A stretch of DNA of 64,000 nucleotides from Candidatus Altiarchaeota archaeon (GCA_043800255.1 JAZDNF010000010.1:32001-96000); one strand, 5' to 3'. Counted from the first letter of the stretch, positions 1-64,000 are shown. A program made the numbers and translations. Notes: generated by a model from the sequence alone, not told the origin.

Positions 1-2
1 CC

Positions 3-365
3 GGGTTGATAGAAGGTTCCACTTCTAACGAGTTCAGAATCAAGCCGACAACGTTGATAACAGATTTATGCTATCACCTAAAAGCTGATAAAAAAGTAAC
101 TGTGGAAGGCGATATTGGGGATGATGTGTGTTTTCAGATGGCGGCGGGGAGGGTTCACATAAAAGGCAATGCTGGGGAAAGTTTAGGTCAATGGATGAAC
201 GATGGTCACATAATAGTTGACGGCAACGCCGGCAGATACTGCGGCGTAAGCATCAAAGACGGCAAAATTGAGGTCGGCGGCGAAATCGCCGAAAAATACT
301 ACTGCTCGCGTGAAGGCGGCGAAGTCTGGGAGAAAGGCAAGAGGATATTCCCAAGAGTAAGATGA
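3..365 (+). CDS. Array paralog 1, GXGXG/FwdC-like beta-helix protein (5'-truncated by window edge)
   Basis: Frame is open to the left edge; ...GLIEGSTSNEF, 3 GD/GN coils, GGEVWEKG tail; TGA overlaps next ATG. Confidence 0.85.
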   Translation, partial: GLIEGSTSNEFRIKPTTLITDLCYHLKADKKVTVEGDIGDDVCFQMAAGRVHIKGNAGESLGQWMNDGHIIVDGNAGRYCGVSIKDGKIEVGGEIAEKYYCSREGGEVWEKGKRIFPRVR

Positions 366-1294
366 CAGGCACCAAAATCGTGAAGCTGAAGCTGGAGGGG
401 GGCGGAGCAGCTGACCGGCTGCCTCAGTTGAGAGAGCCTAGCAGGCCTGTGGAAGTCGATGAGTTGGTGAGCCTTTATGATAAGGTGATTGTGCCTGAGA
501 ATGAGACGTGGAATGTGGGAAAATACTATGAAGGTTATCTTGCTGAGACCAATGGGATGGACACAAATCCCAAGCAGCTTCAGGAGGTGCTTGACAGGCT
601 TGAGGAAAACTACGGCCAGGAGAGGGACTACTCTGAGAAGGCAGGGTCCCTGCTGACTGCGCTGATGCAGAATTCGCATCACAAGCTCTTCGAGTTGAAG
701 TCTGAGCTACCCCTGTCTCGTCTCGGTTTCAGGCTTTCTGGGAGAAAGAGCGTCAGCATATCAGGCGATGTCGGGTCTGACGTTGGCAGGGAAATGGAAA
801 ACGGTTTCATAACTGTCAATGGACACAGCGGAGACGAGCTGGGGATGGAGATGAAAGGCGGCAGGATTGTGGTCGAAAAAACCGCCAAAGACCGTGCAGG
901 ATACAAGATGGCAGGGGGCACGATTCACGTCAAAGGGGAAGTTAATGAGGAGGCCGGCAGGCTTATGACGGCAGGCACGATCGTGATCGAAAAAAATGCG
1001 GGAGTACTCACCGGCGATGGCATGGAAGGCGGCAGCATCCATGTTAAAGGGGATGCCACAGAAAAGACAGGTTTCATGATGAAAGGCGGCAGCATACTGG
1101 TGGACGGTAATGCTGGTCCAGACACAGGGTGCATGATGAAAGGCGGCTTCATACACGTCAAAGGCAACGCCTACCAGCAGACTGGGCCGCTGGCTGAGGG
1201 CGGCAAAATCATCATAGACAAGTGGGGCATGAGCGGCGGAGGCATCAAAGAAGGGTGCGAACTCTGGATAAACGGAAAAAAGGAGAACCCATGA
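362..1294 (+). CDS. Array paralog 2, GXGXG/FwdC-like beta-helix protein (310 aa)
   Basis: MTGTKIVKLKLE leader, AGSLLTALMQNS motif, 19-aa Gly coils; ATGA overlap. Confidence 0.9.
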   Translation: MTGTKIVKLKLEGGGAADRLPQLREPSRPVEVDELVSLYDKVIVPENETWNVGKYYEGYLAETNGMDTNPKQLQEVLDRLEENYGQERDYSEKAGSLLTALMQNSHHKLFELKSELPLSRLGFRLSGRKSVSISGDVGSDVGREMENGFITVNGHSGDELGMEMKGGRIVVEKTAKDRAGYKMAGGTIHVKGEVNEEAGRLMTAGTIVIEKNAGVLTGDGMEGGSIHVKGDATEKTGFMMKGGSILVDGNAGPDTGCMMKGGFIHVKGNAYQQTGPLAEGGKIIIDKWGMSGGGIKEGCELWINGKKENP

Positions 1295-2076
1295 CAGGAA
1301 CGAAGATAGTCAAGCTCAGGCTGGAAGATGGTGGTGCTGGCGACAAACTGCCGGAGTTGAGGGGCCGGGTTGACGAGTCTGTTCTAGGCAGGGCGCTTGA
1401 GATTTTCGAAACCACAGAGCATCAGGAAGACAGAGCTTATCATCAGCGTCTCGCTGGTGAGATATCGAATGCGGGTTTGGACATTGATAACATTACGCTG
1501 CAGGCGGTGGTTGATACCCTAGAGAAGAAGCATGCTGACGAGAAATACGATTCGACGGCTAATGAAATACACAAGAATATCGGATCGTATCAGAACAGGG
1601 CGGGCCTGCTGTATACTGCCTTGGTTCAGGCTTCCAGCAGGGACGAGTTCAAGATCAAAATGCGGAAGCCTGTTAATTTCTTGGGGCATGTTCTTGATGG
1701 AAAGAAGATCATAGTAGACGGTGATGTCGGCCACAAGGTCGGGTGGGAGATGAAACACGGAGAGATTATCGTTAACGGGAATGCCGGAATGTGGGCTGGC
1801 ATGAGCAAGCTGAATGGGAATATACATATCAAAAAGAATGCTGGGAAGTACGCAGGCAGTTGGGCGAGGGCTGGCGAAATAACAGTAGACGGTGACACTG
1901 ATGCAGGGACCGGACAGTTCCTATGCGGCGGAAGGGTTACCGTAATGGGAGACGCCAAGGGGAGTGAGACCGGTTCCAACTCCTCGTTCGGCACGATCGA
2001 TGTGAAAGGTGTGATAGAGAACATCAGCCCTAAAGTCGGGGCGACAATATACGAAAAAGGAATCAAGAAAAGATGA
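1291..2076 (+). CDS. Array paralog 3 (261 aa)
   Basis: Start moved from 1222 to the MTGTK ATG that overlaps the upstream TGA; close relative of paralog 58. Confidence 0.9.
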   Translation: MTGTKIVKLRLEDGGAGDKLPELRGRVDESVLGRALEIFETTEHQEDRAYHQRLAGEISNAGLDIDNITLQAVVDTLEKKHADEKYDSTANEIHKNIGSYQNRAGLLYTALVQASSRDEFKIKMRKPVNFLGHVLDGKKIIVDGDVGHKVGWEMKHGEIIVNGNAGMWAGMSKLNGNIHIKKNAGKYAGSWARAGEITVDGDTDAGTGQFLCGGRVTVMGDAKGSETGSNSSFGTIDVKGVIENISPKVGATIYEKGIKKR

Positions 2077-2750
2077 CCGGCACGAAGATTATCAAGTTGA
2101 GGTTGGATGATGGTGGTGTCGCCGACAGGCTTCCCCAGTTGAAGGATAACGCTCTGGATGAAGTCGTGGAGAAAGCTGTCGGCTTGTTCGAGAGGACTGA
2201 GATGCCCAGAGAGTGGGAGGAGGGTTTCTCGCCAGGCTGGTCTGAGGAACCGTGGAATTATAAAAAAATCATCTTGGAGGAGGGCAAGAAATTGGATGTG
2301 ACTCCCAGTCAGCTGCAGCTCATACTCACTTCCCTTGAGAGTAGGTTTCCAGACGAAGAAGGTTTCGGGGAGAGGCTGGGCATATTCCTGACCGCGTTGA
2401 TTGAAGGCTCCACTCATGAGGAGTTCACATTGCGGCCTACGACCCTGCTAAGTGATTTCGGCTACCAGCTAGAAGCGGATAAGAATATTACTGTGGAAGG
2501 CGATGTCGGGGACAATAATTTCTACAGGGTGAAGAAGGCGAAGATTCACGTGAAAGGGAACGCAGGTGATGAGATTGGCCATGACCTGGATGGCGGCCAC
2601 ATCCTAATCGACGGAGACTGCGGGGAGGGCTGCGGCCGCAGGATGAAGAAGGGCAAGATCGAGGTCGGCGGGAAGATAGAGAACACGTACGGCTGCGCTA
2701 GATACGGCGGACAAGTCTGGGAAAAAGGCAAAAAAGTGTACCCACTATGA
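2073..2750 (+). CDS. Array paralog 4 (225 aa)
   Basis: Leader, LGIFLTALIEGS, 3 coils; related to paralog 1 and to module 2 of paralog 22. Confidence 0.9.
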   Translation: MTGTKIIKLRLDDGGVADRLPQLKDNALDEVVEKAVGLFERTEMPREWEEGFSPGWSEEPWNYKKIILEEGKKLDVTPSQLQLILTSLESRFPDEEGFGERLGIFLTALIEGSTHEEFTLRPTTLLSDFGYQLEADKNITVEGDVGDNNFYRVKKAKIHVKGNAGDEIGHDLDGGHILIDGDCGEGCGRRMKKGKIEVGGKIENTYGCARYGGQVWEKGKKVYPL

Positions 2751-3382
2751 CAGGAACCAAGGTTGTTAAACTGAAGCTTGATGGGGAGGGGCATGAGAAA
2801 CTTCCCAAGCTGATGGATGACAAGGTCGTAGTGGAGGCGGCTTTGGGAATCTACGGGGGGACGAAGTACCAGGGAGAATGGGGTGAGATTCCCAAGTACC
2901 ATCAGGAGGTGATGCGAAAGGCTGGGGAGTTGAACGTTAACACAATACAATTGCAGAAGATTATTGATATCCTATACGGAGAATTTGGCGGCGGGAAGGA
3001 GCTTGATAAAAAATTGGGGCTTTTCACGACGGCGCTGATACAGGCCTCATCGCACGACAAGTTCAGCATCAAACCTCCCCTGCCCATGTCCTGGCTCGGA
3101 TTTCAGCTCAAAGGCAACAAGAATATTACCGTAGAAGGGGACGCGTGGAATTGGGTCGGATTTGAGATGGAAGGCGGAACGCTGAGGATAGGCGGGAACG
3201 TGGGCGACGATCTTGGTTGGGGTATGAAGGGCGGCAGGATTGAGGTTGGGAAGGAGGCAGGGCACAATGCTGGCAACCAGATGGAAGGCGGGACGATAGA
3301 CGTGAAAGAGAAAATTCGAAGTGTGAGCTCGCTGGTTAAAGGCGGCGAGATAATCATAGCGGGTGTGAAGGTCAGGCCATGA
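2747..3382 (+). CDS. Array paralog 5 (211 aa)
   Basis: Leader, LGLFTTALIQAS, Gly coils; ATGA overlap. Confidence 0.9.
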   Translation: MTGTKVVKLKLDGEGHEKLPKLMDDKVVVEAALGIYGGTKYQGEWGEIPKYHQEVMRKAGELNVNTIQLQKIIDILYGEFGGGKELDKKLGLFTTALIQASSHDKFSIKPPLPMSWLGFQLKGNKNITVEGDAWNWVGFEMEGGTLRIGGNVGDDLGWGMKGGRIEVGKEAGHNAGNQMEGGTIDVKEKIRSVSSLVKGGEIIIAGVKVRP

Positions 3383-4239
3383 CAGGGACCAAGATAGTTA
3401 AGCTGAGGTTGGAGGATGGGCAGGCGGGGAAACTTCCAAACCTGAAGGATTCTGCTGTGGATCAGGCCCTGAAATTGTATAAGGAGATGCCGTGGGTCGT
3501 CCAGACTCAATACTATAATGATACTCTCGAGCATTCGAGAAGGCTTAACCTGAACCAGAACCAGGTTCAGGCTCTGGTTAATGCCATGGAGGAGGGGCCC
3601 CCCAAGGATTCGAACTATGCCGGCTCGGCAGGCCTCTTCCTGTCAGCCATGGTGCAGGGCTCAACCAATAAATGTTTTGAGCTGGCGACGAAGGTGCCAC
3701 TGTCCTATCTCGGCTACCGCCTGGAGGGTGACAAGACCCTCATAGTTGAAGGCGATGTCGAGGACAGGCTCGGCTATGGGATGAAAAGCGGCAGAATCAT
3801 CGTGAAAGGTAGCGCCCGGGACTGGGTGGGCGGCATGATGACTGGCGGAGACATACTAATAGAAAAGGATGCTAGGGATTTCGTCGGAGGGACTATGGAA
3901 GGGGGCAACATACTCGTGAAAGGAGACTCGCGCCAGGCTCCTGGATTCAACATGGCCGACGGTAAAATCATAATAGACGGTTCATGCGCCGAATTGGCAG
4001 GCCGAGGGATGAGGAACGGGTTCCTGCATGTGAAAGGGAATGCTGGCATATGGGCTGCTAAGTGGCTGATTGGCGGGAAGGTGAGAATAGATGGGAATGT
4101 TGGGGCTGAAGCCGCGTTGAAGATGTCAGGCGGAGTCTTGGAAATAGGGGGCAGTATGGAAGGCCTGTCGCCGGAGAAAACAGGGGGGACAGTATTCTAC
4201 AAGGGCAGGCAAATCTGGCCTGTGGAAACCACAAGATGA
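3379..4239 (+). CDS. Array paralog 6 (286 aa)
   Basis: Leader, AGLFLSAMVQGS, Gly coils; ATGA overlap. Confidence 0.9.
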   Translation: MTGTKIVKLRLEDGQAGKLPNLKDSAVDQALKLYKEMPWVVQTQYYNDTLEHSRRLNLNQNQVQALVNAMEEGPPKDSNYAGSAGLFLSAMVQGSTNKCFELATKVPLSYLGYRLEGDKTLIVEGDVEDRLGYGMKSGRIIVKGSARDWVGGMMTGGDILIEKDARDFVGGTMEGGNILVKGDSRQAPGFNMADGKIIIDGSCAELAGRGMRNGFLHVKGNAGIWAAKWLIGGKVRIDGNVGAEAALKMSGGVLEIGGSMEGLSPEKTGGTVFYKGRQIWPVETTR

Positions 4240-5108
4240 CCGGTACAAAGATCATTAAGTTGAAGCTAGAGGAGGGCGGAACGGCTGATAAGCTGCCTAG
4301 TTTGAAGGTTGACGTCGTTGATAAGGGCATGGTGGATAAGGCTTTGGGCGTTTATAGGGAGACGATGCATATGGGCAATTTCACGGCCCATCCTGAGGAG
4401 AAGCATGATGAGTATCATCAGAGTGTTCTGGAGGCGACTAAGGATTGTAATGTCAACTCCGCCACTCTCGGCATGGTAGCTGATATTCTGCAGTCGAAGG
4501 ATTATGTCGAGGAGATGGAGAGGGCTAAGGGTGCCCAATTTAGGTCAGTCGTTTCCGACAAGATGGGGTTCTTTCTGACTGCGCTGATCCAGAACTCAGA
4601 GCACAGTATGTTCAGAATCAAGGCTACGAAAACTATGGACTATATAGGGTACCAGCTCAAGGGGGACAAGACCATTATAGTGGACGGGAATGTTGGGGTT
4701 GCCACTGGTAGCCAGATGGAAGGCGGGACTATCATAGTGGACGGTTCGGAGCAGTCCCATCTCGGTTCTAACATGAGAGGCGGTTTCATACATCTCAAAG
4801 GAAACGCGAGAGACTATGTCGGCACCAGAATGAGCGGCGGGGAGATAATAATCGACGGAAATGTGGGGACTGTTGTTGGGAGGGAAATGACGGATGGCAA
4901 GATAACAATTGGAGGGAATGTCGAGAGCAACGTTGGCATTGAGATGTCTGGCGGCGAAATCCACATCAAGGGCGACGTAGAACGTGACTGGGTTGGCAGT
5001 GAAATGCGCGGCGGCATCATCAGAGTAGATGGAGAATCCAAGGGCGTAAGTCGTTGGTATAAAAGAGGCGAGATCTGGCACAAAGGAAAGAAGGTGCGGC
5101 CGGAATGA
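4236..5108 (+). CDS. Array paralog 7 (290 aa)
   Basis: Leader, MGFFLTALIQNS, Gly coils; close relative of paralog 70. Confidence 0.9.
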   Translation: MTGTKIIKLKLEEGGTADKLPSLKVDVVDKGMVDKALGVYRETMHMGNFTAHPEEKHDEYHQSVLEATKDCNVNSATLGMVADILQSKDYVEEMERAKGAQFRSVVSDKMGFFLTALIQNSEHSMFRIKATKTMDYIGYQLKGDKTIIVDGNVGVATGSQMEGGTIIVDGSEQSHLGSNMRGGFIHLKGNARDYVGTRMSGGEIIIDGNVGTVVGREMTDGKITIGGNVESNVGIEMSGGEIHIKGDVERDWVGSEMRGGIIRVDGESKGVSRWYKRGEIWHKGKKVRPE

Positions 5109-5899
5109 CAAACACGAAAATAGTCAAACTGAAGCTGGATGAGGAGGGCGGCGAGAAGCTGCCGGCATTGAAGGACCCGACAGTCAGAGAGGTTCTGGGC
5201 GTGTACGACGGTATTCAGAGCTCTCGTGAATCAAAATCTGCCAGATATGACCATATGCTGGGCGCAGTCAAAGGTTTTGATGTGACCGAAACTCAGCTGC
5301 ATGATATTGTCAATGCCCTGGACGGAAGACAAAGGACTTTTGACGATAAGGTCAAGGGCGGGTTGTTCCTGACAGCGTTGGCGCAGAATTCATCAACTAA
5401 TGAGTTCAAGATCAAGGTGGGGACACCCTATGTTGCAGTAGGCTGCAAGCTGGGCATAGGGAAGAAGATAACCGTTGTCGGGGATTTGGGAGAGCAGACA
5501 GGGCGTGAGATGGACGGGGGTACAGTGCATGTGATGGGCAATGCTGGGCAGAAGACCGGAAATCGGATGCGTAGGGGAATGATTATCGTCGAAAAAGACG
5601 CTGACACGCATTTGGGTTACAAGATGTCAGGCGGCAAAATCCATGTTAAAGGAAACGCTTCCGTGTTTGCCGGATGTGAGATGAATGGGGGGGAAATCGA
5701 AATAGACGGGGACTCTGCTGGCGACACGGGCTTCTGCATGCAATCCGGCAGGCTCATCGTTCACAAGAATGTTGGATTGCAGACCGGCGGATGGACGTCC
5801 GGCGGGACGATAGTAGTCGATGGCGAGATTGGAAGCGTACACGAGTACCACAATAAGGGTGAGATAATCCACAAGGGAGTGAGGATTCCGCCAAAATGA
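5105..5899 (+). CDS. Array paralog 8 (264 aa)
   Basis: MTNTKIVKLKL leader, GGLFLTALAQNS, Gly coils. Confidence 0.9.
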   Translation: MTNTKIVKLKLDEEGGEKLPALKDPTVREVLGVYDGIQSSRESKSARYDHMLGAVKGFDVTETQLHDIVNALDGRQRTFDDKVKGGLFLTALAQNSSTNEFKIKVGTPYVAVGCKLGIGKKITVVGDLGEQTGREMDGGTVHVMGNAGQKTGNRMRRGMIIVEKDADTHLGYKMSGGKIHVKGNASVFAGCEMNGGEIEIDGDSAGDTGFCMQSGRLIVHKNVGLQTGGWTSGGTIVVDGEIGSVHEYHNKGEIIHKGVRIPPK

Positions 5900-6753
5900 C
5901 CGGCACAAAGATTGTAAAATTGAGACTGGACGAGGGGGCTGGCGAGAGGCTTCCCTCATTGAAGAGGCATGCTGTCGCCGCAGCGCTTGGCTTGTGGGAG
6001 ACTACAGAGTACAAAGGTTGGGATGATTCTAAAGGATTCTATGAGAAGCTCATGTGGGAGGCGAAAGAGTATCGTGCGACGGCAAAGGACGTCCAGGCGA
6101 TAGCAGACCAGCTGGAGGAGCGTCACTCCAGCGAAGACTGGTACCCGCAGAAGGCGGGCATACTGCTGACTGTGATGATGCAGAATTCCTCCGAGAGCGA
6201 GTTCACTCTCAAGACTGAGACGCATCTGGCCTATGTGGGCTATCGGCTGTTTGGGGGGAAGAAGATAACTGTGGAAGGCGATGTCGCATCCAACGTCGGC
6301 AGGCACATGACCGAAGGGCACATCCACGTGAAAGGGGAGGCCGGTTCAAACGCAGGACATCATATGATGAACAGCACCCTCCGCATTGAAAAGGACGCTG
6401 AAGGCTGGCTAGGCGAGAGCATGGGCGAGAACAGCAGCATCTACGTCGGCGGGAAGGCAGGAGGCAGTGTCGGAGAGGGCATGTGGGGTGGCAAGATAGA
6501 AGTCGTCGGCGACGTGGGCGACAACGCCGGGAAGAGAATGCAGAAGGGAGAACTCATCATAGGAGGGAACGCTGGAAACAATCTCGGGGAGAACATGAGC
6601 GGCGGCCACATCCATGTCAAAGGAAACTGCGGGTGGGGCACTGCCGACTGCATCGGCAGGGGCAGGATAGACATAGACGGGAACGTGAAAAACTTCGGCT
6701 ACATCGGCATAAACAAAGAAGTCTACCACAAAGGCAAGAGGACAAAAGGATGA
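5896..6753 (+). CDS. Array paralog 9 (285 aa)
   Basis: Leader, AGILLTVMMQNS, Gly coils; close relative of paralog 17. Confidence 0.9.
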   Translation: MTGTKIVKLRLDEGAGERLPSLKRHAVAAALGLWETTEYKGWDDSKGFYEKLMWEAKEYRATAKDVQAIADQLEERHSSEDWYPQKAGILLTVMMQNSSESEFTLKTETHLAYVGYRLFGGKKITVEGDVASNVGRHMTEGHIHVKGEAGSNAGHHMMNSTLRIEKDAEGWLGESMGENSSIYVGGKAGGSVGEGMWGGKIEVVGDVGDNAGKRMQKGELIIGGNAGNNLGENMSGGHIHVKGNCGWGTADCIGRGRIDIDGNVKNFGYIGINKEVYHKGKRTKG

Positions 6754-7721
6754 CAGGCACGAAAGTTGTTAAACTAAAATTGGAGGATGGCGGCGCTGAC
6801 CGGCTTCCAAGGTTGAAGTCTGTAGTCGGAGAAGCGGTTAACCTGTTCAGCATGATAGAGTATCCCGTGCCTGGGGGTGGCGAGGAGCATGCGTTTTATG
6901 AAAAAGTAATGAAATCAAGCAGAGGATGGAATTTCACATCAGACCAGCTGCAGCAGGTATATGACGGCCTTGAGGGAACCTACTCTCGTGACGACTTCTC
7001 ATACAAGTCGGGCGTCTTTCTCACGGCGTTGATGCAAAACTCGAGCAGCAGTGACTTCACGCTTAAAGTAAGGAGCAGACTGTATTTTCTGGGAATCAAT
7101 CTCACAGAAGGTAAGAGCCTCACTGTCGAAGGCGATGTCGGAGGATTCACAGGAGATAGTATGTCAGGTGGCATAATCCGCGTAAAAGGAGACGTTGAAC
7201 ACTCAACAGGGAATGGCATGACCGGTGGCAGATTAGAAGTTGAAGGCAAAGCCAGAACGTTTGTGGGCTCTTGGATGCGAGGAGGGAGCATACACGTGAA
7301 CTCTGATGCGCAAGATGGGGTAGGCGTGCATATGGAAGAAGGCGAAATAACGATAAATAGAAGCGCTGGAAAAAACGTCGGATCCAATATGAAAGGGGGA
7401 AAAATAACAATCGGCGAGGATGTTGGAGAATCTGCCGGCTGGAATATGCAAGCCGGCAGTATACTAGTGAAGAGAGATGCCGATGATAGTGCTGGAGACA
7501 GCATGCGCGGCGGACACCTTGAGATAGGGCGCAACGCAGGTAACTCGACAGGACATGAGTTAAGAGGCGGCACAGTACACGTCAAAGGAAATGCTGGAAA
7601 CTGGACAGGCGAAAAAATGGAAGCAGGCATCCTAAAAATCGAAGGAAATATACGGGGGATGTCTAAAGACATCAGAGGCGGCGAAATCTGGGAAGGCGAT
7701 AGGCGGGTGTGGCCGAAATGA
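6750..7721 (+). CDS. Array paralog 10 (323 aa)
   Basis: Start moved from 6483 to MTGTK ATG at 6750 (ATGA overlap); SGVFLTALMQNS; long coil run. Confidence 0.9.
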   Translation: MTGTKVVKLKLEDGGADRLPRLKSVVGEAVNLFSMIEYPVPGGGEEHAFYEKVMKSSRGWNFTSDQLQQVYDGLEGTYSRDDFSYKSGVFLTALMQNSSSSDFTLKVRSRLYFLGINLTEGKSLTVEGDVGGFTGDSMSGGIIRVKGDVEHSTGNGMTGGRLEVEGKARTFVGSWMRGGSIHVNSDAQDGVGVHMEEGEITINRSAGKNVGSNMKGGKITIGEDVGESAGWNMQAGSILVKRDADDSAGDSMRGGHLEIGRNAGNSTGHELRGGTVHVKGNAGNWTGEKMEAGILKIEGNIRGMSKDIRGGEIWEGDRRVWPK

Positions 7722-8473
7722 CCGGGACGAAGATAGTGAAATTGAGGCTGGATGGTGGGGGGCAGGCTGAGAGGCTGCCGGTGTTGAAGAACAATCTTAT
7801 CACAACGGAGGAAGCGCTCAGACTCTACAAGGATGTGAGATTCCAGCATGAATTCGCAGATGACCGGACAAAATACTATGAGAGGATAATGGAAGAGCTC
7901 AAGGGGACTGATGTGATGCCAGAGCAGCTTCAGGAGATATACGATGCGATGAGCGGGGATTTCCGCAGCGACACGCGGAACATACCCAAAACAGGCCTCA
8001 TGGTGTCCGCGTTAGTGCAGAATTCCAGTCGAAATGATTTCAGCCTGAAAATCGGAGACTTCATACCCTTCCTCGGTTTCAAGCTTGGGAAAGGCAAAAA
8101 ACTTACGGTGGACGGCGACGTTGGAGACTTCACCGGCGAGCTCATGGACGGCGGAACGGTCCACGTCCTCGGGGAGGCGGGATGGCGTACCGGCGCCTGG
8201 ATGAAAGACGGAAAAATAATAGTCGGCTTGTCCACCAACTCCTATACCGGCTGGAAGATGGAGGGTGGAGAAATCATAGTGGAAGATGATGTTACAAGCT
8301 ACCTTGGAAGCGAGATGAAAGCCGGGAGGGTCCATGTGAAAGGCTCTGCCGGCTCAGAAGTTGGTGACAAGATGGAGGGCGGAACCGTCGAAGTTGACGG
8401 AGGGGCGCAGAATGTGAGCGCAAACTACAAGAGTGGGACCATCATACTACAAGGACTGCAGGTGAAACCATGA
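7718..8473 (+). CDS. Array paralog 11 (251 aa)
   Basis: MTGTK ATG at 7718 (ATGA overlap); TGLMVSALVQNS; Gly coils. Confidence 0.9.
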   Translation: MTGTKIVKLRLDGGGQAERLPVLKNNLITTEEALRLYKDVRFQHEFADDRTKYYERIMEELKGTDVMPEQLQEIYDAMSGDFRSDTRNIPKTGLMVSALVQNSSRNDFSLKIGDFIPFLGFKLGKGKKLTVDGDVGDFTGELMDGGTVHVLGEAGWRTGAWMKDGKIIVGLSTNSYTGWKMEGGEIIVEDDVTSYLGSEMKAGRVHVKGSAGSEVGDKMEGGTVEVDGGAQNVSANYKSGTIILQGLQVKP

Positions 8474-8931
8474 CTGGGACGAAGGTTGTTAAGCTGAAAT
8501 TGGAGGCTGATGGTGTGCCCGACAAGCTGCCGACTTTGAGGCCGGATATGAGAGAGTCTTCTAAGGTTGATGCTATTACCGAGCTGTTTGATGGTATGAG
8601 GTTTGAGAGTTATAAGGGCAACCTGCAAAGGAGGTCTGAGGACTACTATCAGGGATGCTGGCACAGACTCGGGGACGCGGGTTTTAATACAGGAGTCAGC
8701 AATCAGGAATTTGGGGAAATACTGCGTGTGCTGGAATCTGACTACTCAAAGCGAAAAGATTTCAGAACCGAAGCCAGCTTGTTCCTATCCGCTCTTCTCC
8801 AGAGGTCAGCCTTCAAAGACTCGGAAATCGGGCAGAAGAGACTGGGTGACATAATCGACACTGTCATAGACTCACCTGAGCGTATGCCTCTGCAGGAGAT
8901 TCTGAATAAAACGTGGGCTGGTATCCAATAA
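8470..8931 (+). CDS. Array paralog 12, short form lacking the beta-helix (153 aa); possibly degenerate
   Basis: Leader and ASLFLSALLQRS motif present, followed by an unrelated tail with no Gly coils. Confidence 0.7.
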   Translation: MTGTKVVKLKLEADGVPDKLPTLRPDMRESSKVDAITELFDGMRFESYKGNLQRRSEDYYQGCWHRLGDAGFNTGVSNQEFGEILRVLESDYSKRKDFRTEASLFLSALLQRSAFKDSEIGQKRLGDIIDTVIDSPERMPLQEILNKTWAGIQ

Positions 8932-8962
8932 CCGGTTTAGACCCTCCGGTTCGCACATTTTT
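8930..8962 (+). terminator. Possible terminator (short hairpin + T tract)
   Basis: AACCGG-N10-CCGGTT inverted repeat at the stop of paralog 12, then TTTTT; stem is only 6 bp. Confidence 0.3.
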
Positions 8963-8994
8963 CTGTCTGTACTGTTCTTTATATAATCAAGAAA
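8956..8994 (+). promoter_or_regulatory. Repeated intergenic promoter-like element, copy A
   Basis: CATTTTTCTGTCTG-N10-TATATA-N9-ATG; aligns without gaps to copies B and C. Confidence 0.6.
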
Positions 8995-9672
8995 ATGACC
9001 GGTACTAGAGTCGTCAAACTCAGGCTGGATGATGGGGGGACAGCGGAGAAGCTTCCGAAACTGAAGGAGGATCCTGTTGAGACTGCGTTGGGATTGTATG
9101 AGATGTTGCGGGATAAGCCTGTGCCTGAGGGCTGTTTTCAGGAGGCTATGGCGTTGACCAAGCATCTGAATGTCAGCTCCGACGAGCTTCAGAGCATCTA
9201 CGACAGGATTGAGGGAAACTATCTTGAAGACAAATCCAGCATCGACGAGGCTGGCGTGTTCCTCTCCGCGTTAATCAACAATTCAGGACATCACACGTTT
9301 GTGCTGAAGCCTAAAGTGCTGCTGCACTACTTCTGCTATAAAATCCAGAAGGGTAAGGATATCACCGTTCTTGGGAATGTTGGTTTGGGCGTCGGCTGGG
9401 AGATGGATGGCGGGAAAATCAAGGTTGAAGGCAACGCAGGAGGCGATGCAGGATATACCATGTATGCCGGAGACCTGCACATCACAGGAGACGTTGAATC
9501 GAGCTGCGGAGCCCATATGAAAGACGGTAACATCTACGTCGGCGGAAATGCGAGAAACAATGCCGGCCATTTCATGGAAGGCGGCAGAATCCACATCCAC
9601 GGCGATTCCGGACCTGAGACAGGCTTCGCCAAGAAAGGCGGCGAACTGATAGTAGACGGCAGAAGAGGATAA
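8995..9672 (+). CDS. Array paralog 13 (225 aa)
   Basis: MTGTRVVKLRL leader, AGVFLSALINNS, Gly coils; follows element A. Confidence 0.9.
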   Translation: MTGTRVVKLRLDDGGTAEKLPKLKEDPVETALGLYEMLRDKPVPEGCFQEAMALTKHLNVSSDELQSIYDRIEGNYLEDKSSIDEAGVFLSALINNSGHHTFVLKPKVLLHYFCYKIQKGKDITVLGNVGLGVGWEMDGGKIKVEGNAGGDAGYTMYAGDLHITGDVESSCGAHMKDGNIYVGGNARNNAGHFMEGGRIHIHGDSGPETGFAKKGGELIVDGRRG

Positions 9673-9677
9673 AAAAG

Positions 9678-10583
9678 ATGACAGGCACAAAAGTCGTTAA
9701 GATTAACCTTGAGGGCACTGGAGTTCCCGGCAGTCTGCCTGATCTGAGGTTGAGCGGGCCGTCTGCTGAGGAGGTTATCAACGCCTGCGGTGGGATGGAG
9801 GAAATACATACTGCAAAGTATGACAGTATGTTGGAGAAGACTGCGGGATTTGATGTTAATTCACACCAGCTTCAGAGGATAGTGGATGTTGCGTGCGGCA
9901 TGTGCGAGGATGATGACGCCATGAACCGCGTTGGCCTTCTTCTGACGGCGTTGGTGCAGAATTCAAAATCCAACGAGTTCACGATCACGCCTCCGAAACT
10001 GTTGGATCACATAGGGTCCAGGTTGGACGGCGGGAAAAAGATTGTCATAAACGGTGATGCAGGCCATTTTGCAGGAGATGAGATGATTGAGGGGATAGTG
10101 CACATAAAAGGCAATACGTTGAATATGGCAGGTCAAGGTATGGAAGGCGGCAGACTGATTGTGGACGGCAGCACAGGAGACGAATTAGGCGAGTATATGC
10201 TGGGCGGCGAGATACACGTTAAGGGAAATGCTGGGAAGAATACGTGCGAAAAGATGTCCGGCGGTATTATAACCATAGACAGAAATGTAGGAGCCAATGC
10301 CGGCTGGCTGATGAAGGGAGGCAGCATACACGTTAAAGGCGATGCAATAGAGGGTGTTGGCGCGTGCATGGAAGGAGGCTCTATAAAGGTGGGCGGAAAC
10401 ACAGGCGATAATGCCGGCTGGGAAATGGAAGGTGGCACCCTGCACATAAAAGGAAACGCGGGGGATAACGTAGGCCTTAGAATGACTGGCGGTAAAATAA
10501 GAGTCAACGGTAGAATCCGGAGCATAAGCGAGAACTATGCAGGCGGCGAAATCTGGGAGGGCAGAACACAGGTCAAACCATGA
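9678..10583 (+). CDS. Array paralog 14 (301 aa)
   Basis: Leader, VGLLLTALVQNS, Gly coils; 5-nt gap upstream. Confidence 0.9.
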   Translation: MTGTKVVKINLEGTGVPGSLPDLRLSGPSAEEVINACGGMEEIHTAKYDSMLEKTAGFDVNSHQLQRIVDVACGMCEDDDAMNRVGLLLTALVQNSKSNEFTITPPKLLDHIGSRLDGGKKIVINGDAGHFAGDEMIEGIVHIKGNTLNMAGQGMEGGRLIVDGSTGDELGEYMLGGEIHVKGNAGKNTCEKMSGGIITIDRNVGANAGWLMKGGSIHVKGDAIEGVGACMEGGSIKVGGNTGDNAGWEMEGGTLHIKGNAGDNVGLRMTGGKIRVNGRIRSISENYAGGEIWEGRTQVKP

Positions 10584-11257
10584 CAGGCACGAAGATTATC
10601 AAGTTGAGGCTGGATGAGGAGGGTGTTGGGCAGAAGCTTCCGAAACTGAAGGAGGGCACTCTGGAAACCTGCCGGAGAGTGTTCAAGGCGCATGACCCCC
10701 GAATGGGACATCTTGGTTATGATGATATGATAGAGGCGACAAAGGATTTGGACGTCGATTCAGAGCAGCTTGAGAATATCCTCCGGGACTTGCATGTCAA
10801 TCATTCTCAAGACAGAAAATTTGGGGAAATAGCCGGCCTATTGCTGTCTGCGTTGGTTCACAATTCCCGGCAAGATGAGTTCGAAATCGAGACTCCAGTC
10901 CCACTGGATTATGTCGGTCACAGGCTAAGCAAAGGGAAGACTCTCACGATAAAGGGGGATGTGGGAGACAATGCAGGAGATGGGATGGACGGCGGGGTCA
11001 TGAACATAAACGGAAACGCAGGCAGCGCTGTTGGAAACAGCATGTGCGATGGCACAATCAATGTGAGCGGATACTCTGGGAACTACACTGGAAGCAACAT
11101 GCACTCTGGCAGAATAAACGTGAAGAAAGAAACCGGCGGAATGACGGGAGCGTACATGGGCGGAGGAATAATAGCCTGCAAAGGCAAGGTATTAGACTTA
11201 GCCCACACCATCTACGGTGGCGCAATATACAGCAGAGGAAAACAGATATGGCCCTAA
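10580..11257 (+). CDS. Array paralog 15 (225 aa)
   Basis: Leader, AGLLLSALVHNS; sister of adjacent paralog 16. Confidence 0.9.
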   Translation: MTGTKIIKLRLDEEGVGQKLPKLKEGTLETCRRVFKAHDPRMGHLGYDDMIEATKDLDVDSEQLENILRDLHVNHSQDRKFGEIAGLLLSALVHNSRQDEFEIETPVPLDYVGHRLSKGKTLTIKGDVGDNAGDGMDGGVMNINGNAGSAVGNSMCDGTINVSGYSGNYTGSNMHSGRINVKKETGGMTGAYMGGGIIACKGKVLDLAHTIYGGAIYSRGKQIWP

Positions 11258-11937
11258 CGAGGAGGACAAAAGTCGTTAAGCTGAAGCTGGAGGGCGGCGG
11301 AGAGGCTGAGCGTCTGCCGAAGCTCATGGAAGGCGATATGAAAACCTGCCGGAAGGTTTTCGAAGCCTATGACCCACACATGGGGGAAGGAGATTACGGT
11401 GACATGCTGAAGGCTACTAAGGGTTTGAATGTCGACTCAAAGCAACTGGAGAACATCCTCCGCGACTTGCACGCCAATTACTCACAGGACAGGAACTTCG
11501 CTGATGGTGCTGGCCTCCTACTTTCTGCGCTGGTGAACAACTCAGAGCATGATGAGTTCGAAATCGAGACTCCAGTTCCATTGAATTATGTCGGTACAGG
11601 TCTGATTGAGGGTAAGACCCTCAGGATAAAAGGCAACGTTGGGGATCATGCAGGCGACAGTATGCAAGGCGGCACCCTGAACATCAAAGGCAACGCCGGT
11701 CACAGCACAGGCGACGGCATGCACGGTGGGGAAATCAATGTGACAGGGTTTACGAGAACATTTACTGGGAGCAACATGAATCATGGCAGTATAAACATCG
11801 GAGAAAGTGCCGGAGCAATGACCGGAGCGTACATGGGTGGGGGGGTAATAGTCTGCAAAGGCAGTGTGTTCGGATTGGCTCACACAATCTACGGCGGCAG
11901 AATATACGGTCAAGGAAAGCAGGTGTGGCCAGAATGA
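11248..11937 (+). CDS. Array paralog 16 (~229 aa, start uncertain)
   Basis: Usual ATGA junction reads CTAA; nearest in-frame ATG is 11248 (MALTRRTKVVKLKL). Confidence 0.8.
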   Translation: MALTRRTKVVKLKLEGGGEAERLPKLMEGDMKTCRKVFEAYDPHMGEGDYGDMLKATKGLNVDSKQLENILRDLHANYSQDRNFADGAGLLLSALVNNSEHDEFEIETPVPLNYVGTGLIEGKTLRIKGNVGDHAGDSMQGGTLNIKGNAGHSTGDGMHGGEINVTGFTRTFTGSNMNHGSINIGESAGAMTGAYMGGGVIVCKGSVFGLAHTIYGGRIYGQGKQVWPE

Positions 11938-12803
11938 CTGGGACCAAGATTGTTAAGCTTAAGCTGGAAGATGGAGGAGCAGCTGACAGGCTTCCGAAGC
12001 TGAGAACGCATACTGTCGATGCAGCACTTAGTTTGTGGGATAGTATTGAATACAGGTCAACAGATTATTCCAGAGACGTCTATGAGAAGCTGTTAGAGGA
12101 GACCAGAGACTTCAACGTGACAAATGAGGATATTCAGGCTATAGCAGACAGGTTGGAGAAGAATTTCTCAAAAAAAGATGATATCTACTCCCCTCATAAG
12201 GCTGGCATACTGCTGACTGTGATAATGCAGAATTCATCAGAGAATGCGTTCAGGCTTAAGACCAAGACTCCGCTTTCCTATCTCGGCTACAGGCTGTTCG
12301 GCGGCAAGAAGATAACAATTGAAGGCAATGTTGATGAGAATGTTGGGCGTCATATGAGGGACGGCCATATTCATGTGAAAGGAAGTACTGGAATGAATGC
12401 TGGGCATGGGATGAGAAACAGCACAATCAGAATCGATAAATATGGGGGTTACTGGCTTGGGAGGGAGATGGGAGAAGGCGGTGAAATCTACGTCGGCGGC
12501 GATGCATCTCAAAACATTGGTCAAGAGATGACAGGCGGAAAAATCGAAGTAACCGGTAATGTGGACAACTATGCTGGGACTCGCATGGAAGCCGGGCAGA
12601 TTATTATCCACGGGAACGCTCGCCATCATCTGGGAGAGGAAATGCGCGGCGGCAGTATCAATGTCGCAGGAAATACTGGCAAGTATACTGCGGATCGTAT
12701 CACCGGGGGCAGAATCGACATAGGCGGAAAGGTTGAAAGCTTCGGCGACATCTCGGACAGTCGCGGTGAAGTCTACCCCAAAGGCAAAAGGGTGAGACGG
12801 TGA
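11934..12803 (+). CDS. Array paralog 17 (289 aa)
   Basis: MTGTK ATG at 11934; AGILLTVIMQNS; relative of paralog 9. Confidence 0.9.
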   Translation: MTGTKIVKLKLEDGGAADRLPKLRTHTVDAALSLWDSIEYRSTDYSRDVYEKLLEETRDFNVTNEDIQAIADRLEKNFSKKDDIYSPHKAGILLTVIMQNSSENAFRLKTKTPLSYLGYRLFGGKKITIEGNVDENVGRHMRDGHIHVKGSTGMNAGHGMRNSTIRIDKYGGYWLGREMGEGGEIYVGGDASQNIGQEMTGGKIEVTGNVDNYAGTRMEAGQIIIHGNARHHLGEEMRGGSINVAGNTGKYTADRITGGRIDIGGKVESFGDISDSRGEVYPKGKRVRR

Positions 12804-13420
12804 CAGGCACGAAAGTCATAAAGCTGAACCTTGAGGGCCAGGATGGGATTGGCAGGCTGCCTGGCCTGAGGGACAGTGTCGTCCCAGAGGCCATACGATT
12901 GTTCGCCGAGAATTTCAACTTGACGAGCGATACCAGCAGATACTACGGGTGGGCGTTGGAGAACACCAAAAAACTTGATGTGAGCTCGTCGGAGGTTCAG
13001 TCCATACTAGACAGTCTGGAAAAGACATTCGGCGACGACCATACATACAGTTGGTTCATGGGATTGTATATGACGGCGCTGATGAGGAACTCCTCCCGCA
13101 AAAAATTCAGGCTGGCGGCGAAGGTGCCGCTGCACTTTCTGGGTTATCACATGGAGGAGGACAAGGATGTGACGGTGGACGGCGATGTCGGAGACTGGGT
13201 CGGAAGCAACATGGCTGCCGGCAGGATAACCGTGAACGGCCGCGCCGGCGATAGTCTGGGAGCGCTCATGGAAGGCGGCAGCATACACGTCAGAGGAGAC
13301 GCTGGAATGGATGTGGGCCGCGGCGCGAGGTCGGGGACGATAGACGTTGACGGAGTCATTGGGGGAGTCGCCCACGATGTCAGGGGCGCGAAGGTCAGGC
13401 AGAAAGGGAGGAGAGTGTAA
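12800..13420 (+). CDS. Array paralog 18 (206 aa, GTG start)
   Basis: GTGA overlap; leader, MGLYMTALMRNS, Gly coils. Confidence 0.9.
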   Translation: MTGTKVIKLNLEGQDGIGRLPGLRDSVVPEAIRLFAENFNLTSDTSRYYGWALENTKKLDVSSSEVQSILDSLEKTFGDDHTYSWFMGLYMTALMRNSSRKKFRLAAKVPLHFLGYHMEEDKDVTVDGDVGDWVGSNMAAGRITVNGRAGDSLGALMEGGSIHVRGDAGMDVGRGARSGTIDVDGVIGGVAHDVRGAKVRQKGRRV

Positions 13421-13422
13421 CA

Positions 13423-14001
13423 ATGGAGCCGACCAAAGTAGTAAAGCTGAAGTTGGACGGCGGTGGCACGCCAGAGAAGCTCCCAAAGCTGATGGAGCCA
13501 GGCGAGAAGGAGCCGCTTGAGCTCTACAGGATGACAAGATACTCTGGCAAGGACGTTGAAGCTGCGGGCGAATTCTATGACCTCATATGGGCGAAGACCG
13601 AAGGGTGGGAGCTATCCAACGAGAAAATCCAGAAAACCCTGACGCGGCTGGAGAAGGGATGCGGTCATGAGCCTGACTTCAGGCAGAAGGCTGGAGTCTT
13701 CATCTCAGCATTGCTGAACAGGGCGGAAAACAACGACCTCAGATTGGAGTCGAAGATTCCCCTGGACTTCTTGGGATTCAGGTTCGGGAAGACTGTGCTG
13801 GTAGTCTACGGGGACACGGGAGAATACACCGCAGCCCAGGTGGAGCATGCGACCATACAGGTGAACGGCAACGTTGGGAAATATGCGGGCGACGGCATGC
13901 AAAACGGGATGCTGGACGTGAAAGGAAAGTTCGAGGAGCCATGGGGCGGAATATCTGTGGGAGTTACTGTAAAAGAGGGCGGAAGATACTTGAACCCGTG
14001 A
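13423..14001 (+). CDS. Array paralog 19 (192 aa)
   Basis: MEPTKVVKLKL leader, AGVFISALLN, few coils; last gene before the vWA gene. Confidence 0.88.
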   Translation: MEPTKVVKLKLDGGGTPEKLPKLMEPGEKEPLELYRMTRYSGKDVEAAGEFYDLIWAKTEGWELSNEKIQKTLTRLEKGCGHEPDFRQKAGVFISALLNRAENNDLRLESKIPLDFLGFRFGKTVLVVYGDTGEYTAAQVEHATIQVNGNVGKYAGDGMQNGMLDVKGKFEEPWGGISVGVTVKEGGRYLNP

Positions 14002-16218
14002 TCACCTGGCCTCCTGTTCCGTGACCCTTATGACCCTGTCCCTCACCTGGTTACTGTAGAACTTGCTAACGATAGGTATGATCTGGTCGAATTCCTCATC
14101 CGGGATGAACTGCGCGAAAACGTTGGATTTCTCGCTCGCACGGCCGACAACACCCTCATAAGCTGGTATCACACCCTCAGCGCCAGTTCCGAGACCGAGT
14201 ATCAGCGCCAATACTTGGTCGTCTTCCTGCATCTGCTTGAGAAGAGGTTTTAAAGCATTTGGATCGCCGTAACCGTCTGTAAGCACGACCAGGATTTTCA
14301 CGACATCAGGGTCTCTCAAAGTCAGCTTGTTGTATTGGGCCTTCAAGGCTTTCGCATCCTCTGTCCCGCCCGCGCCCTCGTACAGTCTGGCCAGCATCAC
14401 GATTTTGCTCTCCTCTGTTATGGGAGCGTCAAGGTCCTTCGCAGTCCAAAGTTTTGTGGCGAAGCCTGCGGCGCCCAATTTCAGGGGATTCTCGTCAGGC
14501 CTCAAAAGCTGCTCGCCCTCAAGCTGGTTCTTGCCGCCCTCATGGGCTTCGGCCATGATGACCATGAGCTCTCTACACCTTCTAAGCTTCTCGCCGTTCA
14601 TGCTGCCGCTCCCGTCGACGAGGAAGAACAATTCGGACCTGACGAACCTCGGAGTCTTGACCTCCTGCATCATCGTGGGAGGCTCCATCTCGCCGCGCGC
14701 CATCTCTGAAATGTACTCATACTCGAGGCCTGGGCTTATCTCTCCCTCCCTCTGGGTGTAAGACAGTTCGCCCAGCCTGTTCTCGCGCATGACTTCAACG
14801 ACCTGCGATTGTAAGGAGGATATCTCATCCCTCCTCTTCTCCCTGACCCTGAGATACTCGTCCGTTATCACCGTCCTTACGTCATACCTCTCCGACAGGT
14901 CGCGCGACCTCGAGCCCATGTCCCTGAGCCTCTCCTTGGTGGCATCCGTAATCCTGTCATAGAAGTCCTGGTGGTCCATCTCCTCTATCGGCCGGGCACC
15001 TTCTTCACCCTCCTTGGGTTTGCCTCTTTCGGTGAGAGGTGCCATAGCCTCGGCAGCCTTGAGGAGCTCATCGAGAACCTCCTTCGCCATCGCCTTCATC
15101 TCCTCCCGCTCCTGCCTTGTTGGAGGCGCAGCCCTCGACGGGCCTCTAGGTGGAGCCTGGCCTGGCATGCCTTTCCCAGGTTTGCCTTTGCCTGGCTTCC
15201 CCTTGCCTGGCTTGCCTTTGCCTTGTTTGCCCTCGCCTTCTTGGCTTTCTCCCTCCTGCTCTTCTCCTTGTTCGTCTCCCTCCTGCTCATCGCCCTTCTG
15301 TCCCTCCCCCTTCTGGCTCTGTCCTTTACCGTCTTTCTGCTGGTCTCCTTTCTCACCTTTCTGCTTCTCTTCTTCCTTTTGTTTTTTCCTCTCCTCGCTC
15401 CGCTGTTGGACCTCCTTGTCGACCAGCTCGACGAAATAGGGTATTATCTTCTCATAGGATTCGAACTTCCTCTCAAGCTCTCTCTTCCCTGATTCCTTCT
15501 TTTTGAAGAATTTGCCGTACTGGCCGAGGCTTGCGAAGGGTTCTAGGAGGCCGGCATCCGAGACTTTCTTATAAACTTCTGCAACGTCTTCGTCGACGAG
15601 GTCTGTCAGCGGTTTGCTGGAGGGGTTTATGTATTCTCCGGTGACCAGCTGCCCGAACTGGTCAGGCTTTGTAAGATGCTTGTAACTGTAGTCCAGACCC
15701 GGGGGGGCGCCTAAGGCGTTAATGCACGCTGCAACGTCCTTGTACGGGTATCTGCTCATGTAAGTGTCATCCCACACGTCTACGACGCAGTTCTGAAGGT
15801 ATTTGAGGAATACGTTGTCATCATACCATTCAGGCAGCAGCGGCTTGCTGTCTGCGATGTGCTCGTCTATCCTCTCGTGCAAGGCTTTCACTGGCGGTGC
15901 GTGGTGGCCTGCCTCGTGGGCGAAAAGGCCTAAGACCTTCCTTGGCGTGTCCAGGTAATCCGCGATGTCAGGGCCGAAGAGTATAAGTTTCGAGTCAAGC
16001 ATGGTCGCCCAATTGTATTCCCCCTTAACCGGAGTTGGATTTTCAATGAACCTGTAGCCTGTGCTCTCCGTGATCATCTCGAAAAACGGCTTATGCTCCT
16101 GGAGAAACGCCAACATCTTTTTCCTGCGGTCTTCGTTGACCGTTCCCCGCGTAAGCTTGAACGGCTCAGGAAGTGTTGGGTTTTGGGCGTGTCTTATGGG
16201 GGCCTTAGACTTTTGCAT
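14002..16218 (-). CDS. vWA (MIDAS) domain protein with N-terminal HEXXH metallopeptidase-like region; likely MoxR AAA+ partner (738 aa)
   Basis: LFAHEAGHH at aa 98-106; acidic Gly/Lys low-complexity linker; C-terminal FLVDGSGSM (DxSxS), GGT and VVLTDG motifs. Confidence 0.88.
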   Translation of the reverse strand: MQKSKAPIRHAQNPTLPEPFKLTRGTVNEDRRKKMLAFLQEHKPFFEMITESTGYRFIENPTPVKGEYNWATMLDSKLILFGPDIADYLDTPRKVLGLFAHEAGHHAPPVKALHERIDEHIADSKPLLPEWYDDNVFLKYLQNCVVDVWDDTYMSRYPYKDVAACINALGAPPGLDYSYKHLTKPDQFGQLVTGEYINPSSKPLTDLVDEDVAEVYKKVSDAGLLEPFASLGQYGKFFKKKESGKRELERKFESYEKIIPYFVELVDKEVQQRSEERKKQKEEEKQKGEKGDQQKDGKGQSQKGEGQKGDEQEGDEQGEEQEGESQEGEGKQGKGKPGKGKPGKGKPGKGMPGQAPPRGPSRAAPPTRQEREEMKAMAKEVLDELLKAAEAMAPLTERGKPKEGEEGARPIEEMDHQDFYDRITDATKERLRDMGSRSRDLSERYDVRTVITDEYLRVREKRRDEISSLQSQVVEVMRENRLGELSYTQREGEISPGLEYEYISEMARGEMEPPTMMQEVKTPRFVRSELFFLVDGSGSMNGEKLRRCRELMVIMAEAHEGGKNQLEGEQLLRPDENPLKLGAAGFATKLWTAKDLDAPITEESKIVMLARLYEGAGGTEDAKALKAQYNKLTLRDPDVVKILVVLTDGYGDPNALKPLLKQMQEDDQVLALILGLGTGAEGVIPAYEGVVGRASEKSNVFAQFIPDEEFDQIIPIVSKFYSNQVRDRVIRVTEQEAR
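15161..15232 (-). repeat. Degenerate 15-bp coding repeat (GKPGK pentapeptide) in the vWA linker
   Basis: Translates GKQGK-GKPGK-GKPGK-GKPGK-GMP; synonymous positions differ between units. Confidence 0.7.
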
Positions 16219-16271
16219 CGGTTATAATAGAACAACTCTCGTATTTATTCAATACCTTCCCTCTATATACC
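16219..16271. promoter_or_regulatory. 53-bp divergent promoter region
   Basis: AT-rich; central TATTTATT/AATAAATA at 16242-16249 lies 23 nt from the vWA start and 22 nt from the AAA+ start. Confidence 0.6.
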
Positions 16272-18824
16272 ATGGCTTCCACGAAGACCAAGAGAGATAA
16301 TCCCCTGAAACTGGTTACTGGTGGGATCCACTACGGTACGAAGGATGTTGTAGAGGATATCCCCTCCGAAAAACTCGAGAAACTAATGAGGGGTGCTGAA
16401 AGTGGGAACGACAGGGATAAGGCTCAATTACGAAAGCTAAGGGAGGAAAAGTACCGCGAGAGAAAGAAGGCGATGGATGCGGCTCTCCCGCAGGGTGAGG
16501 AGGTCTGGGACGAGCAGACGATGCTCTCGGTCGTTAACGTCAGACGGTACATCAAAGAGGCTGGGCAGGCTAAAAAGAACCTGATCTCCGCAAAAGATGA
16601 CGAAGAGAGGGAGGCTGCAGCACAGGTCTACGCCTACACCCAGAAGAGGCTGGACGACTTCCTGGACCAGTCTCCACAGTTCTATGACAACGAAACCGGC
16701 GATTTCTTGAAAGAGGGCAAGCCCGGCCAGATGAGGCCTGTGTTCGAGAAAATGCACCGGCTCTTCCTGAAAGAGCAGAGGAATTACGACAAATACGTTG
16801 ATAAACAGGACAGGCTCTCCGAGGTCGAGGAGGAGATTGAAAGGCGGGGCGAGCAGAGGGTTGAAATCGTAAAACGCCAGAAGAAAGGCGAACCCGGGAC
16901 ACTGGACAGTAAGAACATGAAGGCTCTCGCAATCACATCCAGACTTGAAGAAAAGGCCGAAGCGGTTGATTCGGCAGAAGTCCTCGGAAACCTGGAGCGC
17001 ATATACTCGAAAGACAGCAGAGAATACAAGGCGCTTAAGGCAAGGCTGGAGTCGAAGGCCAAGGGCGGTGAAGAAGACCTGAAGAAAATGCATCATAAGA
17101 AGCTGGTAGAGCTCAGAGACGGGCTCAGAAAGGAGATAGCTGACCTGGACGAGGACACGATGATCGAGCACTTCAGGACCGAAGACCTGCGGAAAAAGCT
17201 GATAAAGGACCTTGACGCCGGCAATGACGTCCTCCTGATACCCTACACTGTTGAAAAACTGCAGGAGCTCAGGTTCATAGAGAAGAACAATCCGAACACG
17301 ACCATAGGCTGCGTCGCAGTCGGAGAGCCTGGAACAGGCAAGACAACCGCCATCAGACAGCACATCCACGACACGGGGCGGGAGTTCGCCTACATCGACA
17401 TGTCAGGCGACGTCTCAAGGTTCATGCTATATGGCAGTAAATCAGTCTCAGTCGGCGACCCCATAGAACAGTTCACGAGGCTTACGAAGGCTCTGGAGAG
17501 TTTCGACGTCAAGAAGGTGGGAGCCCTCGTGCAGGCAGGCGTTGACGCTGTCGGGCCGAGCTTCCTGGCCCTGATAGACGAGGAGATAGGGAAGGAGGGC
17601 GCATTGAACGTCAAGAACCCCGAGAACGTGAAAAAGCAGCTGCAGGATATCGTCGAGAAACAGTTCAACAGGGAGCTCGCGACTGAAATCTACAAGTACG
17701 GAAAACAGAACGGGTGGCGTTACGGCTTCCTCGTCGACTGCCTGAGGAAAGGAGTCTGCCCTATCATCGACGAATTCAACAAGTCCAAGGACCTGTCACT
17801 ATTGCACAGCCTGATGACTGCAGTGCCGGCTGCGGACGAGGAGGCGGGCCCGGAGCCTGGCAAAGACGCGGACAACATCAAAAAGTCCCACAGAGGATGG
17901 TGGTATTTCGCAGACAACAACGAGTGGATCAGGGTCCCGAAGGACTGGAGGATGTTCTTCACAGGCAACATCGGCGCAAAGCACAAGGTGCACAGCGTCG
18001 TAGGCGCGCTTGGAAGCAGGATGGAAGGGAAGGTGATATTCTTCGACTACCCGCCTGCTGAGCAGGAGTATGAGGTCATGCAGGCCTCCGTGTCAGACAG
18101 CGACGGAGAAGTCAGGAGGAGCAGGAAGGACATGCAGGACCTTATGGTACTTACCGGCGAGGCAGTGCCAAAGATCAGGAAGGGAATCGCCAAGATGGCG
18201 AATGCAATACCGATATCGTTGAGAAGCACGAGGCAGATTGGCGGCCTACTGTTCAACCGCCAGACGCAGACTCCGAAGGACATCGCCTTAGACAAGGCGG
18301 TGAAATGGGTGCTGGTCGACACTTACGCGATCACAGAGGACAAGGAGCCTGCCAAGCTCGTCGTCGCCGAGCTCACGGCATGCGGCATTCTATTGTCTGA
18401 GGGCATCGGCGAGAAGCTGGTCGAGGACGGCCTCCTAAAGGAGGCTGACCTGGAGAGGAAGAGGGAGTCCCACAAGATAGGATACCGGAGCGTCTCAGTC
18501 GACGACTTCAAGGAGCTGGTGGGAGAGGATGGCACGTTCCTCCTCGACGCCCGCGCGACCGGCGACAAGGTCATAAAGGGGACTCAGACGTCCATACCCC
18601 ACGACAAGCTGCAGAAGAAGGGCGCATCGAAGAAGGATAGCGGGCTTCCGGCAGACAAGAACGCCAAGATTGCAGTCTACTGCGACAGCGACGGCGACTC
18701 AGCCCAGGCTGCGAGAGCCCTGGCAGCAGCAGGCTACAAGAGGATATACACCCTCGAGGGCGGCTTCAGCGCATGGGAGGCTAAAGGATACGACGTAGAG
18801 CAAAAACAGCAGAGCACCCCCTAG
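16272..18824 (+). CDS. MoxR/AAA_5-type AAA+ ATPase with charged N-terminal region and C-terminal rhodanese domain (850 aa)
   Basis: Walker A GEPGTGKT, WRYGFLVDCLRKG, Walker B PIIDEFNK, FFTGN, ALGSR, ISLR; C-terminal LLDAR...IAVYCDSDGDS...LEGGFSAW rhodanese signature. Confidence 0.88.
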   Translation: MASTKTKRDNPLKLVTGGIHYGTKDVVEDIPSEKLEKLMRGAESGNDRDKAQLRKLREEKYRERKKAMDAALPQGEEVWDEQTMLSVVNVRRYIKEAGQAKKNLISAKDDEEREAAAQVYAYTQKRLDDFLDQSPQFYDNETGDFLKEGKPGQMRPVFEKMHRLFLKEQRNYDKYVDKQDRLSEVEEEIERRGEQRVEIVKRQKKGEPGTLDSKNMKALAITSRLEEKAEAVDSAEVLGNLERIYSKDSREYKALKARLESKAKGGEEDLKKMHHKKLVELRDGLRKEIADLDEDTMIEHFRTEDLRKKLIKDLDAGNDVLLIPYTVEKLQELRFIEKNNPNTTIGCVAVGEPGTGKTTAIRQHIHDTGREFAYIDMSGDVSRFMLYGSKSVSVGDPIEQFTRLTKALESFDVKKVGALVQAGVDAVGPSFLALIDEEIGKEGALNVKNPENVKKQLQDIVEKQFNRELATEIYKYGKQNGWRYGFLVDCLRKGVCPIIDEFNKSKDLSLLHSLMTAVPAADEEAGPEPGKDADNIKKSHRGWWYFADNNEWIRVPKDWRMFFTGNIGAKHKVHSVVGALGSRMEGKVIFFDYPPAEQEYEVMQASVSDSDGEVRRSRKDMQDLMVLTGEAVPKIRKGIAKMANAIPISLRSTRQIGGLLFNRQTQTPKDIALDKAVKWVLVDTYAITEDKEPAKLVVAELTACGILLSEGIGEKLVEDGLLKEADLERKRESHKIGYRSVSVDDFKELVGEDGTFLLDARATGDKVIKGTQTSIPHDKLQKKGASKKDSGLPADKNAKIAVYCDSDGDSAQAARALAAAGYKRIYTLEGGFSAWEAKGYDVEQKQQSTP

Positions 18825-18836
18825 GTTTTCCTGTTC

Positions 18837-19580
18837 ATGGCCGGCACCAAGATAATCAAGCTGAAGCTGGAGGAAGGGTTGGGGGGGAAACTCCCGGCAT
18901 TGAAACCAGGTTCCGTTGATGCAGCTATCCAATTATACGAAGAACTAACCAGAAAATTGGCTTACGATTTTTTACAGTCCAATTATGGCCATGTGCTAGA
19001 TGCTACTAAAGGGCTTAACATACGCTCTGATCAGATGCAGGATGTTGTCTCCGGTCTTGAAAAACTTCGAGAGGGTATCGGACATCCCCACCGTGTTGGC
19101 TTATTCTTGACGGCTCTGATGCAGAACTCGCCTGATGAGACGTTCTTGATTGCTCCGAAAAGGCAGATATCCCATCTTGGTTACCGGTTGGAGGGCGGGA
19201 AAGAGATTACTGTGGAAGGCAGTCTTGACGATTACACAGGTAGTGATATGAAGGATGGCAGGATATACGTTAAGGGTTATGCAGGCTCGTCGACTGGGGA
19301 GGGCATGAAAGGCGGTGAGATAATCGTCGAAAAAAGTGCGAAATTATCGACAGGACGATTAATGGCTGGCGGCAAAGTTCACATTAAAGGCGGGTCTGGA
19401 ACCGGCACAGGAGCCGTCATGAGCGGCGGCGAGATAATAGTCGACGGCACACTCTCCGGCGAGACGGGAGCGGGAATGGAAGGCGGCACTATCCGAGGGG
19501 GGCGCATTCCAATGCTGGGCATAAGCAGCCTTTACAAGTCCGGTACGATCATCAGCGGCGGAGCGCAGTTGAAACCATGA
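18837..19580 (+). CDS. Array paralog 20 (247 aa)
   Basis: MAGTKIIKLKL leader, VGLFLTALMQNS; 12 nt after the AAA+ stop. Confidence 0.9.
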   Translation: MAGTKIIKLKLEEGLGGKLPALKPGSVDAAIQLYEELTRKLAYDFLQSNYGHVLDATKGLNIRSDQMQDVVSGLEKLREGIGHPHRVGLFLTALMQNSPDETFLIAPKRQISHLGYRLEGGKEITVEGSLDDYTGSDMKDGRIYVKGYAGSSTGEGMKGGEIIVEKSAKLSTGRLMAGGKVHIKGGSGTGTGAVMSGGEIIVDGTLSGETGAGMEGGTIRGGRIPMLGISSLYKSGTIISGGAQLKP

Positions 19581-20548
19581 CCGGCACGAAGATTATCAAG
19601 CTGAAGCTGGATGGGATGGATGCTCTCGAAGGGCTTCCCAAGTTGAGGGATGACTCTGTTGTCGATTCAGCCTACAAGAAGTTTCTCGATATCCTGGGGA
19701 ATGAGAGGATTCCGGAATTCAGGGATGCTGCTAATGATGCTATGAGGGGGTTGAATGTCAGAGGCAGCCAGCTTCAGATGATATACGACCTGCTGGAGGG
19801 CGAATGCTCCCGCGTCAGTGATTTCAACTCGATGGCTGGCTTGTTCCTAACCAGTCTGATGCAGAATTCAACGGATAAGAAGTTCAGGTTGAAGATTAAC
19901 CGGCCGCTTAACTTTCTGGGAAACCCTTTGACTGGCGGGAAGGAGTTGACGATAGAAGGCGACGTTGGCGATGCGACCGGAGCCCACATGGAAGACTGCA
20001 AGATTAGGGTAAATGGCAGTGCGGGGGAATACACGGGCGCGAATATGAAAAGGGGTGTGATAGAGGTTACAGGATACGTTGACAGCAAGACGGGACATAG
20101 GATGGAAGACGGGACAATAAATGTGGGAGGAGATGCTGGCGACTTAACCGGACTTGACATGAAAGGCAACAGCCTGATAGCGGTGGGAGGCTGCTGTGGG
20201 AACAGCACCGGAATGCAGATGAAAGGGGGCAGGCTGACCGTCCGGAAGGGTGTGGGCAATGATACCGGGACGAGGATGTCCGGCGGAGAAATCATGGTCG
20301 GCGGCATATCAGGACAGTCCACTGGACAGTACATGGTGGACGGCAGGATAACAGTACACGGGGATACAGCAGACCAGACCGGCTGCGGAATGAAAGGCGG
20401 GACAATACACGTTATAGGCAGGGCGAGAGGCGAGACCGCGAAAGAAATGGAAGGCGGAAAAATCGAGGTGATGGGCGGAATAGACGAAATCAGCAAAGAA
20501 TACCTCTCAGGGGAGATCTGGGAAAACGGCAATAAGGTGAGAGGATGA
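19577..20548 (+). CDS. Array paralog 21 (323 aa)
   Basis: Leader, AGLFLTSLMQNS, long coil run; ATGA overlap. Confidence 0.9.
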   Translation: MTGTKIIKLKLDGMDALEGLPKLRDDSVVDSAYKKFLDILGNERIPEFRDAANDAMRGLNVRGSQLQMIYDLLEGECSRVSDFNSMAGLFLTSLMQNSTDKKFRLKINRPLNFLGNPLTGGKELTIEGDVGDATGAHMEDCKIRVNGSAGEYTGANMKRGVIEVTGYVDSKTGHRMEDGTINVGGDAGDLTGLDMKGNSLIAVGGCCGNSTGMQMKGGRLTVRKGVGNDTGTRMSGGEIMVGGISGQSTGQYMVDGRITVHGDTADQTGCGMKGGTIHVIGRARGETAKEMEGGKIEVMGGIDEISKEYLSGEIWENGNKVRG

Positions 20549-21888
20549 CCGGCACCAAAGTAATCAAGTTGAAGCTGGAGGAAGGCGGCAGAGACAGCCT
20601 CCCGGAGCTGAAAGACAGTGTTCTCAGAAGGGCTTTGAAAGTCTATGAGGCTGCTCCAAGTTCCGGTTTCGGGTTGGATTCTGACGACGTCCAAGGCGTC
20701 TACGATATGATGGTCCAGGGTACTAGAGGCTTCAACGCCAGCCCCGCACAGGTCGAGCAGGTTCTCACGGAACTTGAGATGGCATATTCCCAGGACGATG
20801 CTTATCCTGAAAAGGTTGGATTGCTCCTCACTGCGCTGGTACATGATTCGTTTCACCGTGAATTTAAAATATCTCTGCAGAAGGACCGACCACTCAATTT
20901 CATCGGGTACAAACTGGGTAAGGGTAAGAAGATAATTATCAATGGTGAGGTGGACGACCTTGCGCCCCACCTGGATGGCGGAGAGGTAGAAGTGTTTGGA
21001 AACGGCGGAAACCACGCAGGCTACGGCATGACTGACGGTAAGGTTCACATCCACAGGGGCGTTGGAGTATGCGCCGGAGAATGCATGCGTGGCGGAACCC
21101 TGATAGTTGACAAAAATGCTGGGGACTGGACTGGAGCCAGGATGGTCGGAGGCGACTTAATAATCAAGGGAAACGCCGGCGAATACACGTGCAACGGCAT
21201 GGAAGGCGGGAGGGTGGATATCGGAGGTAGGATAAAAAACCTGTCAGATGAGATAAAAGGCGGCGAAGTCTACCATAAGGGGGAGAAGATATGGCTGAAG
21301 GAGGGCGAAGCTGGAGCGGTCTCAGTATTCGAGTGGACGAGGATGCCCATGGAAACGACGGGAGGGTTCTCGCCGATGGAATGCGACAGTCCGTGGGATT
21401 ACTACAAGCTGGTATCGGAGAAGACCAAGAGATTCGATTTAAACTCCAATCAAGTGAATTCCGTCATGGGAACGCTGGAGAAGAGGTTTTCAAAACAGAA
21501 GGGCTTCGCTGAGCGGCTGGGTTTGTTCCTGACGGCGTTGATAGAGAATTCATCCTCCAAGGAGTTCACGCTCAAGCCGAAGACACTGTTGACTGACCTA
21601 GGAGACAATCTAAAATCGGATAAGACGATAACCGTGAAAGGCAGCGTTGGAGGGGATATAGGTTTTCTAATGGAGAAGGGCAGAATTCACATCAAAGGGG
21701 ATGCTGGTGACGAGGTTGGCGTGGCCTTGAATGGAGGTCATATCATAATCGACGGAAACTGTGGGGAAGGCTGCGGCCGCAGGATGAAGAATGGCAGAAT
21801 CGAGGTCGGCGGCAAGATAGCTAACAAATACCACGGTTCACGCGGTGGTGGAGAGGTCTGGGAAAAAGGCGAGAGAGTCTATCCCTAG
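20545..21888 (+). CDS. Array paralog 22, two-module fusion (447 aa)
   Basis: Two helical+beta-helix modules (VGLLLTALV, LGLFLTALIENS) but a single leader. Confidence 0.88.
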   Translation: MTGTKVIKLKLEEGGRDSLPELKDSVLRRALKVYEAAPSSGFGLDSDDVQGVYDMMVQGTRGFNASPAQVEQVLTELEMAYSQDDAYPEKVGLLLTALVHDSFHREFKISLQKDRPLNFIGYKLGKGKKIIINGEVDDLAPHLDGGEVEVFGNGGNHAGYGMTDGKVHIHRGVGVCAGECMRGGTLIVDKNAGDWTGARMVGGDLIIKGNAGEYTCNGMEGGRVDIGGRIKNLSDEIKGGEVYHKGEKIWLKEGEAGAVSVFEWTRMPMETTGGFSPMECDSPWDYYKLVSEKTKRFDLNSNQVNSVMGTLEKRFSKQKGFAERLGLFLTALIENSSSKEFTLKPKTLLTDLGDNLKSDKTITVKGSVGGDIGFLMEKGRIHIKGDAGDEVGVALNGGHIIIDGNCGEGCGRRMKNGRIEVGGKIANKYHGSRGGGEVWEKGERVYP

Positions 21889-21920
21889 CGGCGGAATCAC
21901 TGATTAGGCTCCTATTTCAG

Positions 21921-21959
21921 CGTTTTTTTGTCTGTACTGCTCCTTATATTATCAGGAAC
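21921..21959 (+). promoter_or_regulatory. Repeated intergenic promoter-like element, copy B
   Basis: CGTTTTTTTGTCTGTACTGCTCCTTATATTATCAGGAAC-ATG; gapless match to copy A. Confidence 0.6.
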
Positions 21960-22730
21960 ATGGCAGGCACGAAAATCGTTAAACTGAGGCTCCAGGGCGG
22001 ATCAGACGATAGGCTGCCCAGTCTGAAGGATTCTATAGTGCCTGAGAACGTGATTGAGGCAGCCTCTACCGCTTTTGAAAAGTCAGTCTGGAGCCCTCTT
22101 ATGGTTGGAATGTACGACGAGGCCGGGCGGCGCATAAAAGAAGCCGATCCTGAGAACGTGCTGTTTGGAAGCCTGAATTCAGGCCAGATTCAAACATTGT
22201 ACCAAAAGCTTGAGGAAAGCTTCAAGGGGGATAAAGAATACGATTACAAGATGGGGACATTCATAACCCAGCTGATGCAGAGGTCAACCAAGAGCGAATT
22301 CAAGCTCAAGGTCAGCTCGCTCCTCCAGTGTTTCGGCATGAACCTGTCAGGCGGCAAGAAGATAACCGTTGAAGGCGACCTCGGGAACTACGCCGGACTG
22401 GAAATGTCAGACGGGCAGTTAATAGTGGATGGCAGCGTTGGGGCGTGGGCCGGGCAGGGCATGACTGGCGGATACCTTGAAATCGGGAATAACGCATCCT
22501 CCTGGCTTGGATTCAAGATGAACGGCGGGAAGATAGTCGTGAAAGGTAATGTGGGAGATTTTGCCGGCGAAAGGATGGACGGCGGAAAAATATTCGTCCA
22601 CGGGAACGCAGGCAAATACGCCGCAAATTTTATGAAAGACGGCCTGATGGACATCAGAGGCGACGTCGAAGAGTTCGGAAAGATCGCCGGAGGCACAGTC
22701 CACCACAGGGGACGGAAGGTGAAAACATGA
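21960..22730 (+). CDS. Array paralog 23 (256 aa)
   Basis: MAGTKIVKLRL leader, MGTFITQLMQRS, Gly coils; follows element B. Confidence 0.9.
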   Translation: MAGTKIVKLRLQGGSDDRLPSLKDSIVPENVIEAASTAFEKSVWSPLMVGMYDEAGRRIKEADPENVLFGSLNSGQIQTLYQKLEESFKGDKEYDYKMGTFITQLMQRSTKSEFKLKVSSLLQCFGMNLSGGKKITVEGDLGNYAGLEMSDGQLIVDGSVGAWAGQGMTGGYLEIGNNASSWLGFKMNGGKIVVKGNVGDFAGERMDGGKIFVHGNAGKYAANFMKDGLMDIRGDVEEFGKIAGGTVHHRGRKVKT

Positions 22731-23464
22731 CCGGGACTAAGGTTGTCAAACTGAAATTAGACGACGGTAGTCTCGGCGAGAGGCTGCCCCAAATCAGGGA
22801 AAATACCGCTGAGAAGGCTGTGGAATTGTACCTCACGTTGGGCGAACGCGATCCCATCATCAGCTGCCACAACAGGGCTGTGAGCGCTTTCCAAGAGTAT
22901 GATGCCAGCTCAACACAGCTGCAGAATGTTATCAACACGCTGGAGGAAAACTTCGGCTCCGATGAGGAGTACAGCTGGAGGGCCGGGTTCATAGTCAACG
23001 CCCTGGTCCTGAACTCAAAACACGCGAGGCTGAAAATAAAACCGAAACTGCCTTTGGATTATATAGGCTTCAAAATGGACGCCAAAAAGCACATCACCGT
23101 CGAGGGCGACCTTGGTGATGAAACCGGAGCAGACATGCAAGATGGTAGAATACATGTCGGAGGATCTGCAAAGAATCAGACCGGCAGCGGAATGAAAGGC
23201 GGCAGCATACAAGTTGACGGTAACGTTAACTGGCTTACGGCAGCAAACATGCAAGGAGGCACATTACACATCCGAGGGGATGCTGGAAACGCTCTTGGAT
23301 TTGGCTTGTGCGGTGGCACTATAATCGTGGAAGGCAACATAGGGAATCGTACAGCAGACATGATGCATGGCGGAGTCATCAAAGCCGGGGGGAAGATTGA
23401 GAGCATAGACGAAAATTATCAATCCGGAGAAATCTGGGAATCCGAGATTAAGGTGCGGGGATGA
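22727..23464 (+). CDS. Array paralog 24 (245 aa)
   Basis: Leader, AGFIVNALVLNS, Gly coils. Confidence 0.9.
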   Translation: MTGTKVVKLKLDDGSLGERLPQIRENTAEKAVELYLTLGERDPIISCHNRAVSAFQEYDASSTQLQNVINTLEENFGSDEEYSWRAGFIVNALVLNSKHARLKIKPKLPLDYIGFKMDAKKHITVEGDLGDETGADMQDGRIHVGGSAKNQTGSGMKGGSIQVDGNVNWLTAANMQGGTLHIRGDAGNALGFGLCGGTIIVEGNIGNRTADMMHGGVIKAGGKIESIDENYQSGEIWESEIKVRG

Positions 23465-24141
23465 ACAGGCAGAAGATCATAAAACTGAAACTGGAGGGAG
23501 GGGCTCCTGACAAGTTGCCGCAGCTGAAGGAGAGTGCGGTGGATACGGCTGTGGCAGCCTATCGGAGTGTGCCGTGGGAGGCGTTGGAGGGCTCCTACTA
23601 CAACAATGTGGTGAGGGCGTTGGATGGTGTCGACGTCCGCCCGGAGAAGCTGCAGGAGGTAATGGACGCGGTCGAGAAGCCTGGAGTCAGAGACAGCGCA
23701 CATAATCTGTTCGCTGGGATTTTCCTATCCGCACTAGTCAACACATCCTCCCGCAAGAAATTCAAGTTCAGGCCGAAGTCGCAGATGGATTGGGTCGGTT
23801 ACAGTTTGGAGGAAGGTAAAGAGCTCACAGTGGACGGGAACGTTGGCATTATGGCTGGGAGAGAAATGACGGGAGGTAGATTACATATCAGAGGCGACGC
23901 GAGAACATACGCGGGATGCGATATTAAAGACGGGGAGATGCTCGTCGATGGGAGCGTTGGAGACTCTGGTGGTCAGGGCATGATAGGGGGTACCCTGACT
24001 GTGAAAGGGGATGCGGGGTCGAATCTTGGGAACTTCCAGTCCGGGGGGAGGATAAACGTTGAAGGGGAGGTCAAGAGTTTCGGCCCGCACATGATGGGCG
24101 GCGAAATCTACAACAAAGGCGAGAGAGTGTGGCCGAAATGA
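23461..24141 (+). CDS. Array paralog 25 (226 aa)
   Basis: MNRQKIIKLKL variant leader, AGIFLSALVNTS, Gly coils. Confidence 0.9.
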   Translation: MNRQKIIKLKLEGGAPDKLPQLKESAVDTAVAAYRSVPWEALEGSYYNNVVRALDGVDVRPEKLQEVMDAVEKPGVRDSAHNLFAGIFLSALVNTSSRKKFKFRPKSQMDWVGYSLEEGKELTVDGNVGIMAGREMTGGRLHIRGDARTYAGCDIKDGEMLVDGSVGDSGGQGMIGGTLTVKGDAGSNLGNFQSGGRINVEGEVKSFGPHMMGGEIYNKGERVWPK

Positions 24142-24914
24142 CTAGGACGAAGATCGTGAAGCTGAAATTGGAACGTGGAACTTATGACAAGCTGCCGGAT
24201 TTAAGGGATGGTTATCCAACATTTTTTCTAAATGTTCTCAGGGAGTTGCAAGGTCTTAACATGCCGATGCGGACTAATTCTGAGGCTGATATTGGCGCAT
24301 GCTTCGAGAAGGCGTTTGAAAAGTCGAAGGGGTTGGATCTGAATTCCGAAAGGCTCCAGAGGGTATATGATTCTCTGAAAAATCACATCTCTGATCGCCC
24401 CCATAGTAACCATACATCAAACATTTGGGCAGGGTTATTATTGACGGCGTTGATGCAAGACTCGAGTCATACTGATTTCACGCTTAGTGTGAACAAGCGG
24501 CTGGATTTTATGGGGTTCGGGCTTAATGGAAAGAGGATAACTATGGTGGGGGATGTGGGGGACTATCCCGGCAGTCAAATGAACGGAGGGAGCATAACAG
24601 TGAAAGGAAACGCTGGCGACTATGTTGGCTTCAACATGGGCAGAGGAGAAATCCAAATAGAAGGAAATGCGTCAGATTATGCGGGATCGTGCATGAGAGG
24701 CGGCTACATCCACGTCAAACATGTCGGAGATTATGCAGGTCACGAGATGATCGATGGTGTTATCACAGTATCGGGGGACGCAGGAGAGCACACAGGAAAG
24801 CGGAGCAAGGGGGGAGCAATCCGAGTCGGCGGCATAATCGAAAGCGCATCAAGAGACGGTATGTGCAAGATAGAACCTCTGGAAGACCCAGATGACATAG
24901 GTTTTGACATATGA
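24138..24914 (+). CDS. Array paralog 26 (258 aa)
   Basis: MTRTKIVKLKL at 24138; AGLLLTALMQDS; acidic variant tail. Confidence 0.9.
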   Translation: MTRTKIVKLKLERGTYDKLPDLRDGYPTFFLNVLRELQGLNMPMRTNSEADIGACFEKAFEKSKGLDLNSERLQRVYDSLKNHISDRPHSNHTSNIWAGLLLTALMQDSSHTDFTLSVNKRLDFMGFGLNGKRITMVGDVGDYPGSQMNGGSITVKGNAGDYVGFNMGRGEIQIEGNASDYAGSCMRGGYIHVKHVGDYAGHEMIDGVITVSGDAGEHTGKRSKGGAIRVGGIIESASRDGMCKIEPLEDPDDIGFDI

Positions 24915-25759
24915 CGGGCACAAAGATTGTTAAACTGAATCTGGAAGGTGGAGCTAATGTCAAGCTGCCTAGCCTTCGGGAGACTGCCGTTGACCACAAA
25001 GCGGTTGAGAAGGCCATCAGGATATACGAGGAGACTAAGAGCCCGATGATAGACGGTTTCATACCGACTGAGGGGCAAAAACTTCAAGAGCTTGAGGAGG
25101 AATACTACCAGAAGATTATGAAGGCCACTAAGGGATTGAACGTGAACTCCGACCAGCTGCAGGAGGTAGTCGACTATCTGCAGGCTGATTTTGGGAGGGA
25201 GATGCGTTACACCCAGAACGGGTACTTTCTCACGGCGCTGATACGGCATTCGAAGTTCAGCGAGTTCACGATCCGGCCCAAGGAGCATTTGCATGATGTC
25301 GGTTTCAGACTGAACGCGGACAAGACGATCATAATCGAGGGGAACGTTGGCGGAGGCGTTGGAACCGAGATGGAGGCAGGCACGATAATCATCAAAGGTG
25401 ACGCTGGAAGCTATACTGGCTACGGGATGAAAGGAGGGAGAATACATATTCTGGGGAACGCTGAGGATGGAACAGCTGCCAGGATGGAAGCCGGGGATAT
25501 AATAGTGGAGGGTAACAGCGGAAAAAACACGGGCGAGCACATGCATGGCGGAAGCCTCGAAGTTGGAGGCAGTGCCGGAGACTACACTGCTCTAGGAATG
25601 GAGGCCGGGAAAATCTACATAAAGAGGAATTCGGGCGTCGAAACAGCCTATAGCATGGCCGGCGGCACACTCAAGGTTGACGGCAGAATAAAGGACATAA
25701 GCGTCATGTACGAGGCTGGCACCATCATAGAAGCTGGGACGCAGGTGAGACCATTATGA
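24911..25759 (+). CDS. Array paralog 27 (282 aa)
   Basis: Leader, NGYFLTALIRHS, Gly coils. Confidence 0.9.
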   Translation: MTGTKIVKLNLEGGANVKLPSLRETAVDHKAVEKAIRIYEETKSPMIDGFIPTEGQKLQELEEEYYQKIMKATKGLNVNSDQLQEVVDYLQADFGREMRYTQNGYFLTALIRHSKFSEFTIRPKEHLHDVGFRLNADKTIIIEGNVGGGVGTEMEAGTIIIKGDAGSYTGYGMKGGRIHILGNAEDGTAARMEAGDIIVEGNSGKNTGEHMHGGSLEVGGSAGDYTALGMEAGKIYIKRNSGVETAYSMAGGTLKVDGRIKDISVMYEAGTIIEAGTQVRPL

Positions 25760-26568
25760 CGGGGACGAAAATCGTCAAAGTAAGGCTGGACGGCAACGGA
25801 GCCGGTGACGGACTTCCGAGGCTTAGGGAGGACCCTACCGTCAAGAAGGCGGTCGACCTGTTCGAGTCGTTGCCGTATAATATCTCAGCTTCGGATGACT
25901 CGAAATACTTTGATGGTGTCATTGACGGTTGCGAAGGGTGGAATCTACAGTCCCCGGAAATTCAGAAGACACTGGACACGCTGATAGAAAAACATTCCAT
26001 GAGCGCTGGCTTCATCAAGAGGGCCGGACTCTTCATATCCGCTTTGATAGAGGGTTCAACGCACAGGAAATTCGACTTAGAAGTTCATCAACCCCTGGAT
26101 TATATCGGGTACCATCTGCGAGGCGGGAAGGAGATAACATTGAAGGGAGACGTTGGCAAGGGCTTGGGATTCGGGATGGGCGGCATCGAAGCCAGCAGCA
26201 TAACCTTGGACGGCAACGCAGGATTCGGAGTTGGAGGCTGGATGTGCTCTGGCAAAATCCACGTCAAGGGAGACGCCGGGAACTCGGTCGGCTTCTGCTT
26301 GGGGAAGTTCTTTTTCCCGGACATGGGAGAGCGTGGCATACCCCTGCCGCATACACCGCCCCTGATAATAATAGACGGCAACGCGGGAACCGAGACTGGA
26401 AACGGGATGCGCGAGGGTAAAATCCAGGTGAATGGGGAGATGGGAGAGAATGCAGGTCCTAGTATGGACGGCGGCATCATAGAAGCAGGTAAGGTTAAAG
26501 GGGTGAGCGCACATTTCAAATGGGGGAGAATCTACGAAAATGGAGTGCTTATAGCAGGACGAGAATGA
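25756..26568 (+). CDS. Array paralog 28 (270 aa), loop insertion in the beta-helix
   Basis: Leader, AGLFISALIEGS; insertion KFFFPDMGERGIPLPHTPP. Confidence 0.9.
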   Translation: MTGTKIVKVRLDGNGAGDGLPRLREDPTVKKAVDLFESLPYNISASDDSKYFDGVIDGCEGWNLQSPEIQKTLDTLIEKHSMSAGFIKRAGLFISALIEGSTHRKFDLEVHQPLDYIGYHLRGGKEITLKGDVGKGLGFGMGGIEASSITLDGNAGFGVGGWMCSGKIHVKGDAGNSVGFCLGKFFFPDMGERGIPLPHTPPLIIIDGNAGTETGNGMREGKIQVNGEMGENAGPSMDGGIIEAGKVKGVSAHFKWGRIYENGVLIAGRE

Positions 26569-27374
26569 CCGGGACGAAAGTAGTCAAGCTGAGGTTGGAC
26601 GAGGAAGGGTCGGTTGGCAGGCTGCCGAACCTGATGGATGCGGTGGTTGAGAAGGCTGTTAGCGTGTTCGCTCGCAGGAACTATTTCACGTTGGCGAAGG
26701 ATGGGGGTGAGGCGTATGATCATATGCTAAAGGATGTGCAGGGCTTTGACGTCAGTAGGAGTCAGCTGCAGGGCATCCTCGGAATGCTGGAGGAGAAGTA
26801 CAAGCACAGTCCCTGGCGGTTCACGATGATCGGGCCGTTCCTGTCCGCCCTGGTTGAGAAATCGCATGAGAACGAGTTCGAGCTGGTGTTGACCGATAAG
26901 GTGCAGTCCATCGGCTACAGGCTGAGAGACGGCAAGAGGATAACATGCATCGGAGACGTCGGCAGCGCAGGCGACAAAATGTCAGGCGGCCTGATAATGG
27001 TGAAAGGCGACATCGGCGACCTGATGGGGCGGGACATGACCGGGGGAAAAATCATCGTAGCGGGCGGCGCCGGGAACCAGACAGGATATCATATGAGCGG
27101 CGGCGAAATCGAGATCAAAAAATCAGCAAGAGACTATCCAGGATGCAACATGAGCGGGGGAAAAATCAAGATCGGAGAAAATGCCGGCAACTACGCTGGA
27201 TTCAACATGAGCAAAGGCGAAATCCACATCCTGGGAAACGCTAACATCGGCGCAGGCTCAGGCATGAGCGGAGGCAAAATAACCGTGGACGGCAGGATAT
27301 TCGGGCTCATAAGAGACGTCAAAGGCGGCGAGATTTGGGAAGGCGGCACGCAAATCTGGCCGAAACAAAAATGA
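26565..27374 (+). CDS. Array paralog 29 (269 aa)
   Basis: Start moved to MTGTK at 26565; IGPFLSALVEKS. Confidence 0.9.
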   Translation: MTGTKVVKLRLDEEGSVGRLPNLMDAVVEKAVSVFARRNYFTLAKDGGEAYDHMLKDVQGFDVSRSQLQGILGMLEEKYKHSPWRFTMIGPFLSALVEKSHENEFELVLTDKVQSIGYRLRDGKRITCIGDVGSAGDKMSGGLIMVKGDIGDLMGRDMTGGKIIVAGGAGNQTGYHMSGGEIEIKKSARDYPGCNMSGGKIKIGENAGNYAGFNMSKGEIHILGNANIGAGSGMSGGKITVDGRIFGLIRDVKGGEIWEGGTQIWPKQK

Positions 27375-28135
27375 CCGGCACGAAGGTTATCAAACTCAGG
27401 CTTGAGGGAGGCGCTGATAGTAATCTGCCAAAGCTCAGGGAAGGCATTGCAACTGAGTTGTGTGTTCTCTATGAACAGCTTCCCTATACTCTAAGTTTTG
27501 ATGTTACTAACTCTAATATAAGCAAACTGACGGAAACGTTAGGTTTTGATAGGGGGCAGCTTGAGAGCATCGATTCCAGCCAACTTCAGTGCGTGTACGA
27601 TGCACTTGAGGACAGATTCAAGGGAGATGGGAATTTCGGCCACAAGTGCGGCATCCTACTGACGTATCTTATGAGTCATTCAAGGCATAATGAGTTCAAG
27701 CTGAAGGTGAACAAGCCATTAAGCCGTCTCGGGGCATACTTCACGGAGGGTAAGAAGCTGACAGTCGTTGGGGACGTTAAAGATTATGTAGGATATAAGA
27801 TGCGTGGGGGAGAGATAACAGTAAAAGGCTCGGCAGGAGCGTGGTTGGGATATGAGATGGAACAAGGGAGCATACTCCTGGAGAAGAACGCTGATACATG
27901 GGCTGGAAACCAAATGAAAGGGGGAAGACTTCACGTGAAGGGGAATTCAGGAGAATGGACTGGCGAGCGCATGGAAGGCGGCATATTGCAGGTGGACGGT
28001 GACAGCGGCGAGGAAACCGGAAATAATATGGATGGTGGCGTAATAAACGTGAACGGCAAGATTGCGGGTGTTGGGCGCATCTTTGAAGATTCAACGGGTG
28101 AATTACGGCACAGGGGGGTGAAAATAGCACCATGA
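27371..28135 (+). CDS. Array paralog 30 (254 aa)
   Basis: Start moved to MTGTK at 27371; CGILLTYLMSHS. Confidence 0.9.
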   Translation: MTGTKVIKLRLEGGADSNLPKLREGIATELCVLYEQLPYTLSFDVTNSNISKLTETLGFDRGQLESIDSSQLQCVYDALEDRFKGDGNFGHKCGILLTYLMSHSRHNEFKLKVNKPLSRLGAYFTEGKKLTVVGDVKDYVGYKMRGGEITVKGSAGAWLGYEMEQGSILLEKNADTWAGNQMKGGRLHVKGNSGEWTGERMEGGILQVDGDSGEETGNNMDGGVINVNGKIAGVGRIFEDSTGELRHRGVKIAP

Positions 28136-28821
28136 CCGGCACGAAGGTCGTCAAGTTGAGGTTGGAGGATGATGGTAAGGATTTGCCGAAGCTGAAGGGC
28201 AGCGTCATTGATGAGGCTGTCGAGCTGTTCGAGAAAATCGACTGGGAGAATAATCTGGTGGGATACCATGAAAAAGTTCTGAAGAAAACCAGAAGATTGG
28301 ACGCTAACTCGGCTGCGGTGCAGGGTATAGTCTACCAGTTGGAAGACAACTTTGCTAAAGGCGACATGCAGGACAAGTTCTACTTCAAGCGGATGGGAGC
28401 CTTCCTCACAGGGTTGATAGAGAATTCAACCTCAGAGGAACTAGAATTCGAAACCAGGACTCCACTGGACTACATAGGCTACCTGATGAACGCGGAGAAG
28501 ACCATCACAGTAAACGGTGCGGCAGGCGATATGACCGGGTACATGATGAGAAGAGGCCTCATAAGGGTTAAAGGCGACTCAGGGTTCTGGACCGGCTGCC
28601 AGCTTGCAGGCGGAAAAGTCGAAGTCGAAGGCAGCACAGGCGAGTACACCGGCCAGCAGATGGAGACTGGAGAGATAACCGTGAAAAAGGATGCTGGAAG
28701 GAAAACAGGGCTGCGCATGAAAGGCGGCAGAATCGAAGTCGGCGGCAGCATCGGAGACATCGGACCTGTCATCAAAGGCGGCGAAATCTACAACAAAGGG
28801 GAGCGGGTGTGGCCGAAATGA
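28132..28821 (+). CDS. Array paralog 31 (229 aa)
   Basis: Leader, MGAFLTGLIENS, Gly coils. Confidence 0.9.
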   Translation: MTGTKVVKLRLEDDGKDLPKLKGSVIDEAVELFEKIDWENNLVGYHEKVLKKTRRLDANSAAVQGIVYQLEDNFAKGDMQDKFYFKRMGAFLTGLIENSTSEELEFETRTPLDYIGYLMNAEKTITVNGAAGDMTGYMMRRGLIRVKGDSGFWTGCQLAGGKVEVEGSTGEYTGQQMETGEITVKKDAGRKTGLRMKGGRIEVGGSIGDIGPVIKGGEIYNKGERVWPK

Positions 28822-29567
28822 CGGGAACCAAGGTAATCAAGTTGAGGCTGGAGCAGGGCGGTGCAGCCGAGAGGCTTCCGGACCTTAAGGGCGATGTCAA
28901 AGGCAAGCTTGTCAGAATATTCAACGAGACAGATTATTTCGAGTCAGATGAGGGAGTATCCTGCTATGACCGGTTCGTCCAGCAGACGGAAGGGTTAGGC
29001 GCCGGTCAGGAGCGGATACAGGATGTGTTAGACTTCCTATTGGATGATGAGAATGCAATAGACCAGGTCTACCGTCAAAAAGTCGGATACCTTGTGAGCG
29101 CGCTAATCCATAACTCACGCCAGAGGGAATTCAGGATACGCCTGAAACATCCCGTAGACTGGGTCGGCTACAGGCTTGAAGGCGGGAAAAAGATAACCGT
29201 AGACGGTGATGTGGCATACGGTGTCGGCTCGGAGATGCGCTCTGGGACGATAATCGTCAATGGAAATTCATGGTTGGGAGCCGGCTTTAAAATGGCAGGA
29301 GGAAACGTCATAATACGAGGGAACTCAGGCAGGCTCACCGGGTTGGAAATGACCGGAGGTCGGCTTCTGATTAAAGGGGGCGCGGGAGACGAGACAGGCG
29401 CTAGTATGACTGGAGGAGTACTACACGTAAAAAAGGATGTCGGAGCAGAGACTGGGATAGGCATGGCAGATGGCATAATCAACGTAGGCGGGGACATCAA
29501 GAGCATATCCGACGACACTGGATATGGGAAAATCTACCACAAAGGAGAGAAGGTGCGCCCAAGATGA
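28818..29567 (+). CDS. Array paralog 32 (249 aa)
   Basis: MTGTK at 28818; VGYLVSALIHNS. Confidence 0.9.
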   Translation: MTGTKVIKLRLEQGGAAERLPDLKGDVKGKLVRIFNETDYFESDEGVSCYDRFVQQTEGLGAGQERIQDVLDFLLDDENAIDQVYRQKVGYLVSALIHNSRQREFRIRLKHPVDWVGYRLEGGKKITVDGDVAYGVGSEMRSGTIIVNGNSWLGAGFKMAGGNVIIRGNSGRLTGLEMTGGRLLIKGGAGDETGASMTGGVLHVKKDVGAETGIGMADGIINVGGDIKSISDDTGYGKIYHKGEKVRPR

Positions 29568-30277
29568 CGGGAACCAAGGTCGTAAAGTTGAAGCTGGATG
29601 GTAGTGGGAAATCAAAAGAGCTGCCCAGTCTCATGGACGGTGTCGTAGAGAAGGCCGCGGCTATTGTAGGCGAGCTTGAGCCTCTTGTGGGAGGGTGGAA
29701 TCACGTATACGAGCACATAGAAGAAAAAACAAGGCGCATGCATGTCACGCCAAAGCAGTTGCAGGATATGATAGAGATCGGCGAACACCAATACTTGATA
29801 GAGATCGGCGAACACCCATACTCTGAGGTTGAAAAATACAGTTGGAAGATGGGACTCCTCGTGTCCGCATTAATTAACAGTTCCCCCCACGACAACTTCA
29901 CAGTGAAGACTGAGATACCCTTATGCTATCTGGGCTACCGCCTGAAAGAGGGGAAGAAGATTACCGTGGAAAGTAAGGTTGACGAATCTGTTGGCAGGGA
30001 GAACATGGGCGGCCATATTCACGTGAAAAAAAATGCCGGCTGGTATGCCGGCGCCGATATGAGAACAGGGCTGCTGGAAATAGACGGAGATGCCGGGCGT
30101 GCGACAGGCGCCCGGATGAAAGGCGGGGAACTGCACGTCAAAGGAGACACTGAATTTGACACGGCAGTAGAGATGGAGGGGGGAAAACTCATAATAGATG
30201 GGAAAGCGATGGGCGCAGGACATAGTATAAAAGGCGGAGAAATCTGGGAAGCCGGGAAAAAGGTGTTCTCAAGATGA
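29564..30277 (+). CDS. Array paralog 33 (237 aa)
   Basis: Leader, MGLLVSALINSS; internal 9-aa duplication. Confidence 0.9.
   Translation: MTGTKVVKLKLDGSGKSKELPSLMDGVVEKAAAIVGELEPLVGGWNHVYEHIEEKTRRMHVTPKQLQDMIEIGEHQYLIEIGEHPYSEVEKYSWKMGLLVSALINSSPHDNFTVKTEIPLCYLGYRLKEGKKITVESKVDESVGRENMGGHIHVKKNAGWYAGADMRTGLLEIDGDAGRATGARMKGGELHVKGDTEFDTAVEMEGGKLIIDGKAMGAGHSIKGGEIWEAGKKVFSR
29769..29822 (+). repeat. 27-bp tandem duplication (2 units, 1 mismatch)
   Basis: TGATAGAGATCGGCGAACACC(A/C)ATACT x2, in frame. Confidence 0.9.
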
Positions 30278-31140
30278 CAGGCACGAAAGTCGTAAAGCTG
30301 AAGTTGGAAGACGGTGGCGCTGAGAGGCTCCCGCATCTGAAGGAGTCTGCTGTCAGTAAATCGTTGGAAGTTTACAAAAAAACCGAGAACATGAGCCTGT
30401 CTGATCACATGCTTATGCTAGATTATCATGAGACAGTGTCTAAGGAATCAAAAGGTTTGGATTTAACTTCAGCAGAGATTCAGGAACTATCTGATCTGCT
30501 TGAGGATAGTGCTTCAGTAGGTTTATCCCACCCGTTTAGACGTGGGATATTCCTGTCAGCTCTGATACAAAGTTCCAGTCAAAAAAAATTCAGACTAAAA
30601 ACCAAAACCCTCTTGCATTGCATTGGATACATGTTGAATGATAAAGAAAAGAAGATTACTGTGGAAGGCGATGCCGGAGATTACACTGGACAGCATATGA
30701 ATGCAGGACAAGTTAGCATTACAGGAAATGCAGGCGATTTTACCGGCTGGAGCATGAGTGGTGGCTCGATAAAAATCGAAAAAGACGCCCGAAATAATCT
30801 CGCAGCATTTATGAGTAATGGTATCATACTCGTAAAAGGAAACGCAAGAGACTACGCCGGGCAGGAGATGGTGGGAGGCAGACTACATATTGGAGGAACA
30901 GCAAGAAACTACCTAGGCAATTCCGTAAAATCAAATGCTACAATACGGGTTGAAAAGGACATAGGAGATCATGCCGCGCTTATGATGAGCGGGGGGACCA
31001 TCGAGGTCAAAGGAAAAGCCGGGAAATATCTTGGATCACATATGGTTGGCGGCACAGTAAAGGTGGCAAAAGGAATCGAGGAGATCAGCAAAGACTTCCA
31101 AGACGGGAGCATACAAGAAAAAGGAGAGTGGGTGAGATAA
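30274..31140 (+). CDS. Array paralog 34 (288 aa)
   Basis: Leader, RGIFLSALIQSS, Gly coils; ends in a TAATG overlap. Confidence 0.9.
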   Translation: MTGTKVVKLKLEDGGAERLPHLKESAVSKSLEVYKKTENMSLSDHMLMLDYHETVSKESKGLDLTSAEIQELSDLLEDSASVGLSHPFRRGIFLSALIQSSSQKKFRLKTKTLLHCIGYMLNDKEKKITVEGDAGDYTGQHMNAGQVSITGNAGDFTGWSMSGGSIKIEKDARNNLAAFMSNGIILVKGNARDYAGQEMVGGRLHIGGTARNYLGNSVKSNATIRVEKDIGDHAALMMSGGTIEVKGKAGKYLGSHMVGGTVKVAKGIEEISKDFQDGSIQEKGEWVR

Positions 31141-32009
31141 TGACCAGCACTAAAGTCGTTAAGTTAAAGTTGGAGGGTGAGGGCGGCGCTGAGAGGCTCC
31201 CGCATCTGAAGGAGGGAAAAATCAAGCAGGCTTTGGAACTGTTTGACAGCATACCCTACCGCGCCCAGGGTGAAACCAATTTCGACTATGAGGGCTATTA
31301 CCGGAAAGTGCTTGAGGGCGCTGAGATGATAAACGCTTCAGAATCGGAAGTCCAGAAGATTCTCGCAGCGTTGGAGGCCAAGCAGTCTGAAATCGGCGGG
31401 TATCCAGAGCATGTCGGAACCTTCATAACCGCGATGATGCAGGGTTCCAAAGCACGGGAGTTCACCCTCAGGCCGGCATACTACCTGCACCATATCGGTG
31501 AGTACCTGCAAGGTGACAAGAAGATCACAGTATTCGGTGACATGGGCACGGTGGCGAGCCGCATGCGCGGCGGCGAGCTGATAATCAAGGGGAACGTCTT
31601 CGATAACTCAGGTGAGAAGATGTCCGGCGGAAAGCTGATAATAGAAGGGCATGCAGGCGGCGACTTGGGGCGTGAGATGGGTGGCGGCCTGATAGAGGCT
31701 GCAGAGGCTCGGGGCAGGCTATTAGGTTGTTACATGTGGGGCGGCACGATCAGGATCAAGGGAGACGCCGGCGACGAGATAGGAGCGAACATGTCGAAAG
31801 GCGAAATATACGTCGGAGGGAACGCTGGCAAAAAACTGGGCTATAAGATGCACGGCGGAAAGATTGTAGTAGATGGGGAAGCTGGATACAATGTGGGCGA
31901 TTTCGCCGACGGCGGGCAGATCATCGTCGGAAAGAAGATAACGTCGCTTGGATTTGTGTGCTCGCAGTGCGAGGTCATAGTAGCAGGAGAGAAGGTGGCG
32001 CCAAAGTGA
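31140..32009 (+). CDS. Array paralog 35 (289 aa)
   Basis: MTSTKVVKLKL at 31140 (1-nt overlap); very close to paralog 50. Confidence 0.9.
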   Translation: MTSTKVVKLKLEGEGGAERLPHLKEGKIKQALELFDSIPYRAQGETNFDYEGYYRKVLEGAEMINASESEVQKILAALEAKQSEIGGYPEHVGTFITAMMQGSKAREFTLRPAYYLHHIGEYLQGDKKITVFGDMGTVASRMRGGELIIKGNVFDNSGEKMSGGKLIIEGHAGGDLGREMGGGLIEAAEARGRLLGCYMWGGTIRIKGDAGDEIGANMSKGEIYVGGNAGKKLGYKMHGGKIVVDGEAGYNVGDFADGGQIIVGKKITSLGFVCSQCEVIVAGEKVAPK

Positions 32010-33040
32010 CTGGGACGAAGATTGTTAAACTGAGGTTGGATGATGGGGCTGGCGATAAGTTGCCGAGGCTTAAGGATGATGACATTAATCTGGATTCTGT
32101 AGTAGAGCTGTTCGAGAAGTTGGAGTATACTACCGCCCACGAGGCTGGCTCCTATCATAGGGGCGTGCTCGATGCTACGAAGGACTTGAATGTGTCCCCG
32201 CCGAAACTGCAGGCTCTCCTAGAAACCATAGCGGAGAAACACGGCGGAGAAACCAACTACCGGGACCAGGCCGGCCTGTTCCTGACAGCCCTGATCGAGA
32301 ACTCCAGGCACAGGGAATTCGTGATAAAACCCGGAAAACACCTCTCCTATTTGGGCTACCGTCTGTCAGGAGGCAAGAAAATAGTCGTAGAAGGGAATGT
32401 CGGGTACAATACAGGACAGGAAATGAAAGGAGGGACTGTTATAGTGGAAGGTCATGCGTTTGTCTCCACCGGAGAAAAGATGGAGGCTGGCACGATAATA
32501 ATCAAAGGCGATGTGCAAGGCCACACAGGCGCTGAGATGCGGGGAGGTTGCATAGAAGTCGGAGGCAACGCTACGGACGCATCCACTGGCAGGAGGATGG
32601 AAGGCGGAAGCATCCTAGTCAGAGGGCACACGTCAAAATGGACTGGCTCGCACATGAAAGGCGGCACCATCACAGTCGAAGGAGATGCCGGGCCGAATAC
32701 CGGCGAAGGAATGGAAGGCGGCGTCATAACCGTTGGAAAGGACACAGGATGGTATACTGGCTATCAGATGAAAGACGGGAAAATCATTGTGAACGGCAAT
32801 GCGACAGACTATCTCGGCCGAAACATGGAAGGCGGCACCATAGAGGTGCGATTAGATGCTGGCGGTGATGTCGGCTGGAGCATGAAAGGAGGCACTATCA
32901 AAGTGGGCCGGAATGCTGGGAGAGACTTGGGCGCTTTCATGGAAGCAGGCACCATAGACGTCGCAGGAAAAATCGAAAAAATAAGCAGCCTCTACGAATC
33001 AGGCACGATACTCCAAGCAGGCAACAAGGTGAGAGGATGA
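32006..33040 (+). CDS. Array paralog 36 (344 aa, GTG start)
   Basis: GTGA overlap; AGLFLTALIENS; N-terminal half very close to paralog 54. Confidence 0.9.
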   Translation: MTGTKIVKLRLDDGAGDKLPRLKDDDINLDSVVELFEKLEYTTAHEAGSYHRGVLDATKDLNVSPPKLQALLETIAEKHGGETNYRDQAGLFLTALIENSRHREFVIKPGKHLSYLGYRLSGGKKIVVEGNVGYNTGQEMKGGTVIVEGHAFVSTGEKMEAGTIIIKGDVQGHTGAEMRGGCIEVGGNATDASTGRRMEGGSILVRGHTSKWTGSHMKGGTITVEGDAGPNTGEGMEGGVITVGKDTGWYTGYQMKDGKIIVNGNATDYLGRNMEGGTIEVRLDAGGDVGWSMKGGTIKVGRNAGRDLGAFMEAGTIDVAGKIEKISSLYESGTILQAGNKVRG

Positions 33041-33777
33041 CCGGGACGAAAGTGGTGAAGCTAAAGCTGGAGGACGGCAGCATCAGCGGTAAGCTGCCGC
33101 CGCTGAAGGACAAGTTTATCGGCAGTTTCGTTGAGAAGGCTTCTGATTTGTTTGTGAATGCGAGGCTGCTTGAGTTCCACAACGGCGAATCCAGGATAGC
33201 CTACCAGAAAGCCTACAAGTGGCTGTTGGATGAGACGAAGAATGTGAATGTTAGTCCGGAAGAGCTTCAAGAAATCTTTTCCAGATTGGATCAAAGGTAC
33301 GGCGGCAGCGAGGAGTACAGCTTTGACGCAGGCTTCATCCTGACGGCGCTAGTGCAGAACTCCTCACACAACGATTTCAGGATACGGTCTGCAATAGGCT
33401 ACGACTTTCTGGGTTACAGTCTGAAGAAGGGGAAAAAAATAACCTTTGAAGGGTCGGCAGGGTGCTGGACAGGCCACTCTCTTGACGGCGGAACCCTAAT
33501 AGTGGAAGACAGCGTTAGTTCGTGGGCTGGGTCTGGGATGACCGGCGGATACATTGAAGTCGGAAAAAACGCAGGAGGTTGGCTTGGAGACTCAATGAAA
33601 GGCGGGGAAATCCGCGTGAAAGGAGATTCCGACGCCTACACAGGCGAGCGGATGGAAGGCGGCAAAATCATGGTAGACGGGAAGATAGAGGGAATAAGCA
33701 AAGAATACCGGAGAGGTGAGATCTGGGAAGGCGGAGTCAGGAGACGCCCCCGCCTGAGAGACCGGTTCAGATTGTGA
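33037..33777 (+). CDS. Array paralog 37 (246 aa)
   Basis: Leader, AGFILTALVQNS; Arg-rich extended tail. Confidence 0.9.
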   Translation: MTGTKVVKLKLEDGSISGKLPPLKDKFIGSFVEKASDLFVNARLLEFHNGESRIAYQKAYKWLLDETKNVNVSPEELQEIFSRLDQRYGGSEEYSFDAGFILTALVQNSSHNDFRIRSAIGYDFLGYSLKKGKKITFEGSAGCWTGHSLDGGTLIVEDSVSSWAGSGMTGGYIEVGKNAGGWLGDSMKGGEIRVKGDSDAYTGERMEGGKIMVDGKIEGISKEYRRGEIWEGGVRRRPRLRDRFRL

Positions 33778-33782
33778 GAAGC

Positions 33783-33821
33783 CATTTTTCCGTCTGCACT
33801 GTCCGATATATTACCAAAAAC
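33783..33821 (+). promoter_or_regulatory. Repeated intergenic promoter-like element, copy C
   Basis: CATTTTTCCGTCTGCACTGTCCGATATATTACCAAAAAC-ATG; gapless match to A and B. Confidence 0.6.
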
Positions 33822-34490
33822 ATGACCGGGACAAAAGTCATTAAGTTGAAGTTGGAAGGGAGTACGGCTGATGGCATGTTGCCTAAGTTGAAAGACCCTG
33901 TCGTTGAAAAGGCTCTGAGATTGTACGATAGAATTGGATACATGGAGCAGGGAGGCTTTGAGAGAGTAATCTATGGGGAGATAGGGTACCATGACACCAT
34001 ACTCGAGGAGAGCGGGGGATGGGATTTGAATTCAGGGCAGATACAGGATGTGATAACAGCTTTGGAGCACAGGGAGTTCGGAACGGAAAGGCATGCGTCA
34101 AAGACCGGCCTGTTCGTAAACGCGTTGATGTTAGGCTCAAAGGAAAAAGAATTCAGGATATCAACTTTCACACCGTTAGACTATCTGGGATTCAGGTGGG
34201 AGGAGCCCAAGAAATTAACTGTCGACGGGGACTTGGGAGACCACATCGGAAAACAAATGGAGGTCGGGGAGATAACCGTAAGGGGCAGCATAGGAGATTA
34301 CGGTTGTAAGAGCATGACCGGCGGAGAAATCACGGTGGAAGGTAACGCGGGTTCGTTCACAGGAGACTTCACGAGAGGAGGCATCCTAAAAGTCGGGGGA
34401 AAGATCGCAGGATTTGCAGACCAGTACGGGTGGAGCGGATACTTCTCGCAGGGAGAAATATGGGAATCCGGAAAAAAGGTGAGAGGATGA
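33822..34490 (+). CDS. Array paralog 38 (222 aa)
   Basis: Start moved from 33774 to MTGTK at 33822, after element C; TGLFVNALMLGS. Confidence 0.88.
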   Translation: MTGTKVIKLKLEGSTADGMLPKLKDPVVEKALRLYDRIGYMEQGGFERVIYGEIGYHDTILEESGGWDLNSGQIQDVITALEHREFGTERHASKTGLFVNALMLGSKEKEFRISTFTPLDYLGFRWEEPKKLTVDGDLGDHIGKQMEVGEITVRGSIGDYGCKSMTGGEITVEGNAGSFTGDFTRGGILKVGGKIAGFADQYGWSGYFSQGEIWESGKKVRG

Positions 34491-35116
34491 CTGGCACCAA
34501 AATAGTCAAGCTTAATCTTGACGGCGGTGGAGTGGGTGACCGGCTGCCGAGGCTGAAGGAGGGATTGGTGGAGGAGGCAGTGAGGCTGTTTACTACGGTT
34601 AATTCCAGAGGGGATGTTGATGACGCATTCGACGAGATAGTCAATTGGGCGCGGGGTTCCAACTTCAACTCCGCCTTACTTCAGAGGGTGGTTGACGGAA
34701 TAGAAAAAGAGTATGGTGTGGGTGATATAGCGGTGCAGTACCGGCTTGGGCCGTTCCTGTCAGCATTGATTAACGCTTCAACTGAGACTGACCTCAAAGT
34801 ATCGACTAAGACTCCGCTGGCGATGGCAGGCTACAGGCTGGGCGAAGGAAATAGGCTGACGATAGAGGGTGACGTTGACGATGCAGTTGGGCAGAACCTG
34901 AGAGGCGGCGAAGTCGTCGTCGAAGGCGATGCAGGCAACTTCGTTGGATTAAACGCCAGAGGTGGTAAAATAACCGTCAGAGGAAACGCAGGCAACTTTA
35001 TCGGAAAACACATGGAGAACACAATCATAAACCTGGAAGGCCAGGCTGGCAGCATCGAGACGTCTCCCATCTCAGGAGAAATCTGGCACAGAGGAGAGAG
35101 GGTGTGGCCAAGATGA
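34487..35116 (+). CDS. Array paralog 39 (209 aa)
   Basis: MTGTK at 34487; LGPFLSALINAS. Confidence 0.9.
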   Translation: MTGTKIVKLNLDGGGVGDRLPRLKEGLVEEAVRLFTTVNSRGDVDDAFDEIVNWARGSNFNSALLQRVVDGIEKEYGVGDIAVQYRLGPFLSALINASTETDLKVSTKTPLAMAGYRLGEGNRLTIEGDVDDAVGQNLRGGEVVVEGDAGNFVGLNARGGKITVRGNAGNFIGKHMENTIINLEGQAGSIETSPISGEIWHRGERVWPR

Positions 35117-35910
35117 CAGGAACAAGAGAGAAGATCATTAAACTGAACTTGGAAGGTGATAGCGCAGGCGATAAATTCCCCCCTCTCAAAGAGAATGTGG
35201 CTGAGGCTGCTATGAAACTCTTTGATGAGACGAGACATGAAGGTGAAGGTTTGTTCTACGACCTAAGCCACGACCTCAACTACTATACTCGGGTGTTAGG
35301 TGCGACCAAAAATCTTAATGTGCGCCAGGAACAGTTGAATGCAATCATAGCGGGATTGGAAAACTATAGTGAAAGCGAGAACTGGAGCGCGAAAGCCGGG
35401 CTGTTCCTGACAGCGTTAATACAGAACTCAAAGCAAAAAGAATTCGAAATCAAGATGGAGCGGGGGCCAGCCTTCCTGGGGTTCATGCTCGGCAGAGGGA
35501 AGACAATAACCCTGAAAGGCGACGCTGGAGGTCGAACTGGCATGTCACTGGCAGGCGGCACGCTCAACATAGAAGGAGACGTTGGGATGTATACTGGCCA
35601 GCTTATGGACGCCGGCGTAATAAATGTGACAGGAAACGCAGGCAATTACACGGGAGTCGGGATGAGAAACGGGACAATCAAGATCGGAGGGGACGTTGGG
35701 GAAAACACAGGAAAGGGGATGATAGGCGGTCACATTCACATAAAAGGCAACGCCGGCAGAGGCTTGGGAGACAAGATGAAAGGCGGCGGCATCACAGTCA
35801 ACGGAGAGATGGCGGACCTAGCAGCCAGCGTAGGGGGGATGAAAGATGAGGGCCCGAAACCAGAAGGAGGTCAAATCTGGAACAAGAGGGTAAAAATATG
35901 GGGAAAGTAG
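35113..35910 (+). CDS. Array paralog 40 (265 aa)
   Basis: MTGTREKIIKLNL at 35113; AGLFLTALIQNS. Confidence 0.9.
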   Translation: MTGTREKIIKLNLEGDSAGDKFPPLKENVAEAAMKLFDETRHEGEGLFYDLSHDLNYYTRVLGATKNLNVRQEQLNAIIAGLENYSESENWSAKAGLFLTALIQNSKQKEFEIKMERGPAFLGFMLGRGKTITLKGDAGGRTGMSLAGGTLNIEGDVGMYTGQLMDAGVINVTGNAGNYTGVGMRNGTIKIGGDVGENTGKGMIGGHIHIKGNAGRGLGDKMKGGGITVNGEMADLAASVGGMKDEGPKPEGGQIWNKRVKIWGK

Positions 35911-36620
35911 ATCAAAAGATTGTGAAGTTGAAATTGGAAGGGCATCAGCTGAGCGAGAAGCTTCCCAAGCTTAAGGACCCTGTCATCAGGGAGGCTCTCG
36001 AATTGTACTCTCAACTGCTCTATGATGTGTACGCTTCCACTCCGACGGTAGAGTATCCGGAATATCTGCGTAGGACGGAAGGCTTTAACATGACGCCGGC
36101 GCAGCTGCAGGAGATGCTGGACGTCTGGGAGAAGTCTTCCCAGGATTTTTCCGGGCCAGTCTGGGCCAACGACGCTGTAGGGTGGGCTAAGATGGGAGTG
36201 TTTGCGACCGCCTTGATGCAGAACTCAAAACACAATAATTTCGAGTTCGAGCTGAAGAGAGCGCACCTGCAATACTTAGGCTGTTTTCTGACGCAGGGGA
36301 AGAGCATCAAAGTCAAAGGCGACCTCGGGCAGTGGACCGGCTGGGGGCTGCAGGGAGGGAGAATAGAGGTAGATGGCAATTTATCCTTCTGCACCGGCCA
36401 GAAAATGAAGGCAGGAGAGATCATAGTGAACGGCGACATCTCCAGGATGGGCGCCATAGAAATGGAGGGCGGGCTGATACACGTTAAAGGCGACGCTGAA
36501 GAGTACCTGGGAAATAAGATGAAAGCAGGCAAGGTGATTGTCGACGGAAAGCTCAAAGGAGTGTCTGAAGATTACATCTCCGGAGAAATCTACAACAAAA
36601 ATGTGAGAGTGAAACCATGA
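35898..36620 (+). CDS. Array paralog 41 (240 aa)
   Basis: MGKVDQKIVKLKL variant leader, 13-nt overlap; MGVFATALMQNS. Confidence 0.85.
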   Translation: MGKVDQKIVKLKLEGHQLSEKLPKLKDPVIREALELYSQLLYDVYASTPTVEYPEYLRRTEGFNMTPAQLQEMLDVWEKSSQDFSGPVWANDAVGWAKMGVFATALMQNSKHNNFEFELKRAHLQYLGCFLTQGKSIKVKGDLGQWTGWGLQGGRIEVDGNLSFCTGQKMKAGEIIVNGDISRMGAIEMEGGLIHVKGDAEEYLGNKMKAGKVIVDGKLKGVSEDYISGEIYNKNVRVKP

Positions 36621-37555
36621 CAGGCACAAAGGTCGTTAAATTGAACTTGGAGGGCGGCGGATTGGCTGATCAACTGCCGAAGCTGGCAGGGTTTAATGAT
36701 GCCATTATAGCAGATGCTCATAAAGTGTTCGATCAGACTCCGCATTATGCCTCGCCGTCCGCATATTTCAGGGCGCTTGTCGAAGATACGGGAGGTTTGG
36801 ACGTGCCGTCCAGCCAGATGCAGAGGGTATTGGATAAGTCGTTGGAAAAATACCGGCATACTGGGGAGTATCTCGGCAGGGCAGGGTTTCTAATCTCGGC
36901 TTTGATTCAGAATTCCAGCGACAAGAGGTTCAGGCTGACGGTAAAGGAGCCGTTGCACGTTCTGGGTTACGGACTGGGCAGAGGCAAAGAACTAGTTGTT
37001 GACGGCAATCTGGGAGATTTCACAGGCTCCTACTTGGATGGAGGCCGGGTCATAGTCAACGGTTCAGTCGCCTCCATGGCTGGCGACTGCATGTCCGCCG
37101 GAGAGTTGATCGTCAACGGTGATGTGGGAGAAAGGGCAGGCCTGAGCATGAAAGGCGGGAAAATTGGCGTGAAAGGTAATGCAAGTGATGAACTTGGCGG
37201 GTGGATGGAAGGCGGAATAATAACTGTTGATGGAAACGTTGGAACCGATGCAGGAAAATGGATGAAAGGCGGCGAAGTGCATGTAAACGGCGATGTTGGG
37301 GATAATACTGGCACAGGCATGAACGGAGGAACCCTAAAAGTCGTAGGGAACTCAGGAGACGGGACCGGCTGGAGTATGAACGGCGGGATTATCCTCATCG
37401 GAGGAAATGTCGGGAAGGGCACTGCAGGTTGCGCTAGGGGAGGCACAATCAAAGTCAACGGCAAAATAAAAGAAATAAGCAAATTACTGTCTGAACGCGG
37501 AGAATTCAAAGGGGAAATCTGGGAGGAAGGATTCCAAATCTGGCCGAAAAAATGA
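36617..37555 (+). CDS. Array paralog 42 (312 aa)
   Basis: Leader, AGFLISALIQNS, Gly coils. Confidence 0.9.
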   Translation: MTGTKVVKLNLEGGGLADQLPKLAGFNDAIIADAHKVFDQTPHYASPSAYFRALVEDTGGLDVPSSQMQRVLDKSLEKYRHTGEYLGRAGFLISALIQNSSDKRFRLTVKEPLHVLGYGLGRGKELVVDGNLGDFTGSYLDGGRVIVNGSVASMAGDCMSAGELIVNGDVGERAGLSMKGGKIGVKGNASDELGGWMEGGIITVDGNVGTDAGKWMKGGEVHVNGDVGDNTGTGMNGGTLKVVGNSGDGTGWSMNGGIILIGGNVGKGTAGCARGGTIKVNGKIKEISKLLSERGEFKGEIWEEGFQIWPKK

Positions 37556-38547
37556 CAGGCACGAAGGTTGTTAAACTCAAACTGGAAGACGGCGGCTTGG
37601 GAGACAGGCTCCCGAAGCTGGCGGAAGACCCGCTTGTGAAAGAGGCTGCAGAGTTCTACGATAATTGGGAATACAACATGTTGGTGGCGTCAAGACGATT
37701 CTATGAGGAAACGCTTGAGAAAGCCAAGCAGTGGAATCTCACATCCTCTCAAGTGCAAAGGCTGGTCGAGGGCCTCGAAGGAAAACTCACGCCAGGACAT
37801 GAGGCAGAGTATTCTGAGAAGACCGGCATATTCCTGAGCGCGATAATCCAGGGATCAAGCACCAGCGAATTCGAGTTCAAGACGAGAAGGCCCTTAACCT
37901 ACCTGGGATTCCAGCTCAGGGATGGGAAGAAGATCACCGTACACGGCGATGTGGGGGACAACACCGGCAGGTTCATGGAATCCGGCGAAGTCCGCGTGAA
38001 AGGGAATGCCGGGAGCGAGACGGGGAACTTCATGAAAGGCGGCAAGATAATAGTCGAAGGCGATGCGAAGAACATGACCGGACACCTGATGGAAGCAGGC
38101 GAAATCGATGTCAGAGGCGAAGCCGGAGATCACAGTGGCAGCGAAATGGTGGACGGCACAATACGTGTCGGAAAATCTGCCGGAAAAAACACGGGCGAGA
38201 AGATGAGAGGCGGAAAAATCCATGTCACAGGCGGTGCCGGAGACAGGACAGGCTACGGGATGCAGGACGGGTACATTGAGGTTGGAAGAGATGCCGGCAT
38301 GTTCACAGGCGAGTGGATGGCTGGCGGCAAAATCCACGTCAAAGGCAACGTCAAGGAGGAGACAGGTAAGCGCATGATAAACGGCGAAATCATCGTCGAC
38401 GGCGATGCAGGAGCGTCCGCAGCCTCCATGATGACCGGCGGCAAGATAAGCGTCGGCGGAGACATGGCAGATCTAGCAAGAGACCAGCCATTCAAATACA
38501 TAGGAGTCGGCCAAATCTGGAACAAAGGAAAAAGGATAGCAGGATGA
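37552..38547 (+). CDS. Array paralog 43 (331 aa)
   Basis: Leader, TGIFLSAIIQGS, long coil run. Confidence 0.9.
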   Translation: MTGTKVVKLKLEDGGLGDRLPKLAEDPLVKEAAEFYDNWEYNMLVASRRFYEETLEKAKQWNLTSSQVQRLVEGLEGKLTPGHEAEYSEKTGIFLSAIIQGSSTSEFEFKTRRPLTYLGFQLRDGKKITVHGDVGDNTGRFMESGEVRVKGNAGSETGNFMKGGKIIVEGDAKNMTGHLMEAGEIDVRGEAGDHSGSEMVDGTIRVGKSAGKNTGEKMRGGKIHVTGGAGDRTGYGMQDGYIEVGRDAGMFTGEWMAGGKIHVKGNVKEETGKRMINGEIIVDGDAGASAASMMTGGKISVGGDMADLARDQPFKYIGVGQIWNKGKRIAG

Positions 38548-39287
38548 CAGGCACAAAAGTAGTCAAATTGAAGCTGGAGGATGCTGGTGGCGGGAATCTG
38601 CCAAAATTGAAGGATACAGTGCTTGCTATACTTGAGACCGCTTACAAAAGTTTCGAGCACAAGCCTGAAGACGTCCGCAGTGACCGTTATGCGTTTGCGT
38701 TGGCTTCTCTGGTTGGCGTAGACGCCAACGAGGCGAGGGTCCGGTCCAAGAAGACGTTAATCTCCATGTCCAATGTGAACTGTGATGAGCGGACAATCCA
38801 AGCGTTCATAGACAAATCCCTAATCAGTCATCAGCGTGAGGGAGAGTTTCAGGGCAAGGCAGGTATTTTCTTAAACGCGCTGATAAGCACCTCTCCAGAG
38901 GAAAAGCTCACATTAGATCTCAGAAAGCTGAAGAGGATGAATAACCTTTGCTCATTCATGGAGGATAAGGACGTTACGCTGATAGGGGATGTCGGCGACT
39001 GGACTGCCTATGCGGCGTGGTCTGGGAAGGTTACAATCAAAGGCAACGCCGGGAACGGAACAGGGTGTGCGCTTATTGGCGCCACAGTCATAGTGGAAGG
39101 GGATGCTGGAGACGATACCGCCCGTAGTGCGGAAGGTGGCGAAATCCACATCAAAGGAGATTGCGGAATGCATACTGGGGAGTTCATGAAAGGCGGTAAA
39201 CTACTGGTGAATGGCAAAATAGCGGAACTAAGCGATAAAATCAAAGGCGGCGAAGTCTGGCAGGGAAAGACGAGGATATACCCATGA
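38544..39287 (+). CDS. Array paralog 44 (247 aa)
   Basis: Leader, longer helical domain, AGIFLNALISTS. Confidence 0.9.
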   Translation: MTGTKVVKLKLEDAGGGNLPKLKDTVLAILETAYKSFEHKPEDVRSDRYAFALASLVGVDANEARVRSKKTLISMSNVNCDERTIQAFIDKSLISHQREGEFQGKAGIFLNALISTSPEEKLTLDLRKLKRMNNLCSFMEDKDVTLIGDVGDWTAYAAWSGKVTIKGNAGNGTGCALIGATVIVEGDAGDDTARSAEGGEIHIKGDCGMHTGEFMKGGKLLVNGKIAELSDKIKGGEVWQGKTRIYP

Positions 39288-40078
39288 CTGGAACCAAGAT
39301 TGTAAAACTAAAGCTGGAGAACGCTAATGCGCCAGGCAGATTACCCAGCCTCAGGGAGTCCACAGCAGAGAAAGTCCTCAGCGTGTTTATGGCAACAGAG
39401 TACGTCGAACCTGACGAATGCTATCTCAGCTTCCGGGAGCAGACGAAAGATTTGAACGTCACATCCTCCCAGCTTCAGAAGATCATACGCGCACTAGAGA
39501 GAGGACACATAAAAAATACCACGGATTCGCACAAGGCAGGCATGCTGGTGAGCGCATTCATCCAGAATTCGACGGAAACCGAGTTTCATATACAGTCTAA
39601 AATCCCGCTCGGATGTGTGGGATACAGGCTGCAGGGCGATAAGAAGATCACAATCGAGGGAGATTATGGAGATGCCACAGGCTGGGAAATGAAAAGCGGC
39701 AGCATCCACGTCAAAGGACATGCTGGAATGCACCCTGGAATTGCCATGGAGGGCGGGACGATAATAGTCGACGGAAACGCTGGACTTGGTACCGGCTATG
39801 TCATGTCAGGCGGCAAAATACACGTCAAAGGAAATGTGGGGGAGGAAACCGGCTACAAGATGAGCAACGGGACGATAGAGGTCGACGGCAGCTCACGAGA
39901 CCAAACCGGGTTCGGCATGCACGGCGGCACCTTGCACATCGGAGGGAACGCAGGAAAGGAGACCGGCAATGACATGGGAGGCGGCATCATCAAAGTCGAT
40001 GGAAAAATCAGCGGAATAAGCGGCAGCTACAAGAAGGGAGAAATCTGGGAAGCCGAGGTGAAGGTGAGGCCAAAGTGA
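39284..40078 (+). CDS. Array paralog 45 (264 aa)
   Basis: Leader, AGMLVSAFIQNS; 73-bp 3' block identical to paralog 52. Confidence 0.9.
   Translation: MTGTKIVKLKLENANAPGRLPSLRESTAEKVLSVFMATEYVEPDECYLSFREQTKDLNVTSSQLQKIIRALERGHIKNTTDSHKAGMLVSAFIQNSTETEFHIQSKIPLGCVGYRLQGDKKITIEGDYGDATGWEMKSGSIHVKGHAGMHPGIAMEGGTIIVDGNAGLGTGYVMSGGKIHVKGNVGEETGYKMSNGTIEVDGSSRDQTGFGMHGGTLHIGGNAGKETGNDMGGGIIKVDGKISGISGSYKKGEIWEAEVKVRPK
39980..40052 (+). repeat. 73-bp exact direct repeat, copy 1 (copy 2 at 45193-45265)
   Basis: GGCGGCATCATCAAAGTCGATGGAAAAATCAGCGGAATAAGCGGCAGCTACAAGAAGGGAGAAATCTGGGAAG. Confidence 0.85.
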
Positions 40079-40911
40079 CTGGGACAAAGGTCGTCAAACT
40101 GAGGCTGGAAGATAGTGGAGGGAAGCTGCCCGCCCTGATAGGCGACAAGGTGGATGAGGCTGCGGTGGGGAAGGCAGTGGAACTATTCTATGCTGAGGTG
40201 CCTGACATCCCGCTCCAAGGGATTGATGTCCAAAAGGATGTCGCATACTATGAGAAGATGGTGGATGCGACAAGAGACTTTAATGTGACGACAGAGCAGC
40301 TTACTGAAATAGTCAGCAAAATCGAAGACGACCAGCGTCTGAGGCTTAAGACGGCGCATGTCATGGGAATGTATTTCACCGCATTGATGAACAATTCAAA
40401 GCATCCTTATTTCGAGATAAAAACGCGCGAGAACATGTGGTATCTGGGGATGAGGATGAAGGACGACAAGACCGCAGTCCTGAAGGGTAAGGGAGGAAGG
40501 CATGTTGGATACGAGATGGAACATGGCACCCTAATAGTCGAAGGCAACACAGGGGCTTATACAGGCCAGCACATGAAAGGCGGGCAGCTAATCCTGAAAG
40601 ACTACTCTGGAGACGCGTTAGGCGAATGGATGCAAGGCGGCAGCATAATGGCAGAAGCTGACGTTGGAAAATACGCCGGCAGGCACATGCGAGGAGGGAG
40701 CTTAACAGTGAAAGGCAAATCAGACGATTACACCGGCATGCAGATGATCAACGGCATAATCCGCATCGGAAAAGACGCTGGCAGCTGGACCGGCGACGGG
40801 ATGAGAGGCGGCAAAATCACAGTAGACGGGAAGATAAGACATCTTGGGTATGACATGACCGGCGGAGAAATATGGCAGGGGAATGAAAAGGTCTGGCCGA
40901 GAGAAAAATGA
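40075..40911 (+). CDS. Array paralog 46 (278 aa, GTG start)
   Basis: GTGA overlap; MGMYFTALMNNS. Confidence 0.9.
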   Translation: MTGTKVVKLRLEDSGGKLPALIGDKVDEAAVGKAVELFYAEVPDIPLQGIDVQKDVAYYEKMVDATRDFNVTTEQLTEIVSKIEDDQRLRLKTAHVMGMYFTALMNNSKHPYFEIKTRENMWYLGMRMKDDKTAVLKGKGGRHVGYEMEHGTLIVEGNTGAYTGQHMKGGQLILKDYSGDALGEWMQGGSIMAEADVGKYAGRHMRGGSLTVKGKSDDYTGMQMINGIIRIGKDAGSWTGDGMRGGKITVDGKIRHLGYDMTGGEIWQGNEKVWPREK

Positions 40912-41555
40912 CCGGCACAAAAATCGTCAAGTTGAACTTAGAGGGGGGCGGTGCCGACAAGCTCCCCCAATTGAAAGAGGATATCATCACTAGCAAGGTT
41001 TTTGACATCATCGAGAGGACACCGTACAACGTTGTAACTGGGGGGTCCTATTATGAGAGGATTCTCGAAGCCACCAGAGGATTAACTCCGAAAGAGGATG
41101 AGATACAGGAAGTGTTAACTCGCCTGCTGTCAGCGCACAAGGAGGACGGAAGATTCATGCATGACACGTTTATGGTGATGAAGGTCGGCTACATGACGAA
41201 CGCATTGATCCACCACTCCAGACAGAAGAAAATCATGTTAATCCTGCCGGAGCCTGTGAACTGCCTGGGCTACAGGCTGGAAGAGGGGAAGGAGGTAATA
41301 CTGGAGGGAAATGCTGGCGGAAACATCGGCTGCGAGATGAAAGGCGCCAAACTAACGGTTAACGGTAACGTGCGGGGGAACCTTGGGACGGAGATGACTC
41401 AGGGCGAAATCACAGTGAACGGGAGCGTTGGGGGGACTGTCGGCGAGGACATGGAAGGAGGGAAGATAACAGTCAACGGAGAAATCAAAAAACTGAGCGA
41501 CAGGATAAAGGGTGGCGAAGTCTGGCAAAAAAACAACAGAGTGTGGCCAACATGA
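40908..41555 (+). CDS. Array paralog 47 (215 aa)
   Basis: Leader, VGYMTNALIHHS. Confidence 0.9.
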   Translation: MTGTKIVKLNLEGGGADKLPQLKEDIITSKVFDIIERTPYNVVTGGSYYERILEATRGLTPKEDEIQEVLTRLLSAHKEDGRFMHDTFMVMKVGYMTNALIHHSRQKKIMLILPEPVNCLGYRLEEGKEVILEGNAGGNIGCEMKGAKLTVNGNVRGNLGTEMTQGEITVNGSVGGTVGEDMEGGKITVNGEIKKLSDRIKGGEVWQKNNRVWPT

Positions 41556-42361
41556 CGGGGACAAAGGTAGTGAAACTAAAGTTGGAAGGCGGTGGCGGTC
41601 TGGCAGAGAGGCTGCCTGAGTTGCGTGATACTCTGGTAGAAAAGGCGATGATAGCGTATGGGGGATTAGCATACGATCGGAATTACCAGCTCTTCTATCC
41701 CCCTCTGCTGGAAAGTCTCAGAGATTTTGATGTGATGCCAAAGGAGTTGCAGGCCATATCAGACAGACTCCGTGAAGTTTATTCAGGGCAGAATGGGTTC
41801 TCTGAAATTGCGGGGATGTTCCTCACAGCATTGGTGCAGAACTCAAACACGAGCGAATTCAAGCTAAAATTAAAGTCGCCGTTGAATCTGATTGGAATCG
41901 GATTATCCAAGGGGAAGGACCTGACAGTGGAAGGGGACGTTGGAGAGCTTCTCGGAGCATTCATGGAGGGCGCGAAAATCCACGTCACCGGAAAAGCAGG
42001 AGACCTGGTAGGGCGGTCCATGGAGAAAGGCACCATCAAAGTGGACGGCGACGCCGGCAACCAGGCTGGCCTGCACATGGAAAACGGGACGATCGAGATT
42101 GGAGGCAACACAGGGTATGCGCTGGGAGACGGGATGCGAGCAGGATCCATCACAGTCGGAGGCAACACCGGGAATGAGCTGGGGTTGGCCATGCAGTGGG
42201 GTTACATCAAAGTCGAAGGAGATGCAGGAGATATGATAGGAGAATTCATGGAGGGCGGCACGATCGAGATTAACGGAAAAATGGGCAAGATACACAGCGA
42301 GTATAAGGACGGTGTGATAATCCACCAGGGCAGGCAGGTAAGGCCTAAGAAAAAAACATGA
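41552..42361 (+). CDS. Array paralog 48 (269 aa)
   Basis: MTGTK at 41552; AGMFLTALVQNS. Confidence 0.9.
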   Translation: MTGTKVVKLKLEGGGGLAERLPELRDTLVEKAMIAYGGLAYDRNYQLFYPPLLESLRDFDVMPKELQAISDRLREVYSGQNGFSEIAGMFLTALVQNSNTSEFKLKLKSPLNLIGIGLSKGKDLTVEGDVGELLGAFMEGAKIHVTGKAGDLVGRSMEKGTIKVDGDAGNQAGLHMENGTIEIGGNTGYALGDGMRAGSITVGGNTGNELGLAMQWGYIKVEGDAGDMIGEFMEGGTIEINGKMGKIHSEYKDGVIIHQGRQVRPKKKT

Positions 42362-43032
42362 CTGGGACGAAAGTCGTTAAGTTGAGGCTGGAGGACAGCG
42401 GGACTGGCGGATTACCCAACCTTAAAGAGGGGGTCGTCGGCAGGGCAGTTAAACTATACGAGGACAGCACCTGTGATGTTGTCAACGACTACTATGCTAT
42501 GATGGCAGAGGCGACGAGGGACTTTGATGTGAGACCGGCCGAACTCCAGAGGATAATCGATATTATCGAGAAAAAATCGGAAGGGGATTTTGACGACAAT
42601 AAGAAAGGGGCTTTCCTGACGGTCTTAATGCAGAACTCCAGAAGCCAGGCTTTTAGAATCAAGATAAAATCCCCGGTATCCTGTCTAGGCGTCAATCTGA
42701 AGGGTGATAAGAAGATTACTGTCGTAGGCGATCTGCTGGATGAGACGGGAGCGTGCATGGAAGGCGGGGAAATACATGTGAAAGGGAATGTAAAAGACTA
42801 TACTGGGTCATCGATGACTGGGGGGAAAATAACCGTCGACGGGAACGCGGAGGATCTTACTGGGACTGCCATGGCTGGCGGAATCATAACCGTGAAGGGG
42901 AATGTCGGGGAAAACACCAGCCTGCACATGACAGGAGGCAAACTAGAGGTTGGAGGAGAAATAGCCGGCATATCAGGCAGAGTACATGGCGGGGAAATCT
43001 ATAACAAAGGCGAGCGGGTGTGGCCGAGATGA
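42358..43032 (+). CDS. Array paralog 49 (224 aa)
   Basis: Leader, KGAFLTVLMQNS. Confidence 0.9.
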   Translation: MTGTKVVKLRLEDSGTGGLPNLKEGVVGRAVKLYEDSTCDVVNDYYAMMAEATRDFDVRPAELQRIIDIIEKKSEGDFDDNKKGAFLTVLMQNSRSQAFRIKIKSPVSCLGVNLKGDKKITVVGDLLDETGACMEGGEIHVKGNVKDYTGSSMTGGKITVDGNAEDLTGTAMAGGIITVKGNVGENTSLHMTGGKLEVGGEIAGISGRVHGGEIYNKGERVWPR

Positions 43033-43904
43033 CGGGAACCAAGGTCGTAAAGCTGAAGCTGGATGGGGGTGGCGCTGAGAGGCTCCCGCATCTGAAGGAG
43101 GGAAAAATCAAACAGGCTTTGGAACTGTTTGATAGTGTAGAATACCTCAAGGGGTCGGTGAACTATCAGACTAACTTCGACTATGAGGGCTATTACCGGA
43201 AAGTGCTTGAGGGCGCTGAGATGATAAATGCTTCAGAGTCGGAAGTTCAGGGCATTCTCGTGGCATTGGAGGCCAAGCGGTCTGAAATCGACTGGTTCGA
43301 TTCTCATGTCGGAACCTTCATAACTGCCATGATGCAAGGCTCCAAAACACAGGAATTCACGCTCAAACCGAAATACTCCTTGCACAGTATAGGCGATTAT
43401 CTGCAGGGCGACAAGAAGATTACCGTATTCGGTGACATGGGAACAATAGGGCGTAAAATTACCGGCGGCGAGCTGATAATAAAAGGAAACGTCTTTGACT
43501 TCTCAGGGGAGAGGATGACCGGCGGAAAGCTGATAATAGACGGATTTGCAGGCGGTGACTTGGGGAAAGAGATGGGCGGCGGCCTGATAGAGGCTGCAGA
43601 GGTTCGGGGCAGGCTTTTGGGCTGCTACATGTGGGGTGGCACGATCAGAATCAAGGGAGACGCCGGCGACGAGATAGGAGCGAACATGTCGAAAGGCGAA
43701 ATATACGTCGGAGGAAACGCAGGCGACAAATTGGGCGATGAAATGCGCGGCGGAAAGATCGTGGTAGAGGGTGAGGCAGGACATAAGGTGGGTGATTGGG
43801 CTACCGGCGGCCAAATCATCGTTGGAAAGAAGATAAAATCGCTCGGAGCCGTGTACTCACAGTGCGAGGTCATAGTAGCAGGAGAGAAGGTGGCGCCAAA
43901 GTGA
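43029..43904 (+). CDS. Array paralog 50 (291 aa)
   Basis: MTGTK at 43029; very close to paralog 35. Confidence 0.9.
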   Translation: MTGTKVVKLKLDGGGAERLPHLKEGKIKQALELFDSVEYLKGSVNYQTNFDYEGYYRKVLEGAEMINASESEVQGILVALEAKRSEIDWFDSHVGTFITAMMQGSKTQEFTLKPKYSLHSIGDYLQGDKKITVFGDMGTIGRKITGGELIIKGNVFDFSGERMTGGKLIIDGFAGGDLGKEMGGGLIEAAEVRGRLLGCYMWGGTIRIKGDAGDEIGANMSKGEIYVGGNAGDKLGDEMRGGKIVVEGEAGHKVGDWATGGQIIVGKKIKSLGAVYSQCEVIVAGEKVAPK

Positions 43905-44626
43905 CTGGGACAAAGATTGTTAAATTGAAATTGGAGGATGGCTCAGCTGACAGGCTCCCAAGGTTGAAGGGGGACACTGTGGCGGAGGCTCTCCGGTTTT
44001 ATGAGCTGAGTAAGAAGCGACGTCCGGACTCCTCTCAGGAGGATGTTTATGACAGCATGCTCAAGGATACTAAGCAGTTCAACGTGTCGAGCGAGGAGCT
44101 GCAGATGATGCACTGGCGGCTTGAGGAAGCCTACGGGGGCGGCGAATGGTACGCTGAGAACGCGGGAATCTACCTGACGACGTTGATGCAGAATTCCAAC
44201 CAAAGGAGATTCGTCATCGAGCCGGTAATTCCCTTGGACTTTTTCGGGATGGGATTGTCAGGAGACAAGGAAGTGCTTGTCAAAGGCGACGTCGGAGACA
44301 ATCTGGGCTTCCGGATGGAAGACGGCAGGATAACCGTTGAAGGCAAGGCAGCGGACTATACTGGCTGGCTGCTCAAGGGAGGGGAACTGATGATTACCGG
44401 CGACGCCGGGGAGCTGCTCGGGTTCATGATGGAAAAAGGCTCCATCGCGGTCGGAGGGTCGGTGACAGACTACCTGGGGAAGGAGATGAAGGACGGAAAA
44501 ATAACGGTCCGAGGAAACGCCGGACGTGATGTTGCAGAAGACAGCAGAGGAGGGGTCATACTAATCGGCGGAACCTACGAGAGCGCAAGCAGGAAGAGAG
44601 GAGCCACCATAGTGATGTCAGCATGA
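43901..44626 (+). CDS. Array paralog 51 (241 aa, GTG start)
   Basis: Start moved from 43796 to the GTGA overlap; AGIYLTTLMQNS. Confidence 0.9.
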   Translation: MTGTKIVKLKLEDGSADRLPRLKGDTVAEALRFYELSKKRRPDSSQEDVYDSMLKDTKQFNVSSEELQMMHWRLEEAYGGGEWYAENAGIYLTTLMQNSNQRRFVIEPVIPLDFFGMGLSGDKEVLVKGDVGDNLGFRMEDGRITVEGKAADYTGWLLKGGELMITGDAGELLGFMMEKGSIAVGGSVTDYLGKEMKDGKITVRGNAGRDVAEDSRGGVILIGGTYESASRKRGATIVMSA

Positions 44627-45297
44627 AAATCGTGAAACTGAAACTCGAGGACGGCTCTGAGACGCTACCCAAGCTCAAGGTCAGTACGGTAGACGAGGCA
44701 GTAAACTTGTTTGATCATCTGGGGCAGGTAAATTCCTTTGAAAGGTATTACCTGCAGGCTGCCGAGTCAACCCAGAACTTTAATGTTGACTCAAGGCAAC
44801 TGCAGGGGATACTGCAAAAACTGGAAGAAAAACACAGCGATGAGATTCTCTACTCTGTCCGGGCAGGGCTTTTTCTCACGGCCCTGATGAGGAAATCACA
44901 ATCTGAGTTGTTTGATATTGAACCAAAAATCCCATTAGATTTCGTGGGCTACTGGATGGAGGGGTCGAAGACTGTCAGAATACATGGGAATGCTGGAAAC
45001 CATCTGGGATGGAGTCTCCGCAGCGGAAACATCGAAGTGGATGAAAATTCAGGCGCTAGCACAGGACGCGGCATGTCCGGCGGGACAATAACCGTGAAAA
45101 AGAACACTGGCTGGCAGACTGGAGTGATAATGCAAGGTGGAATAATCAACGTCGGTGGAAATGCCGGCGAAGAAACTGGAGATGGGATGACCGGCGGCAT
45201 CATCAAAGTCGATGGAAAAATCAGCGGAATAAGCGGCAGCTACAAGAAGGGAGAAATCTGGGAAGGAAACGTGAAAAAGAGGCCGAAAGAAAAATGA
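44623..45297 (+). CDS. Array paralog 52 (224 aa)
   Basis: Shortened leader MKIVKLKLE; AGLFLTALMRKS. Confidence 0.9.
   Translation: MKIVKLKLEDGSETLPKLKVSTVDEAVNLFDHLGQVNSFERYYLQAAESTQNFNVDSRQLQGILQKLEEKHSDEILYSVRAGLFLTALMRKSQSELFDIEPKIPLDFVGYWMEGSKTVRIHGNAGNHLGWSLRSGNIEVDENSGASTGRGMSGGTITVKKNTGWQTGVIMQGGIINVGGNAGEETGDGMTGGIIKVDGKISGISGSYKKGEIWEGNVKKRPKEK
45193..45265 (+). repeat. 73-bp exact direct repeat, copy 2
   Basis: Identical to 39980-40052. Confidence 0.85.
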
Positions 45298-46100
45298 GCG
45301 GGACAAAGGTCGTCAAACTAAAGTTGGATGGTGATGGGCCCTCACAGAAGCTGCCAAAGCTTAAGGAACCTCCGATAGAGGATACCCTGAAGCTCTACGA
45401 TCGTCTGGAAGTCGACGCCGATTTTCTGTATAAGCGGGAATATGCTGATATGCTGAAAGCCGCTGGAGGAGTCAATCTCATGCCAGAACAAATGCAGGAG
45501 GTGCTGTCCGAGCTGGAGAAGAAGCACGGCGATGAGAAAAATTATCCCAAGAAGGCAGGACTATTCATTACAGCTTTGATACAAAATTCAAGTCAGGAAC
45601 GTTTCGAATTAGACGCTAAAAAAGCGTTATCCTATGTTGGATGCCGGCTGAAGGGAGGGAAGGACATAAAGATTAAAGGCGTGCTTGGAGACTATACTGG
45701 GGCTGAGATGGAGGATGGCAGCATAACCGTTCTCGGAAGCGCGAGCGACAGCACAGGCCGCGACATGAGAGGCGGGAAAATACACGTGGAGGGTAGCGTG
45801 AACGGCTACACTGGAATGCAAATGAAGGCCGGCGAGATAACCGTGATGGGACATGCTGGGGACTGCACAGGCCATCTCATGGAGAATGGAAAGATAAAGG
45901 TGATGCAGGATGTCGGGCGTCTCACGGGGTTCAACATGAAAGGCGGGGAAATCTGGGTCGGAGGAAACGCTCACATGGACACTGGCTCTTTCATGGGAGG
46001 CGGGAAAATCTATGTTGTCGGAGGGATAACCCACATAGACAAGGATAGTATAAAAGGCGGCGAAATATTCGCAGAAGGGTCAAAGGTGTGGCCAGAATGA
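45294..46100 (+). CDS. Array paralog 53 (268 aa)
   Basis: MSGTK leader, AGLFITALIQNS. Confidence 0.9.
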   Translation: MSGTKVVKLKLDGDGPSQKLPKLKEPPIEDTLKLYDRLEVDADFLYKREYADMLKAAGGVNLMPEQMQEVLSELEKKHGDEKNYPKKAGLFITALIQNSSQERFELDAKKALSYVGCRLKGGKDIKIKGVLGDYTGAEMEDGSITVLGSASDSTGRDMRGGKIHVEGSVNGYTGMQMKAGEITVMGHAGDCTGHLMENGKIKVMQDVGRLTGFNMKGGEIWVGGNAHMDTGSFMGGGKIYVVGGITHIDKDSIKGGEIFAEGSKVWPE

Positions 46101-47134
46101 CAGGCACAAAGGTCGTCAAACTTAAGCTGGAGGATGGAGCTGGCGATAAGTTGCCGAGGCTTAAGGATGATGACATTAACGTGGACTCTGTAGCAGAGCT
46201 GTTCGAAAAGTTAGAGTATACGACTGTAGATGAGGCTGAATCCTACTACAAGAGTGTGCTTGATGCTACGAAAGGGCTGCATGCGTCCCCCTTGAAACTG
46301 CAGGCTCTGCTAGAAACCATAGAGGAAAAGCATGGCGGGGAAACCAACCCGGATCAGGTCGGCCTATTCCTGACAGCATTGATTGAGAACTCCCGACACA
46401 GGGAATTCGTGATAAAACCTGGAAAACACCTCTCCTACTTAGGCTACCGGCTGTCAGGCGGCAAGAAAATAGTCGTAGAAGGTGATGTCGTACGCAATAC
46501 TGGCAGTGAGATGAGAGGCGGAACTGTTATAGTGGAAGGGGATGCGGTAGACTCCACCGGGGAGAATATGGTGGACGGCAAGATAATAGTCAAAGGCGAG
46601 GCAGGAGCTAGCACAGGCGCTGGGATGCTGGGAGGAAGCATAACGGTTCACGGTGACGCACACCATGCTACTGGTTCCAGGATGCTTGGTGGAAAAATCC
46701 ACATCAAAGGCAGTGTTTGGGATCATCTAGGCGATGGGATGAAAGGCGGCAGCATCACAGTCGAAGGGAAAGCTGGGAACGGGACTGGATCAGCAATGGA
46801 AGACGGCACCATAACCATCATGAAAGACAGTGGACATTACACCGGCTATCAGATGAAAGGCGGGAACATCATCGTAAAAGGTGATGTAACGTATGATTAT
46901 CTCGGCTACGGCATGGAGGGCGGGAACATAGAGGTGGGAGGAAACGCTGGCAAATGCGTTGGTAATAACATGAAAGGAGGCCGCATTAACATAGGCGGGA
47001 ACGGAGGAGACTATCTCGGGGTTGGGATGAAAGCTGGCGAGATCATCGTGGGAGGCAGGATAGAAAAAATTTATCCTAAGAGCATCGAGGGCGGCGAGAT
47101 TTGGGAAGCCGGAAAAAAGGTGTGGCCGAAATGA
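46097..47134 (+). CDS. Array paralog 54 (345 aa)
   Basis: MTGTK at 46097; relative of paralog 36. Confidence 0.9.
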   Translation: MTGTKVVKLKLEDGAGDKLPRLKDDDINVDSVAELFEKLEYTTVDEAESYYKSVLDATKGLHASPLKLQALLETIEEKHGGETNPDQVGLFLTALIENSRHREFVIKPGKHLSYLGYRLSGGKKIVVEGDVVRNTGSEMRGGTVIVEGDAVDSTGENMVDGKIIVKGEAGASTGAGMLGGSITVHGDAHHATGSRMLGGKIHIKGSVWDHLGDGMKGGSITVEGKAGNGTGSAMEDGTITIMKDSGHYTGYQMKGGNIIVKGDVTYDYLGYGMEGGNIEVGGNAGKCVGNNMKGGRINIGGNGGDYLGVGMKAGEIIVGGRIEKIYPKSIEGGEIWEAGKKVWPK

Positions 47135-47820
47135 CAGGGACAAAGATTGTTAAATTGAAATTGGAGGGCGGGACAGGTGAGAGGCTGCCGAAGCTGATGG
47201 ATTCACAGGTGAGTGAGGCGGTGTCATTCTACAACGGATGGTCGTATGATGGTAGCAATGGCAGTCATTTCACAGATGAGACGTTGAAAAGATTCAGGGG
47301 GTTGGATTTCAAAACAAAACAGCTTCAAGAGATTGTCGACATCCTGGAGAGGACTGCACCAGACGAAAGATGGTACTCTGCGAAGGCAGGGTACTTCTCA
47401 AGTGCATTAATGCGGGGTTCGACTGAGAAGGAATTCAGACTAAATGTGCGAAAACCGCTGGACTATTTCGGAAATTATCTGTCAGACGGCAAGAAAGTCA
47501 CAGTGTACGGTGATCTGGGGGACTGGACAGGCAGGATGATGGAAGACGCGCACATCATCGTGAAAGGAAATGCAGGAGGCGATACCGGAAACTTCATGGA
47601 CGGCGGCAGCATAGACGTGAAAGGGAATGCTGAAAGATACACTGGCAGTCACATGACCGGCGGACGGATACATGTCTACGGCAATGCTGGGGATTACACT
47701 GGTGATGACATGGAAGGCGGTAGAATCGAAGTGGGCGGCACTATTGGGGGAATAGGGACTGCCCTCAAAGGCGGTGAAATCTGGCACAGAGGCGAGAGGG
47801 TGTGGCCGAAGGAAGAATGA
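47131..47820 (+). CDS. Array paralog 55 (229 aa)
   Basis: MTGTK at 47131; AGYFSSALMRGS. Confidence 0.9.
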   Translation: MTGTKIVKLKLEGGTGERLPKLMDSQVSEAVSFYNGWSYDGSNGSHFTDETLKRFRGLDFKTKQLQEIVDILERTAPDERWYSAKAGYFSSALMRGSTEKEFRLNVRKPLDYFGNYLSDGKKVTVYGDLGDWTGRMMEDAHIIVKGNAGGDTGNFMDGGSIDVKGNAERYTGSHMTGGRIHVYGNAGDYTGDDMEGGRIEVGGTIGGIGTALKGGEIWHRGERVWPKEE

Positions 47821-48647
47821 CCGGGACAAAAATCGTTAAGCTGAACTTGGACGGTGCAGCTGACAAGCTGCCTGCGCTGAGAGAGGATATCACAGACAGA
47901 GCCTCTAATCTATTCAAGAGCGGTCTTGATTATTTCGGTTCAACAGAGGAGCACTACAAGAGAATTCTGAAGGATACAGGGAATATGAGCGCATCGAATG
48001 CTGAACTTCAGTTGATACTCTGCCGATTGGAGGAGGAACATGGAGAACAAAAATGGTACGCTCCGAAGGCGGGGATTTTCCTCTCAGCGTTTATGCAGAA
48101 CTCACAAGAAAACAAATTTAGGATAGTGGCTAGGAAACCATTGGACTACCTGGGATATAAGTTGGGGAAGGGCAAGCAGGTCACAGTTGATGGCGACGTT
48201 GGCGATTACGCTGGCGCTAAGATGGATGGCGGAAGCTTAACTATCAAAGGCAACGCCGGGATAAAGACAGGTTATATGTTGAATAGGGGTGAGATTCTAG
48301 TTGAAGGAGACTCCGGAGACAGCACCGGGGAGAATAATATCTCCGGCATAATAACCGTTGGGGGAAACGTCCCTGGCAGAACAGGCAACGGGATGAAGGG
48401 AGGGAAGGTCACAATAAAGGGCAACGCAGGCAGGCAGACCGGCTACGGCATGAAGGACGGGATAGTGCATGTGCATGGTGACATGGGGATAGAAACAGGC
48501 GCGAGCATGTTCGGCGGCAGAATAGAAGTCGACGGGAACATACAAGCCTACGATGTAGAATGGCTGCAGGGTAATACCTGGGGCAAGCAGTTTTTCAAAG
48601 GCGAGATATGGAACAAAGGCAAAAGGGTGTGGCCTAAAGAAGAATGA
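47817..48647 (+). CDS. Array paralog 56 (276 aa)
   Basis: MTGTK at 47817; AGIFLSAFMQNS. Confidence 0.9.
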   Translation: MTGTKIVKLNLDGAADKLPALREDITDRASNLFKSGLDYFGSTEEHYKRILKDTGNMSASNAELQLILCRLEEEHGEQKWYAPKAGIFLSAFMQNSQENKFRIVARKPLDYLGYKLGKGKQVTVDGDVGDYAGAKMDGGSLTIKGNAGIKTGYMLNRGEILVEGDSGDSTGENNISGIITVGGNVPGRTGNGMKGGKVTIKGNAGRQTGYGMKDGIVHVHGDMGIETGASMFGGRIEVDGNIQAYDVEWLQGNTWGKQFFKGEIWNKGKRVWPKEE

Positions 48648-49537
48648 CAGGCACAAAAATCGTTAAGCTGAATTTGGACGGTGCAGCTGACAAACTTCCA
48701 AGTCTGAAGTCCGACCCTGTTGTGGAGGAGGCCCTAAGGTTATACGAGGCCAGCGTATTTGATGGCCATGTTTCAGTATACCGCAGAGAAATGGTTGATC
48801 ATGGTTCAAAGCTGGATGTAAGCCAGAAACAGTTGCAGCATATCGTAGACGTTTTGGAGGAGACACAGCCTGAAGGCGAATACCTCAGCAAGGGCGGAGT
48901 ATTCCTGACCGCTCTGATTCAGGCCTCAAGACAGGATGACTTCCAGCTTAGGACAAAAAGGAAACTGAACTTCGTAGGCTGCAGTCTTACGGAAGGGAAG
49001 AGGATAACAGTCTACGGGGACCTGGGGAATAACACTGGAATGCATATGGCCGGGGGAAAACTGCACATACTCGGCAGCGTAGGCAACGTTACAGGATACG
49101 GGATGGAAGACGGCGAAATAACTGTTGGTGGTAATGCCGCAGATGGCACAGGTGTCGGGATGAAGAAGGGAAAAATCAGAATAGAGGGTGATGTCGGAAA
49201 CGAGACTGGCGACCAGATGGGCGGCGGCGAGATAGAAGTCCTCGGCAAGGCGGGGGACAGAACAGGCGTCCGTATGACCGGCGGAAAAATAAGAGTAGAA
49301 AAGGATGCTGGAGACGAGACCGGCCGTTCGATGAGCTGGGGAGCAATCCATGTACGGGGAGACATCGGAGACGACACCGGATATGACATGACAGACGGGC
49401 TCATCAGGGTGGACGGGAACGCAGGAGAGCATACTGGGCAGATAAGCCGCGGGGGAACCGTCCAAGTCAGAGGCGAAATCAAAAGCAAGGCAGAGAACAG
49501 GATGTGCGCGATACAACAGGGAGACGAAATCAGATGA
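48644..49537 (+). CDS. Array paralog 57 (297 aa)
   Basis: Leader matches paralog 56 through DGAADKLP; GGVFLTALIQAS. Confidence 0.9.
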   Translation: MTGTKIVKLNLDGAADKLPSLKSDPVVEEALRLYEASVFDGHVSVYRREMVDHGSKLDVSQKQLQHIVDVLEETQPEGEYLSKGGVFLTALIQASRQDDFQLRTKRKLNFVGCSLTEGKRITVYGDLGNNTGMHMAGGKLHILGSVGNVTGYGMEDGEITVGGNAADGTGVGMKKGKIRIEGDVGNETGDQMGGGEIEVLGKAGDRTGVRMTGGKIRVEKDAGDETGRSMSWGAIHVRGDIGDDTGYDMTDGLIRVDGNAGEHTGQISRGGTVQVRGEIKSKAENRMCAIQQGDEIR

Positions 49538-50322
49538 CAGGTACGAAGGTCGTGAAGCTGAAGCTTGATGGGAATGCAGCTGGCAAGCTGCCTGAGCTGA
49601 GAGACAGGATTGATGAGAGCGTCTTCAGCAAGGCGTTTCAGCTTTTTGAGAGCACACCCTACCCGAACGAGTGGGAATACCATCGGAGTCTCATTGGCAG
49701 CGTATCAGACGCTGGTTTGGACACAGACAATGTCACGCTCCAGGCGGTGATTGACTCTCTGGAGAAGGATCATGCTGGCGAAAAGTTCGACGAGGAGGTT
49801 GAGGAGATGTTCGGTAACGTCGGATCCTACCATAACAAGGCTGGGCTGCTCTATACTGCCCTGATACAGGCTTCCAGCAGGAACGAATTCGAGATCACAT
49901 TGAGAAAGCGTGTCAACTTTCTGGGGCGCCTTTTAGACAGCAAAAAAGTTGTAGTGAACGGCGATGTAGGCCACAAGCTTGGGTCGAAGATGAAGGCTGG
50001 AGAGATTGTTGTGAACGGGAACGCCGGACTGTGGGTTGGCAGTGACATGGCTGGGGGAAAAATCCGCATTAGGGGGAATTCTGACAGTTTCGCAGGCAGC
50101 TGGGCGAAAGCCGGCGGGATCATAGTCGAAGGCGACGCTGGAACAGGGACTGGAGACGGTCTATGTGGGGGTAATGTCATCGTCATGGGAGACGCCAAAG
50201 GCCGCACCGGACACGACGCATCAAGCGGGGTCATAGACGTGAAAGGCAAAATCAATCGCCTGAGCAAAAAAGTCGGCCCCTCAGTGACAATACTCGAAGG
50301 CGGGAAACAAGTAAAAAAATGA
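49534..50322 (+). CDS. Array paralog 58 (262 aa)
   Basis: MTGTK at 49534; relative of paralog 3. Confidence 0.9.
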   Translation: MTGTKVVKLKLDGNAAGKLPELRDRIDESVFSKAFQLFESTPYPNEWEYHRSLIGSVSDAGLDTDNVTLQAVIDSLEKDHAGEKFDEEVEEMFGNVGSYHNKAGLLYTALIQASSRNEFEITLRKRVNFLGRLLDSKKVVVNGDVGHKLGSKMKAGEIVVNGNAGLWVGSDMAGGKIRIRGNSDSFAGSWAKAGGIIVEGDAGTGTGDGLCGGNVIVMGDAKGRTGHDASSGVIDVKGKINRLSKKVGPSVTILEGGKQVKK

Positions 50323-50879
50323 CAGGCACGAAGGTGGTGAAGCTGAAGCTGGAGGAAGGTGTTGGCGGCAAGCTTCCGAAGATCAGGGAGGATCCGGTGG
50401 AGGTTGCGCTTAAGTTGTTCGATGATACGAAGTACTTGGGTCCGGGACAATTCTACCACGATACTGTGAAGAACACGCGAGGGGTCAGCGTCAGCCCGGA
50501 ACAGCTTCGAGAGATCCTAAAACACCTTGAAGGAAGGTGGGATGCTGACTACAAATACTCTGCTAGGGTGGGGGCCTTCCTGACGGCGTTGATACGGAAC
50601 TCAGAGCATGAGAGTTTCAGGATAAAGCCCCAGCATAGGATACACACTCTTGGAGTGTACTTGGACAGGGAGAAGGAGATTACTGTGGAGGGGGACGTCG
50701 GCGACTGGCTCGGCGACAATATGAAAGCAGGCACGATAATAGTAAAGGGAGACGCTGGAGAATACGCTGGAGGCGACCAGCATGGCGGCGAAATAATTGT
50801 CGAAGGGTCGGCTGGGCCCTGCGCAGGATGGCGCTCAAGATACGGCAAACTGGACATACGGGAGGGCAAAGGCAAGTGA
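50319..50879 (+). CDS. Array paralog 59 (186 aa, 3 coils)
   Basis: Leader, VGAFLTALIRNS; shortest member that still has coils. Confidence 0.88.
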   Translation: MTGTKVVKLKLEEGVGGKLPKIREDPVEVALKLFDDTKYLGPGQFYHDTVKNTRGVSVSPEQLREILKHLEGRWDADYKYSARVGAFLTALIRNSEHESFRIKPQHRIHTLGVYLDREKEITVEGDVGDWLGDNMKAGTIIVKGDAGEYAGGDQHGGEIIVEGSAGPCAGWRSRYGKLDIREGKGK

Positions 50880-51556
50880 CAGGCACAAAGGTAATCAAGT
50901 TGAAGTTGGATGGGGACGGCGCAGCTGAGAAATTGCCGAGACTTAAAGAGGGCGTTGTCGAAAAGGCTGTTGAGATATACCGGCAGGGTGTGATGGGCAT
51001 AATGGAGGAAAGCCACTATACGCAGCTGCTTGAGAGCACGAAGGGATTGGATGCGACATCAGACGCGTTGCAGGAGATACTCGAAAAACTGGAGAAAAGA
51101 TTCGGAAACCAAAAATACTTCGAAACCACAGCCGGAATACTCCTGACAACCCTGATACAGAATTCCTCACACGACAAGTTCAGGATAAAACCCTCAATCC
51201 CGCTGAACTATCTGGGATACAATCTGAGCGGCGACAAGGAACTCACAGTGGACGGTTCAGTCGGGGAACTAACAGGACATCGCATGGGCGAGGGCATCAT
51301 AAGCATCATGGGGGATGCTGGAGATAACACCGGGAAGAACATGCGTTGGGGCACCATCAACGTGGTTGGAAACGCTGGTAACAATACTGGAGAGGAGATG
51401 ACAGCTGGAAACATAAATGTAAGGGGAAATTCTGGCGTGCGCACAGGACATGCAATGTTCGGCGGTCAGATAAGCGTCGGAGGAAAAATCAAGAGCATTG
51501 GAATACCCTACTTTGGGACCATAACGGAGGCCGGAGAGAAAGTGTTCTCCAAGTAG
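50876..51556 (+). CDS. Array paralog 60 (226 aa, GTG start)
   Basis: Start moved to the GTGA overlap at 50876; AGILLTTLIQNS. Confidence 0.9.
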   Translation: MTGTKVIKLKLDGDGAAEKLPRLKEGVVEKAVEIYRQGVMGIMEESHYTQLLESTKGLDATSDALQEILEKLEKRFGNQKYFETTAGILLTTLIQNSSHDKFRIKPSIPLNYLGYNLSGDKELTVDGSVGELTGHRMGEGIISIMGDAGDNTGKNMRWGTINVVGNAGNNTGEEMTAGNINVRGNSGVRTGHAMFGGQISVGGKIKSIGIPYFGTITEAGEKVFSK

Positions 51557-51603
51557 GATGGCGGACGAAATCATAGACTCGGAAGACGAGAGGCTTAGCC
51601 GAA

Positions 51604-52290
51604 ATGACAGGAACTAAAATCGTTAAGTTGAAGCTTGAGGAGGGCAGCGGGGAGAAACTTCCGGAGTTGAAGGAGAATGTTGTTGACGCTGCGCTCAGGG
51701 TCTGGCAGGAGACGCCGTATCAGGGCGTGTATGAGTATACCGAGAGGATACTCTCGAAGACGGAAGGATTGAATGTCAACTCCAAGCAATTGCAGGAGAT
51801 AATCTCCCGACTAGAGGAAGATTACTCAGACGGGCGCAAGTACGATGAGGAGGCTGGGCTATTTCTTACGGCGTTGATGCGGAACTCTGGCAATTTCAGG
51901 TTCAGGATAAAAACGGAAGTGCCTTTGAGTTATGTCGGATACCTGCTCGATGAGGATAAGACTATTACCGTAAACGGAAACGTCGGGGATAACCTTGGGG
52001 AGGAGATGGAAAACGGGAGGATAATAGTGAACGGTCATGCTAGAACCAAGGCCGGCGACGGAATGCGCGGAGGAAAGATAGAGATAAAGGGGAGCGCAGG
52101 CAATGCGGCAGCACACTGCATGAGAGGGGGAGAATTGCACGTCCAAGGTGGCACGGGGAAAGCGACAGCCCTTAACATGACCGGCGGAACTCTCAAAGTC
52201 AAAGGAAAGATAGAAGAGATAAGTGCCAACTACGACAAAGGGACCATCTACGAAGGGGAGACAAAAGTCCGCCCCAAACCTGGAAAATAG
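51604..52290 (+). CDS. Array paralog 61 (228 aa)
   Basis: Leader, AGLFLTALMRNS; 47-nt gap upstream. Confidence 0.9.
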   Translation: MTGTKIVKLKLEEGSGEKLPELKENVVDAALRVWQETPYQGVYEYTERILSKTEGLNVNSKQLQEIISRLEEDYSDGRKYDEEAGLFLTALMRNSGNFRFRIKTEVPLSYVGYLLDEDKTITVNGNVGDNLGEEMENGRIIVNGHARTKAGDGMRGGKIEIKGSAGNAAAHCMRGGELHVQGGTGKATALNMTGGTLKVKGKIEEISANYDKGTIYEGETKVRPKPGK

Positions 52291-52293
52291 GCC

Positions 52294-52330
52294 CTATTTC
52301 TGTCTGAAATCCCGGATATATACTCGAGAA
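52294..52330 (+). promoter_or_regulatory. Repeated intergenic promoter-like element, copy D
   Basis: CTATTTCTGTCTG-N10-TATATA-N8-ATG; same TGTCTG-to-TATATA spacing as copy A. Confidence 0.5.
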
Positions 52331-53071
52331 ATGACTGGCACGAAGGTAATCAAGCTGAAGCTTGAGGAGGGTAGCGGGGAAAAGCTCCCAGCGTTGAAGG
52401 ATCCTGTCGTTGAGGGTGCCGCTGCATTGTATCGGAGTATGGAAATGTTCCCGAAATACGACTACGGTGACCAGCCGGAAGAGCGCTACCAGGAGCTTCT
52501 GGGAATGTCCGTCGGCTTGAATGTGACTCCTGTCCAGGTTCAGAGGATAATAGAGAGACTGGAGCAGGATCATTCCGAGGAGGAGTACTACGCTGACAAG
52601 GCCGGCCTCCTGCTGACGGCGTTGGTCCAGGGCTCAAAATCGAACGAATTCGAATTCACGGCAAAGAAGAAACTGAACTATCTTGGGTTCATGCTGGAGG
52701 AGGGCAAGACTGTGAAGGTTAACGGCGACCTGGGGGAAAGAATCGGCCGGAAGATGAGAGGCGGCAGCATTGACGTCTCAGGCTCTGTCGGTGATGAGGC
52801 AGGGTGGGAGATGCGCGGAGGGGAAATAACCATCGGAAAGGATGCAGGAGACTGGACCGGATTCGAAATGCATGACGGAAGAATACACGTGAAAGGCAAC
52901 ACCGACGGCTACGCGGGCTCTGGAATGTATGACGGAGAAATACAGGTCGACGGAAACGCAGGCCGCAAGACAGCAGAAGGCAAGCGAGGGGGAGTCCTCG
53001 ACATCAAAGGAGATGTCGCGAGCTGGGGGGACAAGATTGGTAGGGAAATCAGCCCAGGAATTTTCGATTAA
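52331..53071 (+). CDS. Array paralog 62 (246 aa)
   Basis: Start moved from 52223 to MTGTK at 52331; AGLLLTALVQGS. Confidence 0.88.
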   Translation: MTGTKVIKLKLEEGSGEKLPALKDPVVEGAAALYRSMEMFPKYDYGDQPEERYQELLGMSVGLNVTPVQVQRIIERLEQDHSEEEYYADKAGLLLTALVQGSKSNEFEFTAKKKLNYLGFMLEEGKTVKVNGDLGERIGRKMRGGSIDVSGSVGDEAGWEMRGGEITIGKDAGDWTGFEMHDGRIHVKGNTDGYAGSGMYDGEIQVDGNAGRKTAEGKRGGVLDIKGDVASWGDKIGREISPGIFD

Positions 53072-53076
53072 GAAGA

Positions 53077-53874
53077 ATGACAGGAACTAAGATTATCAAA
53101 CTCAAGTTGGAAGAAGGCGGCGCGGAGAGGCTACCGAAGCTGTTAGGCGACAGAGTGCATGATGCGCTCAGGATTTATGACAAGAACTGGGGTCAGGTGA
53201 TAGCGGTTGATGAGTGGTACCGGAACATGCTAGCGGACAGCGAGAGCCTGGACATGAGGTCTGATGAACTCCAGAGCCTGCAGGCTGAGCTTGAGAAGAA
53301 ATCCGGCAGGTTGTCGGGCGACCAACTGCGCTGGCATAACATGCAATCCGGGATACTGCTGAGCGCCCTGATGCAGAATTCGAGCGAAACCGAGTTCACG
53401 CTCAAGACCAATAAACCGTGGCTTCACCTGGGTTTCGGCCTGAAGGACGGTAAGAAGGTTACCGTGATAGGCTCGCTCGGTACCTTCGCCGGGAACCAGC
53501 TGGCAGGAGGCGCCCTGCACGTCAGAGGGAACACTGGCAGCAATACCGGCGAGAGGATGAAGGCAGGCTCGATAAAGATAGAGGGGAACACAAAAGATTA
53601 CCTTGGCAGCGGGATGGAAGGCGGAACGATTGAGGTAAGCGGGAACGCAGGCAAGAGGGTGGGTTCCAGCCTGAAGGACGGCAAAATAGAAGTTGTCGGC
53701 GACGTGGGCGACGAAGCGGCATACTGGACTCACGGCGGCACAATACACGTAAAGGGGAACGCAGGCAAGAACACCGGGTGGAACAACCACTCCAAACTGA
53801 TTGTTGACGGAAAAATCGAGGGATTCGCGTCAAACGCCAAAGACATCTGGAAAGGCACACGGAAGATCAGGTAA
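53077..53874 (+). CDS. Array paralog 63 (265 aa)
   Basis: Leader, SGILLSALMQNS; 5-nt gap upstream. Confidence 0.9.
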   Translation: MTGTKIIKLKLEEGGAERLPKLLGDRVHDALRIYDKNWGQVIAVDEWYRNMLADSESLDMRSDELQSLQAELEKKSGRLSGDQLRWHNMQSGILLSALMQNSSETEFTLKTNKPWLHLGFGLKDGKKVTVIGSLGTFAGNQLAGGALHVRGNTGSNTGERMKAGSIKIEGNTKDYLGSGMEGGTIEVSGNAGKRVGSSLKDGKIEVVGDVGDEAAYWTHGGTIHVKGNAGKNTGWNNHSKLIVDGKIEGFASNAKDIWKGTRKIR

Positions 53875-53878
53875 CGGC

Positions 53879-53936
53879 GGAAATAGGCTGATTTCCCGCG
53901 TTTTTCTCTTTCAACGTCGCGGTATATAACCGGGAA
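53879..53936 (+). promoter_or_regulatory. Short hairpin/T tract plus degenerate promoter-like element, copy E
   Basis: GGAAAT-N6-ATTTCC, then TTTTTCTC ... TATATA-N8-ATG; lacks the GTCTG core. Confidence 0.4.
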
Positions 53937-54545
53937 ATGTCTGAGACGAAGATTGTCAAGCTGAAGCTGGAGGATTTGGGGGCAGGGGAGAAATTGCCTG
54001 ATTTAAGGCAGAATCCTGTGGAAACAGCTTTGAGAATCTATGAGAAGACTGAGATTCCGCCAGTTTCGAGACCTGATGAACGACAGTTGATCGAGGCTAA
54101 CAGGTACCATGCGGCTTTCATCGAGCAGACCCGTGATTTGGACACCACGCCAGAGCATTTGAGGGAGCTTCTGAGGAAACTTGAGGCGCAGCATGGTGAT
54201 GATGAGCATTTCAGGCACAAGGCGGCAGTACTGTTGACGGTGTTAATGCAACATTCCAGTGCAGAGAAATTCGAGATAAAACCTAAAAAGAGGCTGGATT
54301 TTTTCGGGCTCATGTTGAACGCTGACAAGGAGATAACCGTTGACGGTAATGTCGGCAACAATCTGGGTCATGCGATGAACGATGGGAAAATAATCGTGAA
54401 GGGTAACGCGTTGAAGGGAACCGGCTCTTCAAAAAAAGGGGGATACATCCTGGTTGAAGGGGACACTGGAGAGGACACAGGCGAAGACGAAAGAGGGGGA
54501 AATATCAAAGTGATTGGGCGTAGGGATAATCCGTATCTAAAATAA
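53937..54545 (+). CDS. Array paralog 64 (202 aa)
   Basis: MSETKIVKLKL leader, AAVLLTVLMQHS. Confidence 0.9.
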   Translation: MSETKIVKLKLEDLGAGEKLPDLRQNPVETALRIYEKTEIPPVSRPDERQLIEANRYHAAFIEQTRDLDTTPEHLRELLRKLEAQHGDDEHFRHKAAVLLTVLMQHSSAEKFEIKPKKRLDFFGLMLNADKEITVDGNVGNNLGHAMNDGKIIVKGNALKGTGSSKKGGYILVEGDTGEDTGEDERGGNIKVIGRRDNPYLK

Positions 54546-54558
54546 GTTAGGTAGTAGG

Positions 54559-55362
54559 ATGACGGACACAAAAGTTATAAAACTCAAACTCGAAGGGGAT
54601 TCAAGTGAACGATTGCCCAATCTCATGGGAGACACCACCACCCTCCGGGCGTTGAATATATTCTCCCAGTCTGACAGAGAAGAAGAACCGCTTGCAGCAT
54701 ACAACAAATACCAAGAGCAGACCAAAGACCTTAATGTCAGCTCCCGGCAGCTGAACGAGATAATCAAAAGCCTGGAGGAAACTTTCCCCCCCAATGAGGA
54801 CATCCGAAACACGCGCTACTTCGGGCTGTTAACCTCTGCTTTGATAAACAACTCAAAGGAGAAGAAGTTCAGAATAAAATCCCGATTCCCGATGGACTTC
54901 GTAGGGTACAAGCTGGACGGCGGGAAGGAGCTGACAGTCGACTGCGAAGTCGGCGACGGCACAGGCATGTACATGAAAAGCGGGAAAATACTGGTCAATG
55001 GCCACGCGATGGACGACACCGGCGCGCTGATGGAAGGCGGCTACATCGAAATCAGGCAGGGAGCTCTGAGCGACGTGGGGAACGGCATGAAGGGCGGAAA
55101 AATCAAGGTCATAGGAGACGCGTACGTGGGAGCTGGCAGGGAGATGGAAGGCGGTGAAATAATAGTCGAAGGAAACGCCGACTCCCACACCGCGTGGAGG
55201 ATGAGGAAAGGGCACATAGTAATCACAGGGAATGTAACTGATTTCACAGGCGAGCGCATGCGCGGAGGCCTGCTCGAAGTCGATGGGAGCATACAAGCCC
55301 TCGGCGACGTGAAAGGCGGGGAAATCCGCAGAAAAGGGGAAACGTACTGGAAAAAAGAATGA
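54559..55362 (+). CDS. Array paralog 65 (267 aa)
   Basis: MTDTKVIKLKL leader, FGLLTSALINNS. Confidence 0.9.
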   Translation: MTDTKVIKLKLEGDSSERLPNLMGDTTTLRALNIFSQSDREEEPLAAYNKYQEQTKDLNVSSRQLNEIIKSLEETFPPNEDIRNTRYFGLLTSALINNSKEKKFRIKSRFPMDFVGYKLDGGKELTVDCEVGDGTGMYMKSGKILVNGHAMDDTGALMEGGYIEIRQGALSDVGNGMKGGKIKVIGDAYVGAGREMEGGEIIVEGNADSHTAWRMRKGHIVITGNVTDFTGERMRGGLLEVDGSIQALGDVKGGEIRRKGETYWKKE

Positions 55363-56096
55363 GTGGCACAAAGATCGTTAAACTAAAGTTGGAAGGCGAT
55401 GGTACAGGTCAGAAGTTGCCTGACCTTCGACAGAATCCAATGGAGAAGGCGCTGTCAGCATACGAGCTGATAGAAGAGCAACTGGATATTAACGGAGACT
55501 TTCGGCATGTTTCAGAACTCTTAGGGGACGTGGACGTGAAACCATCCCAACTCCAGCAGATAATCACCAAACTCGAGGAGAAACATGCGCTTGAGGATCG
55601 TTATCCGTCCAAGGCCGGTCTAATAGTGAACACACTAATACGGAAATCAACCAGCACTGTATTCAAATTCAAAAACACGCAGACATTAAATCTTATCGGG
55701 TTCGAGCTTGAAGGCGATAAGAAAGTCACAATGGAAGGCAATGCTGGGCCACTGTCTGGCGCCCACATGAAAGACGGTGAATTACATGTTAAAGGAAACG
55801 TGGGGCAGGCTGCAGGACACCAGCTTGAAGGCGGCATGATAATAATCGACGGCAACGCTGACAGAGACATCGGCTGGGACATGATGGGTGGAGTAATCCA
55901 TGTGAAAAAGAACGCGCAGAAGTGCGCGGGCAGGGAAATGAAAGCCGGGCTTTTGATTGTTGATGGGAATACAGGAGAACACACTGGAAGTGGGATGACT
56001 GGAGGCAGAATCGAGGTCGGCGGCACAATCGAGGCAATAGGTAGTGACGCTAAAGGCGAAATCTACAACAAGGGTGAGAAGGTGTGGCCCAAATGA
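55359..56096 (+). CDS. Array paralog 66 (245 aa)
   Basis: MSGTK leader, AGLIVNTLIRKS. Confidence 0.9.
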   Translation: MSGTKIVKLKLEGDGTGQKLPDLRQNPMEKALSAYELIEEQLDINGDFRHVSELLGDVDVKPSQLQQIITKLEEKHALEDRYPSKAGLIVNTLIRKSTSTVFKFKNTQTLNLIGFELEGDKKVTMEGNAGPLSGAHMKDGELHVKGNVGQAAGHQLEGGMIIIDGNADRDIGWDMMGGVIHVKKNAQKCAGREMKAGLLIVDGNTGEHTGSGMTGGRIEVGGTIEAIGSDAKGEIYNKGEKVWPK

Positions 56097-56884
56097 CAGG
56101 CACAAAAGTAATCAAGCTGAAACTGGATGAGAGTGCCGACAAGTTGCCGAAATTGAGGGAAAAGTCTGATGATAGGGCGCTCAAGTTATTCGATGAAGTG
56201 AAATATCACGGAAATCCTTCTGAATTTTATGACAAGATTTTCGGATTGTCGGAGGGTTGGGACGTTGACTCGCAGAGACTTCAGCAGATATATGACAGCC
56301 TATCCCACGCATACGGTGGGGAATTAGACACCGAGAAGGCCGGATTATTCCTCTCCGCGCTGATGCAGACATCCAGCTGCAACACACTCACGTTAGAGGT
56401 TTATCATCCCCTCGACCGGTTGTGCGGGAATCTGTTCGGAGAAAAGGATATTAGGCTGGTGGGTAACGTCGGTGAGCGTCTAGCGGAGTATATGACTAGT
56501 GGAAAAATCACAGTCGAAGGCGATGCTGGAAGCAGCCCAGGGCTAAGTATGATAGGCGGTAAGTTGCACATCAAAGGGGATGCTGGTGAGATGGCAGGCA
56601 ACAAGTTGGGCAGTTGGTGGCACCCCGTTGTCATAAACGGTAAAAAGATCGACATGGAATACCCTCAACCGCCGGTGATTATGGTCGACGGTGACACAGG
56701 AGACAAAACAGGGTTCATGATGTACAGGGGCTTAGTACATGTGAAGGGTAACGCGGGCGCAGAAACAGGCGCGCTGATGAAAGGTGGCATCATAACGGTT
56801 GCTGGTAGAATCAAAAGCATAAGTCCCTCCTTTGAGAAGGATGAAATCTGGGAAGCTGGCGTGAAGAGGAGGCCGATAGGATGA
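56093..56884 (+). CDS. Array paralog 67 (263 aa), loop insertion in the beta-helix
   Basis: MTGTK at 56093; insertion SWWHPVVINGKKIDMEYPQPP. Confidence 0.9.
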   Translation: MTGTKVIKLKLDESADKLPKLREKSDDRALKLFDEVKYHGNPSEFYDKIFGLSEGWDVDSQRLQQIYDSLSHAYGGELDTEKAGLFLSALMQTSSCNTLTLEVYHPLDRLCGNLFGEKDIRLVGNVGERLAEYMTSGKITVEGDAGSSPGLSMIGGKLHIKGDAGEMAGNKLGSWWHPVVINGKKIDMEYPQPPVIMVDGDTGDKTGFMMYRGLVHVKGNAGAETGALMKGGIITVAGRIKSISPSFEKDEIWEAGVKRRPIG

Positions 56885-57699
56885 CGGCGACGAAAATCGT
56901 GAAATTCAGGCTTGACGGTGAAGGCAGCAGGGAGAAGCTGCCGAAGCTTAAGGAGTCTGTTGTCGAGCAGGCTGTTGCAATATATGAGGAGCCGTGTTTC
57001 ACAGGGCCCAACTACTATGATATGATATGCGAGAAAATACAGGGCCTGGATGTGACGCCATCCCAGCTCAAGGAGATAGCAGAGACTCTGGAGAAAAAAC
57101 ACGCAGCAGACGAATACTATCCGGATCTGAAACTTAATAAAAGCAAAGATTATGATGTCACGGCAGGGTATTTTCTCACCGCGTTGGTGAACCATTCCAG
57201 TGAGACCACGTTCGAATTCAAAACACGCTGTGGATTGTACGGTGTGGGCTGGAAGCTCAAGGCTGGGAAGGAGCTCACAGTCACCGGTGATCTGGGAAAC
57301 CACGTTGCGAATGAGATGGAAGGAGGGAAGCTTCACGTCAGGGGAAGCGTCAGAGACCTGCTGGGTAACAAGATGACGGGTGGCGAGATTATCGTGGAGA
57401 AAAATGCTGGAAACTATGCAGGACAGTGCATGGGCGGCGGGAGCATCCACATCAAAGGCAGAGCATGGGAGCAGACCGGACAGGACATGAGCGACGGGAA
57501 AATCACAGTAGACGGGGATGTAGGCAGCTGGCTTGGAGCTAAAATGACGGGAGGATACATCCGCGTCAAAGGAAACGCCGGAGAGGACACCGGCATATGG
57601 ATGGAAAGCGGCGAAATCGAGGTCGACGGCAAAATAGCAGAATTAAGCGACAAGTACTTCGGCGGAAAAATCTGGGGCGGAGGACTGCAAAGAAGATGA
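56881..57699 (+). CDS. Array paralog 68 (272 aa)
   Basis: MTATKIVKFRL leader, AGYFLTALVNHS. Confidence 0.9.
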   Translation: MTATKIVKFRLDGEGSREKLPKLKESVVEQAVAIYEEPCFTGPNYYDMICEKIQGLDVTPSQLKEIAETLEKKHAADEYYPDLKLNKSKDYDVTAGYFLTALVNHSSETTFEFKTRCGLYGVGWKLKAGKELTVTGDLGNHVANEMEGGKLHVRGSVRDLLGNKMTGGEIIVEKNAGNYAGQCMGGGSIHIKGRAWEQTGQDMSDGKITVDGDVGSWLGAKMTGGYIRVKGNAGEDTGIWMESGEIEVDGKIAELSDKYFGGKIWGGGLQRR

Positions 57700-58604
57700 C
57701 AGGCACGAAGGTCATAAAACTGAATCTAGAAGACGGTGGTTCAGCTGAAAAATTGCCGAAGCTTATGGACTCGGGGGTGGAGGATGTTGTGAAGGCCTTT
57801 ACAGAGGTAAAATTCAAATCCGTTGACGAGTATTATGGCCTGGTCACAGATCGCGTGCGGGACTTTGATGTCACACAACTCCAGTTGCAGCGTGTACTCA
57901 ACTCTATTGAAGCACAAGCTGGTTCTAGGAAGTTCTTCGAAAGGGATGCGGGGCTGTTCCTGACAGCGTTGATCCAGACATCTGATCGAGACGAATTCGC
58001 CTTAGAACCAACAATGCCCATAGGATACTTGGGACACAAACTGGCAGGAGGCAAGAAAATCACAGTAAAAGGAAATGTAGGAAATCAAATTGGACACCTT
58101 ATGCAGGATGGGACTGTCATCATAGAAGGCAGCGCCCAGAATTTCACAGGATATGAGATGACCGGCGGAGAGATAATAATCAAGGGGGATGTGGGTGCTA
58201 GCACTGGCAACAACATGAGAGGCGGGAAGATTCACGTCATCGAAAACGCCGGAGACCTCACAGCTCAACGGATGGCTGGCGGTATGATAGAGGTTGACGG
58301 CAAAGTTGGACACCATACAGGCGAGAATATGCAAGCAGGCACCATAAAAGTTAAGGGGGATGCGGGGGTAGGGACAGGTTGTGGCATGGAGGGAGGATTG
58401 ATTGAACTAGGGGGCAATGCAGGGGCCAACACCGGAGAGCTTATGCGCGGCACAGGCAAGATTATAGTGAACGGCAAAATCGAAAGCATATCCTCTGAGT
58501 ACTCTACGGGGGAGATCTGGGAGGGCTCCACCAAGATGAGGCCAACGAAAGTGGGTGAAGTGATTGGAAAATTCGGCGATATGATGCGAAAAACCGGACT
58601 CTAA
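57696..58604 (+). CDS. Array paralog 69 (302 aa)
   Basis: Start moved from 57597 to MTGTK at 57696; AGLFLTALIQTS; extended tail. Confidence 0.9.
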   Translation: MTGTKVIKLNLEDGGSAEKLPKLMDSGVEDVVKAFTEVKFKSVDEYYGLVTDRVRDFDVTQLQLQRVLNSIEAQAGSRKFFERDAGLFLTALIQTSDRDEFALEPTMPIGYLGHKLAGGKKITVKGNVGNQIGHLMQDGTVIIEGSAQNFTGYEMTGGEIIIKGDVGASTGNNMRGGKIHVIENAGDLTAQRMAGGMIEVDGKVGHHTGENMQAGTIKVKGDAGVGTGCGMEGGLIELGGNAGANTGELMRGTGKIIVNGKIESISSEYSTGEIWEGSTKMRPTKVGEVIGKFGDMMRKTGL

Positions 58605-58611
58605 AAATAAT

Positions 58612-59481
58612 ATGGCCCAAGAGAAGATCATTAAACTGAGGCTGGAAGACGCTGCTGGAGGGGACAAGCTCCCAAAGCTGATGGATGATAAGGTAGACGA
58701 GAAAGCCATTCAGAAGCTTTTGGGCGTATACAAGACGACGAGACATGAGGGGCAGCTAAGGGATTACACGACTGAAATGCATGAGAAATACTTTCAAAGT
58801 ATGTTAGATTCTACAAGAGAGTTTAACGTAAACTCTGCAAGTTTGAAGGAGATTGCGAATGTGCTGCAGAAAGAATACTATCCTCAGGAACTTCTCAAAT
58901 CAAAGGCTGACAATCTAAGGCCCGTCGCCTCCGACAAGATCGGGCTTTTCCTATCAGCCCTCATCGAGAACTCAGAACACGGCGTATTCACAATCGAGGC
59001 ATCAGAGAGCATAGGCTACATCGGCTATCGCCTCAAAGCCGGGAAGATGATAACCCTCTTAGGCGATGCTGGCCCGTGCACAGGACACGAGATGTCCGGA
59101 GGCGAGATAATAATCGACGGCTCTCAGGACAACTGGCTCGGCTGCAGGATGTCAGGCGGGACTATACAAGTGAACGGGGATGCGAAGGGCTATACCGGAG
59201 ACCACATGAGCGGGGGAACCATAAACATAAGCGGCAGAGCCGAGCACGTAATCGGAAGAGGAATGCGCGGCGGGAAGATAACTATAGGAAAGAACGCTGG
59301 AAGGATCGTAGGCTTTAACATGATCGACGGCGAAATACACGTCAAAGGAGACGTTGATGAACTGGTGGGTGAACATATGGGAGGAGGAATCATCAGAGTC
59401 GATGGGGAGTTGAAGGGAGTATACCCCGACTGTTATGGCGGAGAAATCTGGCAAGCCAATACGAAGGTGTGGTCTAAATGA
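58612..59481 (+). CDS. Array paralog 70 (289 aa)
   Basis: MAQEKIIKLRL leader; relative of paralog 7. Confidence 0.9.
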   Translation: MAQEKIIKLRLEDAAGGDKLPKLMDDKVDEKAIQKLLGVYKTTRHEGQLRDYTTEMHEKYFQSMLDSTREFNVNSASLKEIANVLQKEYYPQELLKSKADNLRPVASDKIGLFLSALIENSEHGVFTIEASESIGYIGYRLKAGKMITLLGDAGPCTGHEMSGGEIIIDGSQDNWLGCRMSGGTIQVNGDAKGYTGDHMSGGTINISGRAEHVIGRGMRGGKITIGKNAGRIVGFNMIDGEIHVKGDVDELVGEHMGGGIIRVDGELKGVYPDCYGGEIWQANTKVWSK

Positions 59482-60203
59482 CCGGGACAAAAATTGTCAA
59501 ACTGAAATTGGAGGGTGTGGGATCAGGGGAGAAGTTACCTACTATAAAGGAGGATCCGTTGCTCGAATACCATATGCTCTTCGAGAAAGCGCCCTACGAT
59601 GGCAATACTGAGATCTTTTACGCTGATATGCTCAGAGAGCTAGACCGTAACGGTCTATCGCAGAAGGAAATCCAGGCGATAGTCGACAAGATACCTGACA
59701 CCAGGGAAACAGATTCCACGCTGAGGCGGCAATATTATGAGAAAGTCGGGCTCTTCATGTCAGCTCTGGTAGAGGGCTCCAAAGATCATGAAGTGAAGGT
59801 AAAAATCAGACGTCCGTTCAATTACGTGGGGTTCAGGATGGGCGAGAACAAGAAACTAACGGTGGAAGGCAACCTCGGGGACCATACTGCTTTCGGATTA
59901 GACGGCGGAGACCTCACAATAGTGGGGAACACAGAAGACAATACTGCGATATACATGAGATGCGGCAGCCTGAACATCAAAGGCAACACCGGAAAAAACA
60001 TCGGATGCAGCATGGTCACAGGCGCAATCAATGTTAGCGGAAACGCAGGCGACAATGTAGGAGATAGGATACACGGAGGCCTGATAGACGTGGGAGGCAG
60101 CATCGGAAAGATCGGGACGCCGGTGGACGGCAGCGTCGAAGGCTATGTTGGGCCTGACAGATACGGCGAAATCCGCCACAAGGGAGTGAGGGTCGCACCA
60201 TGA
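59478..60203 (+). CDS. Array paralog 71 (241 aa)
   Basis: Leader, VGLFMSALVEGS. Confidence 0.9.
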   Translation: MTGTKIVKLKLEGVGSGEKLPTIKEDPLLEYHMLFEKAPYDGNTEIFYADMLRELDRNGLSQKEIQAIVDKIPDTRETDSTLRRQYYEKVGLFMSALVEGSKDHEVKVKIRRPFNYVGFRMGENKKLTVEGNLGDHTAFGLDGGDLTIVGNTEDNTAIYMRCGSLNIKGNTGKNIGCSMVTGAINVSGNAGDNVGDRIHGGLIDVGGSIGKIGTPVDGSVEGYVGPDRYGEIRHKGVRVAP

Positions 60204-61051
60204 CCGGCACAAAGATTGTGAAACTCAAACTGGACGATGAAGGCCAGGCTGATCGGCTGCCGAAGCTGAAAGAGGGGATAGTAGATGATGTCATCAGAAT
60301 GTATGAGAAGAACAACAGCCAGGATATTGATCTGTTCCGGCCGTTTGTCCGGCAGGATATCCAAGGATTCAATGTTAGCCCAAAGCAGCTTCGGGAAATT
60401 CTGTCAAAGCTTGAATCAAATTTCGGCAGCAGTTCGGGTTACGCCCTAGAGGCGGCGGTAGTCCTAACCTATCTGATAATGAATTCAACGCACAAGGAGT
60501 TCACAATAAGGCCACTCCAGAGACTTGACCGTCTCGGTGAGATGCTGGGCGAGGGGAAGACGATAATAGTCGAGGGGAAGCTGGGACATATGGCGGGAGC
60601 TGGCATGGATGGGGGTACGATAATCGTTAAAGGGGATACGATGGGTGAGACAGGATGTGCGATGAAAAGGGGAAAGATTGTCATAGACGGGAATACTGGC
60701 GGACTCACCGGATGGAAGATGGAGGGGGGAACGCTGGAAGTGAGAGGAAATGTCGCGAAGAAACTGGGGCTTCAGATGAGTGGCGGCAGCATCAAAGTGG
60801 TAGGCGACGCGGAAGATGATGGGGGAGAGTTCATGGAAGGTGGGAACATTGAAGTGTTTGGGAACGTGGGAGACAGGTTAGGCATGAACATGAAAGGCGG
60901 CGAAATCCACATCAAAGGCAAATGCGGTAAAAATACCGGACTTAGGATGAACGAGGGTAAACTACTGGTGGATGGCAGAATAGCGAGCATAAGCAAAGAA
61001 TACCACTCTGGAGAAATCTGGGAAGCTGGTGTCAGGAGGAGGCCAAAGTGA
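60200..61051 (+). CDS. Array paralog 72 (283 aa)
   Basis: Leader, AAVVLTYLIMNS. Confidence 0.9.
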   Translation: MTGTKIVKLKLDDEGQADRLPKLKEGIVDDVIRMYEKNNSQDIDLFRPFVRQDIQGFNVSPKQLREILSKLESNFGSSSGYALEAAVVLTYLIMNSTHKEFTIRPLQRLDRLGEMLGEGKTIIVEGKLGHMAGAGMDGGTIIVKGDTMGETGCAMKRGKIVIDGNTGGLTGWKMEGGTLEVRGNVAKKLGLQMSGGSIKVVGDAEDDGGEFMEGGNIEVFGNVGDRLGMNMKGGEIHIKGKCGKNTGLRMNEGKLLVDGRIASISKEYHSGEIWEAGVRRRPK

Positions 61052-61770
61052 CGGGCACTAAGGTTGTAAAGCTGAAACTTGAGGATAATGGTCAGGCTGA
61101 TAAACTGCCGAAGCTGAAAGACCCGCTCACAAAGGAGATCGCAAAAATTTTCGAGGAGACTGGCTACTGGCAGCTTGGGGCGAGCGGCCGTGATGCCCCA
61201 GAGTTCTACTACTTGGTGGTTCAGGAAAAAACGGAGAAATATGATGTCAGCCCCGAAGAGCTGCAGCTCATACTTGCGGATATTGAAGGGGGAGACCGCA
61301 GCAGAGCATGGTTTGACAGGTGCGCTGGCATATTCCTGACAGCCTTGGTGAACAACTCCAGCCGCGATGAGTTCAGAATAACGCCTCAGATAAAATTGGA
61401 CGGGATAGGCTACAGGCTCCAGAAGGGGAAGAAGATAACAGTTGACGGAGACGTCGGCGGATGGGTGGGACAGTACATGGAAGGTGGCACGCTCATAGTC
61501 AACGGAAACGCAGATGATGCTCTTGGAGAGGGGATGGAGGATGGACGGGTTATCGTTACCGGCAGTGCAGGAAACAACGTCGGCTTCCACATGGCAGACG
61601 GGTACATCGAAATCGGAAAAGAGACAGACGTCTTCACAGGAGACCGGGCGGAGGGGGGCAAAATCCTGGTAAAGGGGAAGGTAGGGCAATGCATCCCCCG
61701 GTATGAGGGCGGGGAACTCTGGGAAAGAGACCGAAAAATACTCCCAATGAAGAAAAGCAGATTAAAATGA
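61048..61770 (+). CDS. Array paralog 73 (240 aa, GTG start)
   Basis: GTGA overlap; AGIFLTALVNNS. Confidence 0.9.
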   Translation: MTGTKVVKLKLEDNGQADKLPKLKDPLTKEIAKIFEETGYWQLGASGRDAPEFYYLVVQEKTEKYDVSPEELQLILADIEGGDRSRAWFDRCAGIFLTALVNNSSRDEFRITPQIKLDGIGYRLQKGKKITVDGDVGGWVGQYMEGGTLIVNGNADDALGEGMEDGRVIVTGSAGNNVGFHMADGYIEIGKETDVFTGDRAEGGKILVKGKVGQCIPRYEGGELWERDRKILPMKKSRLK

Positions 61771-62849
61771 CCGGGACTAAAGTTGTCAAGCTGAAACTGG
61801 AAGGTGATGGTGCAGAGAATTTTCCGAAACTGAAGGCTGGGGCTGCTGTGGGAGAGGCAGTACAACTTTATAAAACGATCGAATTCGAAGATAAACCTAT
61901 AGAGGACATGTGCACTGTCGACGGTAGGACAGCGGGATTAAATCTGAAACCCTCTGAGATTCAGACGGTGCTCGATATATTAGAAGAAGAGCACGGTGAG
62001 GATGAGGGATACCTTCAGAATGCAGGACTCTATATCACTGCGTTGATAAAAAACTCAGACGACAAGACGTTCACAATAAAGACGAGAAAGCCGCTAGACC
62101 ATTTCGGGAATTTCATGTCAGGGAAAGAGGTTGAAGTAGTCGGGGACATTGGCAAATGGGCTGGGGTGGGCATGAAAGACTGCAGACTAGGGATAACGGG
62201 AAGTGCGGGGGAGCTTGCCGGGTGGATGATGGGCAACAGCACGCTGAAAGTCTCAGGCGATGTCGGAAAAAAAACAGGGAATGAGATGGAAAACAGCAGA
62301 CTTATCATAGGAGGCAACGCCGGAGAATATCTGGGCTCGAGGATGAAGAGTGGAAAGATTCTGGTAGAAGGTGATGTCCAGGGTTGGATGGGGAATGAAA
62401 TGGAAAGCGGAGAGATAACCGTCAGAGGAAACATTGGCGGCGCCCTCTGCTGGAACATGAAATCCGGAAAAATAAAAATTGAAGGAAATGCTGGCGACTC
62501 GATAGGAACGTGGATGAAAGATGGGGAGATTACTATCGAAGGCAGAGCAGGCAGCAGAGTGGGCTGGCTGCTGAAAGGCGGGAAGATACTGGTCAAAGGG
62601 GGTGTTGACGATGAGCTGGGACGCGAGATGACTGGCGGCGAAATAACCGTGGAAGGCAGTGCGAGAAGCTTAGCGGGCGCTGGAATGAAAAAGGGGACAA
62701 TAAAAATCGGGAAAGATGGAGGATACAACCTAGGCTCCAAAATGGAAGGCGGACGCATCGAAGTCGGCGGAACCATTGAGAACATAGCCTCTGACATCCA
62801 AGGCGGGGTAATCTACAGCAAAGAGGAGAAGGTGTGGCCTAAATGGTAA
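61767..62849 (+). CDS. Array paralog 74 (360 aa, ~11 coils)
   Basis: Leader, AGLYITALIKNS; longest single-module member. Confidence 0.9.
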   Translation: MTGTKVVKLKLEGDGAENFPKLKAGAAVGEAVQLYKTIEFEDKPIEDMCTVDGRTAGLNLKPSEIQTVLDILEEEHGEDEGYLQNAGLYITALIKNSDDKTFTIKTRKPLDHFGNFMSGKEVEVVGDIGKWAGVGMKDCRLGITGSAGELAGWMMGNSTLKVSGDVGKKTGNEMENSRLIIGGNAGEYLGSRMKSGKILVEGDVQGWMGNEMESGEITVRGNIGGALCWNMKSGKIKIEGNAGDSIGTWMKDGEITIEGRAGSRVGWLLKGGKILVKGGVDDELGREMTGGEITVEGSARSLAGAGMKKGTIKIGKDGGYNLGSKMEGGRIEVGGTIENIASDIQGGVIYSKEEKVWPKW

Positions 62850-63532
62850 ATACTAACGTAGTCAAACTGAAGCTGGAAGGCGGGTCTGAGGGCAGGCTGC
62901 CCAAGCTTATGGACGATACGGTTGAGAGGGCGGTTGAGCTATTCGACGAGGGCAGGCATGATGGTTATCCTCCGAAAAGTTTTGAGACTTATCTGCGTCA
63001 GACTAGCGACATAAGCGTGTCAGAGCGGCAATTGCAGGACATCGTTGACAGAATATGGGAGAAACACGGTGATGCGGAGAATACCGATGACCATCTGGGA
63101 TTGTATGTGTCCGCTCTTGTCAGCAGTTCAAAACACAGCAAATTCAGGATTGAGACTCCCAAGCCGCTGAATAATCTCGGTTACAGGCTGCCGAAAGGCA
63201 AGACTCTCATAATCGGTGGCGATGCAGGAAGGCATTTGGGCTCCCTAAATGCCGGGCAGATAATCGTGAAAGGCGACGCCGGGGATTACATCGGCTGGGA
63301 GATGAAAGAGGGCCAGATACTCGTCGAAGGCAACGCCGGCATGTATGTTGGATGTTATATGCGCAGCGGAGAGATTCAAGTTAGAGGGCAGGCCGATCCG
63401 ATGGTCGGCATAAACATGACCGGCGGATTCATACGAGTCGGAAAGCTGTCAGAGGGTGAGGGCATCAGCGCAGCATATCAAGGAGGCGAAATCTGGGAAG
63501 GAAACAAAAAAGTCAGACCAAAAGAAACATGA
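62843..63532 (+). CDS. Array paralog 75 (229 aa)
   Basis: MVNTNVVKLKL variant leader, 7-nt overlap (ATGGTAA); LGLYVSALVSSS. Confidence 0.88.
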   Translation: MVNTNVVKLKLEGGSEGRLPKLMDDTVERAVELFDEGRHDGYPPKSFETYLRQTSDISVSERQLQDIVDRIWEKHGDAENTDDHLGLYVSALVSSSKHSKFRIETPKPLNNLGYRLPKGKTLIIGGDAGRHLGSLNAGQIIVKGDAGDYIGWEMKEGQILVEGNAGMYVGCYMRSGEIQVRGQADPMVGINMTGGFIRVGKLSEGEGISAAYQGGEIWEGNKKVRPKET

Positions 63533-64000
63533 CTGGGACTAAAATTGTCAAACTAAGATTGGAGGATGGTAGGAAAGAGAACCTCCCCGGCCTCAGGGAT
63601 GTGCTATCTGAACCGCAGGCTGAGGAGCTGGTCAGAATATGCGGCCGGATAAACTATGATGATGCCGGCAAATACTATAAGTTAGCGTTGGCTGCGACAA
63701 AAAAATACAATCTAACCTCGTTGGAGCTGCAGACGGTGGTCGAAGGTTTAGAGAAAAGCTCTTCTGCTGGTTATGAATCCCTCAACAGGAGCGGCATCTT
63801 CTTAACGGCATTAATCCAGAATTCAAAGCAACGGGAGTTCACGATAAAGACAAACAAACCCCTAAACTGCTTCGGATGCTCATTAAGCGGCCACAAGAGC
63901 ATAACAGTCAACGGGGACCTCGGCCACAACGCTGGCTTGGACATGATAAACGGGACAATCCACGTATATGGCAAGACGGGAAACTCGACAGGAAACTCGA
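63529..64000 (+). CDS. Array paralog 76 (3'-truncated by window edge; not in the ORF track)
   Basis: ATGA overlap; translated by hand as MTGTKIVKLRLEDGRKENLPGLR...SGIFLTALIQNS...GDLGHNAG, open to the edge. Confidence 0.85.
   Translation, partial: MTGTKIVKLRLEDGRKENLPGLRDVLSEPQAEELVRICGRINYDDAGKYYKLALAATKKYNLTSLELQTVVEGLEKSSSAGYESLNRSGIFLTALIQNSKQREFTIKTNKPLNCFGCSLSGHKSITVNGDLGHNAGLDMINGTIHVYGKTGNSTGNS

What the first reader, a model, noticed from the sequence alone, without database searches (positions are those of the whole stretch)
3..64000. Candidate new system: at least 76 diversified FwdC/GltB-C-like beta-helix genes around an embedded AAA+/vWA pair
Seen: 76 co-oriented paralogs (19 left and 57 right of the vWA/AAA+ pair), running off both window edges. 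The leader and scaffold are constant, while the helical domains and non-Gly coil positions vary. Known: the GXGXG beta-helix is a largely structural part of formylmethanofuran dehydrogenase (FwdC/FmdC) and glutamate synthase, normally present in few copies beside catalytic subunits. None of those subunits is in this window. MoxR AAA+ ATPases act with vWA adaptors to remodel client proteins. Inference: a metabolic solenoid fold was co-opted into a variable binding repertoire, analogous to LRR or ankyrin expansions, for host interaction, defence or target recognition. The AAA+/vWA pair may be its dedicated loader or remodeller. I cannot confirm novelty without a search.
Basis: partly seen in the sequence, partly recalled or inferred. 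Interest (0 to 1): 0.95.

Follow-up and report, generated by a model that had tools for sequence, protein, structure and literature searches.

The report
Giant array of leader-tagged beta-helix genes
One uncultivated archaeon devotes about 80 kb to nearly a hundred back-to-back genes for one undescribed protein type, with a fixed N-terminal tag and scaffold but a different surface in each copy, and its function is unknown.

Summary
The window holds 74 complete and 2 cut co-oriented paralogs, 19 left and 57 right of a vWA/AAA+ pair. On the contig the array has 97 genes over 80.8 kb, about 4.6% of a 1.75 Mb Altiarchaeales genome. Two more leader-bearing genes lie on another contig.

Each protein has four parts:
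- a conserved 25-residue leader;
- a 4-helix domain with no PDB match;
- an FwdC-like beta-helix with a variable number of coils;
- a C-terminal hairpin.

75 of 96 junctions overlap by 4 bases. Paralogs are old (median 34.5% identity) and under purifying selection, so this is not an assembly artefact.

The canonical fwd genes and the split glutamate synthase lie elsewhere in the genome.

A wider leader-bearing family forms smaller arrays of up to 12 genes in Micrarchaeota MAGs. In both phyla the leader also sits on unrelated C-terminal domains, which points to a portable recognition tag.

The AAA_5/HExxH-vWA link is not supported. The pair occurs without arrays in two relatives, and 45 Micrarchaeota array loci lack it.

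I found no publication on this family in nine searches. My best reading is a co-expressed, leader-addressed repertoire of variable-surface solenoids. Its function remains inferred.

The parts
3..14001 (+). Left block of the array inside the window: 1 cut + 18 complete leader/helical/beta-helix paralogs. The array starts upstream of the window at C15:26884.
   Evidence: gene calling by leader and ORF; alignment A1; GXGXG/FwdC HMM matches.
362..1294 (+). Example paralog (310 aa). Leader is aa 1-26 (362-439). The 4-helix domain is aa 32-104 (455-673). The beta-helix is aa 109-266 (686-1159). A low-confidence loop covers aa 274-293. The C-terminal hairpin is aa 299-308 (1256-1285).
   Evidence: AlphaFold2 model on 73 paralogs, mean pLDDT 89, pTM 0.85. 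Best PDB folds are FwdC chains 5t61_C/5t5i_C, E 1.5e-6. The N-domain alone has no PDB match, best E 1.9.
14002..16218 (-). 738-aa protein on the opposite strand. It has an N-terminal region with a conserved HEAGH motif (aa 101), a K/E/G-rich low-complexity linker, and a C-terminal vWA domain with DGSGS (aa 535).
   Evidence: Pfam VWA 31.3 bits, cut-off 23.8. HEAGH and DxSGS are conserved in the orthologues of G004 and G018. The nearest Atlas clusters are VWA/CobT_C proteins.
16219..16271 (.). 53-bp divergent intergenic region between the vWA and AAA+ genes, with A/T-rich TATA-like words near both ends.
   Evidence: Sequence printed. A promoter function is inferred, not tested.
16272..18824 (+). 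850-aa AAA_5-class ATPase (P-loop GEPGTGKT near aa 350) with a C-terminal rhodanese domain (aa 743-838). It lies 12 bases upstream of the next paralog.
   Evidence: Pfam Rhodanese 49.8 bits; AAA_5 21.8 bits against a cut-off of 22. All listed nearest Atlas clusters are AAA_5. PDB matches cover only the rhodanese part. The orthologues in G004 and G018 lack the rhodanese domain.
18837..63999 (+). Right block of the array inside the window: 56 complete + 1 cut paralog. The array ends downstream of the window at C15:107661.
8932..8994 (+). One of the few intergenic gaps. It carries the conserved element TTTTTCTGTCTGTACTGTTCTTTATATAATC just before the ATG. Similar copies lie at 21889-21959, 33778-33821, 52291-52330 and 53875-53936.
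   Evidence: by my reading of the sequences printed there, 7 of the 8 short gaps (the ninth gap of 20 bases or more holds the vWA/AAA+ pair) on the contig share the element. The gaps at 51557-51603 and at C15:103693-103714 (outside the window) do not; its TATA-like word sits at -17..-10 from the ATG, not at the genome-wide peak of -32..-29.

Best explanation
SHOWN. This is a real, ancient, in-situ tandem radiation of an undescribed archaeal protein family.
- There are 97 array genes plus 2 leader-bearing genes on contig C10.
- Each member has a flexible 25-residue N-terminal leader (MTGTK[IV]VKLKLE..G...LPxLK), a small 4-helix domain ending in the helix AGxFLTALxQNS, an FwdC-like right-handed beta-helix with a variable number of 19-residue coils, and a conserved C-terminal hairpin (GGEIW..G.KVWP).
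- The genes are tiled with 4-base ATGA overlaps in blocks of up to 23 genes.
- The proteins have no signal peptide or membrane segment.
- All 97 frames are open and under purifying selection.
- The leader is conserved at the protein level only.
- The leader is a portable module. In this genome it also heads a 416-aa non-beta-helix protein. In Micrarchaeota the positionally equivalent leader (RFGxYxPExExxVR) heads both the beta-helix family and a second, unrelated family inside the same arrays.

INFERRED.
- The tiling implies that long runs of genes are transcribed together and translated by coupling.
- The array therefore encodes a co-expressed panel of about 100 capped solenoid proteins that share one scaffold and one address tag but present about 100 different surfaces.
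- The leader most likely hands every member to one shared, still unidentified partner, such as a sorting, assembly or docking machine. The variable helical domain and coil faces most likely each bind a different target.
- The embedded AAA_5/HExxH-vWA pair is probably an unrelated or at most accessory insertion, not the family's conserved partner.
For: Array extent and tiling:
- 97 genes on the contig; 75 of 96 junctions overlap by 4 bases; 90 ATG and 7 GTG starts; stops are TGA 81, TAA 12, TAG 4.
- Uninterrupted gene blocks number 1, 17, 7 | 3, 15, 23, 1, 2, 23, 5.

Anatomy: AlphaFold2 models. The leader has pLDDT of about 50-70 and no regular structure in either model.

Constant scaffold, variable surface.

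Age and selection:
- Median pairwise identity is 34.5% and the maximum is 81.8%. For 79 of 97 genes the nearest paralog is 30-50% identical.
- dN/dS is 0.13-0.31 in the nine closest pairs. In the leader pN is 0.04-0.28 while pS is 0.45-0.83, so the leader is kept by selection on the protein, not by gene conversion.

No membrane segment: at most 1 of 99 proteins barely exceeds a Kyte-Doolittle 19-residue mean of 1.6.

Portable leader:
- The leader profile matches exactly 99 places in G000 (97 on C15, 2 on C10).
- The C10 416-aa protein matches the family profile only at positions 3-58.
- In the Micrarchaeota loci, 15 ORFs in 9 of 45 loci form one neighbour cluster. 13 of the 15 carry that leader on a non-beta-helix body. 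The other two are a fragment cut at a contig end and an apparently unrelated 422-aa ORF. Pfam finds nothing in them.

Homology of the two families, starting from the leader: hhalign probability 100%, E 4e-57, aligned from A1 column 9 and A2 column 25.

In-situ radiation: in a FastTree of 137 sequences, 95 of 98 own sequences group apart from a 34-member Micrarchaeota clade (support 0.94).

Metabolic roles are already covered elsewhere: fwdA/fwdB on C8 and split GltS on C9.
Against: - No binding partner, target, expression data or localisation is known. No sequencing run could be listed.
- Gene-wide purifying selection gives no sign of an arms race, although site-wise tests were impossible at this divergence.
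- Co-expression is inferred from gene tiling only.
- The conserved intergenic element does not sit where this genome's TATA-like words usually sit, so the transcription units are uncertain.
- The leader-bearing subfamily was found in a single genome, so its conservation across strains is unknown.
- The AAA+ gene is co-oriented with the next paralog and only 12 bases upstream of it. A functional link in this genome therefore cannot be excluded.
Confidence: 0.4

Rival explanations
1. Exported or delivered cargo. The leader is a trafficking or packaging signal for an unknown archaeal export, vesicle or cell-to-cell delivery route. The array would be a battery of polymorphic effectors or surface-displayed binders, used by DPANN Micrarchaeota on their hosts and by this Altiarchaeales lineage on neighbours, symbionts or viruses.
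For: - The same leader heads unrelated C-terminal domains within arrays, in two phyla. This is the layout of N-terminal trafficking domains in polymorphic effector systems (that comparison is recalled knowledge, not tested here).
- The family is concentrated in MAGs titled Micrarchaeota.
- The array is flanked by genes for large signal-peptide-like surface and secreted proteins: M6 peptidase, S8 subtilase, NHL, FG-GAP/CUB.
Against: - The leader is hydrophilic and there is no signal peptide or membrane anchor.
- No secretion-system genes or immunity-like partner genes were seen in the array or in the Micrarchaeota flanks.
- There are no matches to defence models or viral families, and no relatives on viral contigs.
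Confidence: 0.2
2. Structural hetero-assembly. The roughly 100 subunits, made in near-equal amounts by translational coupling, stack or dock through the conserved leader and C-terminal hairpin. They would build a fibre, lattice or cytoskeletal scaffold, and surface variability would be largely neutral.
For: - The tiling with 4-base overlaps would suit stoichiometric production.
- Beta-helical proteins such as bactofilins form polymers (recalled knowledge).
- Conserved termini flank a variable body.
- Relatives carry GXGXG coils inside giant ORFs, for example a 5538-aa frame in G024.
Against: - Both ends of the beta-helix are capped in the model, by the helical domain and by the C-terminal hairpin. 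Caps normally prevent end-to-end stacking.
- One gene would suffice for a homopolymer, yet each paralog is individually under purifying selection.
- Coil number varies from about 0 to 8, which is awkward for a regular lattice.
Confidence: 0.12
3. The embedded AAA_5 ATPase and vWA adaptor are the dedicated loader, remodeller or (through the HExxH motif) leader-processing enzyme of the beta-helix family.
For: - The pair sits inside the array.
- The AAA+ gene is co-oriented with the next paralog and 12 bases upstream of it.
- The vWA protein has an intact DxSGS motif and a conserved HEAGH motif.
- Only in this genome does the ATPase carry a rhodanese domain.
Against: - Orthologous pairs exist in G004 and G018 without any array.
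- 58 of the 60 other phylum genomes searched with the family profile show neither feature together.
- None of 45 Micrarchaeota array loci has a homologue of either protein (phmmer with these two proteins only, flanks of at most 10 kb).
- The vWA gene is on the opposite strand.
- An apparent likeness of the leader to the ATPase N-termini in relatives is not supported (about 0 bits).
Confidence: 0.1
4. Nothing functional: an assembly or binning artefact, or a neutral or selfish amplification on its way to decay.
For: - The genome is a 17-contig draft with no 16S gene found.
- The leader subfamily was seen in one genome only.
- No reads could be laid.
Against: - The copies are far too diverged to be produced or collapsed by an assembler. 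The maximum is 81.8% protein identity and most nearest paralogs are 30-50% identical.
- All 97 frames are open, tile the DNA, and have dN/dS well below 1.
- Flank genes on the same contig have orthologues at 47-61% identity in same-family and same-order relatives.
- Independent MAGs of another phylum carry the same kind of array.
Confidence: 0.03

Closest known systems
FwdC/FmdC subunit of formylmethanofuran dehydrogenase (Pfam GXGXG PF01493; NCBIfam TIGR03122)
   Same: The beta-helix domain is homologous. The family profile hits 5t5i_C at E 1.4e-33. The best PDB folds are FwdC chains at 30-35% identity over about 160 columns. The 19-residue G-rich coil is the same.
   Different: - FwdC has no leader, no 4-helix N-domain and none of this C-terminal hairpin motif.
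- 0 of 4 paralogs tested reach the TIGR03122 cut-off; the best scores 129.4 against 130.65.
- No fwdA/B/D genes are adjacent. The genome's fwdA and fwdB are on contig C8.
- There are 99 copies instead of one.
C-terminal beta-helix domain of glutamate synthase (GltB), or the separate GXGXG subunit of archaeal split GltS
   Same: Same Pfam family and fold class.
   Different: - The match is much weaker than to FwdC: E 3.7e-8 against 1.4e-33 in the PDB profile search.
- The genome's true GltS GXGXG subunit (124 bits) sits on C9 between the GATase, Glu_synthase, ferredoxin and oxidoreductase genes.
The wider 'RFGxYxPExE leader + helical domain + beta-helix' family, mainly in Micrarchaeota MAGs. 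Databases label it hypothetical protein or formylmethanofuran dehydrogenase subunit C.
   Same: - Same domain order and C-terminal hairpin, with hhalign probability 100%.
- Same habit of co-oriented tandem arrays with 4-base overlaps: 40 of 79 same-strand junctions, and up to 12 genes in a row.
- The leader is also shared with another domain family.
   Different: - The leader sequence is different.
- Arrays are 1-12 genes long and scattered over many contigs, rather than one 97-gene array.
- The Micrarchaeota sequences form a separate clade from the array studied here.
Repeat-protein binder expansions (LRR, ankyrin; variable lymphocyte receptors). This is an analogy only, from recalled knowledge.
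   Same: A constant capped solenoid scaffold, a variable number of repeats, and variability concentrated at non-structural repeat positions.
   Different: - The fold is unrelated.
- There is no somatic assembly.
- All copies appear to be co-expressed from operon-like blocks.
- No binding has been shown.
- No gene-wide diversifying selection was seen.
MoxR/CbbQ/NorQ/CobS-class AAA_5 ATPases paired with vWA proteins (CbbO, NorD, CobT)
   Same: AAA_5 likeness, an adjacent vWA protein with a DxSGS motif, and co-oriented adjacency in the orthologous pairs of G004 and G018.
   Different: - Here the two genes are divergent.
- The ATPase carries a C-terminal rhodanese domain.
- The vWA protein has an N-terminal HEAGH motif.
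- The client is unknown, and no conserved association with the beta-helix family was found.

Membership tests
FwdC (TIGR03122) / Pfam GXGXG | Profile match over the curated cut-off | tested here: inconclusive
   PF01493: 7 of 8 paralogs match at E<=0.01 and 3 of 8 pass 32.5 bits. TIGR03122: 4 of 4 match (E 1e-11 to 1e-37) but 0 of 4 reach 130.65 bits. So they share the domain but are not equivalogs of FwdC.
FwdC (TIGR03122) / Pfam GXGXG | Right-handed G-rich beta-helix fold | tested here: met
   Model pLDDT 89. The top six PDB matches are FwdC/FhcC chains, TM by target 0.45-0.51.
FwdC (TIGR03122) / Pfam GXGXG | Encoded with, and part of, the FwdA/B/D enzyme | tested here: not met
   There are no such genes in the window or the contig flanks. 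The genome's fwdA and fwdB lie on C8:71163-74756, with a weak GXGXG match between them.
Glutamate synthase GXGXG domain/subunit | Fused to or encoded beside the GATase and FMN (Glu_synthase) domains | tested here: not met
   The only such locus is on C9. The best hits in relatives are of that kind or true FwdC.
Wider leader/helical/beta-helix family (undescribed; alignment A2) | Helical domain with the AGxFL[ST]AL helix, followed by the beta-helix and the G(E)I[WHY]..G..[VI] C-terminal hairpin | tested here: met
   hhalign A1 against A2: probability 100%, E 4e-57, 291 aligned columns. The C10 219-aa copy even carries AGMFLSALINN.
Wider leader/helical/beta-helix family (undescribed; alignment A2) | N-terminal RFGxYxPExExxVR leader | tested here: not met
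   This genome's copies carry MTGTK[IV]VKLKLE..LPxLK instead. It aligns at the same position but has a different sequence. 0 of 60 other phylum genomes match this genome's leader profile.
MoxR-class AAA_5 + vWA pair | AAA_5 ATPase core | tested here: inconclusive
   PF07728 scores 21.8 bits against a cut-off of 22, over aa 350-396 only. All listed nearest Atlas clusters are AAA_5, score 0.94. The P-loop GEPGTGKT is visible.
MoxR-class AAA_5 + vWA pair | Adjacent vWA protein with a metal-binding DxSxS motif | tested here: met
   PF00092 scores 31.3 bits against a cut-off of 23.8. DGSGS/DLSGS/DTSGS is conserved in the three orthologues.
MoxR-class AAA_5 + vWA pair as partner of the array | Conserved co-location of the pair with arrays of the family | tested here: not met
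   The pair occurs without an array in G004 and G018. There is no homologue in 45 Micrarchaeota array loci.
Diversifying binder repertoire (LRR/ankyrin-like analogy) | Excess of non-synonymous change (diversifying selection) | tested here: not met
   Gene-wide dN/dS is 0.13-0.31 in the nine closest pairs, and the beta-helix part is similar. Site-wise tests are not possible at this divergence.
Diversifying binder repertoire (LRR/ankyrin-like analogy) | Members bind distinct ligands | not testable with these tools
   This needs biochemistry.
Known anti-phage defence systems (PADLOC-DB) | Match to a defence-system protein model | tested here: not met
   0 of 10 proteins matched: the vWA and AAA+ proteins, 2 paralogs and 6 proteins of the C10 locus.

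The most novel reading that the evidence does not exclude
Archaea of at least two phyla (Altiarchaeota and DPANN Micrarchaeota) possess a previously unseen 'address-tagged' protein system. A short, lineage-specific N-terminal leader is recognised by an undiscovered sorting, delivery or assembly machine and can be placed on different cargo domains. Its main cargo is a germline-encoded library of variable-surface beta-helix proteins. This would be an innate recognition or effector repertoire built from a recruited metabolic solenoid, here expanded to about 100 co-expressed members.
Probability: 0.25. Interest if true: 0.9.

Novelty: categorically new. Interest (0 to 1): 0.8.

Why it matters
- Nearly 5% of a small archaeal genome is spent on one uncharacterised gene family. 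The same family forms arrays across DPANN Micrarchaeota, where databases file it as 'formylmethanofuran dehydrogenase subunit C' or as hypothetical. That label would mislead metabolic reconstructions of these uncultivated lineages.
- If the leader is an address tag, it points to an unknown protein-sorting or delivery route in archaea. It also gives a direct handle for finding that route, using the leader peptide as bait.
- If the beta-helices are binders, this is an independent invention of a solenoid-based recognition repertoire in archaea. Its small, capped, cysteine-poor scaffold is also of possible interest for protein engineering.

Tried and rejected
- Leader likeness to the N-termini of the AAA+ orthologues of G004 and G018, noticed by eye. 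A leader HMM scores them at about 0 bits, and no genome of the phylum other than G000 matches the leader profile. Rejected.
- Metallopeptidase family for the N-terminus of the vWA protein. No Pfam match even at E<=10 for the N-terminal 250-298 residues of the three orthologues. Only the conserved HEAGH motif remains.
- Fold of the 4-helix domain. There is no significant PDB match by structure (best E 1.9) or by profile (best E 0.042).
- Complex prediction of three copies of one 224-aa paralog. The verdict was 'no answer', so it is not used as evidence either way.
- Sequencing runs for window 12000-21999. None was listed and no RNA holder was listed. Expression and long-read continuity remain untested.
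- Viral contigs with A2 and A1. 58 and 56 pattern matches, none confirmed.
- Metagenome contigs.
  - Alignment A6, pattern MTGTKVVK: 28 matches, none confirmed.
  - A degenerate leader DNA pattern gave at least 119 stretches.
  - Records of the window's own genome, or of near ones, may be left out of these collections.
- Defence (PADLOC) and phage (PHROGs) libraries. There was nothing for the paralogs.
- The sigma-70 promoter scan was not run because the organism is an archaeon. Instead I compared the positions of TATA-like words.
- Literature. Nine searches (plus the two reported with them) found no paper on this family.
  - Terms used: formylmethanofuran dehydrogenase subunit C with paralogs/tandem; Altiarchaeota with formylmethanofuran dehydrogenase; Micrarchaeota with that subunit; GXGXG with DPANN; FwdC with DPANN; Altiarchae with beta-helix; GXGXG/tandem array/archaea.
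  - For the papers listed I saw only the search listings and the starts of abstracts.
  - The exception is PMC2614490, of which I read one passage. It concerns a glutamate synthase and is irrelevant.
- The first fetch of the C10 locus (L012) used wrong coordinates, because I had printed reverse-strand positions. The right region is L013.

Full report
THE OBSERVATION.

The window is G000:C15:32001-96000 of a 1.75 Mb, 17-contig draft genome, 93% complete and 1.3% contaminated. ORF listing and leader-anchored gene calling give 74 complete and 2 edge-cut paralogs on the + strand.

On the contig the array has 97 genes from C15:26884 to 107661. That is 80.8 kb including the 4.8 kb interruption, about 4.6% of the genome.
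- Proteins are 153-447 aa long, median 256.
- Starts are ATG in 90 genes and GTG in 7.
- Stops are TGA 81, TAA 12 and TAG 4.
- 75 of 96 successive junctions are 4-base overlaps.
- There are nine gaps of 20 bases or more. Apart from the one that holds the vWA/AAA+ pair, they cut the array into blocks of 1, 17, 7 | 3, 15, 23, 1, 2, 23 and 5 genes.
- A lenient list of Shine-Dalgarno-like pentamers is met upstream of 53 of 97 starts.

WHAT EACH GENE ENCODES.

Alignment of 73 window paralogs (A1) and of 68 leaders (A3) shows an N-terminal leader MTGTK[IV]VKLKLE..G...LPxLK. M1, K8, L11 and P21 are invariant. A variable region follows, ending in a conserved helix AGxFLTALxQNS. Then come G-rich coils and a C-terminal GGEIW..G.KVWP motif.

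An AlphaFold2 model built on the paralog alignment (mean pLDDT 89, pTM 0.85) gives:
- a leader with low confidence and no regular structure (aa 1-30);
- four helices (aa 32-104);
- a beta-helix (aa 109-266);
- a low-confidence loop;
- a C-terminal hairpin (aa 299-308).

The coil unit has 19 residues, GxxMxGGxIxVxGNAGxxT. In 358 coils the G/M/I/V positions are nearly fixed, while the x positions have 3.2-4.1 bits of entropy. The motif count per protein ranges from 0 to 8.

None of the 99 leader-bearing proteins has a convincing hydrophobic segment; one reaches a 19-residue Kyte-Doolittle mean of 1.64.

RELATION TO KNOWN DOMAINS.

The beta-helix is homologous to FwdC.
- Pfam GXGXG matches 7 of 8 paralogs tested, and 3 of 8 pass the cut-off.
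- NCBIfam TIGR03122 matches 4 of 4, but none reaches the cut-off (best 129.4 against 130.65).
- The family profile hits FwdC chain 5t5i_C at E 1.4e-33, against 3.7e-8 for glutamate synthase.
- The six best PDB folds are FwdC/FhcC chains.

The leader plus helical domain, modelled alone (pLDDT 83), has no PDB match by fold (best E 1.9) or by profile (best E 0.042). Pfam does not cover it.

The genome has its metabolic copies elsewhere.
- A GXGXG subunit (124 bits) sits within a split glutamate synthase next to rnf genes on C9.
- fwdA and fwdB, both over their cut-offs, lie on C8 with a weak GXGXG match between them.

THE ORGANISM AND THE CONTIG.

No 16S gene was found. EF-2 is 79-85% identical to its nearest hits, several of which are named Candidatus Altiarchaeales or Altiarchaeota. 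A flank gene of the same contig (ApgM) has orthologues at 47-61% identity in same-family and same-order genomes. The contig therefore fits the lineage.

The array is flanked by genes for large proteins with hydrophobic N-termini:
- an M6 peptidase just upstream;
- an S8 subtilase and an FG-GAP/CUB protein just downstream;
- NHL and Ig-like repeat proteins further out.

NOT AN ARTEFACT, NOT RECENT.

- Median pairwise protein identity is 34.5% and the maximum is 81.8%. For 79 of 97 genes the nearest paralog is 30-50% identical. An assembler cannot create or collapse such copies.
- In the nine closest pairs dN/dS is 0.13-0.31. dS above 1 in several pairs is saturated.
- In the leader pN is 0.04-0.28 while pS is 0.45-0.83. 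The leader is therefore held by selection on the protein, not by gene conversion or a DNA element.
- All 97 frames are open.

DISTRIBUTION.

- Among 40 relatives of the same family and order, each genome has 0-4 matches to the family profile. The best of these are true FwdC next to FwdB, or the split GltS subunit.
- A few longer proteins (359-770 aa) in G003, G006, G012 and G013 carry the helical domain plus beta-helix behind other N-termini.
- Across all 61 held genomes of the phylum, no genome other than G000 has more than 5 matches.
- The leader profile matches 99 places in G000 and none in the other 60 genomes.
- In a library of 1.84 billion representative proteins the family profile finds 7002 proteins at E<=0.001 and 995 at E<=1e-30.
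- Among the proteins fetched up to that point, 79 are this genome's own. None of the 164 others has the leader, apart from one chance regex match in a Methanosarcina FwdC.
- Many of those others do share the helical domain (YSAxDVExFS...KAGxFLSALINNG), the coils and the C-terminal GGEIH...GKIYHKGKLI motif, behind a different conserved N-terminus RFGxYxPExExxVR (alignment A2).
- The A1 and A2 profiles align with probability 100% (E 4e-57), starting within the leaders.

A scan of one genome per species for the A2 motif returned 45 loci:
- 37 from MAGs titled Micrarchaeota;
- 5 from 'Candidatus ainarchaeum';
- 2 from Anstonellaceae;
- 1 from Hydrothermarchaeota.

Several MAGs contribute 5-15 loci each. 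These loci hold co-oriented tandem arrays of up to 12 genes (L040), 9 (L038) and 7 (L056). 40 of 79 same-strand junctions are 4-base overlaps.

A FastTree of 137 sequences over 124 columns (two gappy rows dropped) gives three groupings:
- 95 of 98 own sequences fall in one group.
- The Micrarchaeota sequences form a clade of 34 (support 0.94).
- The C10 219-aa copy and one array member fall with the single-copy forms of Altiarchaeales relatives.

The array is therefore an in-situ radiation of a family that is old in both phyla.

No relatives were found on viral contigs.

THE LEADER IS A PORTABLE MODULE.

On contig C10 two overlapping genes carry the leader. One is a 219-aa short beta-helix member that still has AGMFLSALINN. 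The other is a 416-aa protein that matches the family profile only at positions 3-58 and is otherwise helical and unrelated.

In the Micrarchaeota loci the most recurrent neighbour cluster has 15 ORFs in 9 loci. 13 of the 15 carry the Micrarchaeota leader (xFGRYxPExxxEVR) on a different body (…REMLRSM…EFHxxLNFFQALALAKxEGKLIVPN…). They lie inside or beside the arrays and have no Pfam match. The other two are a fragment cut at a contig end and an apparently unrelated 422-aa ORF.

A flexible, strongly conserved, lineage-specific N-terminal peptide that heads unrelated domains is what one expects of a recognition or address tag. That inference is mine and is not tested.

THE AAA+/vWA PAIR.

The 850-aa protein:
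- has a P-loop (GEPGTGKT);
- has a borderline AAA_5 match (21.8 bits against 22);
- has a C-terminal rhodanese domain (49.8 bits);
- has nearest Atlas clusters that are all AAA_5, of the CbbQ/NorQ kind.

The 738-aa protein:
- has a vWA domain (31.3 bits) with DGSGS;
- has a conserved HEAGH motif in an N-terminal region that Pfam does not recognise;
- has a lysine/glutamate/glycine-rich linker;
- has nearest Atlas clusters that are VWA/CobT_C proteins of bacteria and phages.

Orthologues of both proteins lie adjacent and co-oriented in G004 and G018, at 37-41% and 32-34% identity and without the rhodanese domain. They sit among unrelated genes. Each of those genomes has a single beta-helix match elsewhere. 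None of the 45 Micrarchaeota loci holds a homologue of either protein. The pair is thus not a conserved companion of the family.

In this genome a local link cannot be excluded, because the ATPase gene ends 12 bases before the next paralog.

HOW IT MOST LIKELY WORKS.

Shown:
- a tiled, open, selected set of about 100 genes;
- a uniform scaffold that is capped in the model;
- variable helical domains and coil faces;
- a free, portable leader;
- no export signal of a known kind.

Inferred:
- Long runs are co-transcribed and translationally coupled, so many members are made together.
- The leader delivers all of them to one shared partner.
- The variable surfaces give each member its own target.

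I put 0.4 on this 'leader-addressed repertoire of variable binders'. The rivals, with evidence for and against each in the rival entries, are:
- export or delivery of the proteins as effectors or displayed binders (0.2);
- a stoichiometric hetero-assembly (0.12);
- artefact or neutral amplification (0.03).

NOVELTY.

Nine literature searches found nothing on the family. Supplements could not be read. Databases name the members hypothetical or 'formylmethanofuran dehydrogenase subunit C'.

The fold of one domain is known. The following are not described in anything I could search:
- the architecture;
- the leader and its portability;
- the arrays in two archaeal phyla;
- the 97-gene expansion.

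I rate it categorically new as a system, with function unproven, and give it an interest of 0.8.

Noticed in passing
window 8932-8994, 21889-21959, 33778-33821, 52291-52330, 53875-53936 (also C15:27817-27865 and upstream of C15:26884): Most of the rare intergenic gaps in the array share a roughly 35-base element, TTTTTCTGTCTGTACTGTTCTTTATATAATC, ending about 9 bases before the ATG. Its TATA-like word lies at -17..-10, whereas genome-wide such words peak at -32..-29 from start codons. It may be an internal promoter or regulatory site of unusual geometry.
   Followed up: partly
L013 (G000:C10:12001-32000) 9051-10957, minus strand: Two overlapping genes outside the array carry the same leader. 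One is a 219-aa short beta-helix member with the wider-family helix AGMFLSALINN. The other is a 416-aa helical protein with no beta-helix. Their neighbours are a 771-aa protein with a sigma-70 region 4 match, a 193-aa FapA-like beta-solenoid, and HEAT-like proteins of 252 and 583 aa.
   Followed up: partly
window 14002-16218 (-), aa 101 and aa 300-360: The vWA protein has a HEAGH motif that is conserved in both orthologues, so it may be a zinc peptidase, though there is no Pfam match. It also has a long K/E/G-rich linker with a run of GKGKP repeats.
   Followed up: partly
window 18480-18824 (+), aa 743-838 of the AAA+ protein: A rhodanese domain is fused to the ATPase only in this genome. Its cysteine loop reads CDSDGDS, which looks unusually acidic to me for a sulfurtransferase. 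A separate rhodanese gene, 38% identical, is at G000:C7:316116-316427.
   Followed up: no
L033-L077 (Micrarchaeota MAG loci), e.g. L048:1655-2533, L039:1679-2533, L060:8253-9170: A second uncharacterised family of about 260-340 aa shares the Micrarchaeota leader but has a different body (…EFHxxLNFFQALALAKxEGKLIVPN…). It lies inside or next to the beta-helix arrays in 9 of 45 loci.
   Followed up: partly
L032 (G024:C21:25001-45000), frame 4861-20000+: A relative carries GXGXG-type coils inside a giant open frame of about 5500 aa. Frames of about 1500-2450 aa with such coils occur in G007, G010 and G045.
   Followed up: no
L007-L010 (G000:C15 flanks): The array lies in a stretch rich in very large proteins with hydrophobic N-termini: NHL-repeat (1417 aa), an unscanned 2485-aa ORF, Ig-like/CarboxypepD_reg (696 and 677 aa), M6 peptidase (1158 aa), S8 subtilase (814 aa), FG-GAP/CUB (1195 aa), and unscanned ORFs of 1109 and 1781 aa.
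   Followed up: partly
L011 (G000:C9:17001-37000) 5837-14047: A split glutamate synthase (GATase, Fer4+Glu_synthase, ferredoxin, pyridine-nucleotide oxidoreductase, GXGXG subunit) is followed directly by ApbE and by RnfC- and RnfD-like genes. Just upstream is a 332-aa protein with a FapA-like beta-solenoid match.
   Followed up: no
L029 (G006:C88) 4121-7279: In one Altiarchaeales relative, two adjacent proteins of 589 and 427 aa carry the helical domain plus beta-helix behind long, mutually similar N-terminal extensions. They may represent the low-copy ancestral state of the family in this phylum.
   Followed up: no
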